A program made the position numbers and the translations under genes. The notes under the pieces are model-generated. The model did not search any database. It was not told the origin of the DNA and worked only from the letters and a program-made list of their open reading frames with translations. This document shows, piece after piece, positions 1 through 64,000 of a DNA stretch of 64,000 nucleotides; positions within the stretch are counted from its first letter, which is position 1, and each line of letters opens with the position of its first letter. Origin of the DNA: a plasmid; sequence record CP089609.1. One strand, written 5' to 3'.

Positions 1-869
1 GCGGGGTCACGAAGTTCTTTCTGACGTCATCAGATGGTGAGAGCTACATCCCGCAACACGTGTTTTTGCCGGCGGATCCGGCGTTGGTGCCGCTGTTCCT
101 GGATGTTGATTTTGTGCAGCGCGGTTGGCGTGAGACCTGGCAGGGCTGGGTGGATCCGGCGCGGATCGTGGTGGAACATCACCGGTTGCGGGCGGAAGTG
201 TTCGGGCAGCCGGTGTTGCACGCGGTGGTGTCGTCGCGGGAAATCACCGGGTTGGGGCATCTGCTTCCCTCTGGGGTGAAGCTGGAAGTGGCCGCAGCTG
301 AAGACAATCCGTTCATCGATCCGGAGAAGGCGCGGGACGTGCCGGTGGGTGTGCCGGCGGGGCGTGCGCATCGCTTGTCGGTGCTGATGCCTCGGTTGTG
401 GGGTTTGGTGCAGCAGATGCCGAAGAGTCAACGGTGGTCGGCGGCGGTGGATTTGGCTACTGACGCCGCGAAGTCGACTGATGAGCGGCATGTTCGGACT
501 GGGTTGATCGTGCGGGATGCGGCGCCGATGGATGCGGTGGATCCGCATGGGCCGCTTCTGCACGGGATCCTCGATCATCTGCGCGACGGCGAGACGATCG
601 CTGTTGAGACGTGGCAGCAGCTGCAGACCGCGTACTTCACGCACCTGATGCAGTCGCAGTCGCGGCGCCACACCGGGGCGGACCTGACCGATGACACCGG
701 GTATGTGGATGCGTATCGGCGGGCCCGGGCGTACGAAGCTGCGTGGCTCCTGGATGCGCCGGAGGGGCCGTTGACTCCGGAATGGTTGGCCGATGTGGCG
801 TACGCGCATGTAGTTGCGACCGATGATGGGTATCGGACCGGTCAGCTGATGGCCGAGCGGGCCGCATAG
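1..869 (+). CDS. hypothetical protein, 5'-truncated by the window edge
   Basis: Open frame runs from position 3 with no stop until 867-869. The translation is protein-like (ORF 60..869). No recognisable motif. Confidence 0.4.
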   Translation, partial: GVTKFFLTSSDGESYIPQHVFLPADPALVPLFLDVDFVQRGWRETWQGWVDPARIVVEHHRLRAEVFGQPVLHAVVSSREITGLGHLLPSGVKLEVAAAEDNPFIDPEKARDVPVGVPAGRAHRLSVLMPRLWGLVQQMPKSQRWSAAVDLATDAAKSTDERHVRTGLIVRDAAPMDAVDPHGPLLHGILDHLRDGETIAVETWQQLQTAYFTHLMQSQSRRHTGADLTDDTGYVDAYRRARAYEAAWLLDAPEGPLTPEWLADVAYAHVVATDDGYRTGQLMAERAA

Positions 870-871
870 AC

Positions 872-1447
872 ATGACGCCGATTCACCTGGCCTACGCTGT
901 GCTGGCGCTGGCGTTGCTCATCTTGGCGCTCGCTTCGGTGCTGATTTGGCGCCATACCCGGTTCACCGCGATGGTGAATGCTGAGGAGGCCGCTGCGATC
1001 CGTCGTCACGATGCGGCCGATGAGCTGTTTCTGGAGGTGGTGGCGGAGAAAATCCGGGGCCTCATTGGGGAGGCCATGGCGCAAGCCGCGTTCAAACCTG
1101 ACGACACGGCGCTGCTTTCGCTGATCAGTGCGGGGGTGCTGGAAACTGTTGCCGCGCATGACGGTGACTCTGATGGCCCAGCTGCGCAGTGGTTTGATAG
1201 TTACCACCGTGAACTTGCTGAGGCCGCTGAGGCTGCGGCCGTGCTTATCGAGCCGTACTACCTCGACGCCGTCAATCCAGGCTTGGGTGCGCTGGTGAGC
1301 GTTCTTCGCTGGCAAGCGTCAGCGATCGAGTCACGACGTGACCGGGTCTTGGCGCGCCGTCGGTCGCAGATCGAGGATTTCGATCGTTGGCAAGCCGTAG
1401 CCCAGCGGCCTTCGATCGGTGTAGCGCGGCTGCAGAAGCGGCCATAG
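872..1447 (+). CDS. hypothetical membrane protein
   Basis: ATG immediately after the upstream stop. N-terminal hydrophobic helix (LAYAVLALALLILALASVLIW). Confidence 0.4.
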   Translation: MTPIHLAYAVLALALLILALASVLIWRHTRFTAMVNAEEAAAIRRHDAADELFLEVVAEKIRGLIGEAMAQAAFKPDDTALLSLISAGVLETVAAHDGDSDGPAAQWFDSYHRELAEAAEAAAVLIEPYYLDAVNPGLGALVSVLRWQASAIESRRDRVLARRRSQIEDFDRWQAVAQRPSIGVARLQKRP

Positions 1448-1527
1448 CCAGCCGGAAGGACAACCTAGAGCCGCAGCAGATGGCCAGAGCTACCGCAGCT
1501 GGGTTGTAGGGGCGGATACTTGATTGG

Positions 1528-1896
1528 GTGGACGACGACGCGCTGCGTGAGGCGTTGATCGCGAAGGCGGCAAGTGAGCTGGCCCGGCTGGTGACGTGGA
1601 CTCGGGCCGAGCGAGCGGTGCGCGGTGACGACGATAAGCACGCTGCCTGGCTTGATGCGATGATCGCTGGCCTGGAGCCCGTTGCCGAAGGCATCGGCGA
1701 TGTTGAGACGTCGATGGCGATGCGCCGGGTGGTCCAACAGCATGGCGGCGCCGGCCCCGCTGACCCGTGGACCGTTGAAGACTTCGCGGCGATGACCGGT
1801 CGCGATGTGGAATCAGTGCGCCGCGTGCTGGCCGGCTGGACCGCAGCCGGCTTGGCCTGGCCGCTGCCACCAGATGAGGGTGGTGATTCTTGTTGA
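1528..1896 (+). CDS. hypothetical protein
   Basis: GTG start, 122 aa, protein-like composition. Confidence 0.3.
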   Translation: MDDDALREALIAKAASELARLVTWTRAERAVRGDDDKHAAWLDAMIAGLEPVAEGIGDVETSMAMRRVVQQHGGAGPADPWTVEDFAAMTGRDVESVRRVLAGWTAAGLAWPLPPDEGGDSC

Positions 1897-2166
1897 TCGG
1901 CGTGTGCGGCGGGCTGTTCAGCTGGCTGCTGTGGCTTTCTGGTTGCGGGGGTGAGCGAGCCGGTAGGAGTCGGTGCCGGTCTCAATGATGGTGCCGCCGA
2001 AGGTAAGTCGATCGACAATCGCGGCGTACAGCCTTGGGTCGGTACAGGTTCTCATCCAGCATGAAGAAGAAGGCCTCGTTGCTCGCGATGGCGATGGCGT
2101 TGTCTTCCTCACGCCCGGCTATAACCTGGAACAGCAGTTCGGCTCTACCGGGGTTTCCGTGTCGTT

Positions 2167-2424
2167 TTAGTAGTGGTATCGCGCTTTGAGGATTTTCGCT
2201 TCGGTGTCTTTGGCTCGGTAGACGATTCGGTGTTCGTCGTCGATGCGGCGTGACCAGTATCCAGATAGGTCGCCCTTGAGCGGTTCGGGTTTTCCGATTC
2301 CGGTGAACGGGTTGCGCTGGATTTCTCCAATGATCCTGGTGATACGTCGGGCTGTTTTGCGGTCTGAGGCCAGCCAGTACTGGAAGTCTTCCCAGGCGGC
2401 GGGATCGAAGTGAATGCTTCTCAC
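2167..2424 (-). CDS. yoeB: YoeB/Txe-family toxin (mRNA interferase)
   Basis: 85 aa with the YoeB signature (...[12 protein letters not shown]...[33 protein letters not shown]...ARYHY). GTG start overlaps the antitoxin stop in a GTGA arrangement. Confidence 0.8.
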
Positions 2425-2711
2425 TCCGCGCCGCCGGCCATCTCCTGGAGCTGCTCGATGGTTGCGGTGACCGCAGTGCTGGTGGAGTCCTTGTCGCGGG
2501 CAACCGCTTCCATGAGGCGGCGGGCATTTTCCGGCGACCGGAGGAGGTAGACGGTTTCTTGCCAGGCATCGTAGTCGTTGGCGGACATGAGCACCGCGTC
2601 GCCTGATTTGGAGGTGATGCGGACGGGTGTGTGGTCGTTGTTGACTTGTTCGAGGAGTGGGAAGAGTTTCTGGCGGGCTTCGCTGGCGCTGATAGACATG
2701 GACCGAACCAT
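2421..2711 (-). CDS. yefM: YefM/Phd-family antitoxin
   Basis: 96 aa Phd/YefM-like N-terminus ([19 protein letters not shown]...[35 protein letters not shown]). Sits upstream of, and is translationally coupled to, yoeB. Confidence 0.8.
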
Positions 2712-2875
2712 CCCTTTTCTTGTACGGGTTTGTTGTACTTCGACTGTACAGATTTTCTGTACGCTCTGAGCGGCGTCGCTGCCACACCGAGCTGTTTGTT
2801 AGGTGTAGTTTCCGGTAGCGTTTCCGGGTAGTATTTGAAGTTGAGATAGCCGGTGGCGATGGATGGAGGTGCAGA

Positions 2876-3268
2876 ATGGCTGTTCTAACTACTTCAGCGG
2901 CTGAGCGTCTTGACTTCGAGGCGGCATCACTGCCGATCCGCGAGGTCGCGGGCTATCTGCAAGACGCCGTGGGACAGCGGGTCGCCGCGGCGATCGCCGG
3001 GCTGTCCGACGCCAAGCAGATCGGCCGCTACGCGCGCGGCGAGGCCCGCCCGCATGCGACAACCGATCGGCGTCTGCGCGAGGGCTACAAGGTGGTTCGG
3101 ATGCTCGTCGACGCTTATGACGCGACTACTGCCAAGGCATGGCTGTTCGGGACGAACACTCGTCTGGACGATCAGGCTCCGATCGAGGTGTTGGGCGCTG
3201 CAACACGGAGCGCGGAATTCACGATGACCGTCCAGGCCGCTCGGCAGGTCGCTAGCTTTCAGGGGTGA
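2876..3268 (+). CDS. Xre-family (DUF2384-like) antitoxin of a RES-Xre toxin-antitoxin module
   Basis: 130 aa. The stop overlaps the start of the RES-domain gene. GGAGG-type Shine-Dalgarno upstream. Size and position match MbcA/ParS-type antitoxins. Confidence 0.65.
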
Positions 3269-3924
3269 GCGAAACCACCGTGGGCCCGCTGTGGCGAGTT
3301 GGGTATCACGCTGCACCGCTAGCGTTCACTCCGCTGGACATGTATTCCTTCAACCATCGTTTCGACGACACGGCTGAGTTGCATCGGTTCCGGACAATGT
3401 ATTTCGCCGATGTTCAGGAGACATGCTTGCGGGAAGTCTTGGCAGACTTCAGAACCAACTTGGCCGCTAGACAGCGTCACATCGAGCGTTACGGCCCTGA
3501 GGCCGCCCACGACATTCCGGCCAAGCCAGTAACCACGAAATGGCGGCGGGAGAACGTACTTGTTCCGGCACGCCTCGAGCTGGACGCGGAGCTGGTCGAC
3601 CTGTTCGATCCTGGGGTCCGCCAGGATCTGGAGGACCGCCACCAACGATTGCTGGTGGCGCACGAGATGGAACACCTGGACCTGCATCAGATCACCGCCA
3701 AACGTCGCATCGTGACCCAGACAATCGCCGGTGACCTCTTCGAGCGGGGTGCAGCTGGCGTTCGGTTCCCGTCATGTCTCGATGGCGGGCCTTGCGTTGC
3801 GCTCTTCGAGCACCGAGGCAACTCGGTCGCGGCCGGCGGTGTCGTGGCCTTAACCGACCCGGCACCAGGCGCACTCATCACAGTGACCGACCAGTGGAAG
3901 CTTGAGCGGGAGCCAGCATCGTAG
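3265..3924 (+). CDS. RES-domain toxin (MbcT/ParT-like NAD+-degrading toxin family)
   Basis: 219 aa. N-terminal LWRVGYH motif, a conserved Glu region (LLVAHEMEHLD), and a G-x-RFPS...VALFEH serine motif typical of the RES domain. Confidence 0.75.
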   Translation: MSETTVGPLWRVGYHAAPLAFTPLDMYSFNHRFDDTAELHRFRTMYFADVQETCLREVLADFRTNLAARQRHIERYGPEAAHDIPAKPVTTKWRRENVLVPARLELDAELVDLFDPGVRQDLEDRHQRLLVAHEMEHLDLHQITAKRRIVTQTIAGDLFERGAAGVRFPSCLDGGPCVALFEHRGNSVAAGGVVALTDPAPGALITVTDQWKLEREPAS

Positions 3925-3962
3925 GCCGGCGCAACGCTGACGCCATCGCCGCTGGATCGTGA

Positions 3963-4541
3963 TCAAACAACGGGTGGATAGATTGTTTGCCGGGTGGCTG
4001 GTGTGTCGGTGCCGAGGATCGCGTTGATGAGTTGGGCGAGCACTGCTGGGATTCGGCCGGCGTGTTTCGGGTCGTCGGTGCGGGCGTGTTCGATTTCGGT
4101 TTCGATGTCGCCGCCGCGGGGTTGTCCGATGTAGAAGCGTAATCCGCTGCGCTCCAGGGCAATGAGTGTTCGTTGTTCGATGCGGTGCGGGTGAGCGCTG
4201 GGTGGTGGTTGGGTGTCGCGTTGTCGTACCGCCCGGCGGGCCTCGTCGTGGTCTTTGTAGTTGATGGTCCATGCTTCGCAGAAGAAGGCGACACCGATGA
4301 AGCTTGGTGGGATGATGCGGCGGAATTCTGCGGCGTTGTCTTCGACGGCTTGGGCGAATTCACCGAGGATCTCGACGGGGTGGCCGAGGTTGAAGATGTC
4401 TTGCGGGATGGGGAAGAGTTCCAATGAGACGTTGCCGTTGGTGAGTTTCAGCCAGTACAGCTGCGGTGGTTCGTCCCAGTTTCGCCTTGCGGCCAGGTTG
4501 TCGGCCAGTACGTCGGTGATGCTGTTGGCCAGTTGATTCAT
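3963..4541 (-). CDS. hypothetical protein
   Basis: 192 aa ORF with balanced composition. Confidence 0.4.
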   Translation of the reverse strand: MNQLANSITDVLADNLAARRNWDEPPQLYWLKLTNGNVSLELFPIPQDIFNLGHPVEILGEFAQAVEDNAAEFRRIIPPSFIGVAFFCEAWTINYKDHDEARRAVRQRDTQPPPSAHPHRIEQRTLIALERSGLRFYIGQPRGGDIETEIEHARTDDPKHAGRIPAVLAQLINAILGTDTPATRQTIYPPVV

Positions 4542-4584
4542 GGTGGAAGTTGTCCTGTCCCAGTTTGTTTCGGGGAGTGCAGCT

Positions 4585-5049
4585 CTAGTTGCCTTGGATG
4601 TGCTTGTGCTGTTCTTCGATGGTTGGTTCGGCGATTCGTGTCCAGAACAGTTCGCTGAATTCGCGGTGGTCGTCGGCCGTCCACCCTTCGCTTTTGAGGT
4701 AGAACCGGAGGCTGTCGAGGAGGTCGTCGACTGGCCATGGGATTTGGTCGAGGTCTTCCTGTTTGGTGCGGACTCGTGTCCATAGTCCGGTGATGAGATT
4801 CAGTGCAGCGGTGTGGTGGCCGGTGGTCCAGAGTCGCTGGAATACCAGGGGAAGCGGATCAACGAGGCTGGGCACGCGGCGTGTCTGTCCATCGCTCGTG
4901 TACTTGCCCTCGACCAGTGTCACGTTTCCATTGAGCACGGTTTCAACGGCACTTCGGTACATCCAGTCGATGTAGACAGCCCACACCTCATCTGCGTTGA
5001 GGGCGGCTAATGCCTGGGCCTTCCACTGCTCATTCGGTGGCGTCGTCAT
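4585..5049 (-). CDS. hypothetical protein
   Basis: Internal ATG at 5049 preceded by GGGAGGAACCAC (good Shine-Dalgarno). 154 aa. The upstream part of the ORF is Arg/Pro-rich frame noise. Confidence 0.45.
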   Translation of the reverse strand: MTTPPNEQWKAQALAALNADEVWAVYIDWMYRSAVETVLNGNVTLVEGKYTSDGQTRRVPSLVDPLPLVFQRLWTTGHHTAALNLITGLWTRVRTKQEDLDQIPWPVDDLLDSLRFYLKSEGWTADDHREFSELFWTRIAEPTIEEQHKHIQGN

Positions 5050-5089
5050 GTGGTTCCTCCCTGGATTTGGTCGTCTGCTGGTGCTGGGT

Positions 5090-5641
5090 TCAGCGGCGGA
5101 ATCCTCGGTCGGCCGCGCGGGGTTCGGAGCCGTCGAAGGTGGTGAACCAGGTTTCTGGTGCCGGCACGCCGTCGCCCCATTCGGGAGCCTCACCGGGTGT
5201 CAGCTGCCAGTCGAGGTGTGTGTCGCCGATGAGAGCGTTCGTCGCTGATTCCCAGTCTGCGTCGTCTGCGGTTTCGGGAAGGGCGTCGATGTCCTCGCCG
5301 TATTGGCCGTCCATCCACATAGATTGAGCGGTGGCGATGGAAACCAGGAGCGCGACCTCCTCGGCCACGCAGCGCGGGTGAGGTAAGCGCCCGGCTTCCA
5401 GGTCCAAGGCGAGGTCGTCGAAGGCCCGGGCCATCTGACGTCGCCACCGGACGGGCTTTTCCCAACTGGCCTCGGGGAGCCGATCGAACATCGACCACCA
5501 GTGCGAGGTGTCCTCTAGCGGTTGGTCGTCGTGTTCCTCGACGTCGTCGTAGGCGTCGTCGGCGTGCACCCACAGGTAGGTGCGCAGCAGTTCGCGTTGG
5601 CGCGGAGTCAGTTTCAGTCGGAACGGCGTTACCTGGCTCAT
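5090..5641 (-). CDS. hypothetical acidic protein
   Basis: 183 aa, Asp/Glu-rich, with an ATGA overlap to the upstream gene. Confidence 0.4.
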   Translation of the reverse strand: MSQVTPFRLKLTPRQRELLRTYLWVHADDAYDDVEEHDDQPLEDTSHWWSMFDRLPEASWEKPVRWRRQMARAFDDLALDLEAGRLPHPRCVAEEVALLVSIATAQSMWMDGQYGEDIDALPETADDADWESATNALIGDTHLDWQLTPGEAPEWGDGVPAPETWFTTFDGSEPRAADRGFRR

Positions 5642-5838
5642 CGGCGGTTCATTTTTCGGGTGAGCTGTTCCACTCGCATCGCGTATCTGTCGATCGCCGC
5701 CTGGTCTTGCTGTGCGATCGCTTCGTCGACCGAGTCGCTCAATTCTCGTAGTCGCTGGATCATCTGCGATTCGTGATCAGGTATGGCCGTGACGGCGTTG
5801 CGTGCGATGGCCGACATCGCGCGAAGTTGGAGGAGCAT
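5638..5838 (-). CDS. hypothetical small protein; 5' end adjacent to the IS605 left end
   Basis: ORF 5638..5898. The first 20 codons of the ORF are encoded by the IS subterminal hairpin, so the start is probably the internal ATG at 5838. Confidence 0.3.
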   Translation of the reverse strand: MLLQLRAMSAIARNAVTAIPDHESQMIQRLRELSDSVDEAIAQQDQAAIDRYAMRVEQLTRKMNRR

Positions 5839-5860
5839 CGCATCTGCCGTTTGACGTGCT

Positions 5861-5880
5861 CCCCGGACTGAAGTCCGGGG
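5861..5880. repeat. IS605 left-end subterminal hairpin
   Basis: Perfect palindrome CCCCGGACT-GA-AGTCCGGGG. Confidence 0.7.
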
Positions 5881-5894
5881 ATTCCCGTGGCGGC

Positions 5895-7102
5895 TCACGC
5901 CGCTGTTGGGGTGCTTCCTGTTTCAACACCCACTGCCGCAACGGGTTGCGGTCTTACACGGGCTCCGCAGGCGTTTAGTCTCTCTGCCCGCCCGGCAGCG
6001 AGAATGACCTTGGCGGCGTTGTGGTCGCGGTCGTGGGTGGCCTGGCATGACGGGCACGTCCAGGTGCGGATCTGTAGCGGCAATTCGTCGAGCACATACT
6101 CACACCCGGGGTGGAGCAGGTTTTGCTCGACGCCAGCCACCGCGACACCGTGTGGACGGTACGCCCGTAGTGGTCGGCTTTCTCGCCGATGATCTTCACG
6201 AACTGCCCCCACCCCGCATCACTGATGGCACGTGCAAGCCGGCGATTGCGGACCATCCCAGCGATGTTGAGGTCTTCGACGTGGATCACTTGATTCTCGC
6301 GAACCAACGTCAAAGCCTGCTTGTGGTGATAGTCCCGCCGAGCACGAGCAACCTCGTTATGCGCGATCGCGACCTTGCGCCGCGACTTGTCCCTGTTGGC
6401 TGATCCTTTCTGCCGCCGGGACTTCTCCCTCTCCAACCGGCGCAACTTGCGCAGCTTGCGGCCCAAATGCTTCGGGTTGGCAATATCGCCGCGCTGGCCA
6501 TCGCTGGCAGCGATCGTCGCCAGCCGAGCGACACCTACATCCACGCCCGCCTCCCGGTCCACCAGCGGCAGCGGTGCGGCGGCGACCTCGACGACGAAGC
6601 TCGCGTAGAAATGGCCATCCGGTTCCCGGATGATCGTGACCGACGACGGCGCCGACGGTAACTCCCGCGACCAGCGCACCCGCACCTCGCCAACCTTGGC
6701 CACAAACAACCGACCGTTGGCACGGATCGAGAAACCATTACGGGTGAGCCGGAACGAGTGCCGGTGATCCTTGCGGGATTTGAACCGCGGGCGACCCACC
6801 CGCCGGCCCTTGCGCTTCCCACTGGCCGAATCAAAGAAATTCCGCCACGCCCGCCGGGAATCGTTGACCGACTGCACCAACGCCACACTGGGCACCTCAG
6901 CCAGCCAGCCCCGTTCCTCGGTGGTCTTGGCCACGGTGATCACCTGACGCTGAATCTCACTGTCGGACAACTTCACCCCGGCCCGATAGGCCTCATCACG
7001 CACACGCAACGCGTCGTTGAACACCACCCGAGTGCATCCGAACACCCGCGCCAACATCGCCTGCTGGGCCGGTGTCGGTTCCATGCGATACCGATAACGC
7101 AT
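5895..7102 (-). pseudogene. tnpB: IS605-family TnpB (OrfB, RuvC-like), apparently frameshifted near the Zn-finger
   Basis: The N-terminal 390 aa are in frame 5975..7141 (MRYRYRMEPTPAQQ...DPAYTSRW-like ...[12 protein letters not shown]). The C-terminal Zn-finger ([35 protein letters not shown]) is in a different frame (5895..6212). This implies a one-nucleotide shift near 6110-6130. Confidence 0.7.
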
Positions 7103-7131
7103 CTGCACACCCACGACCCTAAAGGCCACCT

Positions 7132-7545
7132 GTGACAACACAGTCCTACCGACGCGCCCGCCACAGCGTTTCCTTGCTACACACCCACCTGGTGTTCGTG
7201 ACCAAATACCGCCGTGCGGTCCTCACCGACGACATGCTCACCTTCACCGAACACACCATGCGCGGCGTGTGCGACGAGCTCAGCGCCGATCTGGTCGAGT
7301 TCAACGGCGAAGCCGACCACGTCCACCTACTGGTCTCCTACCCACCCGCGCTGGCGATCTCGACTCTGGTGCAGCGACTCAAAGGCCGCACCGCGTACGC
7401 GGTCCGCCGCGAATACACCGGCGCCTGTGTCCGTGCGCGAATGCGCGGGCACCTCTGGTCGCCGTCCTATTTCGCCGTCTCCTGCGGAGGTGCACCACTG
7501 TCGATCATCAAGCAGTACATCGACGGCCAAGCACGACCACTCTGA
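7132..7545 (+). CDS. tnpA: IS200-like Y1 (HuH) transposase TnpA
   Basis: 137 aa with SLLHTHLVFVTKYRR...GEADHVHLLVSYPP...LKGRTAY...HLWSPSYF. HuH and Tyr motifs present. Confidence 0.85.
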   Translation: MTTQSYRRARHSVSLLHTHLVFVTKYRRAVLTDDMLTFTEHTMRGVCDELSADLVEFNGEADHVHLLVSYPPALAISTLVQRLKGRTAYAVRREYTGACVRARMRGHLWSPSYFAVSCGGAPLSIIKQYIDGQARPL

Positions 7546-7583
7546 ATACCGGGCTACGCCCGGCGACACACGGGATGGACTCA

Positions 7584-7603
7584 CCCCGGACTAAAGTCCG
7601 AGG
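7584..7603. repeat. IS605 right-end subterminal hairpin
   Basis: CCCCGGACT-AA-AGTCCGAGG, same orientation and near-identical to the left-end hairpin. Confidence 0.7.
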
Positions 7604-7995
7604 CTTGCGCCCAAGAACCCGGTCAACGGCCGAAGGCACCGTCTCCCAGGCCAAGGCACGTAGGCCCGCTTCGATCTTCTCCATGAAGGCGGCAGCGCGA
7701 ACAGGTTAGAGACGAACTGGACTTCGTCTCCGGTTATCTGGTGGTCCGGGTAATACTGCTCGACCAGCTCCCAGAATGCCGTGGGTGAGATGACGTCACC
7801 GGCCGCGGCGGCAAGCGCTATCACCACCTCTGGGGTCTCGGACCGTTTCTTGCTGTCCAAGACGATCGCGACGAGATGTTGCTGGAGCCGCCGGCGAACC
7901 TGGGCGAACTGCACCTCGTGTTTCGCGGTGTCGGTGGCGACGGCAAGTCTTTCGCCTAGGCGACGCACTGCGGCTGCCGTTTCACTGGCGGTCAT
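7591..7995 (-). CDS. hypothetical protein; C-terminus and stop lie inside the IS605 right-end hairpin
   Basis: Start ATG at 7995 overlaps the upstream HTH gene stop by 4 nt. The last roughly 10 codons and the TAG are contributed by IS sequence. Confidence 0.35.
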   Translation of the reverse strand: MTASETAAAVRRLGERLAVATDTAKHEVQFAQVRRRLQQHLVAIVLDSKKRSETPEVVIALAAAAGDVISPTAFWELVEQYYPDHQITGDEVQFVSNLFALPPSWRRSKRAYVPWPGRRCLRPLTGFLGASLGL

Positions 7996-8507
7996 AAAGA
8001 GTGGGCCTCTTTCATCTCTGGACACGTGGTGTAGGTGATGTGCAGTCGGCCACCAACCAATGTGCGGAGTCGGATCGCGGTTGCGCGGTAGAACGTGGCC
8101 GGCAGTGGCCGGTCGAGGCCTGGGACAGAGTTTGCTGGTGATGCAGTGGCGTGATCATCGGTGACATTGGCGTCTACGCGCGGCACCTCGACCACGGGCC
8201 AGTCTTCCGGCGGCAGGGACTCGAGCAGCTCGTCGAAGGCCGCCACTGTGTTGGCCAGCCGGCGGCCAGCGGTATCGATCGCGACGACTGGGCTTTGATC
8301 GTCGAGCCAGTCCTTGAGTGCAGTGGCGACGTCGGCATCCATCTGCGCGTCGAGCCGCGTCAGTAGTTCGACAATGTCGGCGCGCAAGGGGATCGCTCCG
8401 TCTTCCCAGCGTCGGACGGTGCGTTGGTCGACGTGAACGGCGTCTGCGAGCCATTGTGCGGAGAGGCCGAGTGACTCGCGGATTGTCTTGAATTCGGCTG
8501 GGGTCAT
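7992..8507 (-). CDS. XRE-family helix-turn-helix transcriptional regulator
   Basis: N-terminus MTPAEFKTIRESLGLSAQWLADAVHVDQRTVRRWEDG is a classic HTH_XRE. It is divergent from operator copy 1. Confidence 0.6.
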   Translation of the reverse strand: MTPAEFKTIRESLGLSAQWLADAVHVDQRTVRRWEDGAIPLRADIVELLTRLDAQMDADVATALKDWLDDQSPVVAIDTAGRRLANTVAAFDELLESLPPEDWPVVEVPRVDANVTDDHATASPANSVPGLDRPLPATFYRATAIRLRTLVGGRLHITYTTCPEMKEAHSL

Positions 8508-8744
8508 TGGAGGGTTGGGATTCGCCTCTGGTGGTGCACAGCGTCTTTGACGGTCAGCATTGGCTGACGGCCCCCTTCCGGTCGACGACGATCTTTACGC
8601 TACGCCCTAAGTTAGGGCATGACCAAGGGCGAATCGCCTTCCGCCTTGTTTGTTCACCGCGTAGCGTGAGCCGTGGCTGCCGGACCGGTCACTCCCCCTC
8701 AGGACTGGCCCGGCAGCCATTTTCTTTCTGGAATACCTCGGCAT

Positions 8745-8764
8745 ATACACCCGTTCCGGTGTAT
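8745..8764. promoter_or_regulatory. Operator palindrome copy 1 (ATACACC-CGTTCC-GGTGTAT) overlapping a -10-like TATGGT
   Basis: Perfect 7-6-7 inverted repeat in the intergenic region between the divergent HTH gene (8507) and the 8858 operon. Confidence 0.6.
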
Positions 8765-8857
8765 GGTGAGAGTCGAGTATGGACTGGGCCGCAGCCAGGA
8801 AGTTTCAGGGATGAGTGGTGCACGAGCAGCGAGGACAGGCGCCGAGGGGACTGATCG

Positions 8858-9121
8858 ATGAGTGCAGCTTCGCTTGACGACCGGATCGTGCACACGGTGA
8901 TCGTGTACGCCGATGTCGGTGGCCTGGAGCACTCCGTGGTGATCGCGGACGAAGTCGACGGGCAGTTGCGTACCGGTCCAGAATTCGACGTGGACGGGGG
9001 CTGTGATCTGGTGGTGCCCGCCAATGCCGGAGCGTTCGGGAATGAGCTGCTAGTGTCGCTCAATTTTTCCGATCTGGCGGCATTTGTCCACGCCGTCGAA
9101 GCTCGCGAACAGTCTTCATAA
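8858..9121 (+). CDS. hypothetical protein
   Basis: 87 aa. GAGGGGA Shine-Dalgarno. First gene downstream of operator copy 1. Confidence 0.45.
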   Translation: MSAASLDDRIVHTVIVYADVGGLEHSVVIADEVDGQLRTGPEFDVDGGCDLVVPANAGAFGNELLVSLNFSDLAAFVHAVEAREQSS

Positions 9122-9159
9122 CAGTCCCAATGTTCATCTACCAGTGAGGAATACAGAGT

Positions 9160-9591
9160 ATGTCGCAGCACGACGATGGCGCCGATGACTCGGTCGTAGG
9201 AAATGCGCTGATGGAGGCGATCTTCCAGGAGTGGTACAGCGAGCATGGCGAGTTCGATGATTTGGAACTCACCAGCGCTGAGGAGTTGCGTGACTACATC
9301 AGCCGCGCGGTGCGGCGCTCTGGCGGTGCGGAGTTGATTGCGATCGAGCGTGCACGACAGGTTGTCGAGGAGGGCTACACGCTCGAACACGATCGTGAAC
9401 TTGGCGTTGGCCAGATCGCGCGAGCGGCGGAGGCCTACCTCACCAGGTTTCCTGAGCGGCATCCATGGCCGGCCGAGACGCTGAAGCTCTCCGGTGACAT
9501 CCTCCGAAATCTGGTCAAGGCTGGAGCACTGATCGCGGCCGCGATCGACGTGGAGCTGGCTCACAAAGCCGATCAGACTCGCACCACTTGA
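9160..9591 (+). CDS. hypothetical protein
   Basis: 143 aa. AGGAA Shine-Dalgarno upstream. Confidence 0.45.
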   Translation: MSQHDDGADDSVVGNALMEAIFQEWYSEHGEFDDLELTSAEELRDYISRAVRRSGGAELIAIERARQVVEEGYTLEHDRELGVGQIARAAEAYLTRFPERHPWPAETLKLSGDILRNLVKAGALIAAAIDVELAHKADQTRTT

Positions 9592-9678
9592 GAGCCACGG
9601 TGAGCGACACCGAGCAGCCAGCCGGAATTGTCTGTAGGCAACTGAAGTGTCGACACAAACCCAGAGGAGAAATGAAAA

Positions 9679-9990
9679 ATGAGTGATAGCACCACCGAAT
9701 CATTGGTCACCGTGCCAGCCGCCGCGGTGGCAGCACTCGACCAGCTAGAGCAGACGTGGCCCGGTGCGACCCAGCCGCAAGCGCGTGCGGTCATTGCCGC
9801 CGCAGTGATGACCGCCCTGGGGCTACGAACCGAGTACGCGATAGTCGACCACCATCAGGCCGGGAACGTTGCCGAGGCTGGGTTCGAGGACGCCGACGAA
9901 ACCGTTGAGGCGATGGCAGGCTACCCGATGGCCGCGTGGATGGCCGGCAGCCGACTGGTATCCGACTGGCGGAACCTCGAATCGACCTGA
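9679..9990 (+). CDS. hypothetical protein
   Basis: 103 aa. Strong Shine-Dalgarno (AGAGGAGAAATGAAAAATG). Confidence 0.5.
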   Translation: MSDSTTESLVTVPAAAVAALDQLEQTWPGATQPQARAVIAAAVMTALGLRTEYAIVDHHQAGNVAEAGFEDADETVEAMAGYPMAAWMAGSRLVSDWRNLEST

Positions 9991-10060
9991 CGAAGGACAA
10001 GCCATGACGGTTCAGCACATGGGTTCCACCACCGGAACCGCATAGCGACGACCCGACATA

Positions 10061-10105
10061 GGGAATTTCTTTCCGGCGCAAGGCCGCAACGCGACACTAT
10101 CGGCG
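10061..10105. promoter_or_regulatory. Repeated roughly 45-bp upstream element, copy A
   Basis: GGGAATTTCTTTCC + GCAAGGCCGCAACGCGA + CACTATCGGCG, immediately upstream of the 10122 gene. Confidence 0.45.
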
Positions 10106-10121
10106 TCTAGACAGGAGCAAG

Positions 10122-10367
10122 ATGAATCAACTGGCCGCGTTCCGTGACACCATCAGGCTGGCGAGGTTCCATGACATGCCAGAGCGCCCCGGCAATCCGC
10201 TTGGCCTAGCCCATTTGCGCTCGATGCTTGAGCGTGCGGAGTCGGGCGAGTTCTCGGATACGAAGATTGGTCGATGGCTCGGCTGGGCGCAATGCGCTGT
10301 GGTCGCCGCCGATATTGGCGTCGTGCTGGACGACATGAAGTACATCAACAAAGCCCACGCGGACTGA
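10122..10367 (+). CDS. hypothetical protein
   Basis: 81 aa. ACAGGAG Shine-Dalgarno. Confidence 0.45.
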   Translation: MNQLAAFRDTIRLARFHDMPERPGNPLGLAHLRSMLERAESGEFSDTKIGRWLGWAQCAVVAADIGVVLDDMKYINKAHAD

Positions 10368-10371
10368 AATA

Positions 10372-10416
10372 AGGAATTGCATTCCGATGCAAGGCCGCAA
10401 CGCGAGATCATCGGCG
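10372..10416. promoter_or_regulatory. Repeated roughly 45-bp upstream element, copy B
   Basis: AGGAATTGCATTCC (perfect GGAAT-N4-ATTCC palindrome) + GCAAGGCCGCAACGCGA + GATCATCGGCG, immediately upstream of the 10426 gene. Confidence 0.45.
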
Positions 10417-10425
10417 AGGAGAAAT

Positions 10426-10806
10426 ATGAACGAACTGTGGTGGTTTCTCATCGGGCTAACTGTCCTGCCCGCACTATTCGGTATCGGCGCTGGCTGGTCC
10501 TACCTGTATGGGCGGTTCGGTGAATGGTACACGCGGCCCGTCAATTTGGCGGGTAAGACGCTTGCCTATCGCCGATCACTTATTACTGGCACGGTCATCG
10601 GGCTACTGGATGCAACCCATGTTCGCGCCTGGAAGCTGCCACTTAACCGCGTGCTCATCATCAGGTCGAAAGCGCCGAGGGAATACGACTTCATCGGCAA
10701 GGAGTGGGTGGTAGTCGGTGACGACTTCAGCGTCACTAGGACTGTCATCGGTAAGGCGTTGGATGAACTCGGCTACCCCGAGGTAGAGCCGTCCGAGTCG
10801 GCATAA
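10426..10806 (+). CDS. hypothetical membrane protein
   Basis: Internal ATG with GAGGAGAAATATG Shine-Dalgarno. N-terminal transmembrane helix (WWFLIGLTVLPALFGIGAGW). Confidence 0.45.
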   Translation: MNELWWFLIGLTVLPALFGIGAGWSYLYGRFGEWYTRPVNLAGKTLAYRRSLITGTVIGLLDATHVRAWKLPLNRVLIIRSKAPREYDFIGKEWVVVGDDFSVTRTVIGKALDELGYPEVEPSESA

Positions 10807-10822
10807 GGGGGAAGAATCGGAC

Positions 10823-11035
10823 ATGAGTAGCGAGCATGCTGTACCAGTTCTATCGGTTCATTACATGGTGCAGCGCATCCGAGTCAATCGGCCGGTATAC
10901 GCGCTCTGCGCTGGGTGTGAGTGGACGGGATCATTTGATACTCCGGGAGATGCCCGCAAAAGGCACGCGGACCACATCCTAGACGTCCTCAGCGCCAACG
11001 GTCTCGCTGTAGTGGAGAGATGCCAGAAGGAGTAG
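10823..11035 (+). CDS. hypothetical small protein
   Basis: 70 aa. AAGGGGGAAG Shine-Dalgarno. CAGCEW motif. Confidence 0.4.
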   Translation: MSSEHAVPVLSVHYMVQRIRVNRPVYALCAGCEWTGSFDTPGDARKRHADHILDVLSANGLAVVERCQKE

Positions 11036-11037
11036 TG

Positions 11038-11226
11038 ATGCAGAGTCCTGCGTACCTCGACAACCGCACGTGCAAGGCGTGCGGCCGGTTCGACATCTTC
11101 TGCGAGTGCAAAGGCGCCAAAACCTTGGCCCGGTTACTGCCAGGCGTGCGGTGCGGAACTGAACCCGCCAAACGCCACGGCATGCCGCAGCTGCTACTCC
11201 AGCGACACCGACGAGACCTGACATAG
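11038..11226 (+). CDS. hypothetical small Cys-rich protein
   Basis: ATG at 11038 inside the TAGTGATG stop-start junction. C-x2-C...C-x-C spacing (CKACGRFDIFCEC). Confidence 0.3.
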   Translation: MQSPAYLDNRTCKACGRFDIFCECKGAKTLARLLPGVRCGTEPAKRHGMPQLLLQRHRRDLT

Positions 11227-11231
11227 GGACA

Positions 11232-11414
11232 ATGGGAATGAACTTCACAGCAGGTCAACGGATTCGCGTCCAGTTCCCGTTGCGGCCCGACCTCCATGTG
11301 GATCTCATCCGTCATCAGGACGGCTGGCGTCGCATCGACGGCGACGGTCCGCGGGTTCCCTACAAGGACCATGAAGTGTCCCGGTGCACCTGGGCGCCCA
11401 TCTCCGGAGGCTAA
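11232..11414 (+). CDS. hypothetical small protein
   Basis: 60 aa ORF. Confidence 0.3.
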   Translation: MGMNFTAGQRIRVQFPLRPDLHVDLIRHQDGWRRIDGDGPRVPYKDHEVSRCTWAPISGG

Positions 11415-11466
11415 GGAACACGTGCATGGAGTTGGATGAACTGTTCGACAGCGAGGGCGGTTTGGG

Positions 11467-12000
11467 GTGACGATCGACGCTGAGCGTTTCCTTCGTGATT
11501 TCTGCGAAATTATTGGCACACCAGCCGTTTCGGTGACGGTGGTGTGCTCCCCCACACCCTATGACGGGAATTTCCCGGTGGACCGGCTCACCGGGGAATC
11601 TCCTTTGGAGACGCACATCCGTGTCGAATTGGCCCATGGTGAACCGGTAGAGAGCTATGGGATCGATCTTGCCGAGGCCCTCACAGAGATGATGGCCGGT
11701 TTGGAGCTGCGGCGTCGTCCGCCGGAACCTGTGACCGCGGAGCGCCACACCGTGGCCGGTGTCGACGTCAGCGAAGCCGATTACCTGGCGGCCTACCCGG
11801 CATCGCACCGAGACACCGTCACGGACAGCGGGGCGTTCAGTCCGTACACCCATTCCGCGCGCGGCTGTGTTGGCGAGTACACCGCGCACTTGCTGGTCAA
11901 TGAGGGCACGACGGTTCCGCCGCTGTTGTATCTGTATGGGGCCGAAGGTCAGGAGGAGTATCACCTCTTCCCGCTGGTGCAGATGGCACCACCGCATTAG
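11467..12000 (+). CDS. hypothetical protein
   Basis: 177 aa, GTG start, protein-like composition. Confidence 0.4.
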   Translation: MTIDAERFLRDFCEIIGTPAVSVTVVCSPTPYDGNFPVDRLTGESPLETHIRVELAHGEPVESYGIDLAEALTEMMAGLELRRRPPEPVTAERHTVAGVDVSEADYLAAYPASHRDTVTDSGAFSPYTHSARGCVGEYTAHLLVNEGTTVPPLLYLYGAEGQEEYHLFPLVQMAPPH

Positions 12001-12351
12001 CGTCCGGTATCTGGTTTTGAGTACGAAGGGGGTTCATCATGGCTGGTTCTGGTTTCGGACACGGCAGGCAACATGGGAAAGCTGCTGGATCCCCGCGACG
12101 TGGTGAGCATGCTGGAGACACCAGGAGATGTCTTTGGGGCGATCGAGGAGATGTTCGGCATGATTTGGTTTCTGGCCGGACAGATCAATCCCGATGATCC
12201 GGCGAGCGTAGTGGAGCTGGCGGATAACAACTTCCGGCGGGGATCGAGCTGAGCCCGGGCGTCATGGACGACGTAGAACCTGACCCTGACGACGAATTCG
12301 ACGACTGATAGACCGGCGAAGCGATGCGGGCAGACGGGTAAGGGGGCGACG

Positions 12352-13041
12352 GTGAGAGTGGTGGTGTTGACCGGGGCCGGGATCAGCGCGGAGTCCGGGT
12401 TGTCCACGTTCCGCGGTCCGGAGGGTTTGTGGGAGGGGCACCGGGTCGTTGATGTCGCTACGCCGGAGGGCTTCGCGGCTGACCCGATGCTTGTTCAGCG
12501 GTTCTACAACGGTCTGCGGCGTCGACTGGGTGAGGTCGAGCCCAACGATGCGCATCGTGCGTTGGCTCGGCTTGAGCGGGCCCTCGGCCCGGGAATGATG
12601 CATCTGGTCACCCAGAACATCGACAATCTGCACCAGCGCGCCGGCAGTACTGCGGTCACGGCGATGCATGGCGAGTTGACGAAAATCCGTCATGTTCGAA
12701 CAGGTGAAGTGCTGCCGTGGGCCCACGATGTTGTCGAGACGGAGACGTCGTGGCGGCCGCATGTGGTGTGGTTTGGTGAGCGCACGATCGGTCTCGATGC
12801 GGCGATGGAGATGCTTTCTGCGGCAGATGTGTTCGTTGCGATCGGTACGTCGGGGACGGTGTATCCGGCCAATCAGTTCGCGATGGTTGCGAAGGCTTCC
12901 GGAGCGGCCACGGTCGAGATCAACCTTGAGCCCAGTGGTGTGGCGTTCGACCGCAGCTTGATCGGACCGGCCACCGAACAGGTTCCCCAGTTCGTCGATC
13001 TCCTCATTTCCCTGCTCGACAGCAGCGTGGACTCGTTGTGA
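12352..13041 (+). CDS. Sir2-family (sirtuin-like) NAD-binding protein lacking the zinc-ribbon module
   Basis: GAGISAESGLSTFRG...TQNIDNLH...HG...VVWFGE...AIGTSGTVYP motifs. Only about 20 residues with no Cys between the HG and VVWFGE motifs, where canonical CobB carries CxxC...CxxC. GTG start with AAGGGGG Shine-Dalgarno. Confidence 0.75.
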   Translation: MRVVVLTGAGISAESGLSTFRGPEGLWEGHRVVDVATPEGFAADPMLVQRFYNGLRRRLGEVEPNDAHRALARLERALGPGMMHLVTQNIDNLHQRAGSTAVTAMHGELTKIRHVRTGEVLPWAHDVVETETSWRPHVVWFGERTIGLDAAMEMLSAADVFVAIGTSGTVYPANQFAMVAKASGAATVEINLEPSGVAFDRSLIGPATEQVPQFVDLLISLLDSSVDSL

Positions 13042-13220
13042 TGTTCCCAGGCGATGCTTCAAGCCCGACGCTATATACTGGCCGGCAGAGCTGATCGCAC
13101 GGCTGACCCGAGTCGCACTGGCGCCTGTACCGCCAGCGGCATTCGAGGGCAGAGGTCCACCGGATCTGCGAAGTCTTCCCGTCACTACGTGACGGTGGGT
13201 ACAGGGCATCGTCAACGAAT

Positions 13221-14009
13221 GTGAACGGATTCGTCATGACCAAGAACTACGCCCGCAAGCGAGCAGCCCGCGCCTTGCAGCAGGCCGATCCCGAGCTCAC
13301 TCGCCCCGAAGCCACTCGCCTGGTTAAGAAGACCCAGGGTGCTACTGCCAACTCCTGGCGCCGCGGACAGATCCCCTGGATGCGTGCCGGCGCACGCAGG
13401 CAGGCTGGCTGCTACTTCTGTGGCCGGGCGACGGCGATTGTGTCGCTCGTCGATGAGGCGGCAGATACCGGCCGTATCTCGATGTACTGCGATAACAGCG
13501 ATTGCGCGGCGAGAGATTTCGAGGTGATCGTCGTCGACGACGGAACCGCTGCAACTCGCGGGCGCACAGATGTGCGCATCATGGCGCACTTCAACTCGAC
13601 CGCAGAAGGCCCAGCGCCGAGTTCCCGGTCTGACCAGGACTGGTCGGCGGGAATGCCGCCGCACGCCCGCACCTCAGGCACCGCCGCGTTGTGCCTGTTC
13701 TGCGGGCAGCAGTCCAACTGCCTGTCGGACAGTGATATCGCTGGCGATCATGGTCGTATCCGACTGCGCTGCACGAATTCCGGATGTGCCGTCTCCAGTG
13801 CCGAAGTGCTGCTCATCCGCGATGCGACACGCGAAACATCAACTCGGGGCGACGTCACTGCGCTCAGGAGTCTCGAGCCGGTGTATTTCGGGCGCCCAAA
13901 GCGTGGGCCAGGCGAATTGGATATCTTCACCGTTCAGGAACTCGAAGAGCATGCCAGCCAGTTCGACGTGCTGCGGCTGCGAACTTCGGCGCCAGTTCCT
14001 TGGGAGTGA
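13221..14009 (+). CDS. hypothetical protein with two tandem Cys4 zinc-ribbon-like modules
   Basis: CYFCGRATAIVSLVDEAADTGRISMYCDNSDC and CLFCGQQSNCLSDSDIAGDHGRIRLRCTNSGC are internal repeats. Start is GTG 13221 or ATG 13236. Confidence 0.45.
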   Translation: MNGFVMTKNYARKRAARALQQADPELTRPEATRLVKKTQGATANSWRRGQIPWMRAGARRQAGCYFCGRATAIVSLVDEAADTGRISMYCDNSDCAARDFEVIVVDDGTAATRGRTDVRIMAHFNSTAEGPAPSSRSDQDWSAGMPPHARTSGTAALCLFCGQQSNCLSDSDIAGDHGRIRLRCTNSGCAVSSAEVLLIRDATRETSTRGDVTALRSLEPVYFGRPKRGPGELDIFTVQELEEHASQFDVLRLRTSAPVPWE

Positions 14010-14298
14010 AGAGTGTGCGCGTGGTGTAGGGCAACCTCGCCGCGGCGTGTTGGCTTCCGATGCCGAGCCAGAGGTTTCACGCCGAAGTGGGTATCGCACT
14101 GCAGATCCGGATGGACGCACAGCAGTTCAGCACCAGCCGGCACCGGAATCTGGTTGCCGGCCGTTGGGCGGAGAATCTGGCGAATCAACGCCCGGGCCCC
14201 GGCAAGTCACCCATCGACCGGTCCAGGAATGCGGGCAGCTGGATGGATCACACGCTAGGCTGCGGAAAAGTAGTCACCGACTTGGAGGATTCTGGCGC

Positions 14299-14748
14299 GT
14301 GGGCAAAATAGTGACGGTCGAGTATGTCGACGATTTCGACGGCATTTCGGTTGATGCCGATACTGTTGACACAGTTGACTTTTCGTATCGCGGTCAAGAC
14401 TACTCGCTAGTTTTGACCACCGAGAACGGTGCCCAATTCGACAAGGATATGGCTCGATACATCACTGCCGCTAAGAAAGCTGCCGCCCGCGATGCCCGCG
14501 CGGCGCGCAAGCCGGCGCGGCCGGCTCCACGAAAGTCGGCCAAGGTAAAGGACGCGGTCAAAGCCAAGGGCGCGGCTAAGGTGGCGGCGCCACGACGGGC
14601 GGCGGGATCTCGGAAAGCGGCAACGGCGGCGTCGGGTCGTGAGCGAAGCCGGGCGATCCGTGAATGGGCTGCGGCCAATGGCCATAAGGTTTCTCAGCGT
14701 GGGCGGCTTCCCGCAGAAGTCGAGTCCGCCTACGATGCGGCGCACTGA
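14299..14748 (+). CDS. lsr2: Lsr2-family nucleoid-associated protein (H-NS-like xenogeneic silencer)
   Basis: The N-terminal VGKIVTVEYVDDFDG dimerisation motif and the C-terminal RSRAIREWAAANGHKVSQRGRLPAEVESAYDAA DNA-binding domain both match Lsr2. GTG start with GGAGGA upstream. Confidence 0.8.
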   Translation: MGKIVTVEYVDDFDGISVDADTVDTVDFSYRGQDYSLVLTTENGAQFDKDMARYITAAKKAAARDARAARKPARPAPRKSAKVKDAVKAKGAAKVAAPRRAAGSRKAATAASGRERSRAIREWAAANGHKVSQRGRLPAEVESAYDAAH

Positions 14749-14876
14749 CCAGCGCGGCTCGACGTTTGACGGGAACGCGATCACGCTGTTTTCGCTGGGC
14801 TGAGCGGATTGCAACATTCGGTGTAGAAATTTTACCGCCGATGTTGCATTCGGCCTTTATCGGCTGGAATGTTGGG

Positions 14877-14901
14877 GCCCCGGCCCACGAAGGGCCGGGG
14901 C
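14877..14901. terminator. GC-rich hairpin (GCCCCGGCCC-ACGAA-GGGCCGGGGC), probable intrinsic terminator between convergent genes
   Basis: 10-bp perfect stem with a 5-nt loop, between lsr2 and the convergent minus-strand genes. Additional palindromes nearby (TGCAACAT...ATGTTGCA, CTGGTC...GACCAG, CGATTGC-C-GCAATCG). Confidence 0.4.
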
Positions 14902-15096
14902 GGCAGGTGCCTTGTCTGGTCAGTCGGACCAGGGTGAGCGCCTACCAAGGAGCGTAGCGCGACTGACCGACAGATCGTTAGAGCCGGGTCGTGGGGGTGG
15001 CTGATACGATTGCCGCAATCGTTCGGCCCGCACCATGAACACTGTTCGTGGGAGCGGGCCGGATCTCTTTGGCGGACGCGCGCAGCGGTCACGCTC

Positions 15097-15390
15097 TCAG
15101 GCAGGTTTTGTGGTCGCTGCCTGTTCCTTGACGATCGACCAGAAGTCTGGGTCGGCGCTGGTGACGACTTCTCCTGATTCGCATCGCCAGGTGTCCAGAG
15201 GTGCTGCGCTGATCAGGGCGTCGGTGATCGCCCAGCATGTCTTGTCATCGTAGGTTGATCCGATCCGGGCAGCGACGTATCCGAAGCGGATGTCCATTCG
15301 GGTGAGATTGGTTTCTCTGATTCTCATGTGAGTCTCTCTGTTGTGTGCCACTCTGCGCGGTCGGCGCGCAGAGCGTGCTCGAAGAGTCAC
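15097..15390 (-). CDS. hypothetical protein
   Basis: ATGA overlap with the upstream gene at 15387-15390. An alternative start is ATG 15327. Confidence 0.35.
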   Translation of the reverse strand: MTLRARSARRPRRVAHNRETHMRIRETNLTRMDIRFGYVAARIGSTYDDKTCWAITDALISAAPLDTWRCESGEVVTSADPDFWSIVKEQAATTKPA

Positions 15391-16298
15391 TGGGTTGTGC
15401 GCCAGTAGTCCGGCAGCATTTGCATGGCGGCTTGGACGTCGGGATTGTCGAGTTGTTGAAGGATCTCGGTGTTGCTCGGCACGTTGGAGAATGACACGTC
15501 GTCGAGTTTTTGAATTCGGTTGCGGTACCAGCTGACCCAGTCAAAATCGTCGCCACCAGCTGCGAGACCAGCCAGGTATAGGGCCTCGATTTCGTCGCGT
15601 TCGCGGGCGTGGAAAGCGTCGGTGCTCGACCTCAGTGAAGTGTTCCGTGTGAGCGGGGTGGCCTCGTCGTCGGCGAGCTCGACGCTGCCGGTCATGTCGT
15701 CGCGGTCGCGGCGGGCGTCGAGGCGAAGGATCTCGAAGCTGTCGTGCACTTCGATGGCTGTCTGGTGCCAGGATTGGAGTGCGCGTCGCCAGTCGCCGTC
15801 TGCGACGAACGGTTCCCACGCGGCCGGCGGCATTGTGCGCAGTTCGTTGATGATCATTTCGTCGGCTTCGCGGATCTGCGGGTCTTCGGGTGGGCGTTCA
15901 TTGCGGTAGAACCAGTTGTCCACGCTCAGCGTTTCGCGCCATTGGGGTTTGAGGGTTCCGAGTCGGGCTGCCCGTAGCAGCGGTGTCCAGATCGAGTGCC
16001 GGCGGGTGGCGTAGTGGCTGGCCGGGAAGTCGTCGGGGACGGTGCCGGTGCGTTGTGCCCGCACATCGCGGGGAAGCTGCACCGCGTAGGTGTCTTCGTT
16101 GCCGTTCGAATCGGAGTGCGCCAGGTCGAACGCGCAGAGTTGTCCGACGCATTCCTCGATCTGCTCGCCGTCGATGGTCAGCATCTCGGCCCAGCTGTCG
16201 GGGGCCGGCAGTCGCCACCTGGACCACCGGTTGTCGCCCATCTCTTCAGTCGCCATTGTCTTTTCGACGCTCAACGCCATCCAGTGGATCCAAAGCAT
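15387..16298 (-). CDS. hypothetical protein
   Basis: 303 aa, Trp/Asp-rich, protein-like. Confidence 0.4.
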   Translation of the reverse strand: MLWIHWMALSVEKTMATEEMGDNRWSRWRLPAPDSWAEMLTIDGEQIEECVGQLCAFDLAHSDSNGNEDTYAVQLPRDVRAQRTGTVPDDFPASHYATRRHSIWTPLLRAARLGTLKPQWRETLSVDNWFYRNERPPEDPQIREADEMIINELRTMPPAAWEPFVADGDWRRALQSWHQTAIEVHDSFEILRLDARRDRDDMTGSVELADDEATPLTRNTSLRSSTDAFHARERDEIEALYLAGLAAGGDDFDWVSWYRNRIQKLDDVSFSNVPSNTEILQQLDNPDVQAAMQMLPDYWRTTQ

Positions 16299-16645
16299 GG
16301 GTGGGTCCGTCGAGTTCAGTTTCGACGAGTTGAGGCAGAAGTTTGGTGAGCGTGGCCCACTCGCCGCCTTCGAGAAGGACGCTGCCGGCGCCCAGGTAGG
16401 TGCCCGCCCGCTGGTCGGGCAGGACCACGATGTCTCCGGCCTGTGCGGTCATGGCGGTGATGGGGGTCAGGGTGGGTGCCGCTGTCATTTTGGCGGAAGA
16501 ACTGTGCACCGCCGGGGACTGGCACTTTCTGACCGGTCTTCACCTTGAGGCCCGCTCGGCTTGCTGCTGTAACTGTCGCGGCGACGACGCCGATTTTGCC
16601 GCGGCCGTCGCCTGTTGGGCCCTCGATTGAGATGTGTTCGGCCAT
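16246..16645 (-). pseudogene. possible frameshifted small gene
   Basis: A protein-like N-terminus (MAEHISIEGPTGDGRGKIGVVAATV...GGAQFF) runs into an Arg-rich noise frame. A second frame (16246..16509) continues in a protein-like way (TAAPTLTPITAMTAQAGDIVVLPDQ...). Confidence 0.25.
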
Positions 16646-16688
16646 GGCGTGTTCTCCTTTTCTGTTGTGCTAGTTATTGCTTCGGTTT

Positions 16689-17078
16689 CTATGCCGTTCG
16701 ATGAGGGCTGGCCGTTTGGGATCCGGGGATGCCGCAAATTGGGCAGCCTGGGTGGGTGGGTTTGAGTCCCGCTGCGGCGGTCCACCACTCCCAGCAGCTG
16801 GCCGGGATCAGGATGCTGTCATCGAGGATGGTGCCGTTGCTGTCGATCAGGGAGAGAACGGCGAACGGGAATACGGCGACTTTCTCTGGGGTGCTCATCG
16901 TGTGCCACTCGGGTAGATCGAAGATGGCGCCGCGGCGCTGCGCTGCCGATAGCAGCGCCTCGACAGCCGCGGGCCCTGTGGCTTCCATGTGCGCCCGGAA
17001 AGCGACTCCCTTGGCGTGCATGCACATCTGGAATGCTTCGACCGTTTCTATGGTGTCGGGCAGCTTGGTCATCTCCAT
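16689..17078 (-). CDS. hypothetical protein
   Basis: 129 aa ORF. Confidence 0.4.
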   Translation of the reverse strand: MEMTKLPDTIETVEAFQMCMHAKGVAFRAHMEATGPAAVEALLSAAQRRGAIFDLPEWHTMSTPEKVAVFPFAVLSLIDSNGTILDDSILIPASCWEWWTAAAGLKPTHPGCPICGIPGSQTASPHRTA

Positions 17079-17083
17079 GACTG

Positions 17084-17377
17084 TCAGCTCTTGCTGGTCG
17101 AGGCGGCGGCTTCGTAAAGGATGTGGGCGACGCCCGCTGGTGCGTGGTCGGCGTGCCAGTTCGCCCAGGTTCGCAGCTCGACGGTGTCGCCGGGCGGGTA
17201 GGTGGGGGTGGGTGGGTCGGCGTCAGGGTTCGCGGGATCCGCGTCGGTGTTCGCGTAGTAGTTGGCTGCCACGGACAGTGCGGCGGCCACACTCTGGTGA
17301 CCCATGTCACGATGGGTCGCTGCCCACCGGTTCAGTTGCTCGGTGTCGATCACAACTTTCACTCGCAGCTGCGCCAT
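17084..17377 (-). CDS. hypothetical protein
   Basis: 97 aa. GGGGGAG Shine-Dalgarno. Confidence 0.45.
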   Translation of the reverse strand: MAQLRVKVVIDTEQLNRWAATHRDMGHQSVAAALSVAANYYANTDADPANPDADPPTPTYPPGDTVELRTWANWHADHAPAGVAHILYEAAASTSKS

Positions 17378-17405
17378 AACGAATTCTCCCCCTGTTGCCG
17401 TTGTT

Positions 17406-17876
17406 TCACGGTGATGTGTCCTTGTCTGCCATCGTTTGGAGCGCCCGTCGGTGGAGTACTTCCTTGGTGTCGTCGATGAGCGGCTTGTTGCGGATGAGTG
17501 GCGCCAGGGCGTCGAGGACGTCGAGTTGGGCGGCGGCCAGGGCTAGTTCGACGTCGAATTCGGCGTGAGCAAGTGAGCGGAAGTCGGCGATCATCACGCG
17601 TTCTGCGCCTTGGGCGTGGGCTTGTCTGAGCATGTCGAGCCATCGGATCTTGCGCATGAGATCGCTGTTGTGGTTGTCGCACAGCACGGCTGGGGAGTGT
17701 TTGCGTGTGATGCGGTCGGTGGCCTCGGTTGCGGCCGCTGCCGGGTCAAGTTTTGGAGCCTTGTTCGAGCCGTTGGATATGCAGTCTGGTGCGGGTATGT
17801 CAGCGAGTATCTGCTTGGTCTTGGCGCGGTGATGCAGCTCGTTGGCTTGTTGCTGCCAGAACTGGCTCCATGTCAT
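17406..17876 (-). CDS. hypothetical protein
   Basis: 156 aa ORF. Confidence 0.4.
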   Translation of the reverse strand: MTWSQFWQQQANELHHRAKTKQILADIPAPDCISNGSNKAPKLDPAAAATEATDRITRKHSPAVLCDNHNSDLMRKIRWLDMLRQAHAQGAERVMIADFRSLAHAEFDVELALAAAQLDVLDALAPLIRNKPLIDDTKEVLHRRALQTMADKDTSP

Positions 17877-17891
17877 GGCGGTTTCCTGGGG

Positions 17892-18122
17892 TCAGGTGTT
17901 TCGGAATCGGCGGACTTGGTCGGGGTGGTTTTCGACCCATGCGGTGCCGGCTTCGGTGGCGATGTAGCTGCCGTCGTCGCTTCCGCCTCCGTACTGGATG
18001 AGGCCGGCGCGGCATAGCGCGGTGATCGTGTTCTGCCGCACCCAGCTGGTGTCTTCACCGTGGTAGGCGGCCAGCAGCGCCCAGATCTTCGCGTCGCTCA
18101 TGCGTGCCGTCGGCGTGGTCAT
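17892..18122 (-). CDS. hypothetical small protein
   Basis: Internal ATG at 18122 forms an ATGA overlap with the upstream gene stop (18119). Confidence 0.35.
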   Translation of the reverse strand: MTTPTARMSDAKIWALLAAYHGEDTSWVRQNTITALCRAGLIQYGGGSDDGSYIATEAGTAWVENHPDQVRRFRNT

Positions 18123-18622
18123 GCCGGAATTCTTTCTGCGCAGTCGCGGTGTCCGTCGTTGGAGTAGTGGTAGCGGGCGCCGTCGCAGCCGCGAGGGCAT
18201 CCGCCGGTGTCGGTGCGTGCCTGTCCGGAATGCGGGCACTGTCCGCGTTGCTGGCCGCGGTCGTCGTCGAGGTGGTGGATCGGTAGGGCGTCGTCGGGGA
18301 AGAAGTCCTCGTCTTCATCGCCTTCGGCGTCGTCGTCTTCGTCGGCTTCATCGCCGCTGTCTGCGGGCTGGTAGGCGAATGGTTCTGCCTCGGACTCGTC
18401 CATCATGTCTTCGGCGATCGCGTCGGCGGCGAGTTTCTTGCATTTTCCGCACAGCGTCGAGTTGGTCACGCCTAGATAGGGTTTGGGCGTGTCTTCACGG
18501 GCCAGGCCGTAGCCGCACCAGGTGCGCCAGCCGGTCGACGCGCTGTCGTCGCGGACCAGCATGTGGAACACGCGGTCGCGGCGCGTCGGAGGAACGCGGT
18601 GGGAGACTCCTTGCGAGAACAT
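18119..18622 (-). CDS. hypothetical protein with acidic C-terminal tract and Cys cluster
   Basis: 167 aa. CGKCKK...DEDDDAEGDEDED. Confidence 0.35.
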   Translation of the reverse strand: MFSQGVSHRVPPTRRDRVFHMLVRDDSASTGWRTWCGYGLAREDTPKPYLGVTNSTLCGKCKKLAADAIAEDMMDESEAEPFAYQPADSGDEADEDDDAEGDEDEDFFPDDALPIHHLDDDRGQQRGQCPHSGQARTDTGGCPRGCDGARYHYSNDGHRDCAERIPA

Positions 18623-18695
18623 CAGTCGCCTCCCCCTGGATGGTAGTGGGTGTGTTGTGGCGTGATCACTCCCGTCACCGACATCGGTGCCGGTG

Positions 18696-18896
18696 TCATG
18701 GGAGAACGCCGCCGTTGAGGATGCGCACCTGGTCCTCGTGTTCGCGCTCGGTCAGTTCGTTGGCCATGTTGTCCCACAGTTCGGTGGAGTCGTCGATTTG
18801 CGTCATAGCCGTTTCGATGCGCTCGGATGGCCAGCGTCGCCAGCCGCGGGTGTCGAGGTTGTTCGCGTTGTCGCTGTCTGATTCTGGGTGGCCCAT
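18696..18896 (-). CDS. hypothetical small protein
   Basis: Internal ATG. Downstream of the 18917 gene. Confidence 0.25.
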   Translation of the reverse strand: MGHPESDSDNANNLDTRGWRRWPSERIETAMTQIDDSTELWDNMANELTEREHEDQVRILNGGVLP

Positions 18897-18916
18897 TGTT
18901 GTTGCCTGCCTTGCGT

Positions 18917-19204
18917 TTATCGGCTTGGTTGGGGAGGTTGTTCGGAGTGCATCTTTTCGGCTATTGCCTGTCCGGCGTTGGTGTACTCGGCGAGCTCGTT
19001 GCGGGCCCGGGCAGCCAGGTCGGGAAAGCCGCACGCCTCGAACCAGTCGCCGAATGTTTTCGCGGGGAAGGCGAGTGCGCCGATTTCGTCGAGTATCGGG
19101 CCAGTGCCGGCGGCGCGGAGGCGTTCAATGTCAGCGTCGTCGAGTTCGAGGTGGGTCGGCTTGCCGTCTGAGCCTTCGTACCACTTACCTGACATTGGTT
19201 TCAT
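18917..19204 (-). CDS. hypothetical protein
   Basis: ATG 19204 preceded by AGGAGC. First gene of a leftward operon divergent from operator copy 2. Confidence 0.4.
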   Translation of the reverse strand: MKPMSGKWYEGSDGKPTHLELDDADIERLRAAGTGPILDEIGALAFPAKTFGDWFEACGFPDLAARARNELAEYTNAGQAIAEKMHSEQPPQPSR

Positions 19205-19328
19205 GCTCCTGTTACGGCCTGTGCGCACCTGTTTTTCCTGGCTAGCTGCTTGTCGTTACGGTACTGGCCCGCTGTGACGGTATCCAGGGGATTCGGTTGG
19301 GGTCCGGTGTAGGTCCACCCCATTGTTT

Positions 19329-19348
19329 ATACACCCGTTCAGGTGTAT
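19329..19348. promoter_or_regulatory. Operator palindrome copy 2 (ATACACC-CGTTCA-GGTGTAT) overlapping a -10-like TATTGT
   Basis: Perfect 7-6-7 inverted repeat in a divergent intergenic region. Confidence 0.6.
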
Positions 19349-19359
19349 TGTCTTGGTCC

Positions 19360-19710
19360 GTGGCCACGCCAACGGACTCCCGCCAGCGCGCGAAAGTCAT
19401 CTTGCAGTGCAACCCCGGTAGCAGCGGAACACAGATCCACATGGTGCGCAACGGCGGCGGGCAAGTCAGGTTGGGGGCGGTAGCCACGTGCCTGACCGAC
19501 GAAGCCCGGGTCGAGCTCGCCCTCCTTCATGGTTTCAATACCCGCGCCGAGCGTCGCGGTGCGCGCCTGTTGTCGGTGAGCTTTGACAGTGGCCGACACG
19601 CCGGTGTGGAACCGACCTGGAGACTTGCCTTCGATTTGTCGGAGCATTTCGCGACACTGGCAAGGGCGGCCGCCAAGTACAGCGCGGTCGAGCTGGACGA
19701 AGGGGCGTGA
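19360..19710 (+). CDS. hypothetical protein
   Basis: GTG 19360 lies about 10 nt after the -10-like hexamer, so the transcript may be leaderless. An alternative start is ATG 19441. Confidence 0.35.
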   Translation: MATPTDSRQRAKVILQCNPGSSGTQIHMVRNGGGQVRLGAVATCLTDEARVELALLHGFNTRAERRGARLLSVSFDSGRHAGVEPTWRLAFDLSEHFATLARAAAKYSAVELDEGA

Positions 19711-19715
19711 CGACG

Positions 19716-19940
19716 ATGGCATCCGAGGACGTGCCGGGCGCGGTGCAGCAGCCGCGGTGGTGGGTGCGGATGAAGTTGGCGCTGCGCATCGCCCTGGTCG
19801 TGGTTGGGATCCCCGCGGTGTGGGTTGCGCGGTCGACCGGTGTCGTCGACATGTCGGTGTGGAAGGCGGTGGTGGCCTCCGTGTTGTTGCTGCTGATCGC
19901 GGTCGGTGCGTCGTTGCTGGCGCTGGTGCTGTCGACGTAG
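19716..19940 (+). CDS. hypothetical small membrane protein
   Basis: Two predicted transmembrane helices. Confidence 0.4.
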   Translation: MASEDVPGAVQQPRWWVRMKLALRIALVVVGIPAVWVARSTGVVDMSVWKAVVASVLLLLIAVGASLLALVLST

Positions 19941-20459
19941 ATGGTGGATCCGATGGACACAGTTGCTGGCGGGATGGTGATGCGGCCTCGGCGCCGAGCT
20001 GTGGGCTGGGCGTTCGTCGGCGCTTCGGCAGCGCTGGTGTTGTTGGCCTTGAGCCGCGTCCACCAGCAGTTTTACGGTTCGCACCTGGCTGCTGCGTTGG
20101 GCGCTGGTGTCGTCATGGTGGGCTCGCTGGCGATGGGGTCCACTGCCTTTGGTGCCGCTGAGCGGGGTCGCCCCGGTTCGGCGCGGCCGGTGTGGCTCGG
20201 CGAACAGGGTTGGCCGCTGCCTGGCGGTCCGTATCGGGTCACTGACCTGGCCCAGTTTCTGGCCATCCTCGTCGGTGTCGTGGTGCTGATCGTGGCCCCG
20301 GCGGACGTAGGACCGTTGGTGGTGGTGCTCAGCATCTTGACGGTGTGGCTGGTGGTTTTCGGGCTGCGTGTGTGGCGCGATGATCCGGTCAGCCGTGCCG
20401 TTGCGGGAATGTATCTCGGGATTGGACTGATCGGCGTTGTGCCGCTGGCCTTTTCATGA
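19941..20459 (+). CDS. hypothetical integral membrane protein
   Basis: 172 aa, about four hydrophobic helices. Confidence 0.45.
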   Translation: MVDPMDTVAGGMVMRPRRRAVGWAFVGASAALVLLALSRVHQQFYGSHLAAALGAGVVMVGSLAMGSTAFGAAERGRPGSARPVWLGEQGWPLPGGPYRVTDLAQFLAILVGVVVLIVAPADVGPLVVVLSILTVWLVVFGLRVWRDDPVSRAVAGMYLGIGLIGVVPLAFS

Positions 20460-20482
20460 CCGAATCGAACAAGGAGACGCTA

Positions 20483-20689
20483 ATGGACGCATCCACGGCA
20501 GTCATGCATCCCGACCGTGATGACAGTGGGCTGGTGGTGGCCGGTGGTGCACCGGCCTGGACGCCGAACGAACTGGCGGTCGATCCGCCAGATGCCGGCA
20601 TGGTGAAGGTTCGTTGGTCAGACAGCGCTGACCGCACGGCTCTGTATTGGGAGTACGTCGCAGAACTGCGCCCTATGGCGGGCCGCTGA
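20483..20689 (+). CDS. hypothetical small protein
   Basis: AAGGAGACGCTAATG Shine-Dalgarno. Confidence 0.4.
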   Translation: MDASTAVMHPDRDDSGLVVAGGAPAWTPNELAVDPPDAGMVKVRWSDSADRTALYWEYVAELRPMAGR

Positions 20690-20726
20690 CACGCTATCCA
20701 ATTTTTCGGGAGGGGAGCACCAAATC

Positions 20727-21023
20727 ATGATTCCTGTCGTCAAGGCAGAACCGTTGTCGATGGAAGGTCGTGCGCTCGCCGGGAGGCATCCACTGGGGAT
20801 CGCCGGTCATGTGCTGCACGCTGTCGGTCTGGCGCTGATGGTCGGTGCCACGTTCGTGGTGATCGCGGCCGTCGCGGCCTCGACCACGATGGTGGTCAGC
20901 CCACTGCTGGTTGTCGGCTCTGCCGGCACCAGCCTGGCGGGTCTGGCGCTGATCCATCAGGGCAGCAGTCTCATTGGCCATGCGGCCAGCGGGGCCCGCA
21001 GCCCGACGCGGCCGAACCTGTGA
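20727..21023 (+). CDS. hypothetical membrane protein
   Basis: GGGAGGGGAG Shine-Dalgarno. Two transmembrane helices. Confidence 0.45.
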   Translation: MIPVVKAEPLSMEGRALAGRHPLGIAGHVLHAVGLALMVGATFVVIAAVAASTTMVVSPLLVVGSAGTSLAGLALIHQGSSLIGHAASGARSPTRPNL

Positions 21024-21057
21024 ACTGATGTGGGTCTGCGCGGCAGTGAAGAAGAAG

Positions 21058-21294
21058 ATGAACGTGGATGAGGTAGTCGCCGAGCAGCTCGGGTGCGACG
21101 ACCGCCGCGCCGGCCGTCCTGCTCTGCCGTTTGCTAATGAGGCGATCGTGGCCGAATGCGAGGGCGCCGCGGTCGGTACCAAGACTCACCTGCTGCACGC
21201 CTATTCGCGGGGCTGGCACAACGAGAACCATCGGATCGCCGAACAGGCACTGATCGATCAAGGTTTCTACGATGCGGTTGAAGGGGATTCATGA
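21058..21294 (+). CDS. hypothetical small protein
   Basis: ATG after a GAAGAAGAAG tract. An alternative start is 21028. Confidence 0.3.
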   Translation: MNVDEVVAEQLGCDDRRAGRPALPFANEAIVAECEGAAVGTKTHLLHAYSRGWHNENHRIAEQALIDQGFYDAVEGDS

Positions 21295-21761
21295 GCACGT
21301 ACACCTTCGGTGTCGGATGTCGGGGTACCAACTTGGAAGGCGTTGCACCTGGGGTGATCCTGGCTGATGTCATCGTGGCCGCGGTTCGTCATATCTACCC
21401 CGGTCTGCGCGCGAAGACCGAGCGATGGTTGCGGGGCGAGGTGGCGAAGTTCCTCGTCCAGGACGCCTTCGAGCGCACGTTCCCGGTATACGCATCCAAA
21501 GGCGACAAAGTGGTCGCGGGGGTCAATCTGGTGCGCATCGGTCACGAGCGGCAGCCCTACACCGAGACACAGCCAGCAGAGTCAGCCGAACCCGGCGACG
21601 GGTGGGAACCTGGCCGGTGGTGGCGGGTCGTCACCCCAGACGGTCAGCTGTGGTGCGAAACGTCCGACGAGGACGATGCCCGCGCTCGGGTGCGGCCTGG
21701 TGACACGCTCGAACGATTGTGGCGGTGCGTGGAGGAAGAATGGCGTCAGGAACAGCCGTGA
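21291..21761 (+). CDS. hypothetical protein
   Basis: ATGA overlap with the upstream gene. 156 aa. Confidence 0.4.
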   Translation: MSTYTFGVGCRGTNLEGVAPGVILADVIVAAVRHIYPGLRAKTERWLRGEVAKFLVQDAFERTFPVYASKGDKVVAGVNLVRIGHERQPYTETQPAESAEPGDGWEPGRWWRVVTPDGQLWCETSDEDDARARVRPGDTLERLWRCVEEEWRQEQP

Positions 21762-22510
21762 TACCGAGGTCCTGGATCTGTGAGCTCCTCCCCCACGGTG
21801 CTGATCGGTGTGATTCGGCGCGCGACATTGTTCGCGACGTCGATGCCCTGAACTTGAGCCCATCCGGTGTGGTTGTGTCGCTGTTGTTGGGTGTGAGCAT
21901 GATAGGTCTTGTGGTGTGGGTCCCGGTCGCGGTCGGTTCGGCGGCCGGCCGGTGGGCTACAGCCCGACATGCGGGACCGATGGACGCGATTCTGATCAGC
22001 TCGGCGGCAGGTTTTTTCGTTGGTCTACCACTGGTCACCGCCGTGCTCACCGCCGCGCTGAGCATCCCTGGCGGGGTCGGGCCAGTGGTTGTTGTCGTCG
22101 CCGCACTTGCGTCTGCGGTGCTGCATGTCCGGCGGTCCCGCCAGCCAGACATGGCTGCACACAGTGTCAGCTCGGGCGGCGGTGATGTGAAAGTAGCCGA
22201 CACTCTGGATAGCGGTGAGAGTGGTTGGCGTGAAGGAGATTACGGTATGGCTACTCCCCCACCGTTGAGTCCGCCGCGGCTCGGTGACCCCATCAACAAG
22301 GAATTGGCGTATGTCAAGCGCGCCAGCGCGCAGACCCAGGCCGCGCTGTGGAACTCGGTACTGGCCGACGATCCAATCTTCGGTCCCAGCTGCGGTCTGG
22401 TCGTGGGGGTCTCTCCCATCAGAGACGACGATCGCCGCTACGAACTCGTATGGGTCCAGCCCTCGCCTGAAGACGGTGGGCCAGGTGACCGGGTAGGCGG
22501 CGGTGACTGA
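21740..22510 (+). CDS. hypothetical membrane protein
   Basis: GGAGGAAGA Shine-Dalgarno. Several transmembrane helices. Confidence 0.4.
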   Translation: MASGTAVIPRSWICELLPHGADRCDSARDIVRDVDALNLSPSGVVVSLLLGVSMIGLVVWVPVAVGSAAGRWATARHAGPMDAILISSAAGFFVGLPLVTAVLTAALSIPGGVGPVVVVVAALASAVLHVRRSRQPDMAAHSVSSGGGDVKVADTLDSGESGWREGDYGMATPPPLSPPRLGDPINKELAYVKRASAQTQAALWNSVLADDPIFGPSCGLVVGVSPIRDDDRRYELVWVQPSPEDGGPGDRVGGGD

Positions 22511-23933
22511 GTACCGTCTGGACGGGCCACCGGTGGTGACAGCGGCCCTGCCCGATGCCCGATTCGCTGCGCTTGGTGTGCTGTTGGAGCGGGAACCGGG
22601 GTTGTCGCCACGGGTACGTCGTGCCGTGCACCACGAGTATCAGTTGACCCGCGACTCCTGGTCTGAACTGCGGGAATGGGAACCGTCAGCGGTCGGTCCG
22701 GTGCAAGCGATTTTGCTCGATCCCTGCCTGCCCGACCTGGACGGCGCTGAGCGTGTCCAGCGACTGCAGTTGATTCTCGCCGCGACGAAGTCGCCGTCGA
22801 TGATCCAGACCGTGGCGCCAGTGGCGGGCCCGATGCTCGGAGTCGTAGGCATACTCACGTTGAGCCAAACGGGGCTGCTCCCGATAGGGCTGGCGCTGTT
22901 TCTGTCGGCGCTTCTGAGCCTCATCTTGTTTGCCCCTTGGCGCGGCACGTATCTCAAGGGCCGGCACCTTGTCGTTCCGCTGCGTTACCCGACGATGACG
23001 CCCGCTGAGGCCTTAGAAGTAGCTGCCCACGCGGGGGCGGTTCGCGATGCACTCACCAAGAGCGGGCTGGATACGGTGGCGCCGCCGGCGGAGGACTCGG
23101 CAGCCCGTGAACGGCCGGCGCCTCGCCACAATGAGGTCGCGACCCGCAACCGGCAGATTATGCGCCCGTTCACTGCGACGGCCTCAGGGCGCGGTGTGTC
23201 CCCCGCTGCTGTGGATGATCAGCCTGTTGCCGCCAGGACGGCGGGTTCGCAGCGGCGAGTAACGGTCGCCGAGATCGTTGCGGCCCGCGATGACCTCCAG
23301 GCGGAATGGGCGGCCTATCAGCTCGATACTGAAGCCTGGTACCTCACCAAACCGCTGCTGCATGACACCACCGGCACCGTGGCGACCACGGTCGCCTACG
23401 AGACGGCGATGCAGGATCTGGTGGCCGCTGTCGATGATCTTCCGGCCGGTGCGCCGCAAGAGCGCATCGATGCCGCGGCGCGCCTCGCTGATGCTGCGTG
23501 GCAGGCCTGGCATGCGGCCGAGGAGTACGCCGCAAGTGTTGGGCTCGGTGATCGCACCCCGACTGAGCGGGCCGCGCTGAAGCGGCTGGGCAAACTCGTC
23601 GATCGATTGGCGCGCAGTTCTGCGGCGGATCCGGAGCTGGCGATGGTCAAGGCGCAGATCCAGTCGTGTTTGGACAAGATCACGACGGTTTCGGTGGGCT
23701 GGGGTGACATCGCGGCGTTGCCGGCGATCGAGGCCTCGGGATTCTGCGGCAGCTGCCCGCTCACTGATTCATTGGTTGTCTATGTTACGAAATGCATTGT
23801 GCGCTGGGCGATCTGGTGCTGTTTCTGCGCTATATGGTGGATTCGCGGGTGCAGTGGTTTGCGCCTGATCCATCGAGCGGGAGGATCTCATCATCATGAC
23901 CGACAAGGACCACGCACACGTTGGGCCGAATGA
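22503..23933 (+). CDS. hypothetical protein (3' end uncertain)
   Basis: GTG start overlaps the upstream stop. The first roughly 400 aa are protein-like. The last roughly 60 codons are Cys/Trp-rich and may be read-through. Confidence 0.35.
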   Translation: MTEYRLDGPPVVTAALPDARFAALGVLLEREPGLSPRVRRAVHHEYQLTRDSWSELREWEPSAVGPVQAILLDPCLPDLDGAERVQRLQLILAATKSPSMIQTVAPVAGPMLGVVGILTLSQTGLLPIGLALFLSALLSLILFAPWRGTYLKGRHLVVPLRYPTMTPAEALEVAAHAGAVRDALTKSGLDTVAPPAEDSAARERPAPRHNEVATRNRQIMRPFTATASGRGVSPAAVDDQPVAARTAGSQRRVTVAEIVAARDDLQAEWAAYQLDTEAWYLTKPLLHDTTGTVATTVAYETAMQDLVAAVDDLPAGAPQERIDAAARLADAAWQAWHAAEEYAASVGLGDRTPTERAALKRLGKLVDRLARSSAADPELAMVKAQIQSCLDKITTVSVGWGDIAALPAIEASGFCGSCPLTDSLVVYVTKCIVRWAIWCCFCAIWWIRGCSGLRLIHRAGGSHHHDRQGPRTRWAE

Positions 23934-24180
23934 GCCGCTGCGGCAATGGTGTGCCCAGACGCTACGAGTGGCGCTGGCTAAGGAGGGCATTTCCCGGCTC
24001 AAGCTTCATCAACGTTTGGTAGAGCGATTTGGCGATCGAGCACCGTCGCAAACGACGGTTTATCGGCTGATGTCGGGCGAGGCGCTGCCCCGTACTGACC
24101 ATCTGATCATGATCGCCGAGGTGTTGGATATTTCACCGCGGTGCCTGGTGCCGGACGATCATCAGCTGCTCACCGGATAG
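23896..24180 (+). CDS. XRE-family HTH transcriptional regulator
   Basis: GGGAGGA Shine-Dalgarno. TVYRLMSGEALPRTDHLIMIAEVLDISPRCL is HTH-like. Confidence 0.5.
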   Translation: MTDKDHAHVGPNEPLRQWCAQTLRVALAKEGISRLKLHQRLVERFGDRAPSQTTVYRLMSGEALPRTDHLIMIAEVLDISPRCLVPDDHQLLTG

Positions 24181-24375
24181 CTCTGGGCCCGGTCGGCGAG
24201 TTTGGCGCCATTGGGGTGTAGCATTGTCCACGCAGACCCCCTCCACTCCCGTGGAATCAGGGGTCTCGCTGTTTCTCTGGGCCTGGGCGCGTTTCCCGAT
24301 CCGACCCCTTCTCGCGTTTTCCTGAAAGCCGGCGTTGCTAGGCCTTGTCGGTCGCCACGAGGTGGTGTGCGGTTT

Positions 24376-24549
24376 CTATGTCTGGCCCAGTGGTGGCTTT
24401 CCGAGCTTCTGTGTCTCGACGTTGTCGACGGGTCGTCCGCAGGCTGCGCAGTACCACCCGCCCTGGGCGCTCTCCTGGAGCTGCCAGCCCTCATGTTCGT
24501 GGGTCTCGATTTCGCATCGCACCCGGTCAACGGATTCCTGTGTGACCAT
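24376..24549 (-). CDS. hypothetical 57-aa zinc-ribbon-like peptide
   Basis: ATG with AAAAGGA Shine-Dalgarno. C...CAAC motif. Below the 60-aa cutoff of the ORF track. Confidence 0.3.
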   Translation of the reverse strand: MVTQESVDRVRCEIETHEHEGWQLQESAQGGWYCAACGRPVDNVETQKLGKPPLGQT

Positions 24550-24791
24550 GAGTGGATCCTTTTCTGCCAGCTAGCTAGTCGTCAGATCCGGAGAATCGGC
24601 ACAAGGCGTCTACGACGACCGACACGGCGTCTCGCTCATGGGGAGTGAAGTCGTACTTGGTCGTGGCGTCGCCCAACCTGTCTGCGGTTACGTCGGCGGG
24701 GTGCCGCCGGCTCGGGTGTTTGCTTTTGAAGTCCCCGATTGCGGTGTCGATGATCGAGTTGATTGCTGCTTGTTTGTTTCATCGTCAGTCC

Positions 24792-25265
24792 TTACCGGTT
24801 GGGGTCACCGACTGTGTGCGGGTTCGAACTGGTGACGCCCGTCGGCATTAGCAGCCAGTCCCGGGCCTTGAACCACCCGATCGCCAGCGCGACCGCGCCT
24901 AGGGAGCTCTCCACTTGGTCAGAGCCACGTTCTGTGTCAGGGCTCGCCCAATTGTCTCGGTGCAGATAGAGCAACGGGCAACCAGCGATCGGATCCACCA
25001 CGAACTTGATCCCAATCCGGGCAGCATCCTGCCTGACGGCCTGGGCCGCCGCGACCGCACCTTCTCGGCCATCGCCGTCGGACACGAAGTAGCGGGTCCG
25101 CAACTCGCCCTCTGTCGACACCTGCCCCGCATTGAGGGCGAAGTCAGGGCTGCCGAACCCGTCGTCGTGGAACTTCACCTCAGCGGCCCATCCGTCGAGG
25201 CCGTTGGCAACGCCGATTCCGTATCGGAGGGTGATACCGGTGGAGCGGTAGCTGTGACCGATCAT
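24792..25265 (-). CDS. hypothetical protein
   Basis: AAGGAGA Shine-Dalgarno. 157 aa. Confidence 0.45.
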   Translation of the reverse strand: MIGHSYRSTGITLRYGIGVANGLDGWAAEVKFHDDGFGSPDFALNAGQVSTEGELRTRYFVSDGDGREGAVAAAQAVRQDAARIGIKFVVDPIAGCPLLYLHRDNWASPDTERGSDQVESSLGAVALAIGWFKARDWLLMPTGVTSSNPHTVGDPNR

Positions 25266-25455
25266 TTGAGTCTCCTTGTGCTCGTCGGCTTGGACTGCTT
25301 TGTTGTACTGGTCGTGTCTGGAGCGTCGTACTCGTCAAGGCGCTGGGCAGGTTAATCATCGGTAGACCGTTCCTGTTGAGTGAGCGGGAGTGAGTTTGGG
25401 GCTCGCCTCCGGGTGCTCTGCCGCCCGAACGGTGTTGGCGGCGCTGGCGTGTGTT

Positions 25456-27045
25456 CTATCGGTCCGGTGGGCCTGCGGCGTCGTGCGCCCTCGGCGTTGC
25501 GGTGACACGCGAGCGAGAAGGCTTCGGTCGCCGTGTGGCTGGCCTGGTCGGCTGGCCGTCGCGCGTCCTCTGTCGCGTGACGGGTCCGACAGGCTTGCGC
25601 CGGGCGCGGTGGCCGAGGCTTCTCCTTCCGATCACAACCGCGGCGGCGCGGTGGCCGTCGATGGTCGGGTCGGAAGTCTGCAGTGCGGGTAGCCAGTGCT
25701 GGCGTCCCCATCGGGAGGTGTAGGCAGGGTCGACAGCGATCACCGACAGCCCAGCGGTGGCTGCCATTGCGGCGAGCCGATTGCGGAACGTGGCGGTCGG
25801 AATGCCCGCGACGGTGCGGCGGAACCGTTTGCCTCGCCGGCCCCGGCCCATAGTTTCGCGGCCAGTGTTGCGGGCCTCGTCGAATCCGAGGTTCTCGATG
25901 CTGATCGACGCGCAGCCATGCTGGGCGGCCAAGTGGAGGAGCCGGGTGATGACGTGGCGGACTTGGGCGTCGCGGCGGGCGGTGCAACCGGTGAGGGTGA
26001 AGTCGAGCCGTTGCGGAAGGCCTATGGGGTTGCCGTGTGGATCAACGACAGCGGCGTCGACGTGTCCGTCGTTGAGATCCACGCCCAGCGTGCACTGGGT
26101 GCGCAGCGTGGCCAGCGCGACGGTGGGGGCCTGGTCGTAGCCCCAGGATGCGTCGAGGTACCAGCGTCCCCGCGGGTCGCGGTGTAGGTCGTACCGTACG
26201 GCCCGGTCGGCGGTGATCCGGTCAGCCCACTCGCTACCACGGTGAGTGCTCAGCGATACCGGCGCGGTAATCGTCAGCCGGGTCCCATGCTCAGCCACCA
26301 AGGCTCCGGGCACCTTGAGCATGAGTACGCCCTCATCGGTGACACGGATGGTCTCGTTGCCAAAACGCTTGCCGGACTCCCCATCAGCGGTCAGGAACAT
26401 CCGCTCCTCAGTCCAGCGCTTCTCCCACTGAGCAAGAGTCATCGACGTCTCGCCAAGATTCTGACGGTTGCGCCACAACCGGCCACCACCAACAACGATG
26501 CGGGGCCGCCCCTGCTCCTGACGGGCCCAGGCTTGCGCCAGACGCGCTTCTAGGTGGGCCTTGCGGCGCGACTTGCCAAACCGCTCTGCCTCGGTCGCAT
26601 AGCCCCGAACCGGCTTGGTGCGGGGACGATTCGCCTCGCGCGACGTGTCACCCACAGGTACGGCTAGCCGGGCGCTCAAGGTCGAGACCGCGGCGGTCAA
26701 CGAGTCGACGTGAGCGTTCAGCCCGCGCATGCCCAAGTCGTAGGAGTCGATAGCGGTGCGGGTGATCGCTCCGGCCCACCGCGATGACGTGCTCGCGGTG
26801 AGGGCCTGCTTACGCACCTGCCGCCACACGCCCTGGTCTTTCTTCGTGGCTGCCCCCAGCGCGATCCGATCAACCAAAGTGGCCCGGTACTGCTCACCTA
26901 AGAACACGCCGATCTGTTCGAGCACCGCCTCTTCCCGCGGTGTGAGATGGACCCGGGTGCGGGTCCGCACACCTTTCGGGGGCGCGACAACGAACGGGTC
27001 GGCGATCGGCCGCAGCCCGGACGTGTTGCGTGCCAGAGCATTCAC
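25456..27045 (-). CDS. tnpB: IS607/IS605-family TnpB (OrfB, RuvC-like)
   Basis: 529 aa with ISIENLGF, DPAYTSRW and a C-terminal Arg-rich tail. Confidence 0.8.
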   Translation of the reverse strand: MNALARNTSGLRPIADPFVVAPPKGVRTRTRVHLTPREEAVLEQIGVFLGEQYRATLVDRIALGAATKKDQGVWRQVRKQALTASTSSRWAGAITRTAIDSYDLGMRGLNAHVDSLTAAVSTLSARLAVPVGDTSREANRPRTKPVRGYATEAERFGKSRRKAHLEARLAQAWARQEQGRPRIVVGGGRLWRNRQNLGETSMTLAQWEKRWTEERMFLTADGESGKRFGNETIRVTDEGVLMLKVPGALVAEHGTRLTITAPVSLSTHRGSEWADRITADRAVRYDLHRDPRGRWYLDASWGYDQAPTVALATLRTQCTLGVDLNDGHVDAAVVDPHGNPIGLPQRLDFTLTGCTARRDAQVRHVITRLLHLAAQHGCASISIENLGFDEARNTGRETMGRGRRGKRFRRTVAGIPTATFRNRLAAMAATAGLSVIAVDPAYTSRWGRQHWLPALQTSDPTIDGHRAAAVVIGRRSLGHRARRKPVGPVTRQRTRDGQPTRPATRRPKPSRSRVTATPRAHDAAGPPDR

Positions 27046-27632
27046 GCCGACGTGCCACCATCAGACCCGGCCGCACACTCCAACGCCCGCTTGGCTCGAT
27101 TCTTGGCTGAGCGGCGGCCGTACAGTCGGGCACAGAACGACGTCAGCACCTCGGTGATGTCGCGCACCAGATCGTCGTCGACTTCGCCGTCATCGAGCAC
27201 CACCAGACGACGACCGGACGCCGACAGCGCCGCCTCCACAAGTTCGGTATTCATCCGCCCGAGCCGGTCGCGGTGCTCCACGACCACGACCGTAACCTCG
27301 GGGTCCGACAACAGTCGGCGCGCCTTTGCCCGCGCACCGTTCATCCCCGAACCCACCTCGGCCTCACTGCGGACAACACGATGCCCCGCTTGCACAGCCC
27401 ACGCGTTGAGCCTGGCTGTCTGCCGTGCCAGATCGCTCTTCTGGTCGTGTGAGGAGACCCGGGCGTAGAGCCCAACGCCCTCGGTTGGCGTCGCCGCGAC
27501 GCCTTCAGGGTTCACCAGGATCAGCCGCGGCCCTACCCGTTGCGCAGGAACGGGCAACGTCCCCTCGCGGAACATCTTGTACGCCGTCTGCGGGTGAATC
27601 CCCTGCGCACGCGCCCAATCCTTCAAATTCAC
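27042..27632 (-). CDS. tnpA: IS607-family serine recombinase TnpA
   Basis: N-terminal MerR-like HTH (MNLKDWARAQGIHPQTAYKMFREG) and the resolvase motif YARVSSHDQ. GTG start. Confidence 0.8.
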   Translation of the reverse strand: MNLKDWARAQGIHPQTAYKMFREGTLPVPAQRVGPRLILVNPEGVAATPTEGVGLYARVSSHDQKSDLARQTARLNAWAVQAGHRVVRSEAEVGSGMNGARAKARRLLSDPEVTVVVVEHRDRLGRMNTELVEAALSASGRRLVVLDDGEVDDDLVRDITEVLTSFCARLYGRRSAKNRAKRALECAAGSDGGTSA

Positions 27633-27943
27633 CGCTGCAGCTCCCGCATCTTCTGCCAGGTGCCGAAGTCAACCCCTTCCCGGGCCTCGCGGCTACTCAG
27701 GTACTCGGCCGCGTCATCCAGCAGCCCCGATAGCGACTCCGGCGAGGTCCAGGAGGCGTAGCCGTCGCCGTAACGTTCACGCAGCGCATCCATCACTCCC
27801 GACGGGTTCGATACCTTCCCGCCGGTGCGTGGCCCCAAAAGCCTTGCCGCACAGGAATCGCAAACCAGGTAACACGGATATGGGCCAACGACCCTGACAA
27901 CGTTCCCCCGGCGCTGGACCGCGGGCGGCCGCGACGGCAGCAC
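27629..27943 (-). CDS. hypothetical protein translationally coupled (GTGA) to the IS607 tnpA start
   Basis: GTG with a GAGGAG Shine-Dalgarno 9 nt upstream. The C-terminal half is protein-like. Upstream of it lies a low-GC stretch (28037-28095). Confidence 0.3.
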   Translation of the reverse strand: MLPSRPPAVQRRGNVVRVVGPYPCYLVCDSCAARLLGPRTGGKVSNPSGVMDALRERYGDGYASWTSPESLSGLLDDAAEYLSSREAREGVDFGTWQKMRELQR

Positions 27944-28098
27944 CAGCGCGTACTCCTCATCAGAACCAGCAGGAACGCGAACCGCTGCAGAACCGAGCAA
28001 GGCTGAATGCGAGTCAGGCCCCTCATCACGCCAGAAGCATACTAAAATAGACCTATTCGTACTAGATCGAACTAGCAGAAGATCAGATGCGTACCCCC

Positions 28099-28290
28099 TT
28101 ATCGGCAGCTGTGGTAGTAGCTTCCGGAGTCTTCGTGCAGAAGCCGGATGCCCACGCCTCCGCGCGGCATGTAGATGCAGAAGTTTCCCGGGTCGGCAAG
28201 GCAATGAGGGCACTTCCGGTCTCGCGCCGGATGGCCCGGTGATCGACGCGCCACCAGCTCTTCCTGGGTGATTATGATGCGCTTGGCCAA
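28099..28290 (-). CDS. hypothetical small zinc-ribbon protein
   Basis: TTG start with AAGGGAAG Shine-Dalgarno. CPHC...C motif. Confidence 0.35.
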   Translation of the reverse strand: MAKRIIITQEELVARRSPGHPARDRKCPHCLADPGNFCIYMPRGGVGIRLLHEDSGSYYHSCR

Positions 28291-28546
28291 GACACTTCCC
28301 TTTGCTGGTTGCTGATAGCGGGCGAACGTGTAGCTCGTGGTCGCTCCTCACGTCAGCCCGATCGTTCACAGTGGTCGCAGTATCCGCAGCCTCCGCAGAC
28401 GCCGCCGACGTAGTACGTCGCGTCGTCACAGTCGGGGCATTTCTCTTCCTTGGCACGCGTCTTCTGTCGTCGCACGCGGGCGGCTGGACTACGCCGATGT
28501 GGTTGCAGCTCTTCGGTGTACGTCATCGCTTGCCCTTATTTCGTCT

Positions 28547-28906
28547 TCACCTACCAGCGCACGTTGTCGTACGTCGGCTCGGGTGGTCAAGTGGGGTGCG
28601 GATCAACTTCTCGGCGGCGAGCAGGGCCGTCGCGAGGGGAACTAGTTCGTCGGGAAGGAGCTGGCATGTGCCGCTGACGACGGTTTCATCTCCCTCGAAA
28701 TACACGTCTTCCGATTCGCTTCCGATGAGCGTCTGCCACACCGGATCTCCAGCGCCGCTGTGCATGGTCGGCTCCGGCAGATCCACTACGGCGATGTCTT
28801 GTGCCTGGAGGTGTTCGAGGAAGTTGCGGACCTCATCCCGTGTGAGGCGACGGGTCGTGATGGCCCGCAGCGCTTGGGCGGTCGCCTCTTCGATTCGGTT
28901 ACTCAT
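28547..28906 (-). CDS. hypothetical protein
   Basis: GGAGAGG Shine-Dalgarno. 119 aa. Confidence 0.45.
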   Translation of the reverse strand: MSNRIEEATAQALRAITTRRLTRDEVRNFLEHLQAQDIAVVDLPEPTMHSGAGDPVWQTLIGSESEDVYFEGDETVVSGTCQLLPDELVPLATALLAAEKLIRTPLDHPSRRTTTCAGR

Positions 28907-29073
28907 TGCTCGACTGCCTCTCCATTGCGGAACATGATCGGGCCGGTTGAGAATGCAGCTGCGAGTTCCTCGCTGGTCATCTCGCCGAGCGGCTTGCCGT
29001 CGGTGCGCTCGGCGATTGCGTCGGAGAGTTTGTCGAGTCCCGATTCACGCTTAGTTGCTGCTTTAGTTGTCAT
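28903..29073 (-). CDS. hypothetical small protein
   Basis: ATG 29073 preceded by GGAGGA. ATGA overlap with the downstream gene. Confidence 0.4.
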   Translation of the reverse strand: MTTKAATKRESGLDKLSDAIAERTDGKPLGEMTSEELAAAFSTGPIMFRNGEAVEQ

Positions 29074-29201
29074 GCTTGTGTCCTCCATGTGTAGATGGTT
29101 TCGCGTTGCGGTACTGTGCCGCAAGGTAGTTCGGCTTGCCATCCGCGCCATTGCGGAGCGAGCCGCGCGGACCCTCTGGTGCTTGTGAGCGTCCATGTCG
29201 A

Positions 29202-29570
29202 TTAGTTTCGCGTTCTTTCGTCGTGGGTATCAGAGCGATGGCCGCCGCCCCCAGGGTTCCCGTGCCACAGTGAGCCGTCCGGCTGCGTCTCGACATACGG
29301 CATATCGGGGTGGATGAGGTCACCGCAGCCGCAGACGACGTTGGGTAGGTATTGGGGTGCCGGATCGGGGTCTACAACTTCCCATGTAATCCGCGCGCGG
29401 ATGAGTTCCGGCGTGTCAGGGCGGCCCAGTTCGTCGTATCGTCTGCTCAGGTGTGTGTGCATCGATCGTGCCTGGTTTTCGTCCCCGTACTCGTGACACG
29501 CGGTCGGCGTTCCTGTTTCGCCCCAGCGGACTCCCCATAGGGTGCCGCCGTGGTATTTGTCGCCGATCAT
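29202..29570 (-). CDS. hypothetical protein
   Basis: ATG forms an ATGA overlap with the upstream gene. 123 aa, protein-like. Confidence 0.4.
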   Translation of the reverse strand: MIGDKYHGGTLWGVRWGETGTPTACHEYGDENQARSMHTHLSRRYDELGRPDTPELIRARITWEVVDPDPAPQYLPNVVCGCGDLIHPDMPYVETQPDGSLWHGNPGGGGHRSDTHDERTRN

Positions 29571-29800
29571 TGTTCGGTTCCTGCCTTGGAGTGCCGTGTT
29601 GCATCGGGTGGTGCTTGTCCTGGGATGTCGTACTCGTCTGGGTGGTTGGCGGCGAACAGATCCGGTTCGTTGGCGTATGCCATCGCTTCTAGTTCGGTGT
29701 AGCCCAGGTCGCGTGCAGCTTGGTAGGTCGCTTTGTAGGTGGCGGCGGCGTTCTGTGGATCTTGGGGTGGTGTGTGAATCTGATTGTGGTTTGGGGTCAT
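29567..29800 (-). CDS. hypothetical small protein
   Basis: 77 aa, protein-like tail of ORF 29567..30682. ATG at 29800. Confidence 0.35.
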   Translation of the reverse strand: MTPNHNQIHTPPQDPQNAAATYKATYQAARDLGYTELEAMAYANEPDLFAANHPDEYDIPGQAPPDATRHSKAGTEQ

Positions 29801-29879
29801 TGGGGTGTTCTTTCGTTTCAGGGGCCGGGGCGGGTGTCGGGGCGGCGGGCGGCGATCTTGGTGATGGCGTGTTGGGCTC

Positions 29880-30218
29880 GGGTCCGGGGGTGGGGATGTC
29901 GCGTGTGCCGTGGGTGGCGGCTGCGGTTCCTGATTCGAATAGGGGCACCGTGGTGGTGTAGTCGAAGGCTGCGCGGAGGTCGCCTGTGGTGAGTTGGCCG
30001 TTGGATGCGGCGAGGCGGAGTGCGAGGAGGTCTGGGCCGTGGCAGCCGACCCAGCCGGCGCATAGGCGTGCTTGGTGATCGTCTGCGCTGGTTTGGTGGC
30101 AGAGGAACAGGCTGGGTGGTTGGAATGGGGTGTCGACGTCGTAGGCGGTGAGCTTGGCGTACTCGGTGGCGGCCCAGATTCCGCTCGGACGTCGCGGCGG
30201 TATGGGCAGGAGCCGCAT
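29880..30218 (-). CDS. hypothetical protein (3' end unresolved)
   Basis: Protein-like N-terminus (MRLLPIPPRRPSGIWAATEYAKLTAYDVD...FLCHQ...CAGWVGCHG). The frame then continues without a stop through Pro/Arg-rich sequence that overlaps two better-supported genes. A frameshift or sequencing error is possible. Confidence 0.25.
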
Positions 30219-30261
30219 GGCTGTCGTGCCGGGCCGCGGACCTCGGTTCGTCGAGCGTGGG

Positions 30262-30753
30262 TCATGGTGTGATCGTCCTTGGCAGGGGTGACAGGCCAGG
30301 GGTGGCGGGTGTCTGGGAGGTCTCGGCGGTGCGGTGCATTTCGTGGATGATGTGTTCGGGTGCGAGGCGTCCGCCGTTGGCGGCTCGGCGGCGGTTGCGT
30401 TCGAGGCATTCGGCCAGCGGGGTGTCGATGGTGATGATCTGGTAGGTGAGGTTGTGGCGGTGGGCGAGATCTGTCCAGACCGCCAAGTGTTCGGGTTCGA
30501 GGTTGGTGTCGTCGATGACGATGGATTTGCCGTTGAGTAGGGCGGTTTCGGCGAGGCTGATCTCGTGCGTGGTGACGATGTCTTCCTGTTCTTGGGTCAG
30601 TTCGCTGTATTGACCGAACAGGTGATACCGGAGTGTGTCGCGGTTGATGATTTCCCGGTTGCCGGGGTCGGCTTGGCGCCACGTGTTCGCCCAGGTGGTC
30701 TTACCGGCCGCTGGTAAGCCTGTGAGAATGAGAACCGTTGGGTGGTCGGTCAT
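30262..30753 (-). CDS. P-loop NTPase/kinase (AAA_33 / zeta-toxin-like fold)
   Basis: Walker A LTGLPAAGKTTWA at the N-terminus. AGGAGC Shine-Dalgarno. ATGA overlap with the upstream gene. Confidence 0.55.
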   Translation of the reverse strand: MTDHPTVLILTGLPAAGKTTWANTWRQADPGNREIINRDTLRYHLFGQYSELTQEQEDIVTTHEISLAETALLNGKSIVIDDTNLEPEHLAVWTDLAHRHNLTYQIITIDTPLAECLERNRRRAANGGRLAPEHIIHEMHRTAETSQTPATPGLSPLPRTITP

Positions 30754-31037
30754 TCCGATGCTCCTGATGCTGCGCCGGTGAGGTTGGTGAGTTCTGGGCG
30801 GAGATTGTCTCGGGGCTCCCATTCCTGGGTTTGGGGGTTGTATTGGCCGATGGTGATGATGGGTTCTCCGGCCTCGTTGAGGTAGACGAAGATCGATCCG
30901 TAGAGCTGGCCGTCGGTGCTCAGGTAGACGTTGCCGCTATATTCCGATTCGCCGTATTCGTCAGGTTTGCCGAGGTCCACGGTCCACGGTGTTCCTCCGG
31001 CGTCGAGGGTGAGTGTGGATTTGGGGTGGCCGCTCAT
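30750..31037 (-). CDS. hypothetical protein; first gene of the leftward operon, probably leaderless
   Basis: The ATG at 31037 lies 7 nt downstream of TATAGT, which overlaps operator copy 3. Confidence 0.4.
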   Translation of the reverse strand: MSGHPKSTLTLDAGGTPWTVDLGKPDEYGESEYSGNVYLSTDGQLYGSIFVYLNEAGEPIITIGQYNPQTQEWEPRDNLRPELTNLTGAASGASE

Positions 31038-31047
31038 AACAATTACT

Positions 31048-31067
31048 ATACACCTTAGTAGGTGTAT
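31048..31067. promoter_or_regulatory. Operator palindrome copy 3 (ATACACC-TTAGTA-GGTGTAT)
   Basis: Perfect 7-6-7 inverted repeat in the divergent intergenic region. Its right half provides TATAGT on the minus strand. Confidence 0.6.
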
Positions 31068-31188
31068 AGATGCGATATTTGACCGTTTCACCTACGTCCT
31101 GATGGTGCGCCGTACACCAGCCCGGGCCTGGGATACTTGGTCGAGCGGGCGACGGGCACACCGCGCCAGGCCAGGAGGGGATCGGATC

Positions 31189-31578
31189 GTGAATCGAACG
31201 CAACACGCTGCGGCCATAGCGGCTACGACACTGTGCACCCTTACGGTCGGGGGATGCTCGACGCCGGAGCCCGCCAACGCACAGGGGTCAACACCGGCGG
31301 GCCCCAGTATCGAGTCACCGGCAGCCCCGCTCAGCAAGTTGACCGCCATAGGCCGGCACTGCTTTGGTTCTGCTGCCGATGTCGCCGCAGCGGCAGCGCG
31401 GATCGCGGCAGACACTGAGCGCCAGGCCCGGCAGATTGTGGATGCGCGGCGCATCGCCGATGCCGGAGGACCACTTCCCCAGGTCGGGTTCGACACGATC
31501 TTTGTGGTGTCCGATCCCGACACCGACCACTGCGTCGAGGTCACAGAGACCCGGTACATTCCGCCGCCGGCTCGCTGA
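31189..31578 (+). CDS. putative lipoprotein
   Basis: GTG with AGGAGGGG Shine-Dalgarno. Signal peptide with lipobox LTVGGC. Confidence 0.5.
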   Translation: MNRTQHAAAIAATTLCTLTVGGCSTPEPANAQGSTPAGPSIESPAAPLSKLTAIGRHCFGSAADVAAAAARIAADTERQARQIVDARRIADAGGPLPQVGFDTIFVVSDPDTDHCVEVTETRYIPPPAR

Positions 31579-31596
31579 AACCCGCAGGTGCGGGGT

Positions 31597-31864
31597 GAGT
31601 GGCGCGTTTGCGGATGTGACCGTAGCGTCCTGGGATATGTACCGACCTGAGCTTCACATCGCGGACATGCGCGCACAGCTGGACAAGATCCGGGGACATT
31701 GCGCCATGGACGACCATCTGGAGTTGTCGGCCGAGCTTGATCGGCTTGCGGCCCTGGATCCCAGCACTCGCATGGGTCAGCGCGAGCTCGTCGGGAAACC
31801 AGGCCTGGAGTTGATGCGCCGGATGCAGATCGCTGTGAAGCGGCACGCGGGAAGGCTCAGCTGA
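31597..31864 (+). CDS. hypothetical protein
   Basis: GTG start. An alternative start is ATG 31639. Confidence 0.3.
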
Positions 31865-31964
31865 GCCTCGCCCGCTACCAGCAATTTGTTGCGTTTGGGT
31901 GTGGCACAACACTGTGGCCGCTCATAGCGTGGGATCACACGGCAGTCAGACCGAAGGAATCCGT

Positions 31965-32231
31965 ATGTCGCACGACACCATTGGGCAGTACATCGACAAT
32001 GTTCTCGCTGTTGCTCGCAGGTTGGCGTTGCTGCCGGCGATCGCCGTCGACGCCGACGCCTCCGGGCGGGTCGCTGGGACGATCGAGGACCTCGAAGGCC
32101 TCCGTCGCGGAGTCGACGCCGTCCATGACGATTCTCCCGCCGCGAAGGTGATGACCGTTCAGCGCGTGGATGACACGTTGGCCGAGTTGCAGAGCGTGCT
32201 CGCCGCCCGAGGTGGAACAGCGAGTTCCTGA
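31965..32231 (+). CDS. hypothetical protein
   Basis: AAGGAA Shine-Dalgarno. 88 aa. Confidence 0.4.
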   Translation: MSHDTIGQYIDNVLAVARRLALLPAIAVDADASGRVAGTIEDLEGLRRGVDAVHDDSPAAKVMTVQRVDDTLAELQSVLAARGGTASS

Positions 32232-32414
32232 CCTCCCAGGGCGCCCCTGGGGCACGCTTTGCCGCATTCTGGGCTCTTCGGGCACTTCAAAGGATCTCCT
32301 CCGGTGATGACCGGTTCTGTCGGGACCCGGGCATATACCTATGGGCATGTTGACATTTTCGCCCGCGGCAGCCGCTCGGCGCTCTGGCGCCAACGTCTGG
32401 ACATCCTTGGCCAT

Positions 32415-32434
32415 ATACACCTTGATAGGTGTAT
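32415..32434. promoter_or_regulatory. Operator palindrome copy 4 (ATACACC-TTGATA-GGTGTAT) overlapping TATTGT
   Basis: Perfect 7-6-7 inverted repeat, 50 bp upstream of the 32487 gene. Confidence 0.6.
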
Positions 32435-32486
32435 TGTTGGGCGAGTTCGAGAGTCGCCCAACAATCACTGAAACAGGGGCATTCGT

Positions 32487-33401
32487 ATGAATTCGACGGT
32501 CAAGTTGGTGTGCGCAACACTGCTCCTTCTGAGCATGGTCACCTTGATGCCGACAATGGTGAGACAGTTCACCGCCAGCGTCGCGGAGATAACCGGTGCA
32601 CCCACCTCGACGAGCGCCGAGCCGGCTGCATCTGAGCCGCCGCGGCCCAGCCCCGCTCCCCCGACTTCAGAGGCTCCGTCGACGCCGTTCGAAGGGTCAC
32701 CCATTGAAGGGAGTCCGCTCACCGTCGACTGGACCGTGCTGGGCATCATCGCAGTGGTGGTGCTGTTCGTTGTCGCGCTCTCCTTCGCCGCTTTCTACTT
32801 GTGGCGCAGCGTTTCTCGGCATCGCAGTGCTGCGCAGGAGGCCCGTGACCGACGGGAGGCTCAGTTGCAGCGGTGGGCCAAGGGGGTCAAGGCCGTCACG
32901 TCGGTGTCGGAGAAGCTGTGGGAGTTCGAAGCCGACCCGGAATCGGTGTATTTCACCCGTCCGCTGCTGGCTGATGTCACCGAGCCCGCCAGTGCACGGT
33001 TCTACACGGCGTACTCCAAAGTTCAGGCGTTGCAGACCGAGACAGTGCCGTTCGACGATGAGCTGATCGGGGACTTCGTGACCGCGGCCGCCGAGGCTGA
33101 GCGCGCATTCGGGGCAGCCGATGACAACGCTCGGCGTAAGGCGCGGGCCGGCGTAGTGTCGGGTGGCCGGACCCTCACGCCCGAGCAGTCGCGCAAGCTC
33201 GGCCTGGCGCGCAAGCTCATGGCTCAGGCACTGGATTCTGCCAATACCTCCGAGGCGGCCGCATCGGCTCATGCGAAAGCCACTGATTTGCTCGACCAGG
33301 TCGGGGTGGTGGTGCCTGAGCGGTTGGCCACCGCTGTGGTGCGTCAGATCGAGGAGACCCATCGGCCGCAGTTGACGGCCGGTAAAGCGGGCGTCTCGTG
33401 A
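32487..33401 (+). CDS. hypothetical secreted/membrane protein with a Pro/Ser/Thr-rich linker
   Basis: N-terminal hydrophobic segment, a PAPPTSEAPSTP linker, and a second transmembrane segment. Confidence 0.45.
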   Translation: MNSTVKLVCATLLLLSMVTLMPTMVRQFTASVAEITGAPTSTSAEPAASEPPRPSPAPPTSEAPSTPFEGSPIEGSPLTVDWTVLGIIAVVVLFVVALSFAAFYLWRSVSRHRSAAQEARDRREAQLQRWAKGVKAVTSVSEKLWEFEADPESVYFTRPLLADVTEPASARFYTAYSKVQALQTETVPFDDELIGDFVTAAAEAERAFGAADDNARRKARAGVVSGGRTLTPEQSRKLGLARKLMAQALDSANTSEAAASAHAKATDLLDQVGVVVPERLATAVVRQIEETHRPQLTAGKAGVS

Positions 33402-34765
33402 GCGGCGGCACCGGCGTGACGCGTGTAGTGACGTTGTGCGGGTCGATGCGGTTCTTCGAGCAGATGCTTGGTGTGGCCGCGGACCTGACGGCGCAGGGGT
33501 ACGTTGTGTTGGCGCCGTTTCCTGTTGACGAGTCCACGGCCGCCGAGCGTGTCAGTGAACTGGCCGTGTTGCATCGCCGCAAGATCGATATGGCCGATTC
33601 GGTAATCGTGGTAACCGATGAATCGGGTCACATCGGTGATGCCACGCAAGGCGAGATCGCCTATGCCCGGTCTGTCGGCAAGTTGGTCTCGCTTCGGGCT
33701 GTGACGGCGTCCGGAGATCAGATCGGGACGACGATCCCCTGGCCTCCGCACTGGCCGGCGCCGGCGGGGGAGCTTCCCTCCAGGGCTTATCCGCCGCTGG
33801 TGCGGTCGGTCACCAGTATCGGCGAGGCCCGCGAGCACTATCCGCGGGTCTTGGTTCCGGTGGCCGTGGATGCCGAGTCGGTCCTTGTCTCATGGCATCT
33901 CCGGCGCACTGCGCACTGCTTGGTCGTGGGGCAGGGCAACACCGCGGTGAGCGCGGCGATGGTTACCAGCGCGGCCGAACAGGGCGCTCGAGTCGTCATC
34001 ATCGATCCCACGGCCGCGTTGGTGGGTTTGCGTGACTATCCGGGTGTGGTGAGCGTGGCTACTCAACCCTTCGAAGCGGTCGCGCTGATCCACACTGTTT
34101 TCGATGAAATGCGGCAGCGGGGTGGTCAGATGCAGACCGGCAGGGCGGCGGCTGATGTCGAGCCGCTGCTGCTCGTTGTCAACGAGTACGCGCGGCTGCG
34201 GGACAGTCTTCAGGCGTTGTATGCGTCGACGAAAACCCCAGGGGCACCGCGGGAATGCCCGACGATCACCGAGTTGGCGTCGATAGTGCGTCTTGGGCGT
34301 CCGAGCCGGGTCCACTGCTTGCTGACTGCAGAAAGTCCAGATCTTCAGGGCACGGGTGGCGACCTTGTTGACGAGTTCGGGATTCGGCTGTCGCTGGGCC
34401 GGCTGTCAGCTGCTGCGGCGTTGAGTATTCATGGTGACCCTCGTGCGGGCACCGACGTTGAGTTGGGGGTCCGCGGCCGCGGCACACTCACATCTTGGGA
34501 TGTGACCCTCCTGCCGATCAGGGTGCAAGCGGTTGAAGTTGATCAGGACATCGTCGACGCATCGCGGCACTCACGGGTCGCGCTGTATGAGCGGATCGTG
34601 GTCACACCGCCGGCGGCCGACCCTGCCCAGGCCGGTGAGGACTTCTGCTTCTACCAGGCACTGGTGTTGGTGAAAGCGGCGCAGCATCCTGAGTTCGACC
34701 CACTGTCCCCGGCCTACGCGCCGCCGGACTGGTTGCAGCACCCGGAGGACGGTGATGCGGCATGA
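33398..34765 (+). CDS. Fusion protein: N-terminal SLOG-like Rossmann domain plus a degenerate FtsK/VirD4-like P-loop domain
   Basis: N-terminal VVTLCGSMRF...SGHIGDATQGEIAYA resembles the LOG/deoxyribosyltransferase superfamily. Central HCLVVGQGNTAVSAAM...ARVVIIDPTAAL...LLLVVNEYARL aligns to FtsK/TraB/VirD4 Walker A and Walker B regions, but the Walker A Lys-Ser is replaced by Val-Ser and the Walker B Asp by Asn. Confidence 0.45.
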   Translation: MSGGTGVTRVVTLCGSMRFFEQMLGVAADLTAQGYVVLAPFPVDESTAAERVSELAVLHRRKIDMADSVIVVTDESGHIGDATQGEIAYARSVGKLVSLRAVTASGDQIGTTIPWPPHWPAPAGELPSRAYPPLVRSVTSIGEAREHYPRVLVPVAVDAESVLVSWHLRRTAHCLVVGQGNTAVSAAMVTSAAEQGARVVIIDPTAALVGLRDYPGVVSVATQPFEAVALIHTVFDEMRQRGGQMQTGRAAADVEPLLLVVNEYARLRDSLQALYASTKTPGAPRECPTITELASIVRLGRPSRVHCLLTAESPDLQGTGGDLVDEFGIRLSLGRLSAAAALSIHGDPRAGTDVELGVRGRGTLTSWDVTLLPIRVQAVEVDQDIVDASRHSRVALYERIVVTPPAADPAQAGEDFCFYQALVLVKAAQHPEFDPLSPAYAPPDWLQHPEDGDAA

Positions 34766-34809
34766 GCCGCAGCGTTGACCAACCTTTTCGAGTGAAGGAG
34801 CAGATAGAG

Positions 34810-35226
34810 ATGTCTGACACCCATCCGACGCATGTTGAGACCTCCGGCGCGCTGGCCGGCCACAGCGTGGACGCTGATGTTCCCGCCATTGACGACGTGG
34901 GCGCCCAGGGCGATGTGCTGGTGTCGGCCGCGAAGGTGCGGCGGGCCCGGACACCGCTGACGGAGCCGGTGGTGATCGTCGAAGCCGGGTTCGGCGGCAA
35001 CCCGCACACGTTACATCCCGACGGTGAGTGCTTCTGGGATCCCGAACTGGACGAAGGCCTCAAGCTCGGGGTGCTGACCATCCCCAAGGGGTCGCGGGTG
35101 TTCCTGTTCCATGCGGAGCGGCCGACCGAAGCCGACCACGGCGGCCTGGAGATCCTGCCGGGCACCTATCGGGTGAGCCGGCAGCGTGAGTACGCCGGCG
35201 AGCGCTGGTCGATGGTGGCCGACTGA
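34810..35226 (+). CDS. hypothetical protein
   Basis: AAGGAGCAGATAGAGATG Shine-Dalgarno. Confidence 0.45.
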   Translation: MSDTHPTHVETSGALAGHSVDADVPAIDDVGAQGDVLVSAAKVRRARTPLTEPVVIVEAGFGGNPHTLHPDGECFWDPELDEGLKLGVLTIPKGSRVFLFHAERPTEADHGGLEILPGTYRVSRQREYAGERWSMVAD

Positions 35227-35229
35227 CCA

Positions 35230-36519
35230 ATGACGACGACCATCGACGCAGTTGAGGACCTCTCCCCCGCGCTGCGCGCCCAGATCCGTGCCTTCGACCA
35301 GCACTGGATCGAGCTGCTGACCGGGACAGCTCGCGCGGATCGTGCGGCGGTGGAGGCCGCCTTGTCCAGGATCTATCTGCATCGAGGTCTTGCGCCGCCG
35401 GCGCACGTGGTGTGGGTGGACTCACCAGTTGCCGTCGGCTATCTCACCGAGCTGATCCTGGTCGACGGCCGCGCCGAGGCAGTACGGAGCCGGTTATCTG
35501 GCGAGCAGCGCGAGGCATTTCGGTCATTGTTGGACGCTCAAGTGGCGTCAGGGTTTTGGGACACCAGTCGGCGCACCGGTGGGTATATGCCGCTGCCAGC
35601 TGTACATAGCGGCGAGTCCTGGATGGGTGTATTGGGTCTGGATCTGCACGAGTGGCGGCCATCGTCGTTCGTTTTTGACGACGGCGGCGCGAAGTCGGCA
35701 TTGGCGCGGTTTCGCCGGTACTCGGTCGGCGGTCAGTCACGGTATTTCGACGAGTGGGTCGATGCGTTGATGTGGCGGGCACCGGCGGGCACGGTGGAAT
35801 GGCTGGTAGATCAGTACGTCGAGCGGTGGTTGGGGTCGCGATCGCGGCCGCGGTGGTGGCCGTCGCCGGTGTCCGGGCTGAGCCACCCGCGGTGGCGCGG
35901 TGAGTGGTTCCGATTGTCGGTCTCTGGTGATATCGAGGAGGCTCGACTGTATCGGGACCTCAGCGCGGTCTACCGGCATGCCAGTTATGTGCAGTTTTTG
36001 CCTGATGTTGTTGTGCTGAGCGAGAATCCGACATCGATCATGTTGGATCGCGACGGTCGCTGCCACAACGAGACGGGTCCGGCGTTGACGTTCGCCGATG
36101 GGTCCGTGCAGTACTGCTGGCATGGTCGGCCGGTGCCCGCCGAAGCGATCCTCGAGCCTGTCGACTTGGGCATGATCGTGCGCGAGCGCAACGCCGAGGT
36201 ACGGCGATGCCTGATCGAGCGGATGGGTTGGGACACCCTGGTGCGGGTCGGGCATCTGGAGCCTGTCAGCCCGGAGGTGGATGATCCGGGCAATCCCCCG
36301 CACACACTGCGCTTGTATGAGATTCCAGAACGGCTGCAGCAGAGAAAATCTCGGCCGGCGCGGCTGTTGCTGTGCACGAACGGAACTGCCGAGGCAGATG
36401 GCTCATTCCGGCGGTACGGACTGCTGGTCCACGGCCGGCATACCGATCCGGTGGCCGCAGTAGCCGAGCTGTACGGCGTTTCGGCCAACACGTACCGGAG
36501 GATGCAAGCCCGTACCTGA
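35230..36519 (+). CDS. hypothetical protein (429 aa)
   Basis: Long protein-like ORF with no recognisable motif. Confidence 0.45.
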   Translation: MTTTIDAVEDLSPALRAQIRAFDQHWIELLTGTARADRAAVEAALSRIYLHRGLAPPAHVVWVDSPVAVGYLTELILVDGRAEAVRSRLSGEQREAFRSLLDAQVASGFWDTSRRTGGYMPLPAVHSGESWMGVLGLDLHEWRPSSFVFDDGGAKSALARFRRYSVGGQSRYFDEWVDALMWRAPAGTVEWLVDQYVERWLGSRSRPRWWPSPVSGLSHPRWRGEWFRLSVSGDIEEARLYRDLSAVYRHASYVQFLPDVVVLSENPTSIMLDRDGRCHNETGPALTFADGSVQYCWHGRPVPAEAILEPVDLGMIVRERNAEVRRCLIERMGWDTLVRVGHLEPVSPEVDDPGNPPHTLRLYEIPERLQQRKSRPARLLLCTNGTAEADGSFRRYGLLVHGRHTDPVAAVAELYGVSANTYRRMQART

Positions 36520-36555
36520 CCTCGACGCTGCTACTGGTCTGAGTGTGGTCACACT

Positions 36556-36810
36556 GTGGGAGTGGCGGTGTACTACCCGGGTGACTGTGTGACGGCTCGT
36601 GATGTTGAGGGTGGCGAGGTCAGCTTTACGCTGGCCGATTCCTTCGACGGTCTGCTGATCGACCGGGTGGAGACTGTGGATTGCGCGGCCCCAACCGGGT
36701 TCATCGTGCATTTCGACAGTGCTGCGCTGCGCACGTGGCGGCGGCTGGGGATCGATGTGGCCGAGACCGTTGAGGCCGCCGCCGACGAGCTCGTTGACAA
36801 CGCCGGCTGA
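36556..36810 (+). CDS. hypothetical protein
   Basis: 84 aa ORF. Confidence 0.3.
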   Translation: MGVAVYYPGDCVTARDVEGGEVSFTLADSFDGLLIDRVETVDCAAPTGFIVHFDSAALRTWRRLGIDVAETVEAAADELVDNAG

Positions 36811-36869
36811 GGCCGGGCCGTCGAATTGCTGCACGAGTGCGTGCCGCGGGAGCCATAGGCTCAAGTGGT

Positions 36870-37238
36870 ATGGGAGACGGCCAGGTGTATGTGGCGGTTG
36901 AGGACCTTGCGACGGTGTGTCGCGCGGTAATCGACGGTTCGGTGCAAGTACCGGTGCCGGTGGAGGTTGCCTCGTCGATGGCCAAGCTGGTGTCCCAGGC
37001 ATACGGACAGGGCGGTGCTGAGGCCAGGTTCAGTGACAACGGGGACGTCGTGGTGGTCCTGGCCCTTGTCGGGCGCTCCTCGGAGCTGCTCGGGCGGCTG
37101 GGCCGGCCGGACTTGGTGACCGAGATCGACCAGTTGGCCGCCGCGGCGATCAAGTCAGGGCAGTCCGGAGTGATGATGACGATGACGCCGCCGCTGTTGC
37201 GATGCGCCCGGGCGGTCCTGGTCCGTGCGCGGCAGTAA
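36870..37238 (+). CDS. hypothetical protein
   Basis: Internal ATG. 122 aa. Confidence 0.3.
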   Translation: MGDGQVYVAVEDLATVCRAVIDGSVQVPVPVEVASSMAKLVSQAYGQGGAEARFSDNGDVVVVLALVGRSSELLGRLGRPDLVTEIDQLAAAAIKSGQSGVMMTMTPPLLRCARAVLVRARQ

Positions 37239-37334
37239 ACCATGTCTGGGGCGCTGCAGCACTGATCGTCGGGTGCCGCGTGCGGGCTGGAATCGCCTTG
37301 GCTGAGCGGGCTATAGCGGTCAAACTCGGAGGCT

Positions 37335-37676
37335 ATGAGCGTCGTTGCGATGGGATTGCTGGTACTGGCCGGGGTTGGGGTGCTGATCTGTTGGCCAGGG
37401 GCGCCGGGTACGGACAGTTGGTGGGCCGGACCAGGCCAGCGATCAAGTCGACAAGGCCGGCGGCGCCAGGTCGTCGGCGACAGCGTGACCGTACTGGGGC
37501 TGTTGGGCTCAGTGATAGTCCAGTTCGTGATGGGAGGTCCTCCCGATGTGGCGGGAGTGGTCACGTTGGTGATCGGTCTGTTGGTGGTAGCGCTGCTCGT
37601 GTGGCTGTTTACCCGCCGGTATGCGCGTGCGCGGCGCGCTTCTGCCGATGAAGCGTCCCCGCCGGTGGCGGACTGA
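37335..37676 (+). CDS. hypothetical membrane protein
   Basis: GGAGG Shine-Dalgarno. Three predicted transmembrane helices. Confidence 0.4.
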   Translation: MSVVAMGLLVLAGVGVLICWPGAPGTDSWWAGPGQRSSRQGRRRQVVGDSVTVLGLLGSVIVQFVMGGPPDVAGVVTLVIGLLVVALLVWLFTRRYARARRASADEASPPVAD

Positions 37677-37988
37677 TCTTCCTGTTTGCGGGCGGGGCAC
37701 GGTGAACATGGGTGTTAACAGCGGTGTTAGCTAGGCGGGTGGCGGCATGTCCACACGCCGACGCCCGCCCAGATGTCGCACGACTGCAGCAATCGTCGGG
37801 GCGTCATGTAATCCGTTGGCGGGCCGTGGTCTTGGTGATCAGGCGGCACCATATCGCCTCCGCCGTATGCCGAGAGCCGCGTGCTGTGGCGGCGGCTTCG
37901 TGAACCGGGCGTCGTGGGGCTCGGCGCCGCGGAGTGGCCGGTCTGGACATAGCTGGTTTGCGTGGCTTTGTTCTTCTAGCGTGTGGTC

Positions 37989-39575
37989 ATGACCAATCCT
38001 GAGGACCCGGACAAGCGTCCGCCGGCGTCTGCCATGCCGATGAATCCGGCGGGGACGAGTCGGCGGGAAGCGGGGTGGCAGAAGGCAGTTGCGCGCAACT
38101 GGACGACCAGGGTTCAGGTGTCGGGGTGGCGTTTCATGGTGCGGCGGTTGGAGCATGCGTTGATTCGCCGAGATACCCGGATGTTGCAAGACCCGATGCG
38201 GTCGTTAGCCCGGGCGGGCAATGTCGGGATCGGGTTGGCGGTGCTGATTGGCATCGGATCGGTGGTCATGGCGTTCTTGGCACCCAAGGCGCAGTTGAAG
38301 GACGCTGAGATTGTCGCTGACAAGGACACTGCGGCGCTATATGTGCGGTTCAACGACCTGTTGCATCCTGTGTTGAATTTGCCTTCAGCGCAGTTGATTG
38401 TTGAGAGTCCGAAGAATCCGGTGTTTGTGAAGTCCTCGGAGTTGGCGTTGATGCCTCGGGGTCCGTTGGTGGGGATTCCCGCCGCGCCCGAGCGGATGCC
38501 GAATCCGGCGGAGGCCTCGGAGTCGCGGTGGTCGGTATGTGACACGACGTCGCCAGCGGGTGGCACGTTGGTGACGGTGCTGGGCACAGCGCCGGAATTG
38601 AGTGATGCCGTTGGCCCGATGCCGGATGGCTCGGCGCTTCTCGCTGGGTACGGTGATCAGGCGTTTTTGGTCTACAACGGCAAGCGGACACCGATCGATC
38701 TGCAAGACAAGGCGGTGACGCTGGCGGCTGGGGTGGATTCGTCGGCTCCTCCGGTGATGCCGATGAGCCGGGCCTTGCACGATGCGCTACCTGAAACTCC
38801 GCCTCTGGTTGTGCCGGCGATCGCCGCGGTGGGGTCTGCGTCTCCGTGGCCTCTTGATCCTTCGGTGGTGATCGGGTCGGTGATCAAGGTCAACCCCACC
38901 GATGGTGGTGACCCTGTGTTTTACGTCGTGCTGACTGATGGTGTCCAGCAGATCAGTTCAGTGACCGCGTCGATCATCCGCAACGCGGATCCGCGCAATC
39001 CTCCGCCGCCGATCGAGGTTGCGCCGAATGCGCTGCTCTCGATTCCGACCAGCCGGGCCCTGGACGTGAGCTTCTATCCGCAAGCGCCGCTTCGCCTGGT
39101 GGATCCGGTGGCCTCCCCTGTGACGTGCTTGTCGTGGGCGCAGTCGCGTGATGAGAGTAAGCCGCGGATGCAGATCCTCAGCGGGCATTCGTTGCCGTTG
39201 AAGGGTGATGCGCGGCCGGTGGACGTGGTCACCGCCAATCCCAATGGGGGAACGGCGAACAAGGTGTACATCCCGCCGGGTACCGGCCAGTTGGTGCAGA
39301 TTGTTGGTGGCACACCGGCGGCTCCGACCGGCTCCTCCGAGTGGTACATCGCCGACACTGGGGTGAGGTACGGCTTGGTGATGTCGGCCAGTTCGAAGAC
39401 CAATCCTGATAAGTCTCTGGGGCTCACCAACCCTCCTTTGCCGGCGCCGTGGAACATCGTCAGCTTGTTGCCGCCGGGTCCGGCGTTGTCGAAAGACGAT
39501 GCCTTGATCTCTCATGACCGGCTGCCCCTTGACGACGCCGGTATCGCCCTCAACAGCCACCCGGCGGGCCCGTAA
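37989..39575 (+). CDS. eccB: ESX secretion system protein EccB
   Basis: Single N-terminal transmembrane helix after WRFMVRRLEHALIRRDTRMLQDP. Length about 528 aa. Its position directly 5' of eccC fits EccB. Confidence 0.85.
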   Translation: MTNPEDPDKRPPASAMPMNPAGTSRREAGWQKAVARNWTTRVQVSGWRFMVRRLEHALIRRDTRMLQDPMRSLARAGNVGIGLAVLIGIGSVVMAFLAPKAQLKDAEIVADKDTAALYVRFNDLLHPVLNLPSAQLIVESPKNPVFVKSSELALMPRGPLVGIPAAPERMPNPAEASESRWSVCDTTSPAGGTLVTVLGTAPELSDAVGPMPDGSALLAGYGDQAFLVYNGKRTPIDLQDKAVTLAAGVDSSAPPVMPMSRALHDALPETPPLVVPAIAAVGSASPWPLDPSVVIGSVIKVNPTDGGDPVFYVVLTDGVQQISSVTASIIRNADPRNPPPPIEVAPNALLSIPTSRALDVSFYPQAPLRLVDPVASPVTCLSWAQSRDESKPRMQILSGHSLPLKGDARPVDVVTANPNGGTANKVYIPPGTGQLVQIVGGTPAAPTGSSEWYIADTGVRYGLVMSASSKTNPDKSLGLTNPPLPAPWNIVSLLPPGPALSKDDALISHDRLPLDDAGIALNSHPAGP

Positions 39576-39639
39576 TGCACTGTTACGCGACTGTATTTGC
39601 GGCAGAAGGTTTTTCATCTAGTGATCGAGGTGGACTGCG

Positions 39640-42600
39640 GTGAGTGTCACTGAAGGGTTTGTCCGGCCGGAAACCATTGCACCGGCGCCACAGATGCCCG
39701 GTGGAGACCATGACTTGGCCGCACCGGAAGAGGTGCCCCGTAAGACGCCGGTGTCGCCGGTCCAGGTCCTGATGCCGCTCGTGATGGTCGCTCTGCTGAT
39801 CGGCATGGTGATCATGATGTTCACGTTCGGCGGCATGGGTAGCCGGGCGTTCTCCCCGTACATGATGTTCTTCCCGGTCATGATGCTCATCGCAGTTATG
39901 TCGATGGCCTCACACACTGTGGGAGGTGGCAGCCAGGTTGGTGAGGTCAACGAAGACCGCAAAGACTACTTGCGGTACTTGGGGATTCAGCGTCGGATTG
40001 TTCAGCAGACCGGGCGTAAGCAGCATGCCGCACGTTCGTGGCATAACCCTGAGTTGGCGGTATTGCCGTCGTTGGCGTGGTCGTCTCGAAAGTGGGAGCG
40101 CAATCCGAGCTCGGCGAACTTCGCCCAGGTGCGTCTCGGGTTGGGTACCGAACGTTTGGCGACGCCGTTGAAGCCGCCGGCGGCTGCCCCGGTGGACAAC
40201 CTCGAACCGGTCGCCGCTCGCTTCCTGAAGCGGTTCATGGATACCCACAAGAATCAGACCTCGATGCCCTTGGCTATCGCGCTGGGGACCTATCCGTATA
40301 TCACCGTCACCGATTCCAAGGGGGAAGCCGCCCGGGGGCTTGTCCGTTCGATGCTGATGCAGCTCACGTTGTTTCATGGCCCGGAGCACTTGCTTGTTGC
40401 TGTGATCACCGACAAGCCTGAGGACGCGGCGTGGAGCTGGGTCAAGTGGCTGCCGCATAACCAGCATCCGACCGCGATGGACAAGCTGGGGACCGCGCGC
40501 ATGGTCTATCCGGACACATCCACCGCGCATGAAGCTCTACGGTTCATTCTCGGCTCCCGGCAGGCGCACAAGAAGGATGCCGGCACGGTGGTCAGCCCGC
40601 ACCTGGTGATCGTGTCTGATCGGCCGAATCCGCTGACACCGGCCGTGACGCTTCTTGGTCGTGACGGGATCGAAGGCGTCACACTGATTGATCTGCAGCC
40701 CGGGGACATCATCTCCACAGGGCCTGGCGGCGGTGACACCGTCAAACCGTTCACCTTCACCATCTGCGACGATCTGCTCTACGTTGCTAACGCTCGCGGC
40801 GTTCAGGCGAAGTTCGCGGTCCCCGACTATGCCTCGGTGTCCTTTGCCGCCGACTATGCACGGGTTCTCTCGCGGTATCGGCCGGCCAGCGAGACCGACG
40901 TCCTCGAACAGCGCCTCACGCGCAGAGTCGTCAAAGGCGGTGTGTGGCACCACATCGGGGCCACCGATGTGGCAACCGCGAATCCAGCGGTGTTGCAGCG
41001 TCGGCGTGATCCGCGCGACTTCATGAAGGTCGCGATTGGTGAGGAACCATCGGGTACGCCTCTGTTCTGGGATCTCAAAGAGGCCAGCCTGGGAGGGGTA
41101 GGACCGCACGGCCTTCTGATCGGGGCGAGCGGATCGGGCAAGTCCGAGACGCTACGGACGCTGGTGTTGTCGTTGCTGGCCACTCATCCCAGCGATCTGC
41201 TCAACTTGCTGCTGATCGACTACAAGGGCGGTGTGACGTTCCTCGGGTTCGATCAGGCACCTCACACATCGGCAGTGCTGACCAATATGGCAGAGGAGGC
41301 ACATCTCGTCACCCGTATGGATGTCGCGATTCGTGGCGAGCTCAACCGGCGTCAGGAGATCATCCGGGAGGCGCAGAAGCGCCTGGGCATCGACATTCCC
41401 AACGTCATCAAGTACAACGAACTGCGCGACGCTGGCAAAGACTTGGTGATGCTGCCGACGTTGTTCATCATCGTCGACGAATTCTCTGCTCTTCTGGGTG
41501 ACTACCCGGAGTTCGCTGATCTGTTTGCTCTCATCGGTCAGCAGGGGCGCGCGCTGGGAATGCACCTACTGCTCGCCAGCCAGGATCTCGCAGAGGGCCG
41601 ACTGGGCAAGGTGGACAAGCATCTGTCGTACCGGTTCGCGCTGCGGACGAACCGTCCCTCGGAGTCGCGTGATGTCATTTACACTCCTGACGCCTACGAT
41701 CTGCCGGCGACGCCTGGTGCAGCCTATTACCTGGCGGCCGGCGAAGATCTGCGGCGACTCGACATTTACTACACCGCCGAGCCGTACATACCGCCGAGGA
41801 AAACCGCTCTTGCTGCAGCCTCTACTGGCACAGAACACATTTCCGAGGCGCTGCGACCCCAGTTGTTCACCGCATCACCGGTGGTGGCGGATGCCGCCCG
41901 AGTGGACCAAGCGCCTGATGTGCCCGTTGACGGCGCAACGCTCGACAAGGCGACCCTCAACGGGAAGCCTACGAACGAGTCGAAGTCTGGTGACGACGAG
42001 AACAAAGAAGACACCATGATCGGCGCGAAGACCAAAGCCCAGGTGTTGTTCAATCGGCTCATCGGGCACGGGCCGGATGCTCATCGGATCTGGCTGCCGC
42101 CCTTGGACACTGCCCGGACCTTGAAGGATGTCTTCAACGATCCCGATCTGCTCTGGCCTGAATCCCAGCGCGGGACGCTGCAGATTCTTCTCGGGGTGAT
42201 CGATACCCCCTTTTTCCAGCGTCGCGATGCGCTCACCTTAGATCTCAACATCAACAACATGATGGTGGTGGGTAGCCAGAACACCGGTAGGTCTACCTTG
42301 CTGCAGACGCTGATCATGTCGGCCGCTTCGACCCACGACAGCAACCAAATCCAGTTCTATTGCCTGGATTTCAGCACCGGGAAGCTCGGCGTGCTCGATG
42401 AGCTTGCCCATGTGGGGTCGGTGGCTTCGAAGAATGATCTGGAGAAAGTGTCGCGGACGATCGCTGAGATGACCGCGATCTGGAATCGCCGCGAACGCCT
42501 GTTCCGCGAGAAGAACGTTCTGGGCATGCCCGACTTCCGTCGGCGCAAGGCTCAAGGTGATCCCAGCTTGAAGTCTGACAAGCATGCTAGCGACGTGGTG

Positions 42601-43965
42601 CTGGTCATCGATGGATGGACCACCATCACCCGTGACGATGTGGGACTCGAGCACCTGGAGGAAAAGGTGAATGTCCTTGCAGCTAAAGGGAAAGGTTTCG
42701 GCGTTCACGTGGTGCTGACAGCTGACCGATATATGGATTACAAGCCGGTGATCAAGGAATCTATGGGTCATAAGCTTGAGCTGCACCTCAACGACGCGGC
42801 GACGTCGGAGGTGCACCGCAAGACGGCCGAGAGGCTACCGAGCCTTCCTGGCCGCGGCATCGTCAGGTCCAAACGAAGTAAGTCCGGCGATGACTATAAC
42901 CCCGAGATTCTCAACCTGTTGGTGGCTCTGCCCATGCTGACCAGTTCGGCCGCTGGTGTCCCGCTGTCGACGTCGATCGACGTCGACCTTCGCGATTCAG
43001 TCGCTCACATCAATCAGCGCAATCGGGCCAAAGCCCCTCAGGTGCGGTTGCTGCCCTACGACCAGCCTCGCGCGGAGTTCATGGCCTCCACGTCGATGCC
43101 CGAACCCGGCCCGAGCCGTGCACAGTTGACAGTGCCGATCGGGCTGGGTGAGACCGAAATGTTGCCGCAGTACTTAGATTTCAACGATCCATCGAACGCG
43201 CACCTGGCGGTAATCGCCGATATTGAGAAGGGTAAATCGACAGTCTTGCGTCACATTGTGACGACACTGTGCGAACAGAACCCTCCTGGTGAGAGTGGCC
43301 AGGATCGCAGCGTGCTGTTCCTGATCGTTGACTTCCAGCGGCGGCTGCTCGGAGTGCTGCCCCAAGGGGCTGGCTACGGCAAGTACGTCGGCACCGAGAA
43401 GGATCTGCGGATCGCCGTTGAATACTTGGTCAACCTCATCACCGAGCGCTATCCACGTGGAGAGCTCACGCCAGGCCAGCTGCTTCGTCGTGACTGGTGG
43501 TCAGGCCCGGATATTTTCGTGATCGTTGACAACGCTCACGAGTTCTCGGGGATCAACAACGCACTGCAGCCTCTCAAGACGCACCTGGCCAGCGGACGCG
43601 ATACCGGGTTGCATGTGATCGGGTCCTGGCGCAGTGGTGGTGTTTCCAAGCAGATTTACAGCCCCAACGGATTGCTGAGCGAGCTCAAAGAGCTCAATGC
43701 CCCCGCCTTGATCATGAGCGGGTCCAAGGACGAAGGGAAACTGTTCGCCGAGGTCAAACCCCACGAGCAACCGGACGGCCGCGGCATCCTGGTGACCAAG
43801 CGCGGTGCCCAGACGGAGCTCATTCAGGTTCCGAACCTCCCGGCCCCGACGACGAGTAACCAATCCAAAAGAGAGCGACTAGATGTGCTGTCTCATGAGA
43901 TTGGTTTCGCGGTATGTCATCAAACGGGAGCTGTGAGGAGAGGCTATGACCGAGAATGCCTATAA
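39640..43965 (+). CDS. eccC: ESX secretion system FtsK/SpoIIIE-family ATPase EccC (single fused polypeptide)
   Basis: 1441 aa. N-terminal transmembrane helices and three P-loop domains (GASGSGKSETL; GSQNTGRSTLL; IEKGKSTVL). Confidence 0.9.
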   Translation: MSVTEGFVRPETIAPAPQMPGGDHDLAAPEEVPRKTPVSPVQVLMPLVMVALLIGMVIMMFTFGGMGSRAFSPYMMFFPVMMLIAVMSMASHTVGGGSQVGEVNEDRKDYLRYLGIQRRIVQQTGRKQHAARSWHNPELAVLPSLAWSSRKWERNPSSANFAQVRLGLGTERLATPLKPPAAAPVDNLEPVAARFLKRFMDTHKNQTSMPLAIALGTYPYITVTDSKGEAARGLVRSMLMQLTLFHGPEHLLVAVITDKPEDAAWSWVKWLPHNQHPTAMDKLGTARMVYPDTSTAHEALRFILGSRQAHKKDAGTVVSPHLVIVSDRPNPLTPAVTLLGRDGIEGVTLIDLQPGDIISTGPGGGDTVKPFTFTICDDLLYVANARGVQAKFAVPDYASVSFAADYARVLSRYRPASETDVLEQRLTRRVVKGGVWHHIGATDVATANPAVLQRRRDPRDFMKVAIGEEPSGTPLFWDLKEASLGGVGPHGLLIGASGSGKSETLRTLVLSLLATHPSDLLNLLLIDYKGGVTFLGFDQAPHTSAVLTNMAEEAHLVTRMDVAIRGELNRRQEIIREAQKRLGIDIPNVIKYNELRDAGKDLVMLPTLFIIVDEFSALLGDYPEFADLFALIGQQGRALGMHLLLASQDLAEGRLGKVDKHLSYRFALRTNRPSESRDVIYTPDAYDLPATPGAAYYLAAGEDLRRLDIYYTAEPYIPPRKTALAAASTGTEHISEALRPQLFTASPVVADAARVDQAPDVPVDGATLDKATLNGKPTNESKSGDDENKEDTMIGAKTKAQVLFNRLIGHGPDAHRIWLPPLDTARTLKDVFNDPDLLWPESQRGTLQILLGVIDTPFFQRRDALTLDLNINNMMVVGSQNTGRSTLLQTLIMSAASTHDSNQIQFYCLDFSTGKLGVLDELAHVGSVASKNDLEKVSRTIAEMTAIWNRRERLFREKNVLGMPDFRRRKAQGDPSLKSDKHASDVVLVIDGWTTITRDDVGLEHLEEKVNVLAAKGKGFGVHVVLTADRYMDYKPVIKESMGHKLELHLNDAATSEVHRKTAERLPSLPGRGIVRSKRSKSGDDYNPEILNLLVALPMLTSSAAGVPLSTSIDVDLRDSVAHINQRNRAKAPQVRLLPYDQPRAEFMASTSMPEPGPSRAQLTVPIGLGETEMLPQYLDFNDPSNAHLAVIADIEKGKSTVLRHIVTTLCEQNPPGESGQDRSVLFLIVDFQRRLLGVLPQGAGYGKYVGTEKDLRIAVEYLVNLITERYPRGELTPGQLLRRDWWSGPDIFVIVDNAHEFSGINNALQPLKTHLASGRDTGLHVIGSWRSGGVSKQIYSPNGLLSELKELNAPALIMSGSKDEGKLFAEVKPHEQPDGRGILVTKRGAQTELIQVPNLPAPTTSNQSKRERLDVLSHEIGFAVCHQTGAVRRGYDRECL

Positions 43966-44485
43966 GGTGGCCCGCGCCGCAGCCGCGAGTGCCGCGCGGT
44001 GGGCTCAGCGTCGCGAAGAGTGGTTTACCGCCGCCCTTGTCAAGAAGATGAGCCTCGACGGGTGGCCGGTAAAGGACACTTCGGTAGCGCTCGGGCTGGG
44101 CGTTCGCGATGTTCGGCGTGTCGCCGAGCGCCCACTCGTGCCTTACGCGGTCGCGATGAGTCAGTCGCTTGACAGGCTGGCTCACGTTCAGTCGGCGGTT
44201 GATGAAGTCGTGCGCCACGAGTCTGGTCTGGACGCGGAGGAACTCTGGGACTGGGCTCGCATCTACGACGCTGAGCAAGGACACCAGACGCATACTCAGT
44301 ACGCAATCGGGGACCACGTGCACCAAGCACTCGCCGACGTGAAGCTCTACAGTAGCCGGCTGCTTGACTCAGGGCTTGATGACCATGTTCGGGCCGAGGT
44401 GCAGCGGAAACTCCGCCTCGCGCAAGCTCGGGCCCGAGCATTCGGCGCCGAGGACCCTACGATCGCCGCCGCCGTGGCTCGATGA
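43946..44485 (+). CDS. hypothetical protein between eccC and eccA
   Basis: GGAGAGG Shine-Dalgarno. 179 aa. Overlaps the eccC 3' end by 20 nt. Confidence 0.4.
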   Translation: MTENAYKVARAAAASAARWAQRREEWFTAALVKKMSLDGWPVKDTSVALGLGVRDVRRVAERPLVPYAVAMSQSLDRLAHVQSAVDEVVRHESGLDAEELWDWARIYDAEQGHQTHTQYAIGDHVHQALADVKLYSSRLLDSGLDDHVRAEVQRKLRLAQARARAFGAEDPTIAAAVAR

Positions 44486-44794
44486 GGTGTAAGGGTTCCG
44501 CGCCGCGCCGATGAGGTCGAGTCCGCGTAACCAATCTCATGAGACAGCACACCTTGACGAGCTCAACGGACGCCAAGCCGCGACGTCCAACTGGACCGCC
44601 GTTCGTTGGCGATCGACAAGGTGATGTGCGTTTTGGCACGTACTTGGGCAACGGCTCATGGCATGAACTGGGCTCGGCTGTCCCCTTCTACCTGAGCGGC
44701 TCTGCCCGCACGCTTGGTGGGAGGCGAAGCATGGAATGAGACGAGCCGGTGCGCCCGCTTGCGGTTATAGGCCACTGGTCCCAACAGGGCGCCG

Positions 44795-46675
44795 TTAGTT
44801 GTCGTCGGCGCTTTCGTCGTGGTCAGGACGCTGTCCGGCACCGTAGTCCCGGGCCTTCTCTTCTGCTTCCTCGGTAGCGGCTTCGATGGCCTTACCGATG
44901 CCACGGTGAACGTCGGCGCTAGTCAGCTCGGTGTATTCATCGATTCGATCGAGGTCCACTCCGGTCCGGACGAGTCGTCGATTGCGGGCCGTCGCGCAGT
45001 GCTTGATGACTTGGCGGACAAACCGCCCATTGCCCAAGGCGTCGATACGGGGCCGTTGCGAAGGCTCGTCGGTTTCGGCGCAGATCTCCGTGAAGACCTC
45101 GCGTAGGGTTTCGCGTGCTTCGTCGGTCAGTGGCGCGCCTGCCGGGGCCGCGATCACGTCGGCGATGCCGACGAGTTCTTCTGGTGTGTAGGAGCGGAAT
45201 CGGATGCGCTGGGTGAAGCGGCCCCTGAGTCCGCTGTTGGTTCGTAGGAACTTGTTGATGGCGTCTTCGTAGCCGGCCACGATGCACACGAAGGTCTCGC
45301 GGTCGTTTTCGAGCCGGTGTAGGAGCCCTTCGATGGCTTCCTTGCCGTGGTTGTGTTCGCGGTTTTCTTTTACCAGGGTGTAGATCTCGTCGATGAACAG
45401 GACGCCGCCCTGTGCTTGGTCGATGACCTTCTTCGTTTTCTCGCGGGTTTCTGCGACGTACTTGCTGACAAGGTCTTCTTCGGTAGCCTCTATGAACTTT
45501 TCGGTGGGAACAGCTCCGTATCCAGCATAGATTTTCGCCAGAACGCGTGCGACGACGGTTTTCCCGGTTCCGGGAGGACCGGACAGGAGGATGTGTTCGG
45601 TGAGTTCGCCTGTGGGGAGCGCTTTTTCGCGTAGTTTTGACACTACTGCGGCGTTGGCTTGCACATCCTCGATGCTGTCTTTGACCGAGTCCAGGCCGAT
45701 GAGTTGTTCGAGCTCTTCTTGGGCTTCCTTGAGCAGCGCGTTTCGTCGGTCGTCGTTGATGCCGGCCACGGACCTGGGTGTCGTTGTGGGGTCCCACTGG
45801 TCAGTTCGGCCGTTGATTTGTTCTTCAGTAACGATCGGCAGCCGTAGCGACGGGTCGGTGAGTGCGCGGGCGGCTTCGGCGACGAGATCGGGATCACTGC
45901 GGTGGGCTCGGAGGGCTTCGAATACTTTGCGTGCGTGGTCTTCGTCGCCTAGTTCTCTGGCGACGAAGGCGCGCTTGAGCAGTGCCCTGTTGTAGATGTC
46001 GGGCTGGTGGTCTGGTTTGACTTCGTCGAGGCGCCGGGCGGCTTCGATCAACATGCCCAGGTGTGCGCATGCTGTCCCGGCCATGAAGTTCACGGAGTCT
46101 GCGTAGCCGCCGGCGGTGCCCCAGTCGTAGGCATTGAGTGCGGCGAGGAGGTCTTGCCACCGCTCGGTGTCCATGTAGATGGTGGCCAGGACGTAGTCGG
46201 CGATCTGGGTTGTCGCCGATTTCTGGTTCTGCTGGCTGTTCTTGACTTGATTGATCAGTTCGATGGCGTCGTCGTAGAGGGCATCGGAGGCCAGGAGTGC
46301 GGCGCGAGACAGGCAGATGTCGTCGAAGGTTCGGAGGGCAAGGTTGACAGGTCCGGCCTTGTAGAGGCCGCTGAGCCCGCTGTCGGGTGTCAGGCCCACT
46401 CGCCGTTGGTTTTCGCCGAGCCGTTTGCGGGTTCGGTAACACGCGACGATGATGTTGCGGTCGACGACCTCGGGGGTGCCTTGGTGTTCTAGAACGGTGA
46501 CTGCTGCCAGTCCCATCCAGGCGTCGCACATCGTTTCGTCTGCTCTGACTGCGGTTTCGAATGCGCGGCGGGCTTCGGCCAGATCGATGGGTTGCGGCTC
46601 GGCGGTGCCGGTCGGAATGCCAAGTTTGGCGACTCCGACCCGGAATGCGTGTTCGGCCAGCTCCGTGTCGGTCAC
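44795..46675 (-). CDS. eccA: ESX secretion system AAA+ ATPase EccA (TPR + CbbX-like AAA domain)
   Basis: 626 aa. N-terminal TPR-like repeats. C-terminal LSGPPGTGKTVVARVLAKIYAG...VLFIDEIYTL. Confidence 0.85.
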   Translation of the reverse strand: MTDTELAEHAFRVGVAKLGIPTGTAEPQPIDLAEARRAFETAVRADETMCDAWMGLAAVTVLEHQGTPEVVDRNIIVACYRTRKRLGENQRRVGLTPDSGLSGLYKAGPVNLALRTFDDICLSRAALLASDALYDDAIELINQVKNSQQNQKSATTQIADYVLATIYMDTERWQDLLAALNAYDWGTAGGYADSVNFMAGTACAHLGMLIEAARRLDEVKPDHQPDIYNRALLKRAFVARELGDEDHARKVFEALRAHRSDPDLVAEAARALTDPSLRLPIVTEEQINGRTDQWDPTTTPRSVAGINDDRRNALLKEAQEELEQLIGLDSVKDSIEDVQANAAVVSKLREKALPTGELTEHILLSGPPGTGKTVVARVLAKIYAGYGAVPTEKFIEATEEDLVSKYVAETREKTKKVIDQAQGGVLFIDEIYTLVKENREHNHGKEAIEGLLHRLENDRETFVCIVAGYEDAINKFLRTNSGLRGRFTQRIRFRSYTPEELVGIADVIAAPAGAPLTDEARETLREVFTEICAETDEPSQRPRIDALGNGRFVRQVIKHCATARNRRLVRTGVDLDRIDEYTELTSADVHRGIGKAIEAATEEAEEKARDYGAGQRPDHDESADDN

Positions 46676-46695
46676 AGGGAAAGTCTAGGTCGCGG

Positions 46696-47019
46696 CTATG
46701 CGGTGCGGCGGATCAGTTCGGTGAAGGGCACTGAGACTTTTCCTTCGTGGAACAGTGCTCCGCCGGCGATTCCGGTGTAGTCGGATTTGCCTTCGGGTCC
46801 GTCGCCGCCGGAAAGGGCGATGGCGAAGCATTCCGCAGAGGTCGGGCAGTTGGCGCAGAAGCGTCGAACCATTGGTTGTGCGGCTTGCTTCTTGCGGCTG
46901 TCGGAGGCTCGTTTGGAAATGACTGTTTCGAGTTTCTCTTCAAGCTCAAGCCACTCTTGGGGGCTTTGAGCGCATGGAGCTTCTGGGCCAAAAAGTGGCT
47001 CGATGTTAGACTTTTGCAC
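46696..47019 (-). CDS. WhiB-family Fe-S transcription factor
   Basis: GTG with AGGAGA Shine-Dalgarno. Cys pattern C...CxxCxxxxxC (APCAQ...RRFCANCPTSAEC) followed by GIAGG. Sits 20 bp upstream of eccA on the same strand. Confidence 0.65.
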   Translation of the reverse strand: MQKSNIEPLFGPEAPCAQSPQEWLELEEKLETVISKRASDSRKKQAAQPMVRRFCANCPTSAECFAIALSGGDGPEGKSDYTGIAGGALFHEGKVSVPFTELIRRTA

Positions 47020-47199
47020 GCCGATATCTCCTGTCGGTGGCTGTATTTCACTCCTGAGTCGCCTTTTTCCCGCCAAGGTTCTGGGCGACTCAGGGGTACA
47101 CCATATCACACACCGTCCGCGCCATGGGACGTTTAGTTCCCGTGTGAAGACACCATGGGGCGGCATGAGGCCCGTGCGGCGATGCGCCGGGAGGCGTGC

Positions 47200-47619
47200 C
47201 TAGGCGGAGTTGGGTCGTTCAGTCTGGCTCGTCGGTGGCGGCGTGTTGCGTTCACGCACCAGGGCCACACGGAGCTGGGTAAGCCGGGTCTGCATGGAGT
47301 CCACCTCACGCAGGGCGGCGTCGACCTTGTTGATGGTCTCGTCGAGATAGGTGTGGTCGTCGACGAAGTAACTGGCGGGAACCTTGAAAAAGTTTGCGAG
47401 CGCTTCGATGACGTCGAGGCGGGGCGTTGCGGTTCCGTCGACAAGGCGGTAGAGGTGACCGCGGCTCATGGCAAGCCCGGGCTCGTTGCTGATCATCCGG
47501 TAGAGACCGTCGACGGTAATGGGTCGGCCGGAGTCGGCGGCGCCAAGTCCGTCCATCAGAGCTTTCAGCCGGGCGCCAAATCGGCGACCTGTGGGAGTGA
47601 CCTCTTTCGGGTCGGCCAC
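47200..47619 (-). CDS. XRE-family HTH transcriptional regulator
   Basis: GTG with GGGGAGGGAG Shine-Dalgarno. HTH LYRMISNEPGLAMSRGHLYRLVDGTATP. Confidence 0.55.
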   Translation of the reverse strand: MADPKEVTPTGRRFGARLKALMDGLGAADSGRPITVDGLYRMISNEPGLAMSRGHLYRLVDGTATPRLDVIEALANFFKVPASYFVDDHTYLDETINKVDAALREVDSMQTRLTQLRVALVRERNTPPPTSQTERPNSA

Positions 47620-47797
47620 TGTTACTCCCTCCCCATCGCTCGATCTCTCGTTGCAACCCCCGACGTAAAGAGGGTAACAAGCTGCAGGAACACCTATGGG
47701 CACGACCGGCGAACTTGATCTACCAGGGTTGGGACGGTGGTGTCGTCGACTGGAGATGGGTTGGGGTGGACGAGCCCGAGGATTATCGTTTTCGGGC

Positions 47798-48166
47798 ATG
47801 ACAGATTCGTCCGATTCTGAAGTCGGCAGGGTTGCCCAGCCTCGCTATATCGCGGGCAGTGAGGCCGTTCAGGCTCTTGTAGATCGCATTGCTGGGACAG
47901 GCGATCGCCTCGGTGGAGCTATTCGCGACGTCGAGGATGTCCGTTGCTCGGTGGCCTCGAAGAACGAGGATGTCGTGGTCGAAGTGAGCGGGTTGCAAAA
48001 GTTAACCGGCCTGTATCTCGAACCGGGCCTTTACCGGCGGTATTCACCCGATCAACTGGCGGCAGAGATTAGCGAGACAGTGCTAGCAGGCGCGGAAGTT
48101 GCTGGTGAAAAGGTGCGCGAGGCGAGGGCGCGATATTTCCTGCCTGATTCCGACGACGAAGGTTAG
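47798..48166 (+). CDS. YbaB/EbfC-like small protein (EspL-like, ESX-associated)
   Basis: About 120 aa. The VVVEVSGLQKLTGLYLEPGL...DQLAAEISETVLAG pattern resembles the YbaB fold. Sits directly upstream of the PE gene. Confidence 0.35.
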   Translation: MTDSSDSEVGRVAQPRYIAGSEAVQALVDRIAGTGDRLGGAIRDVEDVRCSVASKNEDVVVEVSGLQKLTGLYLEPGLYRRYSPDQLAAEISETVLAGAEVAGEKVREARARYFLPDSDDEG

Positions 48167-48328
48167 CCAGATGACTGCCAGGTGCCCGCTTCGGCGTGTC
48201 ACCCAACCATAGTTTGCGACACCGGAGAAGCTTCGCTGGATTGCCGTTGCACGGTCGTGATGTCTGCGTATACTTCCACTTAGTCTTCATACGGAGACAT
48301 ACCGTTCATCGTTCCGGAGGCGGACACC

Positions 48329-48631
48329 ATGAGCTATGTTTCGGTTGAGCCGGCGGTCGTGGACGCGACCGCCGCAAATCTGCTGGCAACCGCGGTGCAG
48401 CTCCAAGCGGCGATCATCGCAGCCACCGGCCCCGCCGTGGGGATGGTCCCGCCGGGGGCCGAAGAGGTATCGATCACCGGCACAACGGCATTGGCCGGCA
48501 ACAACGCCCAAGTGCTCGGCATGAGCCAAGCAGCCGTGGTCGAAATGACCAACGCCGCCTTGGCAGTCGGCGGATCCGGGGTCGCCATTCAAGTCCAAGA
48601 CCTGATCAACAAAGGCCTGCTGCTTGTCTAG
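48329..48631 (+). CDS. PE-family protein
   Basis: 100 aa, Ala/Gly-rich. MSYVSVEPAVVDATAANL... N-terminus. Directly precedes the PPE gene. Confidence 0.7.
   Translation: MSYVSVEPAVVDATAANLLATAVQLQAAIIAATGPAVGMVPPGAEEVSITGTTALAGNNAQVLGMSQAAVVEMTNAALAVGGSGVAIQVQDLINKGLLLV

Positions 48632-64000: not shown

Follow-up and report, generated by a model that had tools for sequence, protein, structure and literature searches.

A 20-bp palindrome, ATACACC-N6-GGTGTAT, occurs in four exact copies (Table 1) in the 64,000-nucleotide stretch of plasmid record CP089609.1 that was analyzed here (hereafter the window), and these copies are probably the operators of one dimeric helix-turn-helix (HTH) repressor, most likely the 94-aa protein HTH-94, governing a single plasmid regulon. 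The window covers only part of its replicon and, from its sequence, is a mycobacterial ESX (type VII secretion) plasmid-like element. A shared repressor operator is an ordinary, well-known kind of system (cf. KorA of RP4 and phage CI/Cro), but the ATACACC motif and the plasmid family are both new, and such an operator is new for this mycobacterial ESX plasmid family.

No exact match to the palindrome was obtained in 100 dinucleotide-preserving shuffles of the window, the number expected by chance being 0 versus the four observed. When up to three mismatches were allowed, four extra weak matches appeared against about one expected, each of them within coding sequence (7251, 7413, 12845 and 49780). 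All four exact copies are intergenic, which has a chance probability of about 0.0015 with about 20% of the window being non-coding according to our gene calls. Sites 1, 2 and 3 are located between divergent genes (leftward from 8507 and rightward from 8858; 19204 and 19360; 31037 and 31189, with the 31037 gene leftward), and at site 4, which heads the 32487 operon, both flanking genes point the same way. The initial annotation had reported four copies at these positions, in intergenic regions at operon heads and with three between divergent genes; the motif scan run on the window recovers the same arrangement and no fifth exact copy.

Table 1. Coordinates of the putative operators, -10-like hexamers, predicted transcription units and candidate regulatory genes in the window
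Feature	Position	Strand	Basis or remark
Operator copy 1 (putative), ATACACC-CGTTCC-GGTGTAT	8745..8764	.	exact match
Operator copy 2 (putative), ATACACC-CGTTCA-GGTGTAT	19329..19348	.	exact match
Operator copy 3 (putative), ATACACC-TTAGTA-GGTGTAT	31048..31067	.	exact match
Operator copy 4 (putative), ATACACC-TTGATA-GGTGTAT	32415..32434	.	exact match
-10-like hexamer TATGGT, site 1 rightward promoter	8762..8767	+	last 3 operator bases shared
-10-like hexamer TATTGT, site 2	19346..19351	+	GTG 19360 after 8 nt
-10-like hexamer TATAGT, site 3 leftward promoter	31045..31050	-	ATG 31037 after 7 nt
-10-like hexamer TATTGT, site 4	32432..32437	+	retained in all orthologues
Site 1 predicted unit: 87-aa gene, several small ORFs, SIR2 (12352-13041), Lsr2 (14299-14748)	8858..14748	+	gene calls, Pfam SIR2/Lsr2
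Site 2 predicted unit: 116-aa protein, several membrane proteins, ORF 22503-23933, 94-aa HTH gene last	19360..24180	+	tightly packed/overlapping ORFs
Site 3 predicted unit, first two genes: 95-aa protein, AAA_33/zeta-toxin-like kinase	30262..31037	-	Pfam
Site 4 predicted unit: 304-aa membrane protein, FtsK/TraB-like ATPase (33398-34765), DUF6745 (35230-36519), small ORFs	32487..37676	+	Pfam, gaps
HTH-94, 94-aa Cro/CI-like (XRE-fold) protein, last gene of site 2 unit	23896..24180	+	Pfam HTH_3
HTH-94 gene upstream module, CTATGTTACGAAATGCA..TTGCGCTATATGGT	23780..23838	+	conserved, six-locus alignment
75-aa helical protein co-occurring with HTH-94	31637..31864	+	neighbour conserved in M. hubeiense

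The search was extended to related elements, as the initial annotation had advised, and every related contig covering an orthologous intergenic region carries an exact copy of the palindrome at the orthologous promoter. Site 1 is present in L002-L009 with the spacers CGTTCC, GACTTC and CATTCC (in gene orientation), and site 2 in two contigs with TGTTCG and TATTCG (L194:5640 and L197:2129, respectively). Orthologues with other spacers were found for site 3 (L012:7652, L014:1203, L015:7620 and L194:15792) and site 4 (L012:9018, L013:827, L014:2629, L015:9030 and L194:17224). Seven comparisons with more divergent orthologues gave identity at 98 of 98 half-site positions (14 per palindrome), versus 45% identity in the spacer, 47% in the 20 nt upstream and 67% in the 20 nt downstream. 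The same pattern of invariant half-sites and variable spacer extends over 24 palindrome instances, which include orthologous sites from contigs with 58-98% protein identity to the window. Since no compensatory changes occur in the arms of these instances, it is the sequence that appears to be recognized, and not a hairpin. Contig L015 additionally carries, at position 3571, a site with one mismatch that lies between convergent genes and has no -10 element.

The preferred -10 motif of mycobacterial SigA is TANNNT, and about a quarter of mycobacterial transcripts are leaderless (PMC6448022). Of the 24 palindrome instances, 22 have TATnGT as the -10-like hexamer, and in all 24 the hexamer faces the gene; among the site 1 orthologues it is TATGGT or TATTAT. 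On the opposite side of the palindrome the hexamer ends in G or A, not T, at every site, so that each site offers one good TANNNT, pointing at the adjacent gene. The right half-site had been described as running into TAT(G/T/A)GT. Such a hexamer is indeed found at all four sites, except that at site 3 the plus strand reads TATAGA and the TATAGT is on the minus strand. This minus-strand hexamer agrees with the leftward operon listed in the initial annotation. A scan for E. coli-type -35/-10 pairs found no promoter at any of the four sites, and the promoter calls are thus made from the -10 element by itself. Weak -35 elements are usual in mycobacteria.

The start codon follows the -10 hexamer by only 7-8 nt at sites 2 and 3, and this spacing is kept while the intervening bases change. 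The 8-nt distance from hexamer to GTG is identical in L194 and L197, and at site 3 the start codon (ATG in L012, L014 and L194, GTG in L015) stays 10 nt from the palindrome, with varying bases between. Because such a short distance from -10 to start codon (7-8 nt) characterizes leaderless mRNAs in mycobacteria (PMC6448022), the transcripts from the 19360 and 31037 promoters should be leaderless or near-leaderless, in line with the two such promoters that had been suspected. The predicted leaders amount to about 84 nt at site 1 (TATGGT to ATG 8858) and about 43 nt at site 4 (TATTGT to ATG 32487).

An identical palindrome leads all four units, as expected of the common regulon that had been proposed for the 8858, 19360, 31037 (leftward) and 32487 operons, the extents of which we infer as given in Table 1. 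Gene order is unchanged in L002-L009 for the site 1 unit, in L194, L197 and L012 for the site 2 unit and in L012-L015 for the site 4 unit; for the site 3 unit it was examined in L012, L014, L015 and L194, and this unit probably runs further leftwards (DUF6283 and others in relatives). The eccB/eccC genes (37983-43965) are co-directional with the site 4 unit and separated from it by a 306-bp gap.

Taken together, the invariant half-sites, the variable spacer and the conserved, gene-facing TATnGT that is overlapped favor the dimeric-repressor arrangement put forward in the initial annotation. The palindromes would be bound by one sequence-specific dimeric protein, most probably an element-encoded HTH repressor, and each operator would cover the region from about -29 to -10 in a SigA-type promoter, with its terminal TAT also forming the first three bases of the -10 hexamer TATnGT. 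Given this overlap, a bound dimer would block RNA polymerase at the promoter. Four units would thereby be switched jointly, namely 8858 (with SIR2, and Lsr2 at the end), 19360 (membrane proteins), the leftward 31037 unit (AAA_33 kinase) and 32487 (FtsK/TraB-like ATPase), the last of which is positioned upstream of eccB/eccC. HTH-94, encoded last in the site 2 unit, would exert feedback on this unit and appears to have a second, conserved promoter of its own.

The XRE-family gene at 7992-8507 (XRE-171), which had been named as the nearest candidate repressor, is very unlikely to encode the binder. It is the HTH gene closest to site 1 and divergent from it, and site 1 is found at a distance of 0.3-1.4 kb from every close homologue (79-98% identity). 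However, another conserved palindrome, GCCCTAA-N-TTAGGGC, lies in its promoter-like region, present as the perfect copy GCCCTAAGTTAGGGC at 8604-8618 between -35-like and -10-like hexamers and accompanying every XRE homologue with a recovered upstream region (10 exact, one with one mismatch); a conserved GC-rich hairpin stands between this region and site 1. A plasmid of M. dioxanotrophicus encodes a 57%-identical homologue with an identical recognition helix that retains GCCCTAACTTAGGGC followed by TAGGAT, but no ATACACC site exists at up to two mismatches in the whole 106 kb of this plasmid. In L006, L007 and L008, site 1 and the XRE gene are separated by additional inserted genes, and no XRE-171 homologue was found in the operator-bearing M. 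hubeiense and nzgw94 stretches. XRE-171 more probably regulates itself through its separate palindrome.

HTH-94 matches PHROG 4583, annotated as a transcriptional repressor (E 1e-6), and its AlphaFold2 model (pLDDT 83) finds HTH_3 regulators, the N-terminal domain of TP901-1 CI, C.AhdI, ClgR and BldD as the top PDB fold matches. The family comprises only seven clusters in 5.8e9 proteins, with a recognition helix, SQT(T/S)(V/T)YRL, that is conserved throughout. A 76%-identical homologue is encoded on scaffold55 of M. hubeiense, where two ATACACC operators, whose TATAGT -10s point at divergent genes, lie 3 kb away; besides this protein and its 75-aa neighbour, no clear homologue of a window protein is present there. 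The neighbour (in L139; 83% identical to the 75-aa protein of the window) adjoins the HTH-94 homologue; the window protein is modelled as four helices (pLDDT 82) with no significant PDB match, and could possibly be a partner, co-repressor or anti-repressor of HTH-94. A 58%-identical HTH-94 homologue is likewise found alongside the conserved operators of L015. The co-occurrence in M. hubeiense could nevertheless reflect common descent of a mobile module and not a functional pair. The module upstream of the HTH-94 gene has a -10-like TATGGT at 23833-23838, which recurs in L015 with ATG after 7 nt, but in the six-locus alignment this conserved promoter lacks the ATACACC palindrome, so that classical direct autoregulation is not evident. 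We consider the chance that HTH-94 is the repressor binding these operators to be about even, because one homologue (L195, 80% identical) is without an ATACACC site in the 7 kb upstream and the 10 kb downstream of it.

That homologue is also among the points in favor of a binder that is neither HTH-94 nor XRE-171, an explanation we regard as possible though rather doubtful. As the window does not span the whole replicon, the regulator could be encoded outside it; no HTH-94 homologue is seen in the 8 kb of L103 or of L176, which both carry operators, and the absence of the operator from HTH-94's own promoter points the same way. Within the window, the 75-aa protein has no match to a DNA-binding fold, and the HTH protein at 47200-47619 is neither close to a site nor represented by a homologue in the M. 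hubeiense stretches. A host-encoded regulator predicts a motif that is common in mycobacterial chromosomes; of at least 120 matches, the 120 listed include just three mycobacterial contigs, all with mobile-element-like content, which argues weakly against it. The palindrome could instead be the site of an activator, acting in MerR fashion from the spacer or as a C-protein-like dual regulator, since it occupies the part of a promoter bound by MerR-type activators, the -35/-10 spacer, and the predicted HTH-94 fold resembles the controller proteins C.AhdI and C.BclI, which both activate and repress. We find this highly improbable, as the palindrome overlaps the -10 hexamer itself, the TATnGT hexamers look already competent as SigA -10 elements, and no MerR-family regulator was detected except for the N-terminal region of an IS607-type resolvase. 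MerR promoters typically have a spacer of 19-20 nt, and the spacer implied here is an ordinary one of about 17 nt.

A role in recombination, cassette exchange or partition (attC/attI-like sites, parS/KorB-like centromeres or IS200/IS605 hairpin ends) is more improbable still, even if the same 20-bp core adjoins intI in betaproteobacterial integrons, a gene cassette carrying a degenerate second copy is inserted beside site 1 in L006, L008 and L009, and the window contains IS605 and IS607 elements. There is no integron integrase in the window, its sites have neither the AACGT...ACGTTAGGC flanking arms nor a GTTRRRY core, and the IS elements are not flanked by palindromes (the IS605 insertion maps to about 5848-7621). 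The sites also hold fixed orthologous promoter positions in all relatives, with a strict, oriented tie to the -10 and start codons, an arrangement unnecessary for recombination or partition. Least probable of all are RNA hairpins, whether terminators or 5' stabilizing stem-loops. A 7-10 bp stem is possible (free energy -8 to -13 kcal/mol) and a consensus scan marked site 3 as terminator-like on the minus strand, but the arms are invariant and free of compensatory substitutions across the 24 instances, the stems are AT-rich for a genome with 63% GC, and a U-tract is absent at three of four sites. Provided that the -10 elements are correctly assigned, transcription from these promoters would begin downstream of the palindromes and leave them out of the RNA.

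As regards known systems, the preferred reading of a shared repressor operator has parallels on other plasmids and in phages. The window shares an ESX gene set (EccA-E, PE/PPE, a WXG100 pair and EspG) and an FtsK-like ATPase with pRAW-type ESX-P conjugative mycobacterial plasmids, which are reported to need both type IV-like and type VII secretion for transfer (PMC4173767). The only nucleotide match is to an IS21 element, the nearest plasmid EccB in PLSDB is only 41% identical to that of the window, and literature searches found no operator or regulator of this kind. A parallel in design is KorA and its operator OA, one palindrome heading several backbone operons of a conjugative-type plasmid: KorA is a 101-aa dimeric HTH repressor that acts on one short symmetric operator at seven promoters of the IncP-1 plasmids RP4/RK2 and co-ordinates the replication, transfer and maintenance operons (PMC2665229). 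It differs in its proteobacterial host, in an unrelated 12-bp operator (GTTTAGCTAAAC) and in an unrelated protein family, HTH-94 matching only HTH_3/HTH_26. KorA also cooperates with KorB/ParB and lies in an autoregulated central control operon, whereas neither a KorB-like partner nor an operator at HTH-94's own promoter was found here.

On the Streptomyces conjugative plasmids pIJ101 (KorA) and pSN22 (TraR), a plasmid-encoded repressor controls an operon with an FtsK/TraB-like translocase, and site 4 similarly heads an operon with an FtsK-like gene (33398-34765). Those repressors belong to the GntR family and use different operators; no GntR protein was detected among the window proteins scanned, and the present element, unlike pIJ101 and pSN22, also has an ESX/type VII system. 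HTH-94 resembles phage Cro/CI (lambda, 434 and TP901-1 CI) in its predicted five-helix XRE fold, and the putative operators resemble theirs in being palindromic, with invariant half-sites, and in overlapping core promoter elements; the lambda half-site TATCACC is similar to ATACACC. The architecture here is 7-6-7 (20 bp) as against 17 bp, and the sites are mostly single per promoter, in contrast to the cooperative tandem arrays of phages, a divergent pair (47 bp apart) being seen in M. hubeiense only. Unlike in phage systems, phage genes are absent here, and no sequence homologue was found in the phage collection or IMG/VR. Finally, the stoperators of Cluster A mycobacteriophages are also a short repressor-binding motif repeated in a mycobacterial mobile element, through which coordinated silencing is achieved. 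They are asymmetric, 13-14 bp long, present in 20-30 copies oriented with transcription and mostly inside transcribed regions, where they block elongation, whereas the sites described here are perfectly palindromic, number only a few and keep a fixed place on -10 elements.

The palindrome ATACACC-N6-GGTGTAT has four exact copies in the window (sites 1-4) and was absent from 100 shuffled sequences; no other palindrome with 7-bp arms is repeated in the window. As the initial annotation had described, all four copies are intergenic and stand at the heads of predicted operons (the units of the table), those of sites 1-3 lying between divergent genes. With 20% of the window non-coding, an intergenic position for four out of four has a p of about 0.0015. 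The final TAT of the palindrome opens a -10-like hexamer at every site (TATGGT, TATTGT, TATAGT on the minus strand and TATTGT for sites 1-4, respectively), so that the half-site running into TAT(G/T/A)GT, also noted initially, was found throughout; the mycobacterial SigA -10 motif is TANNNT (PMC6448022). Given that the equivalent hexamer on the opposite side of each palindrome ends in G or A, each site offers exactly one good -10-like hexamer, facing the adjacent gene. A scan for E. coli-type promoters and terminators returned no promoter and no -35 match at any of the sites. Since mycobacterial promoters usually lack a -35 consensus, this empty scan was not counted against them. An inverted repeat that is only partly conserved in relatives lies where the site-4 transcript is predicted to begin, and it could be a 5' stabilising stem-loop.

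Coordinates of the palindromes, predicted units and other features in the window
Feature	Position	Strand	Description
Site 1	8745-8764		between leftward XRE gene (start 8507) and 87-aa gene (8858)
Site 2	19329-19348		between GTG 19360 and leftward gene from ATG 19204 (AGGAG ribosome-binding site)
Site 3	31048-31067		between leftward ATG 31037 and lipoprotein gene 31189
Site 4	32415-32434		upstream of ATG 32487, past a co-directional gene
Site-1 unit	8858-14748		predicted; SIR2-family protein and plasmid-borne Lsr2 at end
Site-2 unit	19360-24180		predicted; mainly small membrane proteins, HTH-94 last
Site-3 unit	from 31037	minus	predicted; AAA_33/zeta-like kinase
Site-4 unit	32487 onward		predicted; FtsK/TraB-like ATPase, DUF6745; eccB and eccC after a 306-bp gap
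Phd/YefM antitoxin gene	2421-2711	minus
Palindrome near antitoxin gene	2746-2762		GTACAGA-TTT-TCTGTAC
IS200/IS605 element	~5848-7621		Y1 transposase 7132-7545, TnpB/OrfB 5975-7141
144-aa ORF	7591-8025
XRE-171	7992-8507	minus	XRE-family HTH protein
XRE-171 promoter-like module	8597-8626	minus	TTGGTC (8626-8621), 18 nt with perfect palindrome GCCCTAAGTTAGGGC (8604-8618), TAGCGT (8602-8597)
GC-rich hairpin	8675-8718		GGCTGCCGG, 26 nt, CCGGCAGCC
SIR2-family protein	12352-13041
Lsr2	14299-14748
476-aa ORF	22503-23933
HTH-94	23896-24180	plus	94-aa Cro/CI-like protein
IS607-type element	25456-27632		resolvase/serine recombinase 27042-27632, TnpB-like 529-aa protein 25456-27045
75-aa protein	31637-31864	plus
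Inverted repeat	32439-32459		GGGCGA-9 nt-TCGCCC
FtsK/TraB-like ATPase	33398-34765
EccB	37983-39575
EccC	39640-43965
EccA	44795-46675	minus
Further HTH protein	47200-47619
EccD	53804-55342
EccE	57216-58628

We compared contigs chosen because they encode homologues of one of three window proteins: XRE (79-98% identity), FtsK-like (81-95%) or 94-aa HTH (58-99%). The exact palindrome is present in every contig that spans an orthologous intergenic region, namely L002-L009 for site 1, L194 and L197 for site 2, and L012, L014, L015 and L194 for sites 3 and 4, with site 4 alone also in L013. Across 24 instances the 14 half-site bases are unchanged, the -10 reads TATnGT and is oriented to the gene in 22, and in 21 the base directly before the palindrome is a T. 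When the more divergent orthologues were compared (seven comparisons), the half-sites were identical at 98 of 98 positions and the three bases completing the -10 at 19 of 21, the corresponding figures being 47% for the 20 nt upstream, 45% for the 6-nt spacer and 67% for the 20 nt after the -10. The initial annotation had proposed a search for the palindrome in related plasmids and phages. It is present in the related contigs; a viral motif scan, which returned 56 stretches from about 30 distinct families, mostly low-GC and mostly single copy, a number close to chance by a rough, uncomputed estimate, gave no mycobacteriophage link.

The distance to the start codon is conserved as well. At site 3 the codon (ATG; GTG in L015) is always 10 nt from the palindrome, that is 7 nt past the -10, and the bases between differ; at site 2 the GTG falls 8 nt past the -10 in all three versions. 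Such spacing is the geometry of leaderless mRNAs, a class to which roughly one in four mycobacterial transcripts belongs (PMC6448022), and it favors the initial suggestion that two of the promoters probably give leaderless or very short-leader mRNAs. Around site 1, some relatives carry a small gene cassette between the palindrome and the XRE promoter (L006:9433, L008:9060, L009:9747 and L010:265). This cassette holds a gene of 71-73 aa that is preceded, at a distance of 15 nt, by a degenerate palindrome, ATGCACC-N6-CGTGTAT (two mismatches), and the module of palindrome followed by atgcc..gaaaggaaaatggctgcc is duplicated, being present at both ends of the insertion. The most divergent relative, L015, has degenerate copies at L015:2568 and L015:3571 (two mismatches and one, respectively) on either side of an Lsr2 gene, the latter copy lying between convergent genes and having no -10-like hexamer.

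Invariant arms with zero compensatory substitutions fit a protein that reads the DNA sequence rather than an RNA hairpin. A structured hairpin or intrinsic terminator would call for a GC-rich stem with a U-tract behind it and for pairing preserved by compensatory changes; this reading was rejected on account of the invariance and of AT-rich, weak stems (-8 to -13 kcal/mol), and only site 3 was flagged as terminator-like by the consensus scan. A SigF-type promoter with a GGGTAT-like -10, or one for another alternative sigma factor, was rejected because it leaves the symmetric, conserved left half-site unexplained. The palindrome could also be read as the site of a MerR-like or C-protein-like activator, which is unlikely given that it overlaps the -10 and that the implied spacer is of ordinary length. 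NrdR, CRP and CsoR boxes were set aside as well, since we take them to differ in half-site order, spacing or single-copy arrangement.

Matches outside mycobacteria raise another reading, that of an integron attI/attC or partition site. A scan for TATACACC-N6-GGTGTAT-NNT over one genome per species gave at least 120 matches, and three mycobacterial contigs are among the matches listed. At about 60 genome_contigs loci (L075-L193) and at L186:3225, again among the matches listed, the 20-bp core lies inside a longer palindrome, AACGTgaAaTATACACC-N6-GGTGTATAtTtcACGTTAGGC, that ends in a GTTAGGC core; these loci, from many Betaproteobacteria and some Gammaproteobacteria, dominate the matches listed, and the Vogesella copy directly adjoins an integron integrase gene. 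We judged attI/attC identity by an adjacent intI tyrosine recombinase, a GTTRRRY core and extended imperfect inverted repeats. The betaproteobacterial core looks like an attI-region element, with IntI and ...ACGTTAGGC arms, neither of which accompanies the window sites. The latter have no GTTAGGC-ended arms, no integrase was found among the window proteins scanned, the sites do not flank IS elements and they are tied to -10s and start codons; the integron or partition reading was therefore rejected for them, and the betaproteobacterial integron sites are a system separate from the mycobacterial operator.

The initial annotation had nominated XRE-171, the HTH protein encoded leftward beside site 1, as the nearest candidate repressor. 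The promoter-like module of this gene contains a palindrome of its own, GCCCTAA-N-TTAGGGC, that lies upstream of every XRE homologue recovered (exact at 10 loci, with one mismatch in L006) and also occurs at L001:17075-17095. An XRE homologue that is 57% identical is encoded on the M. dioxanotrophicus plasmid NZ_CP020812.1, where the same palindrome is followed by the TANNNT hexamer TAGGAT, and the HTH and recognition helix are invariant across the XRE homologues, this one included. Yet nowhere in this complete 106-kb plasmid is there an ATACACC site, even when up to two mismatches are allowed, and the combination of an identical recognition helix with the other palindrome does not support the nomination. 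Given the conserved XRE palindrome and a plasmid free of ATACACC, XRE-171 most probably autoregulates via GCCCTAA-N-TTAGGGC and the ATACACC operator most probably belongs to a different protein; binding of the operator by XRE-171 itself appears very improbable. Site 1 is parted from the XRE promoter by a conserved GC-rich hairpin, which has a compensatory change in L007 (GGCTGCCGC...GCGGCAGCC) and may represent a structured RNA, or else a terminator or insulator that works in both directions.

A better candidate is HTH-94, the product of the final gene of the site-2 unit. This protein matches Pfam HTH_3 and also HTH_26, as well as PHROG 4583 ('transcriptional repressor'), and has no NCBIfam match; its AF2 model (pLDDT 83) has as nearest solved folds HTH_3 regulators, the TP901-1 CI N-terminal domain, C.AhdI, C.BclI, ClgR and BldD. 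The family is rare, with 7 clusters among 5.8 billion proteins, and searches of PLSDB plasmids, GenBank phages, IMG/VR and JGI metagenomes gave no homologue. Scaffold55 of M. hubeiense (L139), one of the three mycobacterial contigs mentioned above, has two operators 47 bp apart, each with a TATAGT -10, facing divergent genes, one of which starts at ATG 556 of L139 and is RadC-like. At 3 kb from these operators, an HTH-94 homologue (76% identical) adjoins an 83%-identical homologue of the 75-aa protein, and these two are the only clear matches to window proteins in that stretch. L015, too, combines conserved operators with an HTH-94 homologue (58% identical) whose recognition helix is similar. 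As indirect evidence, then, the plasmid family, L015 and M. hubeiense all have HTH-94 together with the ATACACC motif, the one exception being the NCBI metagenomic contig L195, in which a homologue 80% identical has no ATACACC site within 17.5 kb. With the replicon sampled in part, we put the chance that HTH-94 binds the ATACACC operator at about even, and another element-encoded or host protein is a possible though less probable binder.

Upstream of the HTH-94 gene lies a separate conserved module, which includes a TATGGT -10 but lacks the ATACACC palindrome; in L015 this promoter is predicted to be leaderless. The 476-aa ORF overlapping the HTH-94 start runs about 55 codons past its 421-425-aa orthologues (e.g., L012:1065-2330), and the extension, an implausible Cys/Trp-rich sequence that spans the HTH-94 non-coding promoter module, is probably due to a lost stop codon or frameshift, or to an over-called ORF. 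As to other regulators, the further HTH protein has only distant plasmid homologues and no ATACACC site nearby; it gave the only NCBIfam TrbA match in the window, at 17 bits versus a cutoff of 96. The window showed no ParB/KorB protein, and the 75-aa protein had no significant fold match. None of the genes that open the four units matches a Pfam, NCBIfam or PHROG model, and several of their products, with translations judged by eye, are apparently too acidic for DNA binding.

The same operator stands at four unit heads in the window, and all four sites are conserved in relatives. With the -10 hexamer placed at -12 to -7, the palindrome would cover -29 to -10, and a bound dimer would keep sigma region 2 off the -10 by classical steric repression, so that the four units would be switched together. 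Because HTH-94 ends the site-2 unit, it would give negative feedback. Protein binding and repression are inferred for this regulon, as are the points where transcription begins, the ends of the operons and the signal for induction. The SIR2-family protein and Lsr2, a nucleoid-associated xenogeneic silencer, close the site-1 unit, and Lsr2 is again found near operator copies in L015 and in the Mycobacterium MAG nzgw94.

In function, KorA of RP4/RK2 comes closest: this HTH dimer of 101 aa coordinates plasmid backbone operons through one symmetric operator at seven promoters (PMC2665229). HTH-94 is not a member of the KorA, TrbA or KorB families, having only the generic HTH_3/HTH_26 and PHROG 4583 matches. 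In the KorA type the operator also stands before the regulator gene; HTH-94 is the final gene of the site-2 unit, and its own promoter module lacks ATACACC. From its predicted model, phage Cro/CI and controller proteins appear to be structural kin. Cluster A mycobacteriophage stoperators are asymmetric 13-14-bp sequences that number in the tens, follow the direction of transcription and lie within transcribed regions, in contrast to the ATACACC sites, which are perfect palindromes, four per 64 kb and all at promoters.

The operator is not confined to the plasmid family of the window, as it also occurs in M. hubeiense scaffold24 (L103:631 and 1540) and in nzgw94 (L176:749 and 1649), ahead of a conserved two-gene module, the products of which are a secreted protein of HNH/DUF1524-like nuclease type and another of 155-177 aa; in nzgw94, PE/PPE-like, ParB-like and Lsr2 genes are nearby. 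It can be speculated, with low confidence, that otherwise unrelated mycobacterial mobile elements share a portable regulatory module made up of the operator, the rare HTH-94 gene and its 75-aa companion. The sharing elements would, just as doubtfully, be the ESX plasmid family, the M. hubeiense RadC/AbiEii-like island and the nuclease-gene cassettes of scaffold24 and nzgw94. If true, the repressor of one element could silence operator promoters of co-resident elements, so that plasmids and islands would affect one another in a way that resembles immunity or exclusion. Such promoter-operator cassettes might also be duplicated and recruited before newly acquired genes, a possibility suggested by the L006/L008 insertion beside site 1.

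The window (63% GC) carries an ESX/type VII secretion locus that looks complete, and also encodes PE, PPE and EspG, a ParA-domain protein and two WXG100 proteins, together with toxin-antitoxin pairs and IS605-, IS607- and IS21-type elements. Its gene content is that reported for the pRAW-type mycobacterial ESX conjugative plasmids (PMC4173767). The best plasmid EccB match in PLSDB is only 41% identical, megablast of 8000-20000 against phage and plasmid collections gave no match and that of 44000-64000 only the IS21 element, and exact-sequence look-up found neither the XRE nor the EccB protein of the window on record; the only close relatives are assembled contigs that derive from public sequencing runs. 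In the literature searched we found no description of the ATACACC motif or of regulation in ESX plasmids, and nothing on the control of transfer, type VII secretion or establishment genes in mycobacterial ESX conjugative plasmids. The operator, the candidate repressor family and the predicted regulon, which takes in a plasmid-borne Lsr2 and a SIR2 protein, are new, in a plasmid family absent from the curated plasmid collection. A 20-bp operator, four target promoters (two predicted leaderless) and a 94-aa candidate repressor are supplied, making the control circuit of this family directly testable, and the operator-repressor pair could be a compact orthogonal switch for mycobacterial genetics. 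Mechanisms of this kind are classical, so what is gained is not a new principle but a further example and a tool, to a specialist useful more than surprising.

The IS200/IS605 element is an insertion relative to L002 that disrupts a 195-aa gene directly downstream of XRE-171, the 144-aa ORF being a truncated remnant, and the site-2 unit is separated from the site-3 unit by the IS607-type element. A further palindrome, immediately ahead of the Phd/YefM antitoxin gene, is probably the operator of that toxin-antitoxin module itself.
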